From Leucoraja ocellata (taxonomy: Eukaryota), in NCBI GenBank assembly GCA_036785375.1, contig JAWMAR010000077.1, forward strand, positions 1,612,001 to 1,676,000: a stretch of DNA of 64,000 nucleotides, written 5' to 3'. A program made the translations under genes and the position numbers. Below are positions 1 through 64,000 of this stretch, piece after piece. Every line of letters begins with the position of its first letter. Within the stretch, counting starts at the first letter, position 1. The notes beneath the pieces are model-generated. The model searched no databases. It was not told where the DNA came from and worked only from the letters and a program-made list of their open reading frames with translations.

Positions 1-231
1 TGCGTCTACTACCCTCCCCCTAACCACAGCCTAACAAAACGTTGGGTTAATTCCATTAGTCAAAACACGGTTTCGAAGGTTGCAATCTCACACCCCAGTG
101 TAGGAGTATGACCAGTTTTAGAAGCAGGAGCAACTGTAGGAACTGGAACTGGAGCAAGAGCAGCTGTTGGTGCAGGAGCATGAGTGGGAACAGCGGTAGG
201 AGCAGGAACTGCAGTTGCCGTAGGAGTAAAC
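1..231 (-). mobile_element. Probable 3' end of an LTR (Gypsy-like) retrotransposon: Pro/Ala/Thr-rich pol tail plus polypurine tract
   Basis: Minus strand reads FTPTATAVPAPTAVPTHAPAP...ETVF* followed by a purine run AGGGGGAGGG at the window edge; cut off by the CR1 at ~232. Confidence 0.35.
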
Positions 232-1674
232 CTAAGAAGGGAGGGATGAGAGAAAACGGGGAATTACAGACCAGTTAGTCTAACATCGGTAGTGGGGAAA
301 CTGCTAGAGTCAGTTATTAAAGATGGGATAGCAGCACATTTGGAAAGTGGTGAAATCATTGGACAAAGTCAGCATGGATTTACGAAAGGTAAATCATGTC
401 TGACGAATCTTATAGAATTTTTCGAGGATGTAACTAGTAGCGTGGATAGAGGAGAACCAGTGGATGTGGTGTATCTGGACTTCCAGAAGGCTTTCGACAA
501 GGTCCCACATAAGAGATTAGTATACAAACTTAAAGCACAAGGCATTGGGGGTTCAGTATTGATGTGGATAGAGAACTGGCTGGCAAACAGGAAGCAAAGA
601 GTAGGAGTAAACGGGTCCTTTTCACAATGGCAGGCAGTGACTAGTGGGGTACCGCAAGGCTCAGTGCTGGGACCCCAGCTATTTACAATATATATTAATG
701 ATCTGGATGAGGGAATTGAAGGCAATATCTCCAAGTTTGCGGATGACACTAAGCTGGGGGGCAGTGTTAGCTGTGAGGAGGATGCTAGGAGACTGCAAGG
801 TGACTTGGATAGGCTGGGTGAGTGGGCAAATGTTTGGCAGATGCAGTATAATGTGGATAAATGTGAGGTTATCCATTTTGGTGGCAAAAACGGGAAAGCA
901 GACTATTATCTAAATGGTGGCCGATTGGGAAAGGAGGAAATGCAGCGAGACCTGGGTGTCATGGTACACCAGTCATTGAAGGTAGGCATGCAGGTGCAGC
1001 AGGCAGTAAAGAAAGCGAATGGTATGTTAGCTTTCATTGCAAAAGGATTTGAGTATAGGAGCAGGGAGGTTCTACTGCAGTTGTACAGGGTCTTGGTGAG
1101 ACCACACCTGGAGTATTGCGTACAGTTTTGGTCTCCAAATCTGAGGAAGGACATTATTGCCATAGAGGGAGTGCAGAGACGGTTCACCAGACTGATTCCT
1201 GGGATGTCAGGACTGTCTTATGAAGAAAGACTGGATAGACTTGGTTTATACTCTCTAGAATTTAGGAGATTGAGAGGGGATCTTATAGAAACTTACAAAA
1301 TTCTTAAGGGGTTGGACAGGCTAGATGCAGGAAGATTGTTCCCGATGTTAGGGAAGTCCAGGACAAGCGGTCACAGCTTAAGGATAAGGGGGAAATCCTT
1401 TGAAACCGAGATGAGAAGAACTTTTTTCACACAGAGCGTGGTGAATCTCTGGAACTCTCTGCCACAGAGGGTAGTTGGGGCCAGTTCATTGGCTATATTT
1501 AAGAGGGAGTTAGATGTGGCCCTTGTAGCTAAGGGGATCAGTGGGTATGGAGAGAAGGCAGGTACGGGATACTGAGTTGGATGATCAGCCATGATCATAT
1601 TGAATGGCAGTGCAGGCTCGAAGGGCCGAATGGCCTACTCCTGCACCTAATTTCTATGTTTCTATGTTTCTATG
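232..1674 (+). mobile_element. 5'-truncated CR1-clade LINE (RT C-terminal half, 3' UTR, (TTCTATGT)n tail)
   Basis: ORF 292-1575 has RT motifs YLDFQKAFDKV, GVPQGSVLGP, KFADD and the CR1 C-terminal RPHLEYC...LRGDLIE...TRGH; microsatellite tail ~1651-1674. Confidence 0.95.
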
Positions 1675-2859
1675 GTCTGTCCAACATGTCTCCTTCCAGT
1701 AATCCACATGGGTGGAGAATTCCAGAGATTCACATCACACTGTGAGAAGATTTGTTTTAACTACCCTCTTGAAAACAGTTTCGCTCGTCTGCAGGGGATT
1801 GTGAAGCGAATCCACGTGGGCTGTTAAAGTGATGGAAGGGTTTATTTGGCGGGGAATCTCCACCATCCAGCAGGCTGCCGCACTCAGGATATTCATGGAA
1901 TCAAAGGTGGGGAATAATGCTAGAAACGGCGCTGATGCAGAAGATCAGCCGTGAACGCAGAACCGGGGTTACGGATTCTCAACATACCAGCGGGGAGATG
2001 TGGGGGAGCACCACCCCACACATTCCCACACACTTTAACAGTCCGTAGTATGGCGAGCCCGCGTCCCGCACTGCAGGGCGCAGTGCTCCACAGACACAAC
2101 ATCTAATGCGTCGTATCTAATCCAGTCGGCACGCAGACAATAAAGTAGTTCAAGTTCAAATTCGCATTTATTGTCACTTAACCGATTACGGCACAGTGAA
2201 ATTTGAGTTACCATACAGCCATATTAAGCGAAAAGAACAAAATACACACATAATATGAAATTTAACATAAACATCCACCACAGTGGAATCATCATTCCTC
2301 ATTGTGAAGGAAGGCAATAAAGTTCAGCCATCTTCCTCCTTTATTCACCCGTGGTCGAGGCCTTTGAACCGTCGCATTCACCGCTGCCGACGGCCCGATG
2401 TTCAGGCCCTCTCGTCGGGAGGATCGAAACTCCGACGACCGGGAGAGGCTTTAAACACTGAAATATGCTAGCGGGAGGTAGAAGAACTTGCTCGGAAAGG
2501 CGGTCGTGCAGTTGGTGCAGAGGAGAGATACAGCAGAGGATAAGCACATGAGAATACATGTCTGAAATTTCGACCTGCAGCTTTAACTCTGTTTCTCTCT
2601 CCAGTATTACTGATTTCCATGTTAGATAAAGATCAGTCTTAATGCGAATGAAACGGCGAGGTCGGGGCAGACACAGGGACCGAGTGGCCTTTTGTACCAA
2701 TGGTCCGGAATAAATGGCTGAGGTAATTTCAACCTAATTTGTCGGTTGGAAAGGAAGGAAGAAATAACAGCTGTGTGCTTGCACCTCTCACACCCACTCT
2801 CCGAGATGAAACATGACGCCACCGGAATAACGCGAATCATTGTTGCGGGCTCAGCCGAG

Positions 2860-2968
2860 GAGAGGGTTGCGGGGCGGGTTCAGCGCCGACTCCAATAGCT
2901 GGCCGAGTGTGTTGAGGGAAGTCACTTAATTCCTCTCACTTTCTAAACAGCGATCCAGCTGAGCGAAC
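2860..2968 (+). promoter_or_regulatory. Candidate V1 promoter (GC box, CCAAT 2892-2896, E-box CAGCTG 2956-2961)
   Basis: Same motifs in the same order upstream of paralog V4 (CCAAT 25125-25129, CAGATG 25196-25201). Confidence 0.5.
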
Positions 2969-3396
2969 ATGTGGCTGTTTTCCTGTTTTTTCGTGCTAAG
3001 TTTGAGCTGTGCGTGTCAGATGGTTCTTCAGCTATGTATTGTCGGTCTCTCCCGTGGCACAGCCGATTTAATCAAAATCTGTTCTTTTTGCAGGCGGGTG
3101 TTTGGCCCAGACCCTGAACCAGCCCAAAGGATCGCTAACCTCGCCTGCCGGTAAAACAGTGCGAGTCTGGTGTCAAGTGAAAGACGGCCAAATTAGTGAC
3201 ACCAACCCCATTCACTGGTACCAACAGAAAGCCGGGCAGCCGATCGCTCGGATACTCTACTTTGGAAATAGCGTGGTGCGGGATCCGGGATTTGGGACAT
3301 CCTTCAACGGTGGGAAAACCACTGACACCGCATTCTACCTCGCAATTGAATTAACGGCTGACAAATCTGCCACCTATTACTGCGCCTGCTGGGTTA
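2969..3396 (+). CDS. TRGV: TCR gamma variable segment V1 (leader 2969-3008, intron 3009-3093, V exon 3094-3396)
   Basis: Leader MWLFSCFFVLSLS, phase-1 GTGCGT..TTTTTGCAG intron, in-frame V-set domain QTLNQP..WCQV..IHWYQQK..YYCACWV, followed by a 23-RSS. Confidence 0.88.
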
Positions 3397-3435
3397 CACA
3401 GCGTGTAACAGAAACACAATCTCCGCACAAAAAGC
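3397..3435 (+). other. 23-RSS of V1
   Basis: CACAGCG + 23 nt + ACAAAAAGC. Confidence 0.93.
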
Positions 3436-5981
3436 CAGAACACCTGTGTGCACCTGATCCGTAGACTGCAACAACACGCCGCTGCACCCCTCGCCTACTG
3501 CAACAACCCGCCGATGCACCCCTCGCCTACCGCTTCTCCCAGGGACAGGTGCTGGGGTCCGAGCGAGTAGCAGCCGCTAAAACGGCCCGGATCTCCAGTT
3601 ACAAGGAAGCGTTTCCGCTTCAACGATGAGACTGACCCTTGCGTTACCCAATTCCTGGAAGCTGTCCTCCCGCGGAACGGTGGGCGAGGGACTGGCCCGG
3701 CCGGTGTGGTGACAAATGGACTCGCTTTACCTACAGAGTTCCCAATCACCCGACTCTGACGCTGCTCGTCAGAAAACATCATCCCGGTTCCAAGACATTA
3801 CTGCAGGGCTATTTTCTTCCACCCAGAAATCTGCAATAAGCGTGTTCGGTATTCCGACAACGCATGCCCAGGTTATAGGTCACTAGCTATAAAACAGCCT
3901 TGGCAACGGTGATGCTGCATTGTGTGCAGGCGCGTTTCGTCAGTAGTCGGGGTTGGCCCTCCGTCGCTGCGGGTGCTGTTGGGCCGTCCCCTCCCCGGTG
4001 TCCCGTCCCTGCCTGGAGGTGTCCGGGTTGGCCCTGGGCTGGCGAGGCGACCCTGGACTTGCAGCCGCTGGCTCCAGCTCGGCCCTGCCTGTCCCACCGG
4101 GTTAGCCCCAGCAGCCCTCCACCTCCACCTCCTCCCCTCAGTCGGACTCGTACTGTTGCCACGCAACGCCAACTGGAGTACATGCGGTGAACTGCAGGTA
4201 AGCGTGTCTTTGGTAAGCACTTACCCTGGTTTCCAGTGAAGGGGCCCGTCTTCTATCCCAGCTTCCGGACTCCACGCAGACTAGATCCACAATCGTGGAC
4301 CCCGGCCATCTATCCCCCGGCCGCTTACACCTTGGTGTTCGGGTTCAGTGCAAAGATAGTAGGGCATTTGGTTCAGAGCGCTCAGTCACCCTCCACAATT
4401 ATTTACAGCGCAAAAATTGACCATTTCGGCGGTTTTAACAAGTAAGAAAGTACGCGTTTCGTGTGTTAACAGTGTATGCGGGAGGCTGCCATGTCCTCCA
4501 GATGGATTGAGCTGCTCCGTGCGTCACGCCCTTTGACCCGATGACCTTACATGCAGCCCCCTATAGCGCTGAGATCTATTTACTGTTATAGCTTACGGCC
4601 TTTGACAAATCCTATGTTTCCTTGTGTTTTTCGAAATACCGAACTCACTTATCGTTTCATCAATGAACTCCGTCTGTGTAACAAGTGCACCAAGAAGTGA
4701 CAATCTACAGCAAGTGAGTCTAATGAAACATCCTCGCTATTCCATGGCCAGAAAAAGTGAACTGGACCAGCCACTTCACTACTGGGGCAACGCGTACAAG
4801 ACTAGATATCATGGGATGACATTTAAGGATGAGTTTAGCTCCAAACATCTCTCAAAAAGCTCAACACCATCTAGGAAAAGACATTCAAGAGTCTAGAGTT
4901 TAATTGTCATGTGCACAGGGACCAGGCCAACAAAGCTACTGCTTTACAGACATATTAAATGCAACACTACAAACAATTATACTATAAATTCTCAGTTAAA
5001 GCAGCTAGCTAGACCACAATAGTATAAGACAAAGTAAGTAGTGGAACCTTATGGAAAGTTCGTAGTAGTTTGGTGCTGAGGTCAGGTTGTGCAATAAGAC
5101 TCAAAAGCCTGATAAATAATGAAAAATCTTCTTTCCAATGGTAACAGCAAGAGCATGTTTCAGGTGGTGTGGATCTTTAATGATCTACTCCTGTAGATCC
5201 CGTTAGTGGTGGAGAGGTCAATATCTGTAGAGTTGCCAGGCTGTATGCTCTCCACCTATAGTAAATCACAAGAGTATTCAGTACTATGCCAAATCTCCTC
5301 AAAATTCTGAGGCAGTAGAGATGTTGGCGAGTTTTATTTTGTAATTGCATCATTATACTGGGCCCAGGATAGATCATCGGAGATCTGTGCATGAAGGAAC
5401 CTGAAGCTGTTGACTCTCTATACTGCCACCCCACTAATGAAGACAGGTGTAAGGACACCTCAGTTTTCCCTTCCTGATGAAAAATTAGCTCATTGGTCTT
5501 GCTAACATTGAGAGCGAGTTTGTTGTTCTGGTACCACTCAACCAGATTATTATTTTCACTCCTATACTCTGACATCCTTACCATTATTCATCCAACATTG
5601 GTGGTGTCATGTGTGAATTTAAATTTTGTGTTGGAGCTGTGTCTGGCTGCACAGTCACGAGTATAGAAATGGTAGGGGATGACTGAGCATGAGGTCTTCA
5701 TGTGCTTCTCAAGGTCAGTGTGGAGGAGTTGCGTTTGCCAATTCATACCAATTGAATTCTGCCAATGAGGAAGTTAAGGATTTTACTTCGGAGTCACGTG
5801 AGTGACTACGTGAAGAACCCGCCATGGCGCATGCGAGTCATATCGCTACATGCATTGCGAAACGACAGGCGGGGTGGAACGACGTTCCCCCGCAGCGGCA
5901 AGTTTAAAATCCGGGACCGACAGGTAAGTGGTTACTCTGCGGTCTTTATTTTTCCCATACTGTTTCACAGGTGGGAAAACG

Positions 5982-7195
5982 ATGAACAAATCCAAAAAAT
6001 CAACCAGAGCTGCGACAAAGCTGGCGGGGGAGGACCGCGGAGTTGCGGGCAGCCAGCAGCGGCCGGCACAGGAATCACACGTAATGGGATCAGCTGTGCC
6101 CGACTTAACCCCGCACCTGCCAGATCAACACCGCGTCCGGGCGGGAAGGCAAAAAGAAAAACAAACGGAGCCGTTGACTCTGAGGAGTCCGACTTTGAGG
6201 AGCCACGAGCAGCCAGCGACCGTGCGCGCTGGAGCCGGATGGAGCGGCTCATGGAGCAAATGCTCCAACGTGACAGACTCCGGGAGATGGAGTCTAGTCA
6301 CCGTGGGTCATATATAACACCCACAGCAGCACCTTACCTAGGGCTGCACAGTGCATCTCCCTCGTCAGAGGGGTGTACTGGGGGTCAATTCTGGGCTGAC
6401 CCCGAAGAGGGGTTTGCTGAACAAACTACAAGTGTGTAGGGGGTGCAGGAAGGCGAAAATCTACTGGACATGGTGTCCAACTACATACAGCCGGATCAGA
6501 CTGGACGGAACCTAGAACAGAAACTAGCTGCCAGCATTGATGTCCTGTCATTCAAGCAACTACAGGAACAGGCTGTGATGGACACCACTGCCAAATATCT
6601 GGCACCAGGAAATTGCGTATCCCTGAATGTTCCAGTCGTGAATAATTGTATCTGGAAATACGTCGGAGCAGCAGTTAGAAGCATGGATGTCAAGCTCCAG
6701 AGAATACTAAAACTACTAACAGCAGGGATCACAGCATTCGCTCGCACAGTGGATGGGAAGGAAATGTCGCAAGAACAACAGGATGTACTGGCATTATTCT
6801 GCAATACGCAGTATGAAATGTCAGAAAAAGTGCCATCCGACCTGCCTTAAATCCAAAATTTTCAGGCCTGTGCAAACCTGGAGACACAAAGCCACCAATA
6901 TTATTATTTGGTGGAAACCTGTCCAAGCAGGTTAAGGAGCTCGATGAGGCGGCAAAAACCCTGGGGCTCATAAAGGCGACAACAGCAAAGACTTCCCACA
7001 GCCACAAACAGCACTCTTACGCACCCACCAGCAGAACAGGAGAAGCTGGTAAAAGCTCAAAGGCACGGCATACAGGACAGCGGTCTTTTTTAGGCCATGG
7101 CCCAGACCGGCCTTCGTGGAAAATGCGCAAACCCCAAACCCAAACCCAGACACCGGCACCTCAACCTCCTCGAAGACCACACAGGAAGAAGTAAA
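5982..7195 (+). pseudogene. DIRS gag-like ORF1 (frameshifts and stops)
   Basis: Fragments 5765-6439, 6443-6850 (..PGNCVSLNVPVVNNCIW..DVKLQRI..) located upstream of RT. Confidence 0.6.
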
Positions 7196-8690
7196 CCTTC
7201 CACTGGTAACCATGGAGGTAGGTGGGTTTGGTCCCTTACAAATTATAGGAAGTGTGGAAAATACACATATCGGTGGGAGATTACACTTCTTTTGGGAGGC
7301 ATGGAGTGCATTGACAACAGACACTTATATCCTAAACAGTATCCAGGGATATACCATTGAATTTGAGCACAAAAATAGCCCCCCAGTTCAGCATGTACCG
7401 AACCGAATGTTCGTACTTTCATGAAAAGAAAAATTAGAAGCACATGCTGAACTGGTGAGACTTCACGCAAAGGGGGTAATTGAAAAATCCCAACAAATAA
7501 TTCTCTGGAATTTGTGTCTAATATCTTTACCAAAAACAAAAAAGATGGTGCTTGTCGCATTATCATAGATTTGACCAACTTGAATACATATGTGGAATAT
7601 ATTCATTTCAAAATGGAAACCTTAGTTACTGCCAAACAATTGATTTCCAAAGGCTACTTCATGGCTAGCATCGAATTAAAAGATGCTTACTATTCAGTGC
7701 CTATACGGACTGACCACAGACGTTATTTAAAATCCAACTGGATGGGGCAGCGTTGGCAGTATAGAGCTCTACCAAATGGATTAACATCAGCCCCCAGGCT
7801 GTTTACAAAGATTTTGAAACCAGCCCTAGCGTTTCTTCGGAAACAAAAACATATGATCATGGCCTGTCTAAATGACATATTGATTGTGGGCAAAACTTTG
7901 GAACTAGCCAAACTAGCTGTACCAGCCACCAAACAATTGTTTGAGAAACTGGGGTTTATCATCCATCCAGTTAAATCTAAACTAACGCCTTCCACCATAA
8001 TGGATTATTTGGGGGGTCACTATTGACTCAGTTCACATGTCAGTGACTTTACCAAAGGACAAGGCTACAGTCTTAATTGAGGCCTGCAACAACCTCATTG
8101 ACATCAGTGAACCACTATCAGATTGGTAGCAAGGGTGATTGGCAAAATAGTGGCTGCTTTTCCAGCCACACAATTTGGACCTTTGTATTATCAAAATTTA
8201 CAAAGGGCAAAAGTACAAGCATTCAAAATTAATGCTGGTCATTTCGACAGACCAATGAAGCTGCCAATCAAAGCAATTATGGAATTAAAATTGTGGAGGG
8301 ATAACATTTGACATTGTTCCAGCCCTATTATTATCAGCAACCGCTCAGTGGTACTACAAACTGATGCCAGTGCGTTTGGTTGGGGTGCAACCAATTCCAT
8401 CTCCAGTGTGGAGGTAGATGGAATGCACAGGAGGCATCATTACTACAGACACTTGGCATAAACTACCTGGAAATGTTGGATGCGTTCTATGGCCTAAAGT
8501 CATACTATTCTGGAATATATCACCAGCATGTTAGACTACAGATTGACAATACCACCGTGGTGGCATATATTAACCATATGGGTGGAATCAAATCGACATC
8601 ATGTGACAATCTGGATAATACAATTTGGCAATGGTGTATCTAGAGAAATATTTGGATATCAGCTACTTACCTACCAGGTAACCTAAATTC
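7116..8690 (+). pseudogene. DIRS reverse transcriptase / RNase H (disrupted)
   Basis: GGRLHFFWEAW, KKDGACRIIIDL, HFKMET, LKDAYY, LPNGLTSAPRLFTK, degenerate catalytic CLND, TDAS..GWG, INYLEM, DNTTVVAYINHMGG; several stops and frameshifts. Confidence 0.9.
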
Positions 8691-8691
8691 A

Positions 8692-9138
8692 GTGGCAGAC
8701 ACCAGGTCACGCAAATTCAATGAAAACATCGAATGGATGTTGGATATAAAAGTATTTGCTGAAATTGTAGCACGGTATGGAACACCAGATATCGATCTAT
8801 TTGCATCTAGACTCAATCACCAGTTACCAAACTACGTTTCTTGGGAACCAGACCCTGGGGCATCAGCGATAGATGCTTTTTCGCTGCATTGGGGGAAATT
8901 GTTTTTCTATGCATTCCCTCCTTTTGTCTCATCAGTCGGGTATTATGCAAAATACAACAAGTCTGGTATTTTGGTAGTGCCCGGTTGGCCTACTCAACCA
9001 TGGTTCCCTGTGATACTCGACATGGTCTTAGAACCATGTATCACCATCCTGAAACGACCAGATTTGTTGGTTCATCCCGTAACTGGGGATAGCCATCCAT
9101 GTCATAAAACGACAAACATATTAAGTTGTAGAGTCTAA
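8692..9138 (+). pseudogene. DIRS phage-type N6-adenine methyltransferase-like domain
   Basis: IDLFASRLNHQL..DAFSLHW..YAFPPF..WPTQPWFP motifs typical of the DIRS1 MT domain. Confidence 0.85.
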
Positions 9139-9170
9139 AGAGACCTCAACTGGGACTGACGGACCGAACA

Positions 9171-10446
9171 TTGAACATTATCTCAGCGGCTCACAGGCAG
9201 TCCACCAAAAAACAATATATGGTATACATCAGGAAATGGGAGATATATTGCCACAGAAACAACATCACTTACAGCTCGATGAACATAGCTTCTGTTCTGG
9301 AATTCCTGGCAGGCCTCCATTATGATGTGGACAAGCTTTTCCCTTTGAGAATAGGGAAGATTCAAACAAGAGGACATGACTTCAGAATTAAGGGACAGAA
9401 GTTTAGGGGTAATATGAGGGGGAACTTCTTTACTCAGAGAGTGGTAGCGGTGTGGAATGAGCTTCCAGTGGAAGTGGTGGAGGCAGGTTCATTGGTATCA
9501 TTTAAAAATAAATTGGATAGGCATATGGATGAGAAGGGAATGGAGGGTTATGATATGAGTGCAGGCAGGTGGGACTATGGGGAAAAAAAAATTGTTCGGC
9601 ACGGACTTGTAGGGCCGAGATGGCCTGTTTCCGTGCTGTAATTGTTATATGGTTATATGGTTATATGATGAGGGGCCCAGTTAAAGTGCCATTAACTGCG
9701 CCAGAAGTGCCCTTTCAGCATATCTATGGCAAGGATCAGAACGGCATTCTGTTGGGACTCACCCCCTGGTAACCAAACTTATGAGGGGAATTTTTAATAT
9801 CAATCCCCCAAGAACCAGGTACTCTCAAATATGGGATGTGAGTATTGTCCTAACGTTCCTAAGGAACTGGTCTCCAGCAACAGCTCTATCCCTGCAAAAG
9901 CTGACGCATAAAACAGTCATGCTGATGGCTTTGGTCACAGCACAAAGGGTACAGTCTTTACATAAGTTAAGGCTGGACAATACGACTTCTTCAACAAAAA
10001 ATATAACTTTTCATATTCACGAATTAGTCAAACAGAACAGACCGGGATCATCAGGCCTCAAAATAGAATTCGGGGCCTACCCTATAGATGATCGTCTCAG
10101 TATAATAAGACATTTATTGTTATATATGGAGAACACCAAAAACATCAGAGGCAATGAGATGGCATTACTAATCAGCCACAAGCAACCCCACAAAAAAGTG
10201 TTGGTTCAAACTATTTCCAGATGGCTGAAACCGGTTTTAACAACAGCTGGGGTGGATACTAACATATTCAAATCTCATTCCATCAGGGCTGCAGCTACAT
10301 CGGCAGCTATGGAGTTGGACATACCGATGGACCAAATCCTGGAGACAGCAGGATGGTCAAAGGAAAAAACGTTCCAACAATTCTACCATAAACCAGTGGT
10401 TAAACCTGGAACTTTTGCAGAATCAATTTTAAGTTCTGTAATATGA
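9171..10446 (+). pseudogene. DIRS tyrosine recombinase, interrupted by a CR1 tail and a stop codon
   Basis: QRVQSL, ELVKQ, HSIRAAATS, AGW..TFQQFYHK catalytic motifs; removing the 9328-9663 insert gives YDEGPS*SAINCARSALS. Confidence 0.9.
9328..9663 (+). mobile_element. 5'-truncated CR1-type LINE tail inserted in the YR gene
   Basis: DKLFP..TRGH..FFTQRVV remnant, (TTATATGG)n tail, TSD TATGATG at 9321-9327 and 9664-9670. Confidence 0.85.
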
Positions 10447-10615
10447 TTTCACCCCATAAAATAGGGGCTATAATTTGTTGTTAATAAATTTATCATGGAT
10501 TTTCAATATATCAGATTCATGTTTAAACATGTTAACACAATTCCTCCCTTAGTCAATTAAGACAGATGTGATGCATGGACTCGTTTCCACGGCATGAAAT
10601 CACAGAGCTTTGAAA

Positions 10616-10728
10616 TCTTCACGTAGTCACTCACGTGACTCCAAAGTAAAATAGTAAGATTAAACGAGAACTTACCAGTTCGAAGTTTGATCATTATTTT
10701 ATGAGGAGTAACGTTGAGGGATTACGTG
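10616..10728. repeat. DIRS internal complementary region (ICR)
   Basis: 10616-10651 is the reverse complement of the left end (5781-5816); 10652-10728 is the reverse complement of the right end (10867-10943). Confidence 0.93.
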
Positions 10729-11377
10729 CCCTCCGCTCCCACCCTTGATCATAAAGTTCAACTGGTATCCTCTTCTCTAATCTTACTATGTTCAGTCATT
10801 TACTGTTATCTGTGATTTCACACCGCTGCTTTGAAGAATGACACGCTTGCGCTCTGGCGGGTTCTTCACGTAATCCCTCAACGTTACTCCTCATAAAATA
10901 ATGATCAATCTTCGAACTGGTAAGTTCTCGTTTAATCTTACTATTCAATTGTATTGTGCCAAGCAGAGATCAATTTCCCTGCATTTAACAATAGGTTTGG
11001 AAGGGGTGATGGAGGGTATGTATTTGTGTTGTCCAAGTGGTCCAGTGCCGAGTGGAGAGCCAACAATGTCACATCCATTATTGATCTTCTGTGGTGAATT
11101 GAAGTGAATTGAAGTGAGTCCATATCATTACCAAGGCATTAATTGATACTGGTCACAACCAAACCCTCAAAGCACTTCATCACAAGAGACATGCCACTTG
11201 TCGGTAGTCATTGAGGCATATAACTTGCTCTTCTTTGGCATTGGTATTACGGGATCTTGGACAATTGTAATAAGAGGTTGAAAATGTCTGCAAGAGCTCC
11301 AGCCATTTAGTCCGCAGTGACCAGCGACATCATCAGGAGTGGATGCCTGCCGAGGGTTCACCCTCACCACACCACTA

Positions 11378-12078
11378 GGGGCGCTAAACGATTGCCAGCC
11401 CCGCCAACAGTCTATTTGTTTTTCGTCTTTTTAAAATTTTTTAGTGCATTTTATAAGTTTTGTGTAAATGTTCTCTGGTTTGTTTTATGTGGGGGGTGAT
11501 CTTTTTTTCAGTTCCTACCTTGAAAGGAGACACGATGTTTCCAGGTCGCATCTCGGGTCGCTCTGCGGCCTGTCGTCGATGGAGCTGGAGGTCTCTTCGG
11601 ACTGACCTTGGGCCCCATTCCAGGGCGTGGACTTAATATTGGAGCTGCTCCCTTGCCAGGGATCGCTCCAACAGTGGCCTGCAGATTTACCATCAAGAGC
11701 TTGCAATCTCGGGAGAGGCTAATCGAGAGCTCCGATGTACGCAGTGGCTCGACCAGCCCCGACGCGGGGTTCGATCGGCCAGCGCGGGGGGGGGAGCTGA
11801 CATCCCCCTGATGCAGGAGCTGGATCGCCCTGACGTGGAGATCATCCCGTGAATGGAGGGCTCGAGGCCCCCGACCGAGAGCTAAGGGAAGAGATTGAAC
11901 TTTGTTTTGCCTTCCATCACAGTGAGGAATGTGGGGTCTCTGTGGTGGACGTTTATGTTAAAATGTGTTTTGTGTGTTCTGTTGCTTTTTATTTGTATGA
12001 CTGACTTGGCAAATGAAATTCCTCGTATGTTGCAAAACATACTTGGCTAATAAAGTATTATTGTGATTGTGATTGTGA
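11378..12078 (+). mobile_element. Non-autonomous retroposon with (TTGTGA)n tail
   Basis: GC-rich body, AATAAA, then TTGTGA repeats at ~12060-12078. Confidence 0.45.
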
Positions 12079-12629
12079 AGGGTCTTCAGATCCTTCTGAA
12101 GATCCTCCTGTACCTATATCTTCCCCCCTTACATCCATCCAGGGATTCTAGTGGTCCTTCGGTGTGGAAGATTTCAACCTTCACGTGGTCCGCCCTGTTT
12201 TGATTAATGCAATCAACTCGACGTGCACAAACAGAAGATCAAATAGAACAAGTTGTCCTACAATTTTAGGTTGTGCACGCCACACGAAAGAAGAAGCAGA
12301 AGCAGTCCTTCCAGGTGAGACAAATGCACCTCCTCTAACCATTAACTCCCCTTCCCATTCATATACTGGCCTTGTTGACCTGGGCCACCACCATGCCAGA
12401 GTAAGACCACATGCAAACTGGAAGAGCAGTACCTCTCTTTCCAATTGGATATCTTGCAGCTTAATGTTTACTTTAGTTTATTATTGCAAGTGTACAGAAG
12501 TGCAGTGAAAAGCTTTTTGTTGTGGGCTTTCCAGTAAAAAAAAACTCTATACATGATTACAAGCAAGCTGTCCACAGTGTAAAGGTAAAGCTTGAAGGGT
12601 ACAACATTTTGTGCACGACAAAGTCTGAT

Positions 12630-13032
12630 AGAAGATTGAGGGGGGATCTTATAGAAACTTACAAAATTCTTAAGGGGTTGGACACGCTAGATGCAGGAAG
12701 ATTATTCCCGATGTTGGGGAAGTCCAGAACAAGGGGTCACAGTTTAAGGATAAGGGGGAAATCTTTTAGGACCGAGATGAGGAAAACATTTTTCACACAG
12801 AGAGTGGTGAATCTCTGGAATTCTCTGCCACAGAAGGTAGTTGAGGCCAGTTCATTGGTTATATTTAAGAGGGAGTTAGATGTGGCCCATGTGTCTATAG
12901 AGATCAGGGGGTATGGAGAGAAGGCAGGTACAGGATACTGAGTTGGATGATCAGCCATGATCATATTGAATGGCGGTGCAGGCTCGAAGGGCCGAATGGC
13001 CTACTCCTACACCTATTTTCTATGTTTCTATG
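12630..13032 (+). mobile_element. CR1 LINE 3' fragment
   Basis: RRLRGDLIETYK..GTGY*, same 3' UTR and TTCTATG tail as 232-1674. Confidence 0.9.
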
Positions 13033-13479
13033 ATAAAATATAGTTCAAAGGTCTCCAATGAGGTAGATGGGAGGTCAGGATGGCACTTTAGTTGGCGAGA
13101 AGACGATTCAGTTGCTTGATAGCAGCTGGGAAGAAACGATCCCTGAATCTGGAGTAAAGTGTTTTCAAACTTCTGTGCCTCTTGCCTGATGGGAAAGGGG
13201 GTAGTGACCAGGCGAGACCAGTTTTTGATTGTGCTGGTGGCCTTGTCAAGACAATGTGAAGTGTAGATGGAGTCAATGTTGGTTTGCGTGATGATCTAGG
13301 CTATGTCCACAACTCTCTGAATTTTCTTGTGGTCAAGAATGGTGCTGTTCCCAAACTAGGCTATGATGCATCCCAATAAAATGGTTTCTATGGGGCATCT
13401 GTAGAAGCTGGTAAGTGATGTTGGGACATGCTGAACTTCCTCAGCCTTCTAAGGAAGTAGACAAAATGTGTAATAAAGA

Positions 13480-13640
13480 AGTACAGATGCTAGTTTACAT
13501 CGAAGATAGGCTCAAAATGATGGAGTAACTCAGTAGGTCAGGCAGTCTGAAGAATGGTCTTGACCCGAAACGTCATCTATTCCTTTTCTCCGGAGATGCT
13601 GCCTGATCCATTGAGTTACACCAGCATGTTGAGTCTATCG
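13480..13640. mobile_element. Palindromic Penelope-derived repeat with central hammerhead-like core
   Basis: Inverted arms (~13505-13545 vs ~13599-13640) enclosing CTGAAGA-stem-GAAACGTC at 13547-13574. Confidence 0.6.
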
Positions 13641-13934
13641 CAGTAAGCAGATATGCTGGTATGCTTTCCCTGCCCGAGCTTCGATGTGGTTGGTTAAGGA
13701 AGGATTTATAGTGATCTTTATTCCTTGGAACTTTAAACTTTTGATGATCTCTACTTCGGTGCCTTTAATGTATACTGGTGTGTGTGTGTACCTCATTGCT
13801 TTCTGAAGTAAAACATAATCTTGCTGACATTGAAGGAAGGTTTTTTGTTATTGCACCAGGTTGCAAGGTTCTCATTCTCCTTCTTGAACTGGGGTGGGGG
13901 GTTGTGCTGAGAATACATCATCTCAGACATGAGT

Positions 13935-13962
13935 CTGAAGAAGGGTCTCGACCCGAAACATC
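13935..13962 (+). ncRNA. Minimal hammerhead ribozyme motif (Penelope-type)
   Basis: CTGAAGA-A-GGGT(CTCG)ACCC-GAAAC; activity untested. Confidence 0.55.
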
Positions 13963-14399
13963 ACCATTCCTCCTCTCCAGAGAAGCGGCCTGTCCCGTTG
14001 AGTTATTCCAGCATTTTGTGTCTATCTTCAAAAGGTCAAATATCCACGTCCTCCGGAGATGCTGCCAGACCCGCTGGGTTACTCCAGTACTCAGTCACTT
14101 TTTTTTGTACACCAGCACCTGCAGTTCCTTGAGTCTCGAAGGATCTTCAGATGCTGGTCTCGGACACTGAGATCACAGTGTCATGGGGGATGTGGAGAAT
14201 CGTGAAGGCCCTTTGTTCTTCCCTTTGATGCAAACATAGAAGACATTGAGCTCATCCAGAAGTGATCTTTCTATGTCACCCGACCTACTTACTGTCACCT
14301 TGTAGGACGTGATGATGTCCAAGTCCTGCCAGACCTGTTGAGCATCCACCTCATCAACCGCCCTGAACATTTATGCTCACCACCAACTGCGCTTAATAA

Positions 14400-16890
14400 C
14401 AATTGACAATTGACAATAGACTATAGATGCAGGAGGAGGCCATTCGGCCCTTCGAGCCAGCACCGCCATTCAATGTGATCATGGCTGATCATCCCCAATC
14501 AGTAACTGCCTTCTCCCCATATCCCCTGACTCCGCTATTTTTAAGAACCCTATCTAGCTCTCTCTTGAAAGCATCCAGAGAACCTGCCTCCACTGCCTCC
14601 TGAGGCAGAGAATTCCACAGACTCACCACTCTCTATGAGAAAAGTGTTTCCTTGTCTCCGTTCTAAATGGTTTACTCCTTATTCCTGAACTATGGCCCCT
14701 GGTTCTGGACCACTCTAACATTGGGAACATGTTTCCTGCCTCTAGTGTGTCCAAACCCTTAACAATCTTATATGTTTCAATGAGATACCCTCTCATCCTT
14801 CTAAACTCCAGTGTACAAGCCCAGCTGCTCCATTCTCTCAGCATATGATAGTCCCGCCATCCCGGGAATTAACCTTGTAAACCTACGCTGCACTCTCTCA
14901 TTAGCAAGAATGTCCTTCCTCAAATTAGGGGACCAAAATTTCACACAATACTCCAGGTGTGGTCTCACTAGGGCTCTGTGCAACTGCAGAAGGACCTCTT
15001 TGCTCCTATATTCGATTCCTCTTGTTATAAATAGACAATAGACAATAGGTGCAGGAGTAGACCATTCAGCCCTTCGAGCCAGCACCTCCATTCAATGTCA
15101 TCATGGCCAATCAGTACCCCGTTCCTGCCTTTTCCCCATATCCCCATATCCCCTGACTCCGCTTTAAGAGCCCTATCCAGCTCTCTCTTGAAAGCATCCA
15201 GAGAATCTGCCTCCACCACCCTCTGAGGCAGAGAATTCCACACACTCACAACTCATTGTGAGAAAAAGTGTTTCCTCGTCTTCGTTCAGACTGGCCAGGG
15301 TGTCAGCTTGCCCAATGGCAAGTGGGCCCCTGATGAAGTGGGCCCCCTTTGTCTCCTGGCAACCCATATTTTTAGACCCAGTCTGCTACTGAACTGTGGT
15401 CCCTGGTTCTGGACTCCCCCAACATCGGGAGCATGCTTCCTGCCTCCAGCGTGTCCAGACCCTTAACAATCTTATATGTTTCAATAAGATCCCTTCTCAT
15501 CCTTCTAAACTCCAGAGTACAAGCCCAGCTGCTTCATTCTCTCCGCATATGAGGCCAACATGCCATTCGCTTTTTTCACTGCCTGCTGTACCTGCATGCT
15601 TACTTTCATAGACCCACTAGGCACTGCCTGCCATTCTGAAAGAGACCCGTTAATCCCTACTCTTTGTTTCCTGTCTGCCAACCACTTCTCTATTCATGTC
15701 AGCACTCTACCCCCAATACCATGTGCCCTATTTTTGCCCACTAATCTCCTATGTGGGACCTTATCAAATGCTTTCTGAAAGTCCAGGTATACTACATCCA
15801 CTGGCTCTCCCTCATCCATTATCCTAGTTACATCTTCAAAAAAATTCCAGAAGATTTAGTCAAGAACTCGGACCTTTACTTTACTGAGACAAAGGGGGCC
15901 CACTTCATCAGGGGCCCACTTTACTGTTACTACTATCCAAATGTTCAGCTATCTCATCTTTTATAATTGACTCCAGCATCTTCCCCACCACCGATGTCAG
16001 GCTAACTGGTTTATAATTCCATGTTTTCTCTCTCCCACCTTTCTTAAAAAATTGGATAACATTAGCTACCAATCCACAGGAACTGATCCTGAGTCTATAG
16101 AACATTGGAAAATGATCACCAACGCATCCACGATTTCTATAGCCACGTCCTTATGTACCCTGGGATGCAGACCTTGGGGATTTATCAGCCTTCAGTCCCA
16201 TCAGTCTATCCAACACAATTTCCTGCCTAATGTGGATTTCTTCCAGTTCCTCCGTCACCCTCGGTCCACTGGCCACTTTTATATCAGGAAGATTGTTTGG
16301 GCCCTCCTTAGGGAAGACAGATCCAAAGTACCTGTTCAACTCATGGCAGATGCCATTTCCTTGTTCCCCATAATAAATTCACCTTTTTCGGTCTTCAACG
16401 GTCCAACTTTGGTCTTAACTAATTTTTTTCCTCTTCACATACCTAAATAAGCTTTTACTATCGTGCTTTATATTCTTGGCTAGCTTACCTTCGCACCTCA
16501 TCTTTTCTTCCCGTATTGTCTTTTTGGTTATTTACTGTTCTTTAAACATTACCCAATCCTCTTGCTTCTCACTCATCTTTGCTGCATTGTACTTCTTCAC
16601 TTTAATTTTCATCCTGTCCCTGACGTCCCTTGTCAGCCATGGTTGTCCCTTTCTCCCCTTGGAATCTTTCTTCCTCCTAGGAATGAACTGATTCTGCACC
16701 TTCTGTATTATTCCTAGAAATTCCTGCCATCTTTGTTCCACTGTCATCCCTACTCACGCATCTTTCCAGTCAACTTTGGCCAGCTCCTCCCTCATGGCCC
16801 CATAGTCCCCTTTATTCAACTGTAACACTGACACCTCCGATCTACCCTTCTCCCTCTCCAATTGTAGATTAAACCTGACCATGTTATGCA
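14400..16890 (-). mobile_element. Two adjacent decayed CR1 LINE fragments (14400-15026 and ~15030-16890, the latter internally deleted)
   Basis: Minus-strand RT fragments (RPHLEYC, KKGGREK..NYKPVSLTS, QPWLTR); (ATTGTC/ATTGTCT)n tails. Confidence 0.85.
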
Positions 16891-17281
16891 GATAAGATAT
16901 TGCAGATAACTGCGCTCTCTCTGCAGGTTATGAGATGCACTACAATTATTCACCCATATTACTGACAATTCTCTTCCATCATAGATTAATTTAACTGGGG
17001 CATTGATACCTGCAGATTCCCCTCCAGGTTGCATGCCATTCCAAATTGTAAATATGTATCTCTGTCCCATGGACTATAGCGACTTACTTATTAAATTCAT
17101 TCAGTGCCTATGCAGGATAATTTCTGGATTTGAAGTGCCCTATTTTGTTACTACCAGCGAGAAGGAGGTACAGGAGCCTAAAGACCGTGACCTCCAGCTT
17201 CAAGACCAGCTTCTTCCCTGCAACCATCAGTTCTTGAACACTAAACAACACTAACCTCAGCAACTATGATATTCTGTTGAC

Positions 17282-17475
17282 TGCCACAGAAGGTAGTTGA
17301 GGCCCGTTCATTGGCTATATTTAAGAGGGAGTTAGATGTGGCCCTTATGGCTAAAGGGATCAGGGGTATGGAGAGAAGGCAGGTACGGGATACTGAGTTG
17401 GATGATCAGCCATGATCATATTGAATGGCGGTGCAGGCTCTTGCACCTATTTTATATGTTTCTATGTTTCTATGA
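17282..17475 (+). mobile_element. CR1 LINE 3' tail
   Basis: Matches the 3' end of 232-1674. Confidence 0.8.
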
Positions 17476-18492
17476 CTATGTCTTTGGTTTCGTTGCGGAC
17501 TTGGATCTTTTCATTATTTTGGTTATGTAGTGATGCTGTTTTGATGGTTATATATATCAGCGTGCTGTTGCATTTACCGGCCTGTTAAACTGCAGGAAGT
17601 AAGAATGTAATTGTTCCGTTGTCGGTATCGATGCCAATTATACCGTCTTGACCCTTGAACCTTGGTCGGGGGTCGTGCAAGGAAACGGCGACCAGGAGAA
17701 ATACCTTTAGTTGATGACCTTAATGAATGGGAACGCGTTGAAGGGACCACTGACGTGCTCTTGCTCATTTTCTCCATTTTTTTAATGTCCTCAGTTCTCT
17801 GGCATGACATTTGAACCAATGAGAGATAAACCGAAGTGTCCAATGTTTACAGGTCCCTTCAAATACTTGTGATTGCAAGGAAAAATTTAAAAAAACGCTG
17901 GAAGCACTTAGCAGATCGAGCAGTAGCTATGCTGCCAGACTGAGACTTCTGAACTTGGTATAATCACCGAGGTGGCAAGGACTAATGTTGAAAATATAAC
18001 GGGGAGATCACAAGAAGATACGAGATAATGTCATGGGGAATGTTTGAGGCAAAGTGCAACCAGGATGGCAAGCATGGACAGAAGAACGGTGAATACGAGA
18101 ACGTAGGAACAAAAATACAACAGATGCTTGTTTATAACAAAGATCGATACAAAGTGCTGGAGGAACTCGGCGGGTCAGGCAGCATTTCTGAAAGAAAAGG
18201 GCAGGTGATAGACATTCCGATGCGGGATTCTTCAGTCTGAAGTAGGGTCTCGGCCCGAAACCTATTCTTTTTCTCCAGAGATGTTGCCTGGCCCGCTGAG
18301 TTACTCCAGCACTTTGTGTCTAACTGTGAATGTGATCTTATTGCTGTTGCTTCCAAAGCAAGCGAGAACTTGCGCGACAGCTAGTATCAACTGCATGACT
18401 TCAATGTTGCAACTTATTTATTTGAAGGTGCTCTGTCTGCAGACTGGTCGTAAAACCACTCCTGTTCCCACCTTTCTCTGGGCAAATGTATT

Positions 18493-19142
18493 TTTTATTT
18501 ATTTATTTATTTTTTTTATTAGAAGTACGGTAAATTACAATTCTACACAACACATATATCTTAATACATTTTTTGTACCGCTTCTTTTTTTTTTTTAGAG
18601 CTTTAAGAAAAAGGTAGAAGTTAGGAAAGTAAAGAAAGTACAAGAGAGTCGTGCAGTGCAAGAGTGTAGGGAAAAGAAAGCCCCTTAGGAAAGAAGTTAG
18701 AGAAGGAAGTAAAGTGAGAAAATAGACCCTAGAAAAGAGAGAAAGAGAAAGTAGAAACAATCGCTCTATTATAACATTAAACTCCGCAGAAAGGGGACTA
18801 CCAACCAAGTTTGTTTTTGTTATTTTACCTCCCGTTACCAGGTCCTGATTCCGCTTATTTATATATTTGTTTTTTTTTAGGTTACTATTGCACCTCATGC
18901 TTGTAATAGGTCCAGAAACATAGACCACGTCTTTTGAAATTGGTCTGCTTTACCTGCTAGGAGGAATCTCATCTCTTCCAGATGTAATGTTTCAAACATA
19001 TTTGATATCCACATTTTTATTGTTGGTGTCGGCGCATTTTTCCAGAATTTAAGTATAAGCTTTTTTCCCATTATTAGCCCGTAATTAAATAAATTCTTCT
19101 GAAACACGTTTAATTCAGGGTTATCTTCCGATATTCCGAAGA
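18493..19142 (-). mobile_element. L1/Tx1-clade LINE 3' fragment with 16-bp TSD, 109 bp upstream of the V2 ATG
   Basis: Encodes IFGISEDNPELNVFQKNL..FWKNAP, as at 45457-45813; (AAAT)n tail; TCTGGGCAAATGTATT at 18477-18492 and 19143-19158. Confidence 0.9.
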
Positions 19143-19267
19143 TCTGGGCAAATGTATTCACAAATCAACTTGCAGATAAAGGTGCAGACCACAGCCGGGG
19201 CACCTCGCATTTCATTCTAACCATGTGATCAGAGGAGCTAGTCCATCCGAATAGTTACCGCGGCAGC

Positions 19268-19675
19268 ATGTCGCTCCGTTGTCTAGTTAGCATCTGGTGG
19301 ATTTTCCTTGGTAAGTACTGTATGGAAACAACCACTTTCCCGTCTTTCCTTGTCCATGTAGCTTCAATGTTTTTTAATTTACAGCTGGATATTCTGCCAA
19401 TGATTTGCAACAGCCTCAGATATCGATCACGAAGCCTGTGACCACAACCGTGAAGATACAGTGTTTGGCAGAGGATGTCGATGATATCCATTGGTATCAA
19501 CAACGCAGCGACCAGGCGCCCAGAAGGATCCTGCGCTATAGCAAAGGGAAATCGGAGCGGGATCAGGGAATACCCGCCAAATTCTCAGCCGAGGGAAGTG
19601 ACTCAACTTTCTCTCTTGTGATTGATAACACCGACCTGTCTGATGCCGCCACCTATTACTGTGCCCGATGGGTCT
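19268..19675 (+). CDS. TRGV: TCR gamma variable segment V2 (leader 19268-19310, intron 19311-19384, V exon 19385-19675)
   Basis: Leader MSLRCLVSIWWIFL, GTAAGT..TTTACAG intron, LQQPQISITK..IQCLAEDVDDIHWYQQR..DAATYYCARWV. Confidence 0.88.
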
Positions 19676-19714
19676 CACAGTGTGATGCAATGACAGGTGT
19701 TCGATACAAAAACC
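19676..19714 (+). other. 23-RSS of V2 (perfect consensus)
   Basis: CACAGTG + 23 nt + ACAAAAACC. Confidence 0.97.
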
Positions 19715-20041
19715 CCTCGAGCCTCTCTGGCAGCTTGACTGCTCGCCGAGCATTGGGAACTCCGGTTTATTGCCAGAGGGAGCGTTCCCAGTCAATGAGT
19801 GGGATTGGTATTGCATTTACCGATACTTTGACACTCTGCCTGTAGCGCTTGGTTTGCGCTCCAGCACCACGCGGTGAGGCGGAGATCCGGAGTGAAATTT
19901 ATCTCTGAGCTGGAATAGGAAACGACATCGCACCAAATGGAAGCGGCAACTTCCTGGTGCTACAAAAGTGGGGCGGTGGTGAGACCAGTAGCCAGCAGCA
20001 TCTCAGTCGCCTGGCTGGACGCGATGCCCCAACTCCTGAAC

Positions 20042-20485
20042 ATGAGGGCGGCCTTGGCTGTCATTGTATTGATCTCCTTTCTCTGTCAGTGGTTAGCATT
20101 TTAACGACCATTTTCATCAGCCTTTCACTGTTACCGTGTGAAAGATTTCGATAACCATGTGCTCTTTCCTCCTGCAGGTATATCGGCGGCTCAAATATTG
20201 ACGCAGTCTCAATTATCGATCACTAAAGGTCCAACGAAACCTGTCCACTTTTACTGTGAGGTTGGAAATATAGATTTGGAAGAAGCCGTTATACATTGGT
20301 ACCGGCAGAGGCCGGGGGAAGGGCTGCAGCGGCTTTTGTATTTTAAGACTGCATACGAATATCAGAAAGATGTGGCGGATGAACGATTCACTGCTAGTAA
20401 AATATCTGAGAAAAAATCGTGCACTCTGCTCCTGACGAATATCCGAGCGGACGATGCTGGTACCTATTACTGTGCTTATTGGCTA
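20042..20485 (+). CDS. TRGV: TCR gamma variable segment V3 (leader 20042-20084, intron 20085-20177, V exon 20178-20485)
   Basis: Leader MRAALAVIVLISFL, GTCAGT..CCTGCAG intron, LTQSQLSITK..YCEV..VIHWYRQRPGEGLQRLLY..DAGTYYCAYWL. Confidence 0.92.
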
Positions 20486-20524
20486 CACAGTGGCCGAGAG
20501 CGACGGGAAGCCAGTACATAAACC
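20486..20524 (+). other. 23-RSS of V3
   Basis: CACAGTG + 23 nt + ACATAAACC. Confidence 0.95.
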
Positions 20525-20734
20525 CAACTTGTGCGCAACATGTTCAAGTGGTTCGAGACCAAATCACAGGTGTGGCGTCTGCAGATCTCCGCGAACATCT
20601 GCGTATACCGGGAGGCATTCGGTTTTCTCCACGATGTTATTTGCATTTTATTTTATAACTGGAATGAATAAAGTTGTTTTGACAAATTAAAAATGCGCAT
20701 CAACGTGGATCCGAAGGACATACATTAGTTCATA

Positions 20735-21117
20735 TGTTCGTGTGATGGGAGCAGAATTAGGCCATTTGGCCCATCATGCCTACTTCACCATTCAATCATG
20801 GCTGATCTATCTTCTCTCAACCTCGCCCTGCCTTCCCCCCATAACCCGTGACACGCATAGACGTCAAGAATCTATATCTGCTTTAAAAAATATCAATTGA
20901 CATGGCCTCCACAGCCTTCTGTGGCAATGAATTCCACAGATTCGCCACACTCTGACAAAAAAAATCTCCTCATCTCCTACCTGAGGGAAAGTCCATTTAT
21001 CCTGAGGCTATCACCTCTGGTCCCAGACTCTCCCACTAGTGGAACCATCTTCTCCACATCCACTCACTCTATCCAGGCTATTCGGTAACTTTCAATGAGG
21101 TCCCCCCTCATGCTTCT
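20735..21117 (-). mobile_element. Old CR1-type LINE tail downstream of V3
   Basis: Reverse complement of a CR1 3' UTR (TTCAATCATGGCTGATC..GAATTCCACAGATTC). Confidence 0.7.
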
Positions 21118-21397
21118 ATATGGATACCAACGAATACCCAAGCCACTTATGTCGACCCATGTTCACAAGGAACAAATAGTTCAATCTAAGCACCCTTCTC
21201 TGAACTAGAGTAATCGAATTGTACACCATGGGAAAATTGTCTTTCGGCCCACCATATCCATGTTGACCTTTTGTATGATCTATATTGAACCCATTTGCCG
21301 CGCATTAGCTCCGTATCCTTTTTTCTGCCTTATTGATATAACTACATTCATATGTGTCTCTTAAAGGATGTGGTTGTATCTGATTTATCCCTCCCCC

Positions 21398-21428
<31 letters not shown>

Positions 21429-21789
21429 ACACGCACACATACACGTTCCAGATATGAACCACTGTCAGTTAAAAACAACTTTCCTCTCAAACCCTTTGAA
21501 GGGTCTTGACCCGAATCGTCACCCATTCCCTGTCCCGCTGAGTTACTCCAGCATTTTGTGTCTATCCCCATTAAAACCTATCCTTCTCATCTTAAAGCTG
21601 TACCGTCTTGTTGTTGATATCCCATATCATTGAAAAGAGATTATATCTACTCTATCTATGGCACTTAATTTTACATCCCAATCTGCTCATTCCTCGCCCT
21701 CATTCTCCCCATAAATAAACAGCTCATCTGTCTCTTCCCATAGGTGAAGACCTCCAAGACAGGCAACTAGGACTGGATTGTAAACGGCA

Positions 21790-22190
21790 CGGCATAGTTG
21801 GGGTAGGTGGATTGGGAATGAGTGGCATTGGGTGCGTGGGTTTGATAATAGCTGGGTATGAGGAGCAGGTGGGTCTGGGAATAGGTGCATTTAAAGAGTG
21901 GGTAGGTTTGTGAATATGTGTGTTTGGGGAGTGGGTGTTTTGGGGTGGGTAACATTGGGACCAGGTGATTTGGGGGAGAGGGTAGGTTTGGGAGTAGATA
22001 GCATTGGCCAGTGGGTGGTTTTTAGGAGGAGGTAGGTTTGTGGCTTTGAGCAGTGGCTGGGTTTACGAGTGGATGATTTGGGTTTGGGAAGCGGATGATT
22101 AGAGAGTAGGTAGGCTGGGAGAGGATGGATTTGGACGTCGGTGGGTTTGTCCAGTCAGTGTGTTTGGACGTAGATGGCTTTGTGTTTGTT
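21790..22190 (+). repeat. Degenerate G/T-rich minisatellite (~16-bp unit resembling GAGTGGGTAGGTTTGG)
   Basis: Repeated GGGT(A/G)GG(T/A)TT(T)GG motifs and strong depletion of C on the + strand. Confidence 0.6.
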
Positions 22191-22346
22191 GCCTTATTGA
22201 AAGTAATGGCATATACCTTCTTTCAAAATCTTCTAGTGACTAAATAGTTCCTCCATGTTCACAACACAGATTCGGCCCTTTAGGAAAACCAATTTTCTTC
22301 ACGGCCACGGGCTTGGTACAAAATATCCCGATGAGAAAGAGTAATA

Positions 22347-22720
22347 TCTATATTACTAAAAGTCTGACCTTGACCGCTTTTGGCCCACTGTGCTGCAATT
22401 TCCGAGAGAACGCCGCCACCTATGGCCGTCATTTTTGGCCACCTCGCTCAGAGCCCCCCTCCGCCTTCCTAACCTGGAGGATTTTTCCCGTCGGGATATT
22501 AATGTTATTTTGAAAATTGCCATTTTCTCTGCTGCTCCCGCTGGGGGGGGGGGGGGGGGGAGGGACTGTAAAACCCGGAAGTGTATTCCATCACTCAGTC
22601 TCTGCCAGATCCAGGAAGCGAGAGGGTCACGGCTCTCAGAGCTGCGAATAACACTGAACGCACGTTTACTCCACGGTGAGTCCCCTTGATGCGGCTGTAA
22701 AGTGGCTGCTGCCCAATTGA
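22347..22720 (+). mobile_element. Helitron 5' fragment (same family as 30848-34220)
   Basis: Starts A|TCTATATTACTAAAA..TTTGGCCCACTGTGCTGC, homologous to 30848 onward. Confidence 0.75.
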
Positions 22721-22724
22721 AAAT

Positions 22725-23360
22725 GTATTTCAGTTCCTCTACCCCCTTAGATCCTCTGTCCGCCTGTACATCTGGGAGATTGTTTGTGTCTTCCTTAGGG
22801 AAGACAGATCCGAAGTACCTATTCAACTCTTCTGCCATTTCCTTGTTGCCCATAATAATTTCACCCATGTCAGCCTTCAAGGGACCCATATTTGACTTTG
22901 CTACTCTTTTTCCCTTAACATATCTAAAGAAGCTTTTACTGTCCTTCTTTATATTCCTGGCCAGCTTCCCTTCTATTTCATCTTTTAGCCTGTATTGCCC
23001 GTTTTCTTTCCTTCTGTTGTACTATGAAAGTTTCACAATCCTGTGGCTTCCGGCTACTCTTTTCTGTGTTATACATCTTTTCTTATAGTTTGATTCTATC
23101 CCTAACTTCTCTTGTTAGCCACGGTTGCTTCCTAGAATCTTTCTTCCTTTTTGGAATGAAATGATCCTGCGTCTTCTGGATTATGCCCAGTAATTCCTGC
23201 CGTTGCTGTTCCACCATCATTCCTGATAGGATCCCTTTCCAGTCTACCTTGGCCATCTCCTCCCTCATGCCTTCATAGTCCCCCTTGTTCAACTGCATCA
23301 CTGACACTTCCGATTTAACGTTCTCCTTCTCAAATTGCAGATGAAAACTAATTATATTAT
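22725..23360 (-). mobile_element. CR1 LINE ORF2 internal fragment
   Basis: MGPLKADMGEIIMGNKEMAEELNRYFGSVF; KQPWLTREV. Confidence 0.85.
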
Positions 23361-23850
23361 GTTCCTTTGTCCCGTTCCTTCCACTCATCTCCCACTCCTA
23401 CCTGCTACGTCCCCAATATCCTTTGATGTTCCCCTTTCACCCCTGATAACTTACCTTCCTATCACGATCCCTCCCCCCAGTTTTACATTTCACTCCTCAC
23501 CTTCCTTCCATATCTGATTCCACATCTGCACCATTTTTGCTCTATTTCACGTCGATGTTACAACAATCGCGAAGTCATTTAGTTTAGGCACCATTTGAAT
23601 GTTTGGTCACTCACTTGTACGTGATTGTTAACAATTTACAGACTACTGACGCGTTGTAATGGATATCTACATATCTTTATGTACTGTGATTCTCTTCTTC
23701 ATGGAAGTAGCCAAAAAAAAGATAGGTGTAGATGAAGAAGGCAGTTTCTGCACCCCTTTCTTTCAACATATACACTCGAGATTTCTGCCATCTGTGGAGG
23801 CAGGTGGATGGTCGCATTTTGATCCGAGATTGGGGATCGGGCGGTAGGAT

Positions 23851-24150
23851 CGGGCAGCAAGTTGGCACAGCCGTATAGCTGCTGTCTTACAGTGCCAGAG
23901 AACCGGGTTCGATCCTGACTATGGGTGTTGTCAATACCGAGTTTGTATGTTCTCCTTGTGACCGCATGGGTTTTCTCCGGGTGCACCGGTTTCCTCCCAT
24001 ATTCCAAAGACGTTCAGGTTTGTAGGATAATTGCCTTCTGTAAATTGTCCCTTGTGGGTCGGATAGAACTAGTGTTCGGGTGATCGCTGGTCATCGCGGT
24101 CTCGGTGGGCCGAAGGGTCTGTTTGTACGCCGTACATACATAAAAATAAA
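23851..24150 (+). mobile_element. tRNA-derived V-SINE (HE1-like)
   Basis: A/B-box head (TGGCACAGCCG..GGTTCGATCC), V-domain core GTTCTCCTTGTGACCGCATGGGTTTTCTCCGGGTGCACCGGTTTCCTCCCA, LINE-like tail. Confidence 0.8.
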
Positions 24151-25208
24151 TAAACGTGTAAGACTCCCTACGATGAGAATCACATTTTATCGTGTTGCAA
24201 TAATACTTGCCGACAAAACCAGAACCAGGAGCTGAAGTGAACGGATTCTACACACATCAGTAATCAGGAGCATGTCGAGGGAGCACAACATCCCACCAAT
24301 TGTGTTCAAGAAGGAACTGCAGATGCTGGAAAATCGAAGGTACACAAAAATGCTGGAGAAACTCAGCGGGTGCAGCAGCATCTATGGAGCGAATGAAATA
24401 GGTAACGTTTCGGCCCGAAACCCTTCTTCAAATAGTGCAGTGCAGTGCTTAATGCACACAACGCTGACAGAATTGCGGTGCTCCCGCTCATTGACCAGGC
24501 GAACAATACATTTACTTTCCCCTGGCTCGCAATATGAAGATCGGCCTCGATCCTACACGCCATATATTCCTTTTCTCCAGAGATGCTGCTTGACCCGCTG
24601 AGTTACTCGAGCATTTTGTGTCTATCTTCGGTATATAGCGCCCTGCGGGCTGCTCAAGAACCCAACATAATACTATGTTGCTGGAAACCGGTGTACAATA
24701 AACCGCCGCGTCCGTTGACACTTTAATTTCATGTCCCAATGTCGCGGTAATTCGGTATCGACGGTTTAAAATGCGAGGGCTGGATGCATGAGACTGCGTT
24801 GAAAATAAGCAGACGGATATCTCCTCGGGTAGGGACGGAACAAGCGCAGAATCGCCACGGAATAGCAGGGAGACGGCAAAGCGGGAATCAAAGATAAGTG
24901 GGATAATGCTGGAACATGGCGCTGAAGTGGGAGATCAGACGGGATCTCGGTAAATGGCGAGCAGGTTCAAAGGGCCGAATGGGCGCTTCCTTCTGCCTCT
25001 TCATGTTCGTGTCCCACCCCTCCTCCAATCCTATCCTCCAATGAAACAGAGGGCCACTAAAATTCTGCCTATAAATGATGGAACACGTCTAGCGAAGGGG
25101 AGCGGAGTGGGTTAATCTCCGACACCAATATCCCGTGGAAAGGGAGTTGATTTCTCCCAGTTTCTAACCAGTTGGTCGGGTAAATCGCCCCGAGACAGAT
25201 GAGTGAAC

Positions 25209-25642
25209 ATGTGGCTGAGTTACTGGTTCCTAGCGCTGACTTTGACCTGTGCGTGTCCTGCAACTTCTGCTGGGTTTATCGGCCCATTCCGCCGTGCGTC
25301 TTTATAAATTTGTATCTGATTTTTTTTTTCTTCAGGTGAATGTTTGGCCCAGACCCTGATCCAGCCCAAAGCATCGATTAGCAAGCCTGCCGGGAAAACG
25401 GGGAGAATCGGGTGTCAAGTGAATGGAACTAGGATTAGCAGCTCCAACCCCATTCACTGGTATCAACAGAAACCCGGCCAATCGCTCACAAGGATGCTCT
25501 ACTTTACAGACAGCACGACATGGGACGAAGGATTCGGGAATTCCTACAAAATTGAAAAAAATACAGATTCTGAATTCTATCTCATTATCGAAAGATTAAC
25601 GGCAGAACAATCTGCCACTTATTACTGCGCCTACTGGCTATA
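25209..25642 (+). CDS. TRGV: TCR gamma variable segment V4, paralog of V1 (leader 25209-25248, intron 25249-25335, V exon 25336-25642)
   Basis: Leader MWLSYWFLALTLT, GTGCGT..TTCAG intron, QTLIQP..GCQV..NPIHWYQQKPG..SATYYCAYWL. Confidence 0.9.
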
Positions 25643-25681
25643 CACAGCGTGTAACATAAACACAAACTCCGCACAAAAAGC
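25643..25681 (+). other. 23-RSS of V4
   Basis: CACAGCG + 23 nt + ACAAAAAGC; spacer nearly identical to that of V1. Confidence 0.93.
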
Positions 25682-26651
25682 CGAGTGTGTACCTGATCCG
25701 GAGACTTCATCGTCCTCGACCACATGTTCTCCCAGGGCCAGGTGTTGGGGTCCGAACCAGAGGAAGCCGCTTTTGGAGTGTCCTGGCCTCCAGTTTCAAG
25801 GAAGCTTTACCTCTTCAATGTTGAGGCCGTGGCTCTGGTGTTATCCAAATTCCTGGAGGGTCGCCTTCCGTGGAGCGGTGGGTGAAGGATGTAAGCAAAC
25901 ACACGGCCCGGCCGGTGGGGCGGCAGAGGGATACTGATCCCCTGCGTTCCTGAGTTCCGCTTTACCCACAAACACCAGTCCCTGAAGGCGGCACGGAAAT
26001 CGCTATCAAAACCACCGCTCTAGTGTCTTTGATCAAAACATGCGGGGGGGGGGGGGGGGGGGGTTCACGGGGGGGTTTCATTGGCCGGCGGGAGCTTTTA
26101 CATCTGGAACCTCGATCGCCTCAATGCAGCAGTTTGATTTTAACCGCGCCGGGCGCTGAAAGGCCCCGCGAACGGAGAAAGCATCTGATAAAGTCCGGAT
26201 TACAAAACATGGGGGGGTGGGGGGGTGTCACCCACCTCTCAGAGCAGGGAGGGGGCGCGTCCCCCCTGCCCCTCCAGGATTTTCGCCCCTGCCTGCAGCT
26301 CCGAAAATGGGAATTTTCCAGTGAACAGCGACGTATCTCTGAGCTAGGATGGGCATAGAGTGTAACCTCGGGAGGAATGATCTCATTGGCCTGGTTGCCT
26401 TGCCTTTCTCGATGGAGAGACCACATCACATGGATTCAATGCTGGTGGGGGATTTCCCCCTTATCCGTAAACTGTGACCCCTTGTTCTGATCAACATCGG
26501 GAACAATCTTCCTGCATCTAGCCTGTCAAACCCCTGAAGAATTTTGTAAGTTTCTATAAGACCCCCCCCCCACCCCTGTTTACTATCTGACTGTGACCCC
26601 CCCCCCCCCCCCCCCGCACCTAGCATTGAAGCCATGTGATGTGGTCTCTCC

Positions 26652-27480
26652 AGGAAGTATCGCAGCTGGCGTCCTAGTGTCATTGCAACAACCTAGAGCT
26701 CAATGCTCTTAAGTCAGTGGAACTGATTGTACACTGTAGGAGAGCTCCCCCTCCCTTCACCCCAACCATCAACAACACCACAGTCACATCTGTGGAGTCT
26801 TTTAAGTTCCTGGGAACCATCATCTCCAAGGTAGTCTTATGTGGGGGGCTACCATCGACTCCACAGTCAAAAAGGCAAAACAGAGGATGTACCTCCTGCG
26901 GCAGCTGAGGAAGCACAATCTGCCACAGGCAATGATGATCCTATTCTACACGGCCATCATGGAGTCTGTTCTCATCTTCTCCATCATGGTCTGGTTTGGC
27001 TCAGCCACCAAGCACGACACCTGGAGGCTGCAGTGAATCGTCCGATCAGTAGAGGAGATTATTGGCTGCAACCTTCCCTCCATTGATGAACTGTACACTG
27101 CAAGGGCCAGGAAGCGAGCGGGCAAGATCATCTCTGACCCCTCCCACCCTGGCCACAAACTCTTTGAATCACTTCCCTCTGAAGGCGACTCAGGATTGTC
27201 AAAGCTGCCACAGCCAGACATAAAAGCAATTTTTATCCACGAGTAGTTGCTCTACTCAACAGCCAAAAATCTGTAGTCTCCCTTTGATCTGGTATTTTGT
27301 TGGTTCCCATGCTTGATCAATGGTGTTTTATCATTAATGTTTTATTATTATTAATGTTTAGTGTTTTCTGAGTCGTTCGTAACTGTCACTGTATGTCATG
27401 TTGTTACTTGTGGGGCAGAGCACCAAGGTAAATTCCTTGTATGTACATACTTGGCCAATAAACTTACTTACTTACTTACT
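26652..27480 (+). mobile_element. Rex1/Babar-like LINE 3' portion
   Basis: NNLELNALK..VESFKFLG..KAKQRMYLLRQLRK..FYTAIMESVL; (TTAC)n tail. Confidence 0.85.
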
Positions 27481-30014
27481 TGTTTGGGCAGTCTCGTCAA
27501 TAATAGATAAATCTGGTGTTTCTCCCAACATGCCCTTCTCATCAAGGCAGGGTCGAGTCTCTGGTTTGTCAGCCAGGAAGAGCGCACACCACCTGGTTAA
27601 GGGAGACTACTCTCCTACCAGGTTCTTGAACCAAGTTGCACAACCATATCCCTTCCTTGTTAACATTCCAGGCCACCTCTTGATATACCATGGACTTGTT
27701 TTCTAATTGTTTTGCACTAATGTCTTATTTTTTAATATATTTGTTATTGTCTTGCAAAATTTACGTATAATTTAAGTATAATTTACCTTGTGTGTGTTGT
27801 CTGAGTGTACGCACCTGTGCACATACTGTATACTCAGCCAACATCATGCTGTTGCAAGCATGATTCTCATTGTATCTGTACCCCGTGATACATGCATAGA
27901 TGAAGACTATCACCTTCACGCCATTGTACAAGTGGGGCATGTCATATCCAGAGAATGTGTTAGAGAAATCTAACACTTTACCTATGAGTTATGTCTCTGC
28001 AAGTTTGACTGGGATCTTGCACGGGTGACCTGGGATATTTGGTATAGGGCACTCTCAAGGAAATGTGATTGGAACCCACCACGCTGACCTGGCCAACCTG
28101 CAGGTACATGAAATATTAATCTTAATCTTAAATTTCTCATGTGCAACAAGAATTGAGTGAGGGCATTGGGTTCAGCAGAGGCTTTGAGACCAGAAAAACA
28201 AATCAGTAGTACTGTCGCCCTAAACCTTGGCTGATTCTCGACACAAGCTGTTCCAGTATAGGTAGCTGCTGCCATTGGTTCTATCAGATGGCAAATTGAC
28301 CAGCTAATCTGATGGTCAATGATGAAGATACAGCAGAGCAATCCAAATGACCAATGCCACGCAATCAGAACAGCCTCAATCATTAGCTAAGTGGTGGAGG
28401 ATGTCGTCACAAGGCCTTTAAATAGAAGTCACCATCAACTTGCTTGCCAAATCTCAGTTTTGATTTCATGAGGACCACTGGCCCTAGACCTCTTTGCAGC
28501 CTTGGTCCATACACATATCAGGGTGCTGAATTCCAGAGCTTAGGTGGGAGTGATTGTTCTTGATCTCAATGCAGAACATGGTTGACTGTATCCACATAGG
28601 GCCTCTGGTAAAGCTGAACTTATTAGGCATCAAAGGGAAATCCCGCCAAGGACTGCTGCCATAACTCATACTAGGGTTGATGCATGAGGATGTTGGTGGT
28701 TAACCATTTCAGACACAGAAAATCACTGCAAGAGTTTCTTCCTAGGCATCTTCAATTGCTTCATGAGATACAGTTCTAATATAAGCAGATGGGGTTAGCT
28801 TAGCTAGTCGTTACATTCAGCATTGTCTGTCAGGAAAAGACCCATTTCTATGCTGTACAATGCCAAGATTTCATGAGGTCTGATGTTTGTTGATGATTAC
28901 AAAATATCCAGCTCCATTCCCAACTACTCAGCAAATGAAGAATCATTTACTTGCAACACCAATGTGTAATCAAAATTCAGGGATGGACCAGGAAATGAAA
29001 ATTGACATTTATGTTACAGGACTACTGTGACGCCTTCAAACCCATGATGGTTTTGCATACAGCCTGTCACCACTGGCGACTCGCCATCTGCCTCACGAGA
29101 AGGTCCAGCCACAAGAGCGAGCTCAATAATAACTCCAAAGTCAGATGGACTAATTGGCCTTATTTGGCACACGGGTTATGATTGGTGAGAATGTAGGTAA
29201 AAGGGGCTCTGGAATAAACGTGACACCTTGTGTCTGGCTCAGCTATGTGCCGTTTGTTCCTTGCTTTCTGTCGTGAGATTCAGTAGATCCTACAACTGGT
29301 GACCGCATTGCTACACGCAACCTTCCACTTACTCACAAAATGTATGACGATAAATGTGACACAGTGCCAGCCGACGAAGTAAAACTCGATGTCCCAAATC
29401 GTTTTACAACCAGCGCAGGAGCGTGCTTTGACTAGTATTGACCAGAAGCTCGATTACACTCCCTCAATGTCACGAGCCAACGGACGAAATTCGGGTGCCT
29501 AGCAGCTCGTCTTCCAGAGCAGATGGCATGGGAAGTAGAGGACGTGCTCCTTAATCCTGAAGAAATGATGCCAGACAACGTGCTTACATCCGCTATTTTG
29601 GAGCGAACGCAGCCCTCGAAGCAAGCCCACATTTTGGAGCTGCTAGGAGATGATAATCTCGGCGATAGGAGGACATTCCAAATGCTGCAGAGATGGCGCA
29701 GGCTGGAGGTAAACAAAAAGATTGACGGCGATGTCTGGAAACAGAAGTTTCTCCACTGCATGCATACCAGGCACGTGCTGTCAGGGTAGGCAGGGTAAGC
29801 AGTGCCTACCCCTGAATAAAATTATAAAACCGTAATTATTAAATATAAATAGTAAAGGCACGGGAGAATTATGTTTACCTAAGAGATCGATCTCCCATGC
29901 CTTTCATCCGCAGTACATTTAAAACATGGAAGTATATGCTACTCACGTGCCATCGACGCTGCTTCAAGCCATCGGTGTCAACGGTCTATAAAGGCAGCTG
30001 AAATTCGGCCTTTA

Positions 30015-30541
30015 CATAGAAACATAGAAACATAGAAAATAGGTGCAGGAGTAGGCCATTCGGCCCTTCGAGCCTGCACCGCCATTCAATATGATCATGG
30101 CTGATCATCCAACTCGGTATCCTGTACCTGCCTTCTCTCCATGCCCCCTGATCCCCTTAGCCACAAGGACCACAACTAACACCCTCTTAAATATAGCAAA
30201 TTAACTGGCCTCAACTACCCTCTGTGGCAGAGAGTTCCACAGATTCACCACTCTCTGAGTGAAAATGTTTTTCTCATCTCGGTCCTAAAAGATTTACCCC
30301 TTATCCTTAAACTGTGACCCCTTGTCCTGGACTTCCCCAACATCGGGAACAATCTTCCTGCATCTAGCCTGTCCAACCCCTTTAGAAGTTTGTAATTTTC
30401 TATAAGATCCCCCTTCAATCTTCGAAATTCTAGCGAGTACAAGCCGAGTCTATCCTGTCTTTCTTCATATGAAAGTCCTGTCATCCCAGGAATCAGTCTG
30501 GTGAACCTTCTCTGTACTCCCTCTATGGCAAGAATGTCTTT
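30015..30541 (-). mobile_element. CR1 LINE 3' fragment inside the hAT
   Basis: KDILAIEGVQRRFTRL..TRGHSL; tail reads (CATAGAAA)n on +. Confidence 0.9.
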
Positions 30542-31227
30542 CCGCGGGCAAATGTTAAACTGTGGGCAACGTGCATGTGCAGGCAAGTTTCTTGGCGGGT
30601 TTTTCAAAGATGGGCATCTTCAGAGTTTCTCTAAGCAATCTTATGAGGAAAAGACCAAAATAATTAAAAATGGCAGACCAAAGCCAGACTAAAGAAATTC
30701 AACAGCACAAAGGAACACAAATAATGAGAACATTTAAACCAGCTTGGTACAACAGGAAAGAGTGGCTATGCCGTTGTATTTCAACAAATAGAATGTGGTG
30801 AGTAAATTTCTTTGAGCTATATGTTTTTAAATACTTTAGATGACAAATCTATATTACTAAAACTCTGATCTTGGTCACGTTTGGCCCACTGTGCTGCGAT
30901 TTCCGACAGAACGCCGCGACCTACGGCCGACATTTTTGGCCACCTCGCTCAGAGACCCCTCCACGTTAGGGTGCGGAGGATTTTTCCCATCGATGACAAA
31001 TCAGAGAGATATTAATGTTTTTTAAAAAAACACCATTCTCTCTGCTGCCCCTGTTGGAGGGAGGGGGAGAGACTATAAAACCAGGAAGTGGTGTGCCTCG
31101 CTCAGTCTCTGCAAGATGGATGAAGCCAAGGGTCACGTCTCTATGAGCTCTGAATAACACTGAACAAATGTCTACACAACTGTGAGTCCCCTTAATGTGG
31201 TTTGAAAATGAAAATATGGTTTGTTGG

Positions 31228-32015
31228 AAGTTAAAAGGCACTGCCTGCAAATGGTTGTTTGGGTGCTTTGGCTTGAAAGGCACTACTTACTGCAAATGGT
31301 GGCTTGGGTGCTTTGGCTTGAAGTTGAAAGGCACTACTTACTGCAAATGGTGGCTTGGGTTCTTTGGCTTGAAGTTGAAAGGCACTACTTACTGCAAATG
31401 GTGGCTTGGGTGCTTTGGCTTGAAGTTGAAAGGCATTACTTACTACAAATGGTGACGTGGGTCCATTGGCTTGAAGTTGTAAGGCACTACCTACTGCAAA
31501 TGGTGGCATGAAGTTGAAAGGCACTACTTACTGCAAATGGTGGTTTGGGTGCTTTGGCTTGAAGTTGAAAGGCACTACTTACTGCAAATGGTGGCTTGGG
31601 TGCTTTGATTTGAAGTTGAAAGGCACTACTTACTTCAAATGTTGCCATGAAGTTGAAAGGCACTGCCTACGGCAAATGGTGGCTTGGGTGCTTTGGCTTG
31701 AAGTTGAAAGGCACTACTTACTGCACATGGTGGCATGAAGTTGAAAGGCACTACTTACTGCAAATGGTGGCTTGGGGGCTTTGGCTTGAAGTTGAAAGGC
31801 ACTACTTACTGCAAATGGGGGCTTGGGTGCTTTGGCTTGAAGTTGAAAGGCACTACTTACTGCAAATGGTGGCTTGGGAGCTTTGGTTGAAGTTGAAAGG
31901 CACTACTTACTGCAAATGGGGGCTTGGGTGCTTTGGCTTGAAGTTGAAAGGCACTACTTACTGCAAATGGGGGCTTGGGTGCTTTGGCTTGAAGTTAAAA
32001 GGCACTACTCCAAAT
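31228..32015 (+). repeat. 51-bp tandem repeat array inside the Helitron (~16 units, some shortened)
   Basis: Unit GAAGTTGAAAGGCACTACTTACTGCAAATGGTGGCTTGGGTGCTTTGGCTT. Confidence 0.95.
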
Positions 32016-32369
32016 GCACTTATTTCCTGTTTGCACTGTATATTGATTTTAGATAAATCGCTACGACTTACGGCTGTGATTTTTGGCCATCTTACTCAGT
32101 CCCCATTCACTGAGCAGGTGCAGAGAATTCTTCTCATCAATGAAGGAAAAAAAGTGTTTTTAGTGTTTAAAAATTGTTGAGAATCTCTCTCCTGTCAATC
32201 ACGCCATGAAAGCCACACCTTTTCTGGTGGGAGGGGAAGGGGTTATAAAACCCGGAAGTGTGGGTGTGGCTCAGTCTCTGCATGATGGGGGAGGGAGAGG
32301 TCACGACTCTGTGAATCAACAGAACACACTGAACTGTGAGTTTCGTGTTTTGTGTGGTTTTATGGTAGT

Positions 32370-33992
32370 TTCACCCTGCATGAAATGGTATGAAGCTGCA
32401 TTTGAATTTGGTGGCCTTGCACCCTGCTTGAAATGGAATGAAACTGCACTTACATTTTGCGGCCTTGCCTCCTGCTTGAAGTGGTATGAAACATCACTGA
32501 ATTTGGTGGCCTTGCACCCTGCTGAAACTAATATGAAACTGCACTTGTTCAAGTTCAAGTGAGTTTATTGTCATGTGTCCCTGTATAGGACAATGAAATT
32601 TTTGCTTTGCTTCAGCACACAGAACATGGTAGGCATTTACTACAAAACAGATAAGTGTGTCCATATACCATAATATAAATATATACACACATGAATAAAT
32701 AAACTGATAAAGTGCAAATAACAGAAAATGGATATTAATAATCAGAGTTTTGTCCGAGCCAGGTTTAATAGCCTGATGGCTGTGGGGAAGTAGCTACTCC
32801 TGAACCTGGTTGTTGCAGTCTTCAGGCTCCTGTACCTTCTACCTGAAGGTAGCAGGGAGATGAGTGTGTGGCCAGGATAGTGTGGGTTTTTGATGATACT
32901 GCCAGCCTTTTTGAGGCAGCAACTGCGATAAATCCCCTCGACGGAAGGAAGGTCAGAGCCGATGATGAACTGGGCAGTGTTTACTACTTTGTGTAGTCTT
33001 TTCCTCTCCAGGGCGCTCAAATTGCCGAACCAAGCCACGATGCAACCGGTCAGCATGCTCTCTACTGTGCACCTGTAGAAGGTAGAGAGAGTCCTCCTTG
33101 ACAAACCGACTCTCCGTAATCTTCTCAGGAAGTAGAGGGGCTGATGAGCTTTCTTGATAATTGCATTAATGTTCTCGGACCAGGAAAGATCTTCAGAGAT
33201 GTGCACGCCCAGGAATTTGAAGCTCTTGACCGTTTCAACCATCGACCCGTTGATATGAACAGGGCTGTGGGTCCCCCTCCTACTCCTTCCAAAGTCCACA
33301 ATCAGTTCCTTGGTTTTGCTGGTGTTGAGGGCCAGGTTATTGTGCTGGCACCATATGAACAGTTGCTCGATCTCTCTTCTATATTCTGACTCATCCCCAT
33401 CAGTGATACGTCCCACAACAGTGGTGTCATCAGCGAACTTGATGATGGAGTTGGCACTGTGACTGGCTACGCAGTCATGAGTATAGAGTGAGTACAGCAG
33501 GGGGTTGAGCACGCAGCCTAGAGGTGCTCCCGTGCTGATTGTTATTCAGGCTGACACATTTCCACCAATACGAACAGACTGTGGTCTGTGAATGAGGAAG
33601 TCGAGGATCCAATTGCAGAGGGATGTGCAGAGACCCAGTTCTGCGGGTTTGGTAACCAACTTGGAGGGGATGATTGTGTTAAATGCCGAGCTTTAGCCGA
33701 TGAATAACAGCCTGACATATGAGTTTTTGGTGTCCAAGTGGTCCAGAGCGGAGTGGAGGGCCAGCGAGATCGCATCCACCATTGATCTGTTGTGGGGGTA
33801 AGCGAACTGCAGTGGGCCCAGGTTTTTGTCGAGGTAGGAGTTGATTTGCTCCGTGATCAACCTCTCAAAGCACTTTATCACCACCGGCGTTAGTGCCACT
33901 GGTCGATAGTCATTGAATTTGGTGGCCTTGGATCCAGCTCAAAGTGGTAGGAAACTGCACTTGAATTTGGTGGCCTTGCACCCTGCTTGAAA
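32370..33992 (+). repeat. Second (~48-bp) tandem repeat of the Helitron, split by a Rex1 LINE
   Basis: TTGAATTTGGTGGCCTTGCACCCTGCTTGAAATGGTATGAAACTGCAC units at ~32370-32547 and ~33913-33992. Confidence 0.8.
32548..33913 (-). mobile_element. Rex1/Babar-like LINE (RT) inside the Helitron
   Basis: ORF 32742-33512 PLLYSLYTHDC..IIKFADDTTVVG..NNLALNTSKTKEL; (CTTGAA)n tail. Confidence 0.9.
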
Positions 33993-35873
33993 GAGAATTT
34001 CAAGGAATAGTCATGAGTCAACTGCCAGCCCACCAGCCGTGAGTGAGCTGCCAGCAGATCAGGCTTGAGGAACTGAGCTGCCACCCCAAGAACCCATACC
34101 AGCACTCCAGGAAGCCCCCCCACTGGCCACTGATATTGGAATTGGTGGAGGTGGAATATTGCGCCGGGGGACCAGCCCACCCGTGTGAACATGGGACCCA
34201 ACGGGTCCCACTTAGTCTAGTTACTTTATAAAAGTTGAGAGAACAATCTGCGCATGCGCAGTTTTCAAGATATTTTGTTGAAAGCCGACTGACCAAAGAT
34301 ACTGACTGCCTGTCCTGACTATTTATTCACGGCACGTGCCTGATGCCTACTCAGGTATAGGGGCACCTGATAGATATGTTTCAATCGGCCAGCGTAGATG
34401 AGCTCACAAAACAGGCCGACATTGTCATGGAGCCAACCACTGCACTGCAGGTGACTGTGGTTAATGCAACAGCAAAGCCAGAAAATGCACAGCAGGAACA
34501 GCACATTGAAGCGCTCACTGCGCAACTCGAGGCTTTGGCAGCCCAGCAGATCCATCCCCGTTTCAGGTTTAACGCAAACCTTGGGGGTCAGGGACGGGGC
34601 CGAGGCGACGCCCAACGCATTTGCTGGAAACACCGGAAATATGTTGCAGCGGCCCGGTCGTGTCAACCTCCTTGCTCCTTCTACAAATATCAACACCCGG
34701 GAAACGACGAGGCCCGGCAGTAGAGGTGACAGCTGCTCGTGGGCAAACTTGCCACCGACTTTTTCTCAGTGACCGCCTTTCGGGTATGCACTATCTCATC
34801 GTCTCCGGCGCCGAGTTATCAGTCGTTCCTCCCAATTCCCAAGAGCGTTTTCACCCTAACCCTGATGCAAACAATTCTAGCATACAGACATTTGGTCAGA
34901 AATCAGTCATGTTCGACTGCAGAAAACGATAGTCGCAGTCGTGTCAAAACCCATTATCGGAGCGGATTTTCTTTCACACATTTCTATGCAGGTGGATTAA
35001 TGCCCGACGTTGGTGACGTTGGATTATGGGCGAAGACTTGTCTACCAGGTCAACAATCCGAGAACTCCAGGCACTCCAGAACTAGGACCCCTTTCTGTGA
35101 GTTTCCTGTACCTAGGGCGGCCCACTCCCACCATCAAGAAGCCACACATATCCGCTCACTTGTGAAGCCAAGTCAGTAGATAATCACAAGATGGCAAGAT
35201 GCTATCCCAGTCATCAACATTTCAGTGGAAGCAATATCTCGCGCTTTTGTTGACCGATGGATTTCGGACTTTGGGGTACCAAGTACGAACACAACAGACC
35301 GAGGACCGCAATTCGAGTCTGCGCTGTTTCAAACACTAACCAACCTCTTGGGTGCGAACCGAATTCGAACGACTGCGTATCATCCACAAACAAATGGCCT
35401 AATTGAATGGCTCCAGTTGAAAGCCGCTCTGGCAGCCGGAGGAGAAACGTCAAACTGGAGTGAACGGTTGCCTCTGGTTCTGCTTGGCATTCGTACGGCG
35501 GTGAAAGCAGACCTAAGATGTTCGTTGGCAGAAATGGATTATAGCACAACTCTGAAGCTGCCTGGCGAATTTGTCGATGCAAATTCCACAGGCAGATCCT
35601 ATGATCCAAGCAGATATGTCGATCAATTAGGCAAACTTTGCAGCTACTCAGGGCAACTGTGACATGGTGAACACCCACAATGGTCTACGTGCCTGCTGAC
35701 CTCCAACGCTGCAACGTTTTGGTCCAACATGACCCATCCACCAACCTCTTCAGCACGCATTCGATGGCCCTTACCAAGTTATCCAAATGTTACCCAAAAG
35801 TTTTGTGATCTGTTGGAACGGAAAAACTGACATCGTATCCATCGACCGGTTAGAGTCAGCATTGGTCGAGAAC

Positions 35874-38105
35874 CAACCGCTACATCCCCCCCCCCCCCCC
35901 CACCCCTCCAGAATCAGCGGTACGGAAATGCAGGGGTAACCGGACGGTTCGACCGAAACACGTAGTTCGAGGTCGCGAGGCGAGCGTAACATTTGGGGCC
36001 GGCAAAACAGAACCGGAGAGACGCGACAAATGCGAACGAGGGACGGGGGTAACAGAGGGGACCGGTGAAACATAACCAGGAGTAACAGGTGCAGAGGGCG
36101 GCAAAACGTCTGGCAGACGCCCCCAACGCCGTGGAGCGGTCACAGACACCGGGCTATCCTCGTCGACGCAGGCTGCTTAAGGCAGCTGACGGAGCCGAAA
36201 CCTCCCTGCTACCCATGTCCAACGTGATAGTCGAGGAACCAGTCTCTTCCACCTTGTACGGTCCTTCGTACACCCGCTGTAACGGCGAGCGGTGAGCATC
36301 CCTATGAAGGAAAACATAAGCACAATCCCGTAACATAGTAGGCACATGCACCGCGGCCCACCCATGTCGGGAGGTGGGAACCTGGACCAACGCGTGCCCG
36401 CTCGCAAAGGTCAACTAGACCGCCGAAGCTGGGACCTCCTGATCCCGAGTGGCGGGCAGAAAATCCCCAGGTACCCGCAAAACCGAGCCATAAACCAGCT
36501 CGGCCAAGGAGGCGTCGACATCTTCCTTTGGCATAGCCCTGATGTCTAGGAGAACCCAGGGCAACTGGTCAACCCAATCGGGGCTGGTGAACCGGGCCTT
36601 CAACGCCGACGTAAGGTGTCTATGAAACAGCTCGTTAATAAACCATTCGACTCCGGATGATACGCGATGGTCTGGTGCAACTTCGCGCCGTACAGCTACG
36701 CCATACCACACCACACGGAGGACGTGAACTGGGCCGCACGATCGGTAGTGATATCTGAAGGAATTCCGACATGAGTGATCCAATTGGAGGCAATAGCGCG
36801 GGCACAAGCCTAAGCGGAGTTATCGGTTAACGGTATCGCCTCCACCCACCTGGTGAACCTACCTACGATGGTTAGTAGGTGATTGGCCCCACGCGAACAC
36901 GACAAGGGACCCACCAGGTCAACATGGATGTGCAGGAACCTGCCGACTGGAACAGCGAAATCCTGCACGGGCGGGTGGACATGCCTCTGCACCTTGGAGG
37001 TCTGACAGGGGATACAAGCGCGGGCCCATGCTGCGACCTGATTTCGTAACCCGTGCCAGACGAACTTGGAAGCAACCAGGGCAGAGGTGGCATGGATGGA
37101 CGGGAGAGCTAGGCTGTGGATGGTGTCGAAAATCCGACGCCTCCAGGCAATCGTGACGATCGGGTGGGCTTTACCCGTTGAGACATCGCAAATGACTCGC
37201 ACGCCTGCGGCGCCGCAAGGCACTTCAGTCAGCTTGAGACCCGATTCAGCATTGCGGTAAATCTCCATGCCGGCATCAGCCCTTTGGACCAAAGATCCTA
37301 GGCCGCTGCCAGCTCCGCATAATCCACATCTAGGCCGGACGGGACAGCGGGTCGGCCACAATGTTCAGCTTCCCCGCCACATGCCGAATATCAAACATGA
37401 ATTCGGATATGAAGGCGAGGTGCTGCTGTTGCCTGGCAGACCAGGGGTCGGACACCTTATTCAAGGCGAACGTGAGCGGCTTGTGGTCCGTGAATGCGGT
37501 GGACGAGCGGCCCTCTAGGAAATACCGGAAATGTCGGATCGCTAGGTAAAGTGCGAGGAGCTCCCGATCGAAAGCGCTGTACTTGATCTCCGGGGCCGGC
37601 AGCTGCCTGCTGCAAAACGCCAGCGGCAGCCGACTGTTACCTACCCGCTGCTCGACGTGCAATGCATCCATGGTGAGATGCCCTCGGGTGTACCAGCATG
37701 CCAGCGCGCTAGTAGCCCCCTCGAAAGCTATACCGGCCTTCTTGGACCAAACCAGGTCATTGGGCTTGCCCGCCAGACATTGGAACAACGACCGCATGAT
37801 GGCGGCTGCTGACAGGACGAATCGGTGGTAGAAATTGACCATTCTGATAAATTCCTGCAAGCCCTTGACGGATAGTGGCCTCGGGAAAAGACGGAACGCG
37901 TCGACCTTCTCAGGCAGCGGTTGTGCGCCTTGGCAGGTTACCCTGTGACCTAAAAGGGAGATGGAGCGCAATCCAAACCGGCACTTCGCGGGGTTGATCA
38001 CCAACCCATGCTTAGGCAGCCATTCAAAGAGCAGGCGGAGATGCCTAACGAGTTCAGTCTGCGAACTGCTGGCCACCAGAATATCATTGAGATAGATTAA
38101 TCCAA
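35874..38105 (-). mobile_element. Gypsy retrotransposon B fragment (RT/RNase H, integrase, PPT)
   Basis: YLND..YSAFDRELLALY..FTDHKPL; HIHVDLVGPL..FTRWVEAIPL; G-rich PPT followed by only TGTAGCGG of the LTR. Confidence 0.85.
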
Positions 38106-38401
38106 ACGGCAAACCCTCAGCCGTAGAGTTATGCGCATGTAATCCTAGATCCCTCTGCTTACTCAACACCCAGCTGACAGCTTTACCAAATATTTATCAA
38201 TTTTTCTCTTTTGATTATTTTCTATAGCGTCCTATTTTTCTATAGCGTCCTACCAATAATAACTCTTAAACCAACTGGCGTAATTCCCCAACTTTTGTTT
38301 ATTGAACAAGTTACATTTGCTGTTTCCTAATCTTCTGGTACCCACCCAGAGTTTATCAATTTATGAGATGTTTCAACCAATGGATTTGCCATCTCTGCAG
38401 T

Positions 38402-38691
38402 CATAGAAACATAGAAACATAGAAAATAGGTGCAGGAGTAGGCCATTCGGCCCTTCGAGCCTGCACAGCCATTCAATATGATCATGGCTGATCATCCAAC
38501 TCAGTATCCTGTACATGCCTTCTCTCCATACCCCCGATCCCTTTAGCCACAAGGGCCACATCTAACTCCCTCTTAAATATAGCCAACTGGCCTCAACTAC
38601 CTTCTGTGGCAGAGAATTCCACAGATTCACCACTCTCTGTGTGAACAATGTTTTCCTCATCTCGGTCCTAAAAGATTTCCCCCTTATCCTT
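38402..38691 (-). mobile_element. CR1 LINE 3' tail
   Basis: Reverse complement of the 232-1674 3' end. Confidence 0.85.
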
Positions 38692-39196
38692 TGTCACCTC
38701 CTTTGAACCCCCAGCATGCAGTCTGCTTGTTCCTCATTAATTATCTGCTTTTAGCCCGTCATTCCCTCCAATACTTTATCACTTGCGATTGGTATTTTGT
38801 ATATACTACAGTGTATACTGTATAGGACATGGATGATGCTTATTTCTCGTTGAATCGGAAGTCTTTGGAGGTCTCCTGCACAAAGGGCGGTGGTAAACCT
38901 GCAGCAGCTGGTTTAGGTTCCGTGGGCCATGTGGTGGGGAGGGGGAGTGGAGATCCGGAGTGGCATTTAATGATGCGCCAGAATAGTAATGAGAGGCTAC
39001 ACATCATCGCACCAAATGGAACCGGTAGCTTGTGTGAACTATGAACTTATGACTCTCTCCAACATGCTCCGTGCTTATTTCACATTTTAATCACCTGCGT
39101 TTTTCGCGTCAGTACTCGACTGGAGCGGCGGCGGCTGTGAGATCAAACGCCAGCATCTTAGTCGCCCGGCTGAACGTAACCCTCCAACTCCTCAAC

Positions 39197-39664
39197 ATGA
39201 AGCCGGCCGTGGCTGTCATTTTATTTATCTCCTTTCTCGGTCAGTAGTATGAATGTTAACGCCAATTTTCATGAGCCTTTCGCTGTCCCCTTATGAAATA
39301 GTTCGATAACTTTGTGCTTTTTTCTCTCCCCGCCCCCCCCCCCCCCTCCCAAGCAGGTAAATCGGCGCCTCAATCATTGATACAGTCCCAGTTATCGATC
39401 AGCAAAGATGCCACGAAATCTGTGCGCTTTCACTGTGAAGTTAAAGACATAGCGTTCAGCGGAGCTGTTATACATTGGTACCGGCAGAGGCAGGGAGAAG
39501 GGCTGCAGCGGCTGCTGTATTTTAAAACGCCATCGGACCAACAGAAGGACGTGACCGACCAAAGGTTATTTGTTGAAAAAGTTATTGAGACTAAATCGTG
39601 CACTCTGATCTTGAAGACCATCCGGGCGAACGATGCTGGTACATATTACTGTGCTTACTGGCAA
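39197..39664 (+). CDS. TRGV: TCR gamma variable segment V5, paralog of V3 (leader 39197-39239, intron 39240-39356, V exon 39357-39664)
   Basis: Leader MKPAVAVILFISFL, GTCAGT..AAGCAG intron, LIQSQLSISK..HCEV..VIHWYRQRQGEGLQRLLY..DAGTYYCAYWQ. Confidence 0.92.
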
Positions 39665-39703
39665 CACAGTGGCCGACAGCGACGGGGAACCAGTACATAA
39701 ACT
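39665..39703 (+). other. 23-RSS of V5
   Basis: CACAGTG + 23 nt + ACATAAACT. Confidence 0.92.
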
Positions 39704-40477
39704 CAACATACCAATGTTATCCATTGTGCTCGTTTAACTTGTTCAAAAACAATTAACAGGTGTGGTGCATGCATATCTCCGTCTAAGGTGAACGCAGATG
39801 TTCAAAATGTGAAACAAGCACGGAAAATGATTCAATCATGGCGGATGTATCTATCTTTCTCAAAACCATTCTCCTGCCTTCTCCCGCATAACCTTTGACA
39901 CCCTTACTAATCAAGAATATGTCAAGCTCTGCTTTAAAAATACCCAATGACGGCTTCCGCAGCCGTCTGTGGCAATGAATTCCGCAGATTCACCACTGCA
40001 GTACCCGGAAAAACATATGTGGCCACTAAAGAATTTCCTCCTCATCTCCCTTCTAAAGGTACGCCATTTTATTCTGAGGTTGTACCCTCTGGTCCGAGAT
40101 TCACCCACGAGTGGAAACATCCTCTCCACATCATTTTCCCATGGCTATCATATAAACCCACTGACTCCCATGGCTATCTGGACTACACTTCTTCCCACCC
40201 TGCTTCCTATAAGGACTCCATCCCCCACTCCCAATTCCTCCGTCTACGCCGCATCTGCTCCCAGGATGAGGCGTTCCACACCAGGGCATCTGAAATGTCC
40301 TTATTCTTCAGGGAACGGGGGTTCCCCTCCTCCACCATAGATGAGGCTTGCACCAGGGTCTCTTCCATACCCCACAACACTGCTCTCTCTCCCCATCCCC
40401 ACACTCGCAACAAGGGCAGAGCCCCCTAGTCCTCACCATTCACCCCACCAGCCGTCACATACAACAAATAATCCTCC

Positions 40478-43400
40478 GTTTAATCAAGGCAGGGGACGAT
40501 ATGGACAAATTATTTCCTTTTATTACTTCACAGAGAACACCCGAAGATAAGGGAAGAAACACCATTCTCTAAAAGTTTAAAATGGAAGAGCATTTCCATG
40601 TGCGCTGGTCTAGACACCTTATCTCCTTTGGACGCTTTGGAATTCAACTCAAGGACATTCTTTGTTCAAAATGAAGGAAAGACTGATCAGCAATGCAGAG
40701 ACGAACAGCAGAGCCGAATGTGGAATATATCACAAGGACAAATGGCGGTTTAAGATCTTAAAATAGCTTTACAAAATATAGAGAATTAACAATAATTATC
40801 AATACTAATATAGAAATATAAATGGAAACTAACCTGAACTATATAATGGGCAAAATGTAATAATGTGCTAAAAAGACTGACTAGCTCGTATATAGAGATA
40901 ACAAATTTTAGAATTAAAGTAGATAATACTGAAAGTTTAAGTGCTATGTAGTTTGTGTGGGGAAGGGAGGAGACTCAGGCACCTGGCATAATTCCAGGAG
41001 CCTGTTTCTGGTTAACCCTTACAGCTAACAGCTTACTATTATCAAAGGTATAACTAATTATAAATAATTAGTAAATTAAAGTGTTAGATAAATAAATTTC
41101 ACAGTAGCTGAACACAGATTTGATAAGTCTAAAATGAAATATTAATGGGTGTAATTGGGTGAAATATAATTGATTTTGAAATGGTACCGCCCTCCTAGGT
41201 TTAGAGTAATAAAGGGTGCAGAGCTAATTGTACAACATCAACTTCGGAAGTCAAATAGATGTCGAATCCCACAGATGCGTGGGACACGCACTACAGTGTC
41301 GAATACTCCAGACACTGTAATTTTACTTGTTCAATTTAAAAAAAAATCACAATATGTCACTACTATGTGTTTTTTTTTCAAGGACAATCGCAAAAGGGAT
41401 CTACTAAGGAAGTTAGTAATATAAACGCCCCCCAAATATCCAGAATCCTGAGGTATGGATGCACCGTAATAAATAAGGATATTAAAATCAGAGAAAATGC
41501 AAGATGATAAACAAAAGAAAATGGGAGGAATCACACGGTGTAGCTGGAATATAAGGGGTATTAATGAACCAATTAAAAGGGGCAAAATACTAGCTCAGTT
41601 GAAATCATATAACACGGACATTACTTTTCCACAAGAAACGCATCTTAAACATCAAGATCAGATGAGATTGAGGGCGAATTGGATAGGCCAAACATTTCAC
41701 TCCTCATATACTTTGAAATCCAGAGGCACCGCAATTATTATTCGCAAAGGAATACCATTCAAATCAAAGAACACTGTATCAGATAAGGAAGGGAGATATC
41801 TTATAGTTACAGGAGAGATCCATGCTACGCCAATCACTTTGGTAAACATATATGCGCCCAATTTTGATAATCTTCAATTTTTTAATAAAATCCTGAATAT
41901 AATCGCAGAATTTAACTACAAAAATGTTATAATTGGAGGAGACCTACTGTGTTTTAGATCCGTATTTAGATAAATCGATGCAAAAACAAAGAGGTAATAT
42001 GAAATCTAAAACTAGTGAACTGTTAAATACATATATAAAAAATACAAATATAGCAGACTTTGGAGGATCGCGAATTCGACTGGCAGGGAATACTCATTTT
42101 ATTCAATGGTAAACAAAACATACTCACTTCCTAGTGGATACAAAACTAATCCCTTATACTATGAACCCTAAATATCACACCAATACGATTTCAGATCACT
42201 CCCCGCTAACTTTTGTTTTAAAATTAGAAGGAATGTCTACGAACAAATCGTTCTGGAGGTTTAACTCGCAAATTCTGAAAGACCCACAAGGGAATATATA
42301 TCTAAAAAAACAGATGGACCTATTTTTTTAGACAAACGATACACCAGATATATCAAAGGTATAACTAATTATAAATAATTAGTAAATGGAAGTGTTAGAT
42401 AAGTAAATTTCACAGTAGCTGAACACAGATCTGATAAGTCTAAATGAAATATATATATATATATATATAGTGTAATTGGGTGAAATATAATTGATTTTGA
42501 AATGGTACCGCCCTCCTAGGTTTAGAGTAATAAAGGGAGCAAAGCTAATTGTACAACATCAACTTCGGAAGTCGAATAGATGTCAAATCCCACAGATGCA
42601 TGGGACATGCACTACAGTGTCGAATACTCCAGACACTGTAATTTTACTTGTTCAATTTTTTTTTAAATCACAATATGTCACTACTATGTGTTTTTTTTCA
42701 AGGACAATCGCAAAAGGAATCTACCAAGGAAGTTAGAAATATAAACGCCCCCCAAATATCCAGCGTCCTGAGGTATGGATGCACCGTAAATCTGTCTGAA
42801 GAAGGGTTTCGGCCTGAAACGTCGCCTATTTCCTTCGCTCCATAGATGCTGCTGCACCCGCTGAGTTTCTCCAGCAATTTTGTGTACCACCAGATATATC
42901 GCCCACTTTACTATGGGAATCCTTCAAAGCATTTATTAGAGGAGTCATTATCTCATATCAAGCTTTTCAAAACAAAAAGAATAAGAATGAACAAAGACAA
43001 TTAGAAGAACAAATCAGACAACTAGATATAGATAATGCTAAAGATCCAACTATGGATAAACATAATAAAATTTGAATACTGAAATTTAAGCGAAATAAAT
43101 TATTGTCAGAGAATGTTATAAGATTATTCCAAATTACAAAACAAGAACATTTCGAATTTGGGGATAAACCCCATAAACTTTTAGCACGCCAACTGAAAAA
43201 CGGGAAAAAGATCATGCAATTTTAAAGATTAAATCAGATAGAAGGGAATTAACACTACCTAATGATATCAATAAAAGATTTGCTCAATTTTACAAGAATT
43301 TATACACATCGAAAACGCTAATAGACAATAATAAAGTTTCAGACTTTTTGGACAATTGTAACCTTCCAAAACTAGAACTGAAGGAACAAGAGGAACTGGG

Positions 43401-46220
43401 AGCACAAATTACATCTAAGGAAATAGAAGACACAATAAACACACTTAAGAATGGAAAAACACCAGGACCAGACGGATTCAGTAATGAATTTTATAAATGT
43501 TTTTACGACATAGTTACACCACGTCTACAGAAAATGTATACATACGCTTTTAAAGAACAAATCTTACCTGAAATACTAGCAGAATCAACGATCACATTAA
43601 TACTTAAAAAAGATAAAGATATAGAAGAACCAGGCTCATATAGAGCTATTGCTTTGTTAAATACGGATCAAAAAATATTAGCGAAAACACTAGCTAGAAG
43701 ACTAAGTCAATATGTTAGTAAATTAATAAATGAGGATCAAACGGGATTTATACCTAAAAGACATTCATTTAATAACCTGAGACGTCTGCTTAACATAATG
43801 CACTCTCACAAACCTCAAGAACAAGAGTTATCTATCATTTCATAGGACGCAGAAAAAGCGTTTGATCAAGTAGAATGGGATTATATGATTAAAGTATTGC
43901 AAAAATTTCAAATGGGAGAGAACTTCATCGCATGGATAAAATTATTATATAACAAACCCACGGCTAGAATATTAACTAATAATATACTATCTATGAAATT
44001 CCAATTATCAAGGGACAATAGACAAGGATGTTCATTATCACCGCTGTTATTTGCTCTGGTAATTGAACCTTTAGCTGAAAAAGTCAGAACACACTCGGAT
44101 ATTTACGGTTATAATACAAAATACTCAAATAACAAAATATCCTTATACACAGACGATGTACTACTGTATATCACAAAACCCCAAATCAGTATACCAAACA
44201 TGTTAAATCTAATTGAGGACTTTGGATCTTTCTCAGGATACAGAATAAACTGGAACAAAAGTGAAATTATTTCAATAAAACCGAAAGACTCAACACATCT
44301 CTTTAAATTCCCCTTTAAAATAGCCACAGAAAAATTTAAATATTTAGGAATTGAAATCACTAGAAACTATCACGCTATGTTTAATGCCAATTATAGCCCC
44401 TTACTTAAGAAACTAAATAATCTAATCAAATTCTGGAAAACGCTCCCAATGTCTTTAATAGGTCGAATAAATGCTATAAAAATGATATTTTTTTACCACA
44501 AATCCTATATTTATTTCAATTGTTACCTATATATCTTCCAAAAAAGTTTTTCAAAAAGTAGACTCAGACATTACAAATTTTATATGGGATTATAAATCCT
44601 ACAGAATACAAAGAGCACACCTTAGTAAACCAAAAGAGATGGGTGGTCTAGCGCTCCCTAACTTTATGTACTATAATTGGGCAGTAAATATTAAAAATAT
44701 TATTCACCTGCTGGACAATTCTGCCCAGCAGGTGGACTGGATTGTAATGGAGAGAGAGGACTGCTCTCCATGTAATACAGGAGCGACTCGCCTCTCACCA
44801 TTGAATCTGAATAACAAAAATTATAATAAAAATCCAATGATACATGGGACAATTAGAACTTGGAAACAAATAAAACAGAATCTAAAATTAAGAAATCTAT
44901 CTCTGCTAATGCCAATAGTCAATAACCCGTTGTTTAAACCTTCAATTATAGATAAATCATTTACACAATGGGAAAGAATGGGAATCAAAACGCTCAGAGA
45001 CTTGTATGAATTAGGAAAATTATTATCATTTCAACAATTACAACTGAAATATAATTTGAAAAATAATCAATATTTTAAATATCTTCAAATCCGTGACTAT
45101 CTGAAAAAATACACAAAAGACTATCATAACATGCCCCCAGACTTATTGGATGAAGCCATGAAGACAAAGGCTGAAGCAGCAAATCTAATATCATACTTAT
45201 ACAATATTATTTTAAATATAGAAATACCTACAACTGATGGTGTTAGAAGAGACTGGGAACAAGAACTAGCTATAAAATTTTCAAAAGAGAGCTGGGATAA
45301 ACACTATATGTGCATAAATGCTCGATCAATGTATGACATACTCTAATTCAATTTAAAACATTACATAGATTATATTATTCAGAAACTAAAATAAATAAAT
45401 TTTTCCCCAATGTCTCACCCATTTGTGATAAATGTCAGTCACAAGAAGCTACCATAGTGCACTCTTTTGGTTTTTGTATAATAATCCAAAAATTCTGGAA
45501 CGAAATATTTGAAATCTTCACAAAATTAATTAAAATAAAACTTGTACCAAAAGCAGAATGGATCATTTTTGGAATATCGGAAGGTAACCCCGAATTAAAC
45601 GTGTTTCAAAAGAACTTACTTAATTACAGGCTAATAATGGGAAAAAAGCTTATACTCAAATTTTGGAAAAATGCTCCAATACCAACAATAAAAATGTGGA
45701 TTTCAAACATGTTCGAAACACTACACCTGGAAGAGATGAGACTCCTCCTAGCAGACAAAGCAGACCACTTCCAAAATACGTGGTCTGCATTTATGGAACT
45801 ATTACAAGCATAAGGTGCAATAGTAATTTAAAATATAAATGGTACCAGGATCTGGTAACGGGGGGTATAAAATAAAAAAAATAAAAAAACACGGTTGGTA
45901 TATTCTTTTTTGCGGAGTTTTGTGTTATAATAGAGCGATTGTTTTTCCTTTTTTTCTTTTCTTTCTAGGGGCTATTTTCTTTCTTTACTTCCTTCTCTAA
46001 CTTCCTCCCTAAGGGGCTTTCTTCTCTCAACACTTTCCCGCACCTTCACGATTCTTGCTCACTTTCCTTACTTCTTTTATTTCTACCTTTTTTTAAAGCT
46101 CGAAAAATGAAGTGGTACAACAAATGTAATCAGATATATGTGATGCGTATTACTGTAATTTACTGTACTTATAATTAAAACAATAAAAATAAAATATAAA
46201 TAAATAAATAAATAAATAAC
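40478..46220 (+). mobile_element. L1/Tx1-clade LINE (inter-ORF region, disrupted ORF2 with APE endonuclease, RT and C-terminal domain)
   Basis: SWNIRG..QETH..NIYAPN..SDHSP; GKTPGPDG..DQTGF..AEKAFD..RQGCSLSPLLF..YTDD; (AAAT)n tail; TSD AATAATCCTCC at 40467-40477 and 46221-46231. Confidence 0.93.
42355..42887 (+). mobile_element. Chimeric insertion: copy of L1 segment ~41045-41470 joined to a Penelope hammerhead tail
   Basis: 13-bp TSD CACCAGATATATC at 42342-42354 and 42888-42900. Confidence 0.85.
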
Positions 46221-46868
46221 AATAATCCTCCACCATTTCCGCCACCTCCAACATGACCCCAACCACTCGCCACATCTTCCCATCACCCCCAATGTCTGCG
46301 CTCCGCAAAGACCACTCCCTCCTCAGCTCCCTTGTCAATTCTTCCCTTCCCTCCCATACCACCCCCTACCCGGGCACTTTCCGTTGCAACCGCAAGAAAT
46401 GCAACATCTGTCCCATTACCTCGCCTCTCAACTCCATTCAAGGACCCAAGCAGTCATTCCAGGTGCGACAGAGGTTCACCTGTATCTCCTCCAACCTGAT
46501 CTACTGCATCCGCTGCTCTAGATGTCAGCTGATCTACATCAGTGAGACCAAGCGGAGGTTGGGCGATCGTTTCGCCAAACACCTCTGCTCGGTCCACAAG
46601 AACCTAACTGACCTCCCGGTGGCTCAGCACTTCAACTCCCCCTCCCACTCCGAATCCGACCTCTCTGTCCTGGGTCTCCTCCATGGCCAGAGCGAGCAAC
46701 ACCGGAAATTGGAGGAACAGCACCTTATATTCCGTTTGGGGAGTCTGCATCCGGGGACATGAACATTGAATTCTCCCAATTTTGCTAGCCCTTGCTGTCT
46801 CCTCCCATCCCCCAGCCCTCGGGCACCTCCTCCTTTTTCCTTCCTTCTCCCCGCCACTCCCTATCAGT

Positions 46869-46896
46869 CTGAAGAAGGGTTTCGGCCCGAAACGTT
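46869..46896 (+). ncRNA. Minimal hammerhead ribozyme motif at the Penelope 3' end
   Basis: CTGAAGA-A-GGGT(TTCG)GCCC-GAAACGTT about 105 bp downstream of the GIY-YIG ORF. Confidence 0.65.
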
Positions 46897-47974
46897 GCCT
46901 ATTTCCTTCGCTCCACAGATGCTGCTGCACCCGCTGAGTTTCTCCAGCCTTTTTGTGTACCTCCTCACCACATCCACTCTATCCAGGCCTTTTGTTTATT
47001 CGGCGTTTCAATGAAGTACACCCTCATTCTCCAAGAAGTGGGATGAAATGTACCCCACTTGCCTGGATGAGTGCAGATCCAACAACACTGGATTCTTGGC
47101 AGCTAAGTGTTTGAAACCCACCGATATCTTCACTCCCACGGTGACCTCTGCATTATGGCCGCAGTGTTTGTGATACACACAGATTTGAGTCAAAACCAAG
47201 GGAGTGCCATAGGAGCACCTTCACCATGCCGACTCTAAAGATTCAAGATGTGGATCAGCTCAATAAAAAAACATGCATGGCATAAATTAATGCAAATACG
47301 AATTGTATTTGACGTGCGACTGCATTTAATTGACCCCTTCTCATCCTTTATTAAACAGTCACAAGTTACAACTTTCAAGCGTGCCCTTTCCACCCAAGAA
47401 TGTGCTCTAAGATAGCCGTCCGCCGGATTTACAAATCAATCACTCCTGCCCTATTCTGGTCACCCTTCCTAAAGCAGGTCCTGTTTTCACCCCGCAGCTT
47501 CCTGTCTGAGCGATGTTGCACCAACGGGGAATCTGTGATCCCAGACAGATATTATTTTCACTTCACTTCTTACATTTAGAGTTTCAGGGGAACGGGGCAG
47601 GCGGAGTGCGCATTAGGGAAGAGTGTTAATCGATGAACATTACCGGACAAAAGTGCTTGCTGAACTAAAGGGATTGTTGGGAGTGAGGACATTTTGACCA
47701 GTGAGCAGTTTGTAAGGAGACGCTTTCTGGAAGGTTGTAGAAGTTGTTTCTTGGATGTTTATGGAAGAGTCCCGAGTGCAGAGCTCATGCACCACGTGAT
47801 TAGAAATCGTTCTTTCAAATTCTAGCGGAAGACAATGTGAGTTATTTTTTAACCGAGTCTCTTTACAATTAAGAGAGTCCTTAATAATGCGCTTTGTCAT
47901 AGCTGATAGGGACAAATTAACATTCGGGATGGCCTCCTGCTCAACGACATCTCATCCAACGGATTAGCTCAGAT

Positions 47975-48705
47975 AGATAGACACAAAATGCTGGAGTCAC
48001 TCAGTGGGACAGGCAGCATTTGTGTATAGAAGGAATGGGTGAGGTTTTGGGTCGAGACCCTACTTCAGACTGAGAGTCAGGTTAGAGGGACACGGAGATA
48101 AGGAAGTGTAGGGTGTGAAAACGAGACATCAAAGGGGATGTAGATCAAGGCAAATGTATACATTTGATCCAATGTCAGATCCTCGCCTGGATCCAAAAGT
48201 AATAAATACACTTCAAGGACACTGAACATATACACTTTCGTTTACTCGTCCGGCATTCCTTTACATCCCGCCAACATGTGTATACATTGTTAGCTAGGAG
48301 AAGCTGACAACGAAGAGATACAATTTAATCAGGGGAGCAATCAGGCTCGTCAGGGGGAGGGATGGAGAGAGAAGGAAAGCACGCGTTACTTGAAGTTAGA
48401 GAAGTCAATATCCATACCGCTGGGGTGTAAGCTGCCCAAGCGAAATACGAGGAGCTGCTCCTCCAATTTGTACTGCCACCACTCTGAGGAGGCCCAGGAC
48501 AGAAGGGTGAGTGTTGGAACGGGAAGGGGAGTTAAAGTGTTTAGTAACCAGGAGATCAGGTAGGTTCAGGCGGACTGAGCGGAGGTGTTCAGCAAAACGA
48601 TCGCCGAGCCTGCGCTTGGTCTTGCGGATATAAAGGAGTCTACAACTGGAACAGTGGACACAGTAGATGAGGTTGGAGAAGATGCACGTGAACCTCTGCC
48701 TCACC
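47975..48705 (-). mobile_element. Penelope-like element 3' fragment (GIY-YIG plus tail)
   Basis: ORF 48405-48704 CIFSNLIYCVHCSSC..YIRKTKRRLGDRFAEH; degenerate hammerhead at ~48043-48070. Confidence 0.8.
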
Positions 48706-49546
48706 AGAAAAGACTAGCGGGTTTGTGAACCTCTGTCTCACGTGAAAAGACTGGTGGTTTGGGGCTGAATCGGGAATCTTGTTGGCGGCGAGGCAGTTCC
48801 AGGTTCAGTGCAGTAAACGCTCCGACAGTCAATATGGGGAGAGTCTTTCTGTGTTTGCGGAGTAGCTCCTGGCTCGCATTATTCTGATTATCACATCATT
48901 CACGTCAAAAGATTGGAATAAAGTGGCCAGGAAAATTATGTTGGGATGTCGGGATCCGGAGCAGCATCTCTTTGCTGAAGTTACTTACACCAACCATGTT
49001 GCAAGGGTTTGGGGAATTTAACATAGCAGCGATAAAGGAAGGAGATAACTGGTTAAATGTGGGTGGTTTGTGACTGGTCAGGCAGAGGGAGGGGGTTATA
49101 CAAGCAGGAAAGATCGAACCAGCTTTTGGCGCAGAAAAAAATCCTCTTATTGACTGGGTGGATTTCTTTTAAAATATAATTTTCCGCACAATAACAACAT
49201 TTTGGAAGAACTCGGCGGGTCAAGCATCATCTGAAATGGCGAATGAACATAGAACGTTTCTACATGCTTCATAGATGCTGCCACACCATCTGAGTTACGC
49301 TAGCACTTGGTATCCTTGTATGTAAACCAGCTTCTGCAGTTCTTCATTTCTGCAGATGTTTCAGGTTGAGACACATCTTTAGATGGAGTCAGAAGAAGTG
49401 GCCCGGTCGAAATATCGTCTGTCCATCCCCTCCTCACATGCGGGCAGACCAGCTAGGTTCATCCAGCGCCCCGATTTTAGCTCTAGATTCCAGCATCTGC
49501 GGTTCTTTTTTAATGTCTGCAAGTAACAAAATATGTCGGGTACAGA

Positions 49547-50540
49547 GGGCGGCACCGTGGCGCAGCGGTAGAGTTTACAACGTCAGAGACTACAGCACCT
49601 GATAGACCAGCCATGGTTGAATGGCGGAGTAGATTTGATGTGCCAAATGGTCTAATTCTGCTCCCATAACTTACGAACCTATGAACTGACTACAGGAGCC
49701 GCCTGCCCGTGACCACGTGGGGGGTCGATTGCGACAAGGGCGACAAGTTTATTTCGAGAAGACTGGAATATAAAAACAGGGATGTAACGCTGAGGCTTTA
49801 TAAGGCACCGGTCAGACGGCATTTGGGATATTGTAAGCAATTTTGGGCCCCTTGTCTGAGGAAGGACTGCGGGCTTTGTAGAGGATCCAGAGTAGGTTAA
49901 TGAGAATGATCCCAGGAATAATTGGGTTAATGTATAACGAGCGGTTGACGCCAATGGGCCCATACTCGATGCGGTTTAGAAGGGTGAGTCTGTACAGATT
50001 GGATGCGCAGAGGGTGTTTCCATTGGAGAGTTTGGGGCCAAAGGGCATTGGCTCGGAATCAAAAGACGTGTCTATAGAAAGAGGATGAGGATTAATCTCT
50101 TTAGTCAGAGAGTGATAAATCTGTGGAATTATTTGCCACAAAATGCTGTGGAGGCCAAGTCAATGGATATTTTTTGTCGGGGATTGATATATTCTTGATT
50201 AGTACCGGTGTTGGGGGTTATGGGGAGAATGCATGTGAATGGGGTTGAGAGGGAAGGATAGATCAGCCATGGTTGAATGGCGGAGTACATTTGATGTGCC
50301 ATATGGTCTAATTCTGCTCCCATAACTTACGAACCTATGAACTGACTACAGGTGCTGTCTGCCCGTGACCACGTGGGTGTTTTTGCTGGGTCCTCCGGTT
50401 TCCTCCCACACTCCAAAGATGTACAGGTTTATAGGTTAATTGGCTCCGGGAGGCGAGTGGGATAGTGTTAGTGTACAGGGTGATCGCTGGTCGGTGCGAT
50501 TCGGTGGGTCGAGGGGCCCGTTTCCGTGCTGTGTCTCGAA
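49547..50540 (+). mobile_element. HE1-like SINE interrupted by an old CR1 fragment, with a ~120-bp direct duplication
   Basis: SINE head GGGCGGCACCGTGGCGCAGCGGTAGAG; ~49600-49722 is repeated at ~50258-50377. Confidence 0.65.
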
Positions 50541-50700
50541 AATCTAAAGACGAATCTCGAAAGGTTAGAAACGAGGTTAGAAGGCGTGGTTTGTGACATA
50601 AGCGACTGTCTGATCGAGGGAAAGTAGGACTTGAGGATTGACGGTATTTATATGCAGCCAGACCAAGTCGAGACAGAGGTGTCACAACCCGACAACCAGG

Positions 50701-51137
50701 ATGCGGCCGTGCTCTGTCGGTTTCGTGATGTTTTTTCTCCGTATGTCAATTCATTTTCCATCTTCCGTCTGGAAAACAAAGTTATGGGTTTTGTTCTTTG
50801 TTTCTACATTCTAAAGTACAACTTGTGAATTTTCTCTTCGCAGGCAGATGTCTTGTTGACGGTATAACACAGCAACAGATGTCCCTCGTCTCAATGGCAA
50901 GTAAAAGTGTCACAATCGCATGCGGCATGAACGAAGCGACCGTCATCCACTGGTATCGGCAGCCAACGGGCCAGGCGCCAGTCAGGATCCTGTATTATGA
51001 ATCTGGGGTCAACAATCGGGATGATGGATTTGGGGACAGATTTACAGCGCGACTTGTTGTGACTGGACAGTATTCTCTAACGGTGGACGCTCTCAAGAGA
51101 GATGACTCCGCCACCTATTTCTGCGCATATTGGGATA
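50701..51137 (+). CDS. TRGV: TCR gamma variable segment V6 (leader 50701-50740, intron 50741-50843, V exon 50844-51137)
   Basis: Leader MRPCSVGFVMFFL, GTATGT..TCGCAG intron, ITQQQMS..IACGMNEATVIHWYRQ..RFTA..DSATYFCAYWD; TATA-like TATTTATA at 50645. Confidence 0.88.
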
Positions 51138-51176
51138 CACAGAGTTAAACAGCAACCGACGTCGCTTACAAAAACC
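51138..51176 (+). other. 23-RSS of V6
   Basis: CACAGAG + 23 nt + ACAAAAACC. Confidence 0.93.
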
Positions 51177-51904
51177 TCCGCACACCTCAATGCGCTTATC
51201 ACACATACCACTTCCGACTCACACAGAATTCGCAACTGACAAGAAAACCCCCTTCGTCTCTCTTCAGATGAAGATGTTTTCAACCTAATGCAACCAAAGC
51301 ACCAAACGAGCCTCGTCGGCCATTCATGCAATTACACTTACACTTACAGAGTGAATGATTGGTCGCTCGCTAAAAGGTTACAGGTAGTGCATTGGGTGAA
51401 ATATCGTATCGACTCCCCGACTCCCCCCCCCCCCCCCCCACACCCCCACCCCCCACTCACAGGGATCAGGCGAAGTCCACCCCCCTACCCTCAGCCCCAT
51501 GGGGTTCGTGGAAATCTCGTTCTTCTCCTCTGTATCTGCACCGCCTCTCCCTTTTATCCACAGCACTGTCCTAGAGCTGCTGCCCGATGTGGTTTCGCCT
51601 CCCTCTGTATATTTGGCTTTAAAGTCTGTTCTTTAAGATTTTTGGGGCAATCAAACTTCCTATATTAGTATGCATCCCGGAAACTGGAGGCATAGTTATA
51701 CAAGACGGAATGACCTTCGGGCCATCTTTGTTCCACATCTCTTAATGTCGTTAACACCTGAACATCTAGCAATCTTTGTCTTGGTTATATTTGGCCACTG
51801 GGCATCCCATTGGAGAAAATGTCCATGAAATTCTTCTCAAGTCTATCGTGAATGGCTGACCCGTGAGATGCTTTGTGATTGTGACCCATGACTTTAGACA
51901 TCAG

Positions 51905-52208
51905 TGATGCAGCGTGGAAACAGGACTTTAGGCCCACCGAGTCTGCGCTGAACAGCGATCATTCCGTACACTAGCACTATCCTACACACTAGGGAACTTT
52001 ACAATGTTTTTTTACCAAAGCCCATTAACATAAAAACCTGTACGTCTTTGGAATGTGGGAGGAAACTGGAGTACCCGGAGAAAACACATGCGGTCACAGG
52101 AAGAATGTACAAACCCCGTAGAGACAGCACCCGGAGGTGGTTACAAGTTCGAACCCAGGTCTCTACGGCTGTGAGGCAGTAACTCTACAGCTGCGCCACT
52201 GTGCCGCC
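51905..52208 (-). mobile_element. HE1-like V-SINE
   Basis: Reverse complement of GGCGGCACAGTGGCGCAG..GGTTCGAAC head and V-domain core. Confidence 0.8.
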
Positions 52209-52350
52209 ATGGTTCCATACAATCCAGTCAAAGGCGACATCAATGTCACCTGCCCATTACCAATGAGTAAATTCAATGAGATTACCTCTCATTCTTCTAC
52301 AGAGTTTAGATCTTGTCTGCCTAATCCCTCTTAAGAGGCCAAACCCGCCA

Positions 52351-52925
52351 TCATAGAAACATAGAAAATAGGTGCAGGAGTAGGCAATTCGGCCCTTTGA
52401 GCCTGCACCTCCATTCAATATGATCATGGCTGATCATCCAACCCAGTATCCTGTACCTGTCTTCACTCCCCCCCCCCCCCCCCCCCCCCGGGGGGTGGGG
52501 GTGGGGGGTGGGGGCTGCTGATCCCTTTAGCCACAAAGGCCACATCTAACTCCCTCTTAAATATAGCCAATGAACTGGCCTCAACTACCCTCTGTGACGG
52601 AGAATTCCAGAGATTCACCACTCTCTGTGTGAAAAATGTTTTTCTCATCTTGGTCCTAAAAGATTCCCCCTTATCCTTAAACTGTGACCCCTTGTCCTGG
52701 ACTTCCCCAACATCAGGAACAATCCTCCTGCATCTAGCCTGTCCAACCCCTTAAGAATTTTGTAAGTTTCTATAAGATCCCCTCTCAATCTTCTAAATTC
52801 TAGCAAGTACGAGCCGAGTCTATCCAGTCTTTCTTCACATGAAAGTCCTGACATCGCAGGAATCAGTCTGTTGAACCTTCTCTGTACTCCCTCTATGGCA
52901 AGAATGTGTTTCCTCAGATTAGGAT
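52351..52925 (-). mobile_element. CR1 LINE 3' fragment
   Basis: PNLRKHILAIEGVQRR..TRGHSL; tail. Confidence 0.88.
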
Positions 52926-54952
52926 TCAGTCTGGTAAATGTTTGTGAATTTCCTCGAATCCTTAAATAAGGAGATATTCCAGGTGTGATCACACCAGGGC
53001 ACTACATGAAAGCCTCAAATCCCCTTACCAACAAAGGCTAACATACTATTTGCTTGTTAGATCTTTATATTAGCATCCATTTTTGTGCAAAGGGCCCCCC
53101 TGAACCATCTCAAAACTAACACCCTTCAATCTCTCACCAGTAAAATAACTCTGCTTTCTATTTTGATCTATTTGATGACATTACATGTTCCACATTATTT
53201 GTATCCACCACGTCCGCTCCTATTTTACCAAATGATCTATAACTTCTGTAACCTGACTACACTCCACACTAACAACAGCACCACTAGTATCTACATAATT
53301 TGTAAACTAACTTATCATACTTCCTATATTAATATCCACATTGTCGTGTGCCCAAACATCATATCCATGGTGTTTGAGCACATTGCGAGGGCCCAAAAGT
53401 TTAGAGTTGATGAGATCCAATGTAATTTGGCAAATTGGCTTGGGAACAAGAGGCAGAAAGTAATGGTGGATGACTGGTTCTTTTTATGACCAGAAACCTG
53501 TGGCTAGTTATGTAAAACAAGGTTGGTGCTGCGGGCCTTATTGTTTGTTCATGAAGGAACTGCAGATGCTGGAAAATCGAAGCAATTCTCCAACAAAATT
53601 GCTGGAGAAACTCAGCGGGTGCGGCAGCAGCTATGGAGCGAAGGAAAACCAATGCCTTATTTTAAACCAAAACCAGGGCCTTATTGTTTGTCGCTTTGGC
53701 CAGAGTCATTTAAAAAATAGCAGGCAGAAACAGGAAAGTGAGAATGAGGGCAAGATTAGATCTGTCATTAATTCATTGAATAACAGAACAGTTCTCCCAG
53801 TGGTGCATTTGCCCTTTAGCTGCACCTATTTCTTATATATTTGCCCTAATTTTACTGTCTTCAAACACACAGATTATCTACAGCACTGGACACGTGTTAC
53901 ACATTCTGTCTCTGCAAAGTTCTTTACATTCACAGGCCAGGTAAGCCAGAAAGGAACATCAGTGTCCTCCACGACCAGCTTCTTAGTATAAAGGCTCTAA
54001 AAATGGTGGTCAGCCAAGTCACATCACTTGCAACTGGCTCACAACATAGACATACAAACAGATCCACATACGCATTATGAGCAATGGTAGACCTATTGGC
54101 CTACTCTGCCATTCAGTGGTTGAGCTAATTGTAACATCTTCTCCACATTCCAGGTTCATGGGGCTGATATCTGGAATGCCTATCAAAGGTGCCTATTGCA
54201 TCCTCTTTGGCCTCACTTTTGGAAATCAGATCACCTGGCTCTGCTTCTTCTTTCTGAAGAATGCAGCTCCAGCAGTGAGAACAGCACACGGAACTGGTTA
54301 GGGATGGGGGGGGGGGGGGGGGGGGGGAGGAACCACTGCATAATTGCTTGGGTTCAGTAGTGGCATTGGACATAAAAGATTACGCCATGATTTTTTCCAA
54401 CTTCATAATGAAATATGTGGAGGAGTGTGTTCTCACCAAAACCATCTGAGGGCTCCCCAACCAGATGCCATGAATGAACCAGGATGTCTGCAATTACTGA
54501 GGTCTAGGCATTCCAGTCGGGCAATGTAGGTTTGTGTAGGTAGTCCAGGTTTGACTTTAATAAGACTATCAAAACTGCAAAGGGACACTTTCATTCTAAA
54601 TTGGAGGGTGATTCGGACAATTAGCAGCTGTGGCAGGGCTTGCATCCCGTCACTTCCTGGAAGACAAACACAAGTGGTGGCTCAACGGTAGTGAGGCAAC
54701 ACTCCCAGCATGAGCTAAATGCTTTCTACACATGGTCTGATAGGGAGAACAACAATATGCCCCATGGCACAGTAATCTCATGGTAATAATAAAAAGGTAT
54801 ATATCAGGCTGTTATTCGTCAACTACAAGTCCGAGTTTAATACCATCATCTCCTCCAAACTTTTTATCAAGTTCAGGGAACTGGGTCTTTCTATACACCT
54901 TTTTAATTGGATTCTTGACTTCCTCATCAATAGACCACAATTAGAACAGATT

Positions 54953-55817
54953 GTAGGTATGTTACAAAACCTACCTGAATCGTCATTGGGAATCTGCCCT
55001 CAGCCATGGCCGCGATTTTGGCGCTGTTTGGAGGGGGCGGGTTTAAAACGCGATTTTTACTAGGCTGTACTAATCGCACATGTTCAGCCTAGTAAATCAT
55101 TAACGAAAAATCGCTGCAAGACCCGGTCGCAAAAGGTATTATTAGTTTTATAGGCCTCGATAATATAGTTCTAATAGTTTTAAAATTACTGTTTCATTCC
55201 GCGACCTCTCGCAGCCCCAGGGTTTTATAGAGCAAACAATTAAAGGTATGTACCTTATTTTTACATTAAATGGGGCATATATATAACCCTATATATCAAG
55301 TTATCTATAGCGAGTAGCTCATTTTGGGCTTTTTATATCCCGCAGTATTTTTCTCGGCATTTGAGGGCACTAATCCAGCGCTATGTCAACGTTCTAAACC
55401 AGCGCGTTCCACATGAACCCACTAGAAAGCCGATTTAAATGGGCATTTATTTACAGCAATTGAACACTAAATTCCTTCCATTTGGCCTATAAATTAATGT
55501 AAATTAGATATAAAAATCATGTTATATTGTGAATTATTTGTGAATAATCTTTGGACACTTAGGCTATTTAAAAATGTTAATCTTTCCTTAAGAAATGGGC
55601 TTTTGATTATCCAAGATCACAGCTTTTTTGTAATGTCCATTGAAAATCAATAGGGAACAAGATGCTAATTTCCGAGTATGAAAATGGTCATAACTTTTTT
55701 AATACTTGAGATATGAAAGTGAATTTGGTGTCAAATTAAACTTATTGTTATGCTTTATCTGATGGGATAAATTGCAGAATTGATTTTTTAAATCTCAAAA
55801 TTTTGTAACATTGCTAC
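54953..55817. mobile_element. Non-autonomous TIR DNA element (unclassified) inserted in a Rex1 remnant
   Basis: TIR GTAGGTATGTTACAAAA / TTTTGTAACATTGCTAC; AGATT duplicated at 54948-54952 and 55818-55822. Confidence 0.75.
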
Positions 55818-57921
55818 AGATTGGCAAGAATTCCTCTTCAATAACCATCTGCACAGGAGCACGACTCCTGCATGACTGTGTGGCCAGATACAATTCCAAC
55901 GCCATCTTTATATTTGCCGCAACATCACAGTTGTTAGACAAATTACTGGTAATGATGAGTGTGTAAGAAGGAGCTGTAGATGCTGGTTTAAACCGAAAAT
56001 AGACACAAAAAACTGGAGTAACTCAGCGGGCCAGGCAGAGAAGGAATTGGTGACGTTTCGGGTCGAGCACCTTCTTCAGACTGGTTAGGGTTAAGGGAAA
56101 ACGAGAGGTATAGATGGTGATGTGGAGAGATAAAGAACAATGAATGAAAGATATGCACAAAGTACCGATGATGAGTTGGACCATATGAGGGAGATTTAGG
56201 TTTATTATTATCACATGTACTGGGTACATGGGTACATTGTTTTGTATGCTGTCCAAACAGATCAGATATGCCATACATTGATACAATCAGTTCAAATTCA
56301 AGTACAATAGACAGTGCAAAGAGGAAGCTACATTTTCAGCATTGTAGCGTTGTTCCTTCTCAGTTCCTTAGGCAAAGTCCAGTGTCCTCAATGGGGTACA
56401 GGTGGATCGGACAGTATCTAGCCTTATACACCCCCTATCATCAAACGGGTCTATAGAAGGCCCTGCCTTAAAACGACAGCCAGATTACCATCGAAGACCC
56501 ACACCACCTTGGCCATCCTTTCATTTCACTGCTACTATCAGGAATAAGGCGTACGTCAGAAAAACATAATCCCTAGGTTCAAGAATAGCTTCTTCCCAAC
56601 AATCTCTTGAATGCTACAAAATGCCCAAATACGAAGGACTTTGGGATTTTATGTAATACTGCTGAGGTTATTATTTTTTTAATTTTCTTTTTTCTTTATT
56701 ATATGTTATCTATGAGTATTATATTCACAGGCCTATTATGCTGTTGCTTTGTTTTCGGTACATGTGACAATTAAGCACTCTTGCCCCTTGACACTTGATG
56801 GTACTGTTGTATTAAAGAGAGATTTGGTTGATTAGTTTGTATTCTCTCAAATTCAGTAAAATTAGATATCTCATTGAAATATACAAAACTATTCCAGGGC
56901 TCAATATGCTTGATTCAATGAGAATATTTCTGTAAACAAGTGCCAAAGTCATTATGTGGTTTAAACACGTCTTTAATAATCACTTAGCAGCACTAGGATA
57001 ACTGGTCGTCAGTACACCCTAGCTGCTCGAACCCAAGTGCCCGGGGTGGGGCATTAGTAAGAGTGTTAGTATGGGTGTTGTGAAGGGGTGGAGTTAGTGG
57101 TACTGGCTTGTGCGTGATTGGTTCACATGTACTCAATCTACATCCTTCCCCCTTGGGATTAAGTGTGGAAAGGGCACCCATGCCATGGAGTTAAACATAC
57201 TCGCCATATCTGTCTGGCGGTCTGCTAACGTGCGCGTGCAGACCCAACCCTCCCCTCCCTCTCCCGAAAGATGGGACGGAGAGCCTGGAGGTGAGAATGG
57301 CGCGGGAGAGGTTTGTGGGGACCAAAAAGGAAGACATGCGGTAGGTGAGTCCCCGTGGTTAGTGGAGACTGAGGGACGAGGGGGGGTGTAAGGCATGCGG
57401 GGACGGGTGGGAGACACCGCAGAAGGCGTCTGGAACTGGAGCGGTGGAGTGTAGGGACCAGCAGGCGGTGGGCGGGGCTCCCTCACAGCAAGCAGGTGTC
57501 GACGTCTCCAGTAGACCGCTCCCTCACAGTCCACCATGTAGGATCGTGGCTCGTCAGTCGGGCTGACAACAGTGCCCAGACGGGAACGGGAAGTTCGTAG
57601 ACGGCCGACCTGGCCCGGCAGTAGAGGCTTGAGTGGTCCGCTGGAACTGTCACATGACCGTTTCTGGATGTCATGCTTCTCTTGGAGACATTGCTGTTGT
57701 GCGGTGGGGACCAGAGACCTCGTCAATTTTGACATCAGGTGCTGTGCCGGTGATCCTAAGGGTACCGTCGCTGGCAATGTTTCTAAGATTCAGGAGATCG
57801 AGATAGACGCCCGACTTGGAGATGCGCGCTCCCTCCAGCAAGTGCTTGGCACTTCTGACAGCACGTTCAGCGAGTCCATTACTATGCGGATACTCGGGGC
57901 TGCTCGTGACGTGCTGGAAGT

Positions 57922-60568
57922 CAAGCCAAGTCAAGTCAAGTTTATTTGTCACATACACATACGAAATTCAGAAACAATGGTTCTGAACTTAAAGAAAGGT
58001 AACTTTGAGGGTATGAGACGTGAATTGGCCAAGATTGACTGGCAATTAATTCTAAAAGGGTTGACAGTGGATATGCAATGGAAGACATTTAAAGACTGCA
58101 TGGATGAACTACAAAAATTGTTCATCCCAGTTTGGCAAAAGAATAAATCAGGGAAGGTAGTACATCCATGGATAACAAGGGAAATCAGGGATAGTATCAA
58201 AGTGAAAGATGATGCGTACAAATTAGCCAGAAAAAGCAGCATACCGGAGGACTGGGAGAAATTCAAAGACCAGCAGAGGAGGACAAAGGGCTTAATTAGG
58301 AAAGGAAAAATAGATTATGAAAGAAAATGGCAGGGAACATTAAAACTGACTGCAAAAGTTTTTATAGATATGTGAAAAGAAAGAGATTAGTTAAAACAAA
58401 TGTAGGTCCCTTGCAGTCAGAAACAGTTGAGTTGATCATGGGGAACAAGGATATGGCGGACCAATTGAATAACTACTTTGGTTCCGTCTTCACTAAGGAA
58501 GACATAAATAATTTGCCGGAAATAGCAGGGGACCGCGGGTCAAAGAAGTTGGAGGAATTGAGTGAAATCCAGGTTAGCCGGGAAGTGGTGTTGGGTAAAT
58601 TGAATGGATTAAAGGCCGATAAATCCCCAGGGCCAGATAGGCTGCATCCCAGAGTACTTAAGGAAGTAGCTCCAGAAATAGTGGATGCATTAGTAATAAT
58701 CTTTCAAAACTCTTTAGATTCTGGAGTAGTTCCTGAAGATTGGCGGGTAGCAAACGTAACCCCACTTTTTAAGAAGGGAGGGAGAGAGAAAATGGGGAAT
58801 TACAGACCAGTTAGTCTAACATCGGTAGTGGGGAAACTGCTAGAGGCAGTTATTAAAGATGGGATAGCAGCACATTTGGAAAGTGGTGAAATCATTGGAC
58901 AAAGTCAGCATGGATTTACGAAAGGTAAATCATGTCTGACGAATCTTATAGAATTTTTCGAGGATGTAACTAGTAGCTTGGATAGGGGAGAACCAGTGGA
59001 TGTGGTGTATCTGGACTTCCAGAAGGCTTTCGACAAGGTCCCACATAAGAGATTAGTATACAAACGTAAAGCACAAGGCATTGGGGGTTCAGTATTGATG
59101 TGGATAGAGAACTGGCTGGCAAACAGGAAGCAAAGAGTAGGAGTAAACGGGTCCTTTTCACAATGGCAGGCAGTGACTAGTGGGGTACCCCAAGGCTCAG
59201 TACTGGGACCCCAGCTATTTACAATATATATTAATGATCTGGATGAGGGAATTGAAGGCAATATCTCCAAGTTTGCGGATGACACTAAGCTGGGGGGCAG
59301 TGTTAGCTGTGAGGAGGATGCTAGGAGACTGCAGGGTGACTTGGATAGGCTGGGTGAGTGGGCAAATGTTTGGCAGATGCAGTATAATGTGGATAAATGT
59401 GAGGTTATCCATTTTGGTGGCAAAAACAGGAAAGCAGACTATTATCTAAATGGTGGCCGATTGGGAAAGGGGGAGATGCAGCGAGACCTGGGTGTCATGG
59501 TACACCAGTCATTGAAGGTAGGCATGCAGGTGCAGCAGGCAGTAAAGAAAGCAAATGGTATGTTAGCTTTCATTGCAAAAGGATTTGAGTATAGGAGCAG
59601 AGAGGTTCTACTGCAGTTGTACAGGGTCTTGGTGAGACCACACCTGGAGTATTGCATACAGTTTTGGTCTCCAAATCTGAGGAAGGACATTATTGCCATA
59701 GAGGGAGTGCAGAGACGGTTCACCAGACTGATTCCTGGGATGTCAGGACTGTCTTATGAAGAAAGACTGGATAGACTTGGTTTATACTCTCTAGAATTTA
59801 GAAGATTGAGAGGGGATCTTATAGAAACTTACAAAATTCTTAAGGGGTTGGACAGGCTAGATGCAGGAAGATTGTTCCCGATGTTAGTGAAGTCCAGGAC
59901 AAGGGGTCACAGCTTAAGGATAAAGGGGAAATCCTTTAAAACCGAGATGAGAAGAACTTTTTTCACACAGAGAGTGGTGAATCTCTGGAACTCTCTGCCA
60001 CAGAGGGTAGTTGAGGCCAGTTCATTGGCTATATTTAAGAGGGAGTTAGATGTGGCCCTTGTGGCTAAGGGGATCAGGGGGTATGGAGAGAAGGCAGGTA
60101 CGGGATACTGAGTTGGATGATCAGCCATGATCATATTGAATGGCGGTGCAGGCTCGAAGGGCCGAATGGCCTACTCCTGCATCTAATTTCTATGTTTCTA
60201 TGTTTCTATGAGGTGTGCAGTGAAATGAAAGTGGCAATGCTCGCTGACTTTTGTGCAAAAGCCAAACAACAAAACAACCAAACAAATTATAAACACAATC
60301 ATAACACACATATTCTTTTACATAATAAATAATGGAAGGAAAAACGTTCAGTAGAGTTAGTCCCTGGTGAGATAGGCGTTTACAGTCCGAATTGCCTCTG
60401 GGAAGAAACTCCTTCTCAACCTCTCCGTCCTCACCGCATGGCAACGGAGGCGTTTGCCTGACCGTAGCAGCTGGAACAGTCCATTGCAGGGGTGGAAGGG
60501 GTCTCCCATGATTTTATTTGCTCTGGAGTTGCACCTCCTGTTGTTTAGTTCCTGCAGGGGGGGCGAGT
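57922..60568 (-). mobile_element. Rex1-like LINE tail in the Gypsy C integrase, itself split by a CR1
   Basis: (CTTGA)n tail at ~57922-57940; DPFHPCNGLFQLLRSGKRLR at 60357-60568; GAAGT duplicated at 57917-57921 and 60569-60573. Confidence 0.75.
57963..60210 (+). mobile_element. Young 5'-truncated CR1 LINE with an open 594-aa RT region
   Basis: ORF 58327-60111 with KSPGPD, NYRPVSLTS, QHGF, KFADD; near-identical to 232-1674. Confidence 0.95.
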
Positions 60569-62199
60569 GAAGTTCCATCGGTCTGCGAAAAGCTGGAACA
60601 TGTGGCTGGTGAACTGCTGACCGTTGTCAGTTCTCAGGCAAACACGAATGCCATAGGCAGAGACGTGTCTCTTCAGCTTCTTGATGACCATCTCAGACAT
60701 GAGGGAGGTCAGTTGGTCTAGTTCAATTCAATTAGAAAAGGAATCGACCAGAACGAGATAGTGCTTTCCGCACCATTCGAAAATATCTGCCGCCAGCGAC
60801 GCCCAGGGCAGTGCTGGTGGTGGTTGTTGTTGCAGAAGGGGCTGCCGCTGCTGATGAGGCGCAAGGTTGGTGCGGGGCAGGAGGCTATGCGGTCCCAAAT
60901 GTACTCGGCCATCCCCGGCCAGTAGAACAGACCACGAGCGCGTGCCAGTGTAGAATCAGCCCCTGTGTACCTCTTTGAAGAATTCATCTCGCAATGATGA
61001 GGGTATCACCACCTTGTGACCCTTAACCACAACACCAACCTGTACCACCAGTTCATCACGTACCAGGAAGTACGGCTGTACCTCTGTGGGCGTGTCGGAT
61101 CGATTGTCTGGCCAGCCTGTTTTGATGATGGAGGAGAGGGTTTGAAGTGTATCGTCAGTCGCAGTGTGCGCGGCCAGGGCGTGCAGTTGCTTACTGGGGA
61201 CGAGGTCGACACCGAGGACCGTGAAATCCTCCTGTTCGCAAGATGCCCGAGGTGCACGGGAGAGAGTGTCAGCAACGTGCATGTCCTTACCCTTCTTGTA
61301 GGTAATGGTGAAGTCGTACCGCTGCAGCTGCAGCATCATGCGCTGCAAGCGAGCTGGCGCGGCTCGGATGGGCTTGTTCAGGATCGTCACCAGCGGTTGA
61401 TGGTCCGTCTCGACCGTGAATGTGTTGTCAAGGACGAAATCACGGAATTTGGTGCAGGCAAAAACGACAGCCAGCAGTTCCTTTTCGATTTGGGCGTAGT
61501 GCTGCTCTGTGTCGGTCATGGTGCGAGAGGCATATGCGACAGGTAGTAGAGTGCCGTCAGCAGATGGTTACAAGCAGGCTGCGCCGAGCCCGAATTTCGA
61601 GGCATCACATGTGATCGTCACAGGACGGTTCAGGTCGAAAAAAGTCAGAGTTGGTGCATTGGTCAGTTTAGATTTTAGAACATCAAAGGCAGCCTGATGT
61701 TGCGGGAACCATGACCATGCAGTGTCCTTTTTTGTCAGTTGCCGCAGTGTGGAGCTTATTTTGCTGAGGTTCGGTATAAACTTTCCGACATAGTTTACCA
61801 TGCCCAGAAAACGTTGCGGGCCTTTTACATCTGTGGGGCAGGCATCTCTGTGATGGCAGCAGCTTTCTTCGGATCGGGTTTAAGGCCATCAGGAGTAAAG
61901 ATGTGGCCAACATAGGAAACCGCTGGAACTCGGAACTTACACTTGTCAGGATTGAGCTTGAGGTTGATCTTGCGAGCGAGCGCGCTCCAAAATGAGCCTG
62001 AGATTGTGATTGTGTTCTGCTGCGTCTTTGCCATATACGAGGATATCATCGACAATAATGGCACTAGGCAGGCCCTCGAATAGATGCTCCATGGCTCTCT
62101 GGAAGACTTCACTTGCAGAGTTAATTCCAAACGGCATTCTCAGGAACTTATATCTGCGGAATGGGGTGGCAAATGTAGTGAGGCTTGATGACTTCTTGT

Positions 62200-62638
62200 A
62201 GAAACATAGAAACATAGAAATTTGGTGCAGGAGTAGGCCATTCGGCCCTTCGAGCCTGCACCGCCATTCAATATGATCATGGCTGATCATCCAACTCAGT
62301 ATCCCATCCCTGCCTTCTCTCCATACCCCCTGATCCCCTTAGCCACAAGGGCCACATCTAACTCCCTCTTAAATATAGCCAATGAACTCGCCTCAACTAC
62401 CCTCTGTGGCAGAGAGTTCCAGAGATTCACCACTCTCTGTGTGGAAAATGTTCTTCTCATCTCAGTTTTAAAGGATTTCCCCCTTATCCTTAAGCTGTGA
62501 CCCCTTGTCCTGGACTTCCCTAACATCGGGAACAATCTTCCTGCATCTAGCCTGTCCAACCCCTTAAGAATTTTGTAAGTTTCTATAAGATCCCCTCTCA
62601 ATCTCCTAAATTCTAGAGTATAAACCAAGTCTATCCAG
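62200..62638 (-). mobile_element. CR1 3' fragment in the Gypsy C RT
   Basis: TSD TCTTGT at 62194-62199 and 62639-62644. Confidence 0.9.
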
Positions 62639-63984
62639 TCTTGTCCAGCGGTATCTGCCAGAAAGAGTTCTTAGCATCAAGAACAGAAAATAGGGTGGCC
62701 ATTCCGACCTTTGTCGCAACATCCTCCACGGTCTTCATGGGATGGTGTGGGCGCTTAATGGCAGTATTCAGGTCTTTCGGGTTGATGCACAGACGGATTT
62801 TGTTCTTTCCCTTCTTGAATGTGGCAATCATGGTCTCGACTCAGTCGGTGGGGTCGCTGACTGCTTCAATTACGCCCATGGAGGTCATGTCCTTCAGCAT
62901 AGAGTGAACCCTGTCAGTCATGGCAAATGACAATCGGTGTGGGGCTCGGATGACGGGCGTCACATCGGGACCAGTAGTAATCCTGTAAATCACGGGCAAG
63001 CTGCCTCGGTTGTTGTCGAAGGGATCAGGAAATTCACTCAGCGGGTCAAACGAAATTTGTAATTAATGGACAGTTTTGTCAAAGGAAATCAGCCCCAGCT
63101 CTTGACAGGCACGATTACCAAGCAGGGTGGCTGAGTCAAAGTTCAGGATATAAAAGGTTAAAACCCTCGTGGATCTTTTCAGTACACATCTCAAGTTGGT
63201 TTTGCCCAGAGGAACCAATACCTTCCCTCCGAAAGCATGTAAAGTGGACCTGTCCTTGATAAGAGGCTCGTTAGTTCTAATTTTGTTGAAAAGATTGATT
63301 GACATTGTGTTTACCTTGGACCCCGTGTCTAATTTCGCGCCAAAGACCACATTGTTTACTGATATCATCACGGGCGGTTCTGGATTCCTCATGGCTAATT
63401 GCTGCAGAGAGTAGATGGGGTTAACAAAATCATCTTGAGAATTAATTGGGCTGTGGGCTGGAACAGCTGTGAGCTGGTAATTGTTGGGAGTAACAATGTT
63501 GCTGTCTAGTCGCAAAAAATTGAGATTAGACTTGGAGCTTGGCGAATCCCTCCCCCTAGCACGGATTGAGGCCCTACACACTGAAGCAAAGTGGGTTGGG
63601 TTTTTTTTGCAGTAATTGCATGTTTTCCCGAGGGTGGGGCAGGCTGATTGTCTGTTGTGTAAGTAATTGCAGTTAGGACATCTCTGCTGCGGACCGCTGC
63701 GAACCGCCTGACTAGCTTGGGTTGTAAATCGAATAGAATAGAATAGTTTCTTTACTGTCATTGTAACATGAACCATGTACAACGAAATTTAATCGCCTGT
63801 TATCTGTGTTTGTTCGCTGCCTAGTGGAGCCCATCTCATTGATTGTTTTTGTTTCATGCGAGCCTTCTATGGGGTCGATGAATTCAGCAGTTCTGCATGC
63901 GTGCACAGCTTCATCAACCGTCAAATCTGTCCGTCTCAGAAGCTCTGATCTGAGCTTTAAATCGCTCATGCCATTCGCTAATAT

Positions 63985-64000
63985 GTAGCAATGTTACAAA
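63985..64000. mobile_element. Terminus of a second copy of the 54953-55817 TIR family
   Basis: GTAGCAATGTTACAAA is the exact reverse complement of 55802-55817; runs off the window. Confidence 0.7.

Follow-up and report, generated by a model that had tools for sequence, protein, structure and literature searches.

Evidence for a V7-J3-C1 TCR-gamma translocon in the skate Leucoraja ocellata

We analyzed a stretch of 64,000 nucleotides from the skate Leucoraja ocellata (referred to as the window; contig JAWMAR010000077.1, or C77, positions 1,612,001 to 1,676,000), in which a domain scan detected six V-set exons on the + strand and none on the - strand. The leader exons of the six genes measure 40-43 nt and are each followed by a phase-1 GT-AG intron of 74-117 nt; after splicing, the frame of each gene stays open up to the heptamer of a recombination signal sequence (RSS) with a spacer of exactly 23 nt and 0-2 mismatches to the RSS consensus. 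Numbered from the first letter of the window, each gene runs on the + strand from its ATG to the end of its RSS, the heptamer being the first element of the latter. V1 occupies 2969..3435 (leader exon 2969-3008, V exon 3094-3396, RSS 3397-3435, CACAGCG-23-ACAAAAAGC), V2 occupies 19268..19714 (leader 19268-19310, V exon 19385-19675, perfect RSS 19676-19714, CACAGTG-23-ACAAAAACC), and V3 follows at 20042..20524 (leader 20042-20084, V exon 20178-20485, RSS 20486-20524, CACAGTG-23-ACATAAACC). V4 lies at 25209..25681 (leader 25209-25248, V exon 25336-25642, RSS 25643-25681, CACAGCG-23-ACAAAAAGC), V5 at 39197..39703 (leader 39197-39239, V exon 39357-39664, RSS 39665-39703, CACAGTG-23-ACATAAACT), and V6, the closest to J, at 50701..51176 (leader 50701-50740, V exon 50844-51137, RSS 51138-51176, CACAGAG-23-ACAAAAACC). 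An alternative splice acceptor for V5 is possible at 39354, and a weak 12-bp nonamer within the 23-bp spacers of V1 and V4 was taken as a chance occurrence. V-type 23-bp RSS were found six times on the + strand and never on the - strand, compared to a chance mean of 0.03 and a maximum of 1 in 100 Markov simulations; thus, the six leader-plus-V genes of the preliminary description, all on one strand, in frame after splicing and with a 23-nt RSS each, are borne out.

The motif IHWY is present in all six V segments, as had been claimed, and YYCAxW in five, the last segment, V6, having YFCAYW instead. The nucleotide identity is 73% for V1 and V4 (61% in amino acids) and 76% for V3 and V5 (66% in amino acids), and 43-53% for all other pairs in the window. 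The four V subfamilies proposed earlier therefore stand as four clans, with V1/V4 and V3/V5 paired; under the IMGT subgroup rule, a cut-off of 75% nucleotide identity, V1 and V4 would be placed in separate subgroups.

Scans of the 64 kb found no J or C segments inside the window, in agreement with the preliminary description, and the rest of the locus lies on both sides of it. A seventh V segment (V0; C77:1605190-1605672) is located ~6.5 kb upstream, so that the earlier view of the window as the V array of an elasmobranch TCR-gamma (TRG) locus holds for the TRG identity and fails for the V count, which is seven rather than six. Relaxed V searches of 664 kb around the locus yielded no further V segments or V remnants. 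Just 3′ of the window, where J segments with 12-RSS and FGxG and a C-gamma gene had been predicted, we found three 12-RSS J segments and a three-exon C at a distance of 4-12 kb. The J heptamers are at C77:1680222, 1681318 and 1681530; J2 and J3 have a 12-RSS, FGxG and a GT donor, whereas J1 is atypical, with FGFG and a weak RSS, the RSS of V0 being weaker as well. The C-gamma exons (C77:1684420-1684737, 1686564-1686641 and 1688172-1688305) have compatible splice phases and encode, respectively, a C1-set domain (Pfam E 1e-18), a Cys-bearing connecting segment and a transmembrane (TM) segment with one Lys; a single Lys in the TM is a criterion for TCR-gamma C. The whole V7-J3-C1 array spans 83 kb. 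The polarity of the signals, 23-RSS at V and 12-RSS at J, allows direct V-J joining, and general RSS scans of the locus found no paired D-type signals.

The spacer DNA (3436..64000 of the window, strand unassigned) is rich in retroelements according to repeat and Pfam scans. It contains reverse transcriptase (RT) fragments (7484-8023, 32745-33545, 43177-44592 and 58321-60108), a tyrosine recombinase (9685-10443), RT-RNaseH/integrase segments (36813-38193 and 60959-61567) and a 37/51-bp tandem array (31227-32009). The transposon debris noted earlier among the V segments is thus confirmed: 10 of the 14 long window ORFs scanned match RT, RNase H or integrase Pfam families, and about half of the window, V paralogues included, is repeated elsewhere within the 664 kb analyzed.

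Bony-vertebrate TRG loci, as far as the sources consulted describe them, lie between AMPH and STARD3NL (zebrafish V7-J7-C, Pleurodeles V4-J2-C, alligator, opossum and human). The skate locus shares with them the V-J-C order, the three C exons and the 3′ side, where STARD3NL is inverted (MENTAL-family exons on the - strand, C77:1713097-1727683) and followed by EPDR1-like and then SFRP4-like genes; the excerpts available of one report give the same STARD3NL-EPDR1-SFRP4 order for Xenopus and human (PMC12529555). The 5′ side is different. AMPH, given as the 5′ border in bony vertebrates in the parts of the literature seen (PMC8656973, PMC7349638, PMC12698447), is a conserved neighbor that does not define the receptor locus, and in the skate it is absent from the 155 kb examined upstream; the 5′ neighbors are a Link-domain SUSD5-like gene (Xlink exon at C77:1344789) and a CRTAP-like gene (leprecan-family exon at ~C77:1310k). 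An exon-based genome search placed amphiphysin-family exons on C164, C62 and C152 and none on C77, the AMPH-like exon being the one on scaffold C62; genome searches with Pfam BAR and SH3_9, which are weak for the short exons of AMPH, gave no match on C77. Motif scans of the analyzed region around the locus produced nothing convincing for GLB1, TMPPE, FBXL2 or NME8. The synteny proposed earlier is therefore retained for STARD3NL and dropped for AMPH.

It should be noted that the preliminary description had treated IHWY, YYCAxW and a 23-RSS as a hallmark of TRGV, whereas the motifs alone do not exclude Ig lambda-type light chains (IgL) or TCR-alpha, whose loci have the same V-23/12-J polarity. 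Searches of PDB sequences with two V segments and C returned mostly antibody chains; such matches cannot separate TRG from IgL, and together with the identical polarity they are what can be said for V segments of another V-23/12-J locus. Conversely, IgL lacks the connecting exon and the single-Lys TM exon seen in C, there are just three J segments, and STARD3NL lies 3′ of the locus. Instead of the single-exon C without TM and the V-J-C clusters of the IgL type, we found a three-exon C with TM and seven V segments per one J-C. In a phylogeny of V domains, 7/7 V segments fall together with named TRGV in a clade of 22 rows (support 95/93, barely at the cut-off, with internal branching unresolved), while the 14 V of other kinds from this genome, Ig-like and TRA/D-like, are all placed outside it, as predicted earlier. 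The latter set comprises 14 of 20 own-genome stretches, the six that failed the extraction pattern having been left out; the named references in the clade are bird, turtle and bowfin sequences with automatic annotation, and one member is labeled LV321. An IgL or TCR-alpha locus is thus largely refuted, and we consider it exceedingly improbable. With its anatomy, RSS polarity, J and C segments, 3′ synteny and tree placement observed directly, the locus is almost certainly a TCR-gamma translocon of conventional V7-J3-C1 layout, of which each chromosome set of this cartilaginous fish likely has a single copy.

The assembly carries a second copy of this translocon, because a whole block of 235-240 kb, TRG included, is repeated upstream on C77. 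The copies have 4978 mismatches in 236,935 aligned bases (~2%, an upper figure that includes some repeat matches). A difference of 1-2% with many insertion differences is high for alleles. C-gamma has just two matches among the 40 listed, both on C77. A true tandem duplication, with two V-J-C cassettes in a 240-kb segmental duplication that includes STARD3NL, EPDR1 and SFRP4, would be in line with the presence of both copies in the assembly, with their overall difference and the eight residues that differ in C-gamma exon 1, and with cassette duplication being common in mammals and catfish, according to the portions seen of two reports (PMC7349638, PMC8656973). However, the boundary between the copies falls exactly on an N200 gap (C77:1588635/1588836): the repeat starts with the base that follows the gap and ends with the base that precedes it, and a boundary of this kind is described, in the part of the source available, as a mark of false duplication (10.1101/2021.04.09.438957). 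Contigs from public runs cross the repeat end unbroken in three of four runs (X1, X2 and X4; X3 has no piece listed there), one contig carries 4/4 upstream-copy differences in its span and continues into the unique flank, and no joint or loose end at the repeat end was among those listed in the four runs. These contigs merge alternative paths; accordingly, this haplotype test is at the contig level, short of raw-read proof. Contig depths, a weak measure, are alike inside and outside the repeat (19-26 vs. 27-41 for X2, 22-28 vs. 21-28 for X4), and a by-eye count of ~43 same-score pairs among 148 SH3 matches in a genome search suggests that the assembly is widely doubled. In contrast to multi-cassette TRG of the ruminant or catfish type, the second copy stops at the N gap and contigs reach the unique flank. 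A real duplication is therefore improbable, and the upstream copy is likely the other haplotype, left unmerged. Its apparent defects were examined as well: V4 falls in an N gap, so that its loss was rejected, and V3 has 1-bp indels, of which the deletion at 20338 is missing from contigs of 4/4 runs, including an X6 contig with the neighboring letters of that copy; pseudogenization was rejected in favor of a likely assembly error.

In four database proteins, a V domain has been joined to a J that hardly differs from J3; their V parts are 71-82% identical to V3, V4 and V6. V3 is 82% identical to the rearranged VJ protein P0022 and V4 81% to P0023, while V6 shows 79% identity across 47 aa with the V end of P0018, a V-J-C protein, and 71% identity with P0035; these junctions indicate that the V3, V4 and V6 lineages rearrange in a relative. 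V2 has no close relative among the 60 database matches listed (best 43%). In run X6, exon bins are covered and unique spacer bins are uncovered; one contig fits from the exact V3 splice acceptor at 20178, with 22 letters before it, and another ends 3 nt before the V4 RSS, which suggests spliced transcripts, the RNA nature of the run being presumed. A dead or orphan array, with V segments that no longer rearrange, could be read from the heavy retroelement debris, the indels in the upstream V3 and the fact that no V-J junction has been seen from this species, yet frames, leaders, splice sites and RSS are intact in 7/7 V segments of the window's copy, intact J and C segments are linked to the array, and the V3 deletion is the likely assembly error described above. 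We regard such an array as very improbable, and the V segments as probably RAG-competent, judging by RSS quality and rearranged database orthologues. In developing T cells, RAG would join a V 23-RSS to a J 12-RSS under the 12/23 rule, and since V and J are all on one strand, joining is expected to be deletional. The leader-VJ transcript would then be spliced to the three C exons, the TM lysine may dock CD3, and the gamma chain presumably pairs with TCR-delta; retroelement insertions would do no more than widen the spacing.

The two assembled versions of C-gamma exon 1 have 11 base differences, all in replacement codons and none silent, and, in the assembled sequence, 10 of them are within 27 bp. 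Eight residues differ, seven of these within a stretch of 10 residues beyond the conserved Trp, while the TM exon has one silent change. We tentatively suggest, as a possibility that is more doubtful than probable, that the TRG locus differs in two respects from bony-vertebrate loci: it borders SUSD5/CRTAP rather than AMPH, and its two C-gamma alleles are strongly diverged and maintained by balancing selection or patch conversion. The constant domain would then present a polymorphic surface, which may be recognized by some partner or pathogen.

TRG itself is expected biology in a skate, and the closest known system is the sandbar shark (Carcharhinus plumbeus), for which the excerpts at hand describe a single V5-J3-C1 translocon and demonstrated somatic hypermutation (PMC7349638, PMC5931798). 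As far as that description goes, both loci are single translocons with few divergent V segments, three J and one C; the skate has seven V instead of five, two V pairs (V1/V4 and V3/V5) at 73-76% nucleotide identity, an atypical J1 and a length of 83 kb with retroelement-rich spacers. The sandbar shark locus of Chen et al. (2009) is reportedly ~32 kb long. In the nurse shark, 69 TCR-gamma sequences were assigned to nine V genes, according to the part of the report seen (PMC5931798), a similarly small repertoire of few families, known there from cloned sequences and here from a germline map with flanks. Cartilaginous-fish Ig genes, as the available text has it, form V-(D)-J-C repeat clusters, some of them germline-joined (PMC6795676); the skate TRG shares with them V-set exons with a split leader and RSS, and differs in having many V segments per single J-C block and a TCR-type TM exon in C. 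Germline-joined IgL-like VJ exons are present elsewhere in the skate genome.

These results provide a full germline TRG map for a cartilaginous fish, with seven V, three J and one C in two likely haplotypes; in the literature surveyed, as far as its text was available, a comparable whole-locus map is cited for the sandbar shark only. Any attempt to test TCR-gamma for somatic hypermutation depends on a germline reference such as this one. Taken as it stands, the assembly would wrongly suggest that the TRG locus is duplicated. The absence of AMPH at the border and the clustering of the C-gamma differences offer small leads on TRG evolution that can be tested, and the skate locus is a further example of the known TRG translocon type, close to V5-J3-C1 of the sandbar shark.

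A six-frame scan of the window recovered six V-type exons on the forward strand and none on the reverse strand (V1-V6, 2969..51176). Each gene has a leader exon of 40-43 nt, a GT-AG phase-1 intron, a frame that stays open for 111-117 codons up to the heptamer and, directly 3' of the V exon, a heptamer separated from its nonamer by 23 nt; Pfam assigned 6/6 exons to V-set. The 23-RSS showed the same polarity, with six on the forward strand and none on the reverse; simulated sequences (n = 100) contained 0.03 on average. Thus, the six in-frame V genes of the preliminary description are confirmed, and its four subfamilies are seen as four clans, V1/V4 (73% at the nucleotide level), V3/V5 (76%), V2 and V6. 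The transposon debris said to separate them is present as repeat-rich spacers: half of the window is repeated elsewhere within the 664 kb examined (the window and 600 kb of neighbouring DNA), and 10 of the 14 long window ORFs scanned are retroelement fragments. Between V1 and V2, an ORF for RT lies ahead of one for a tyrosine recombinase (5756-10443, forward strand), an arrangement that resembles a DIRS-type retrotransposon; 31227-32009 is occupied by tandem 37- and 51-bp units whose higher-order period is 88/139 bp.

The 600 kb of flanking DNA analysed beside the window (C77:1612001-1676000; assembly size 3.44 Gb) contains further segments. An intact seventh V (V0), the nonamer of which has three mismatches, lies upstream at C77:1605190-1605672, on the scaffold of the window. 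The downstream 12-RSS J segments and C-gamma that had been predicted were found: J2 and J3 are clear, each with a 12-RSS, FGxG and a GT donor, and the third, J1 (L001:4190-4271, in the stretch carrying C-gamma exon 1), is atypical, with FGFG, a weak donor and a weak 12-RSS readable two ways, and may be little used or non-functional. The single C gene 3' of the J segments has three exons whose splice phases are compatible: a C1-set exon, a connecting exon containing Cys and a TM exon in which one lysine occurs. From the V0 start to the C stop, the locus spans 83,116 bp; seven V, three J and one C are linked, as in the translocon originally proposed, rather than a V-(D)-J-C cluster.

The homologues retrieved were proteins of turtles, birds and bowfin, of which several carry the name TRGV, as well as two V from catshark and close relatives without names. 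Four of the unnamed proteins are rearranged, their V being joined to a J almost identical to J3: P0022 (V 82% to V3), P0023 (81% to V4), P0035 (71% to V6) and P0018, which continues into a C (exon 1 73-75% identical and TM exon 93% identical to the present C); P0024 is 84% to V0. In a maximum-likelihood tree of 36 rows, all seven V and the named TRGV formed one clade (support 95/93); 14 V of this genome that were classed by inspection as IgL-like, IgH-like, TRA/D-like or non-rearranging VJ fell outside it (14 of 20 fetched stretches entered the tree; six were unparsed and omitted). The gamma assignment of the V domains therefore stands.

According to passages of PMC6795676, TCR loci of cartilaginous fishes are translocons, and germline joining is unique to this group. 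Elsewhere in the present genome, germline-joined IgL-like VJ exons were observed on C384, C531, C4271 and C94 (L066, L069, L070, L076, L080), with many C exons near those on the first three scaffolds; joined exons of this type indicate that the DNA is from a cartilaginous fish. C471 (L071-L075) carries many TRA/D-like 23-RSS V in both orientations and one IgH-like V (L072). A non-rearranging VJ-type domain lies inside a 1988-codon open frame at L065 (C5:876628) and C76:8544206, near a cluster of similar single VJ exons (L063, L064); it may be a fusion with a retroelement or else a multi-domain gene lacking introns.

The expected synteny with AMPH and STARD3NL held on the 3' side only. STARD3NL lies 3' of C on the opposite strand, followed by exons that, from their motifs, are EPDR1-like and SFRP4-like (the latter also with Pfam Fz). 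Each STARD3NL copy has two MENTAL-family matches (C77:1719315 and 1727579), spaced by 8 kb and aligned with identical N-terminal positions of the model; either an exon is duplicated or there is a second gene. At the 5' side, upstream of V0, C77:1310247-1344965 contains a SUSD5-like gene (reverse strand), which has a Link domain and a long final exon bearing a TM, and a leprecan-family exon, CRTAP-like (forward strand); 22 kb of sequence without an N gap separates the Xlink exon of the former from V0 of the upstream copy. An exon-based genome search placed amphiphysin-family exons on C164, C62 and C152 and none on C77; the C62 exon (C62:4335464) looks the most AMPH-like. The 3' order of STARD3NL, then EPDR1 and SFRP4 is the same in Xenopus and human, as a passage of PMC12529555 indicates. 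Conversely, AMPH is given as the 5' TRG border of teleosts, amphibians and amniotes in parts of PMC8656973, PMC12698447 and PMC7349638, whereas the present locus has the SUSD5-like and CRTAP-like genes there. Neither SUSD5 nor CRTAP was named with TRG among the literature matches listed, which is no proof of being unreported.

The whole block, with V, J, C, STARD3NL, EPDR1 and SFRP4, occurs twice: C77:1348713-1588635 recurs as 1588836-1823623 (235-240 kb), the copies diverging by <=2.1% overall, by 0.9% across J-C and by 2.0% near V2-V3. A divergence of 1-2% is high for alleles, which speaks against two unmerged haplotypes; however, the copy junction coincides exactly with a 200-N gap, and a gap between duplicates is among the marks of false duplication listed in part of 10.1101/2021.04.09.438957. 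Contigs assembled from the public runs X1, X2 and X4 cross the repeat's end unbroken among the pieces listed, in which X3 has none there. The contig of X2 shows each of the four upstream-copy differences that fall in its span and extends a further 127 bases into the unique flank, although contigs merge alternative paths and their depth gives no copy number. Around V2-V3, X1 had no differences from the window's copy, X2 bears many upstream-copy letters, and a second species yielded one contig with 27 differences. For the V4 region, where the upstream copy has an N gap, X2 also yielded an alternative version; the V3 deletion of the upstream copy (at 20338) was absent from all four runs examined. 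Across the genome, many family matches occur as two with equal scores, either on different scaffolds or both on one (about 43 pairs among 148 SH3 matches, counted by eye), suggesting widespread doubling or unpurged haplotypes in the assembly. We consider a real duplication very improbable, and the second block is likely an unmerged haplotype.

Between the two copies, 0-3 residue differences were counted for each of six V alleles compared; nothing distinguishes the connecting exons, and a single silent substitution separates the TM exons. C-gamma exon 1 has 11 base differences, all in replacement codons, affecting eight residues; 10 of the 11 fall within 27 bp (L001:8555-8581; 0.24 expected), giving seven residue changes and none silent, and the adjoining 2.8 kb of intron has four substitutions. 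Here, P0018 has some residues of one version and some of the other, which would argue against random error. A publication among the references of PMC5931798 reportedly concerns allelic polymorphism in the constant domains of fish TCR.

The anatomy, RSS polarity and V-J-C linkage are directly observed. By established V(D)J biology, RAG would bring together the 23-RSS of a V and the 12-RSS of a J and delete the intervening DNA, joining being deletional because all segments are on one strand; the leader-VJ transcript would be spliced to C, and the chain would pair with TCR-delta and CD3. In X6 (run type unrecorded), V exon bins are covered and unique spacer bins have no coverage; one contig matches starting at the V3 splice acceptor, preceded by 22 letters, and another ends 3 nt before the V4 RSS. 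We read this pattern as spliced transcripts, the joint itself lying outside the matches listed.

Among the papers listed by our literature search, none is devoted to a germline TRG map of a skate or ray; supplements of shark or ray genomes may already contain maps of such loci. Parts of PMC7349638 and PMC5931798 describe the TRG of the sandbar shark as one translocon with five V, three J and a single C. The present locus likewise has three J and one C in a single translocon, and is larger, with seven V versus five. The original reading is real and correct, and the locus is a TRG translocon of the same kind as that of the sandbar shark.
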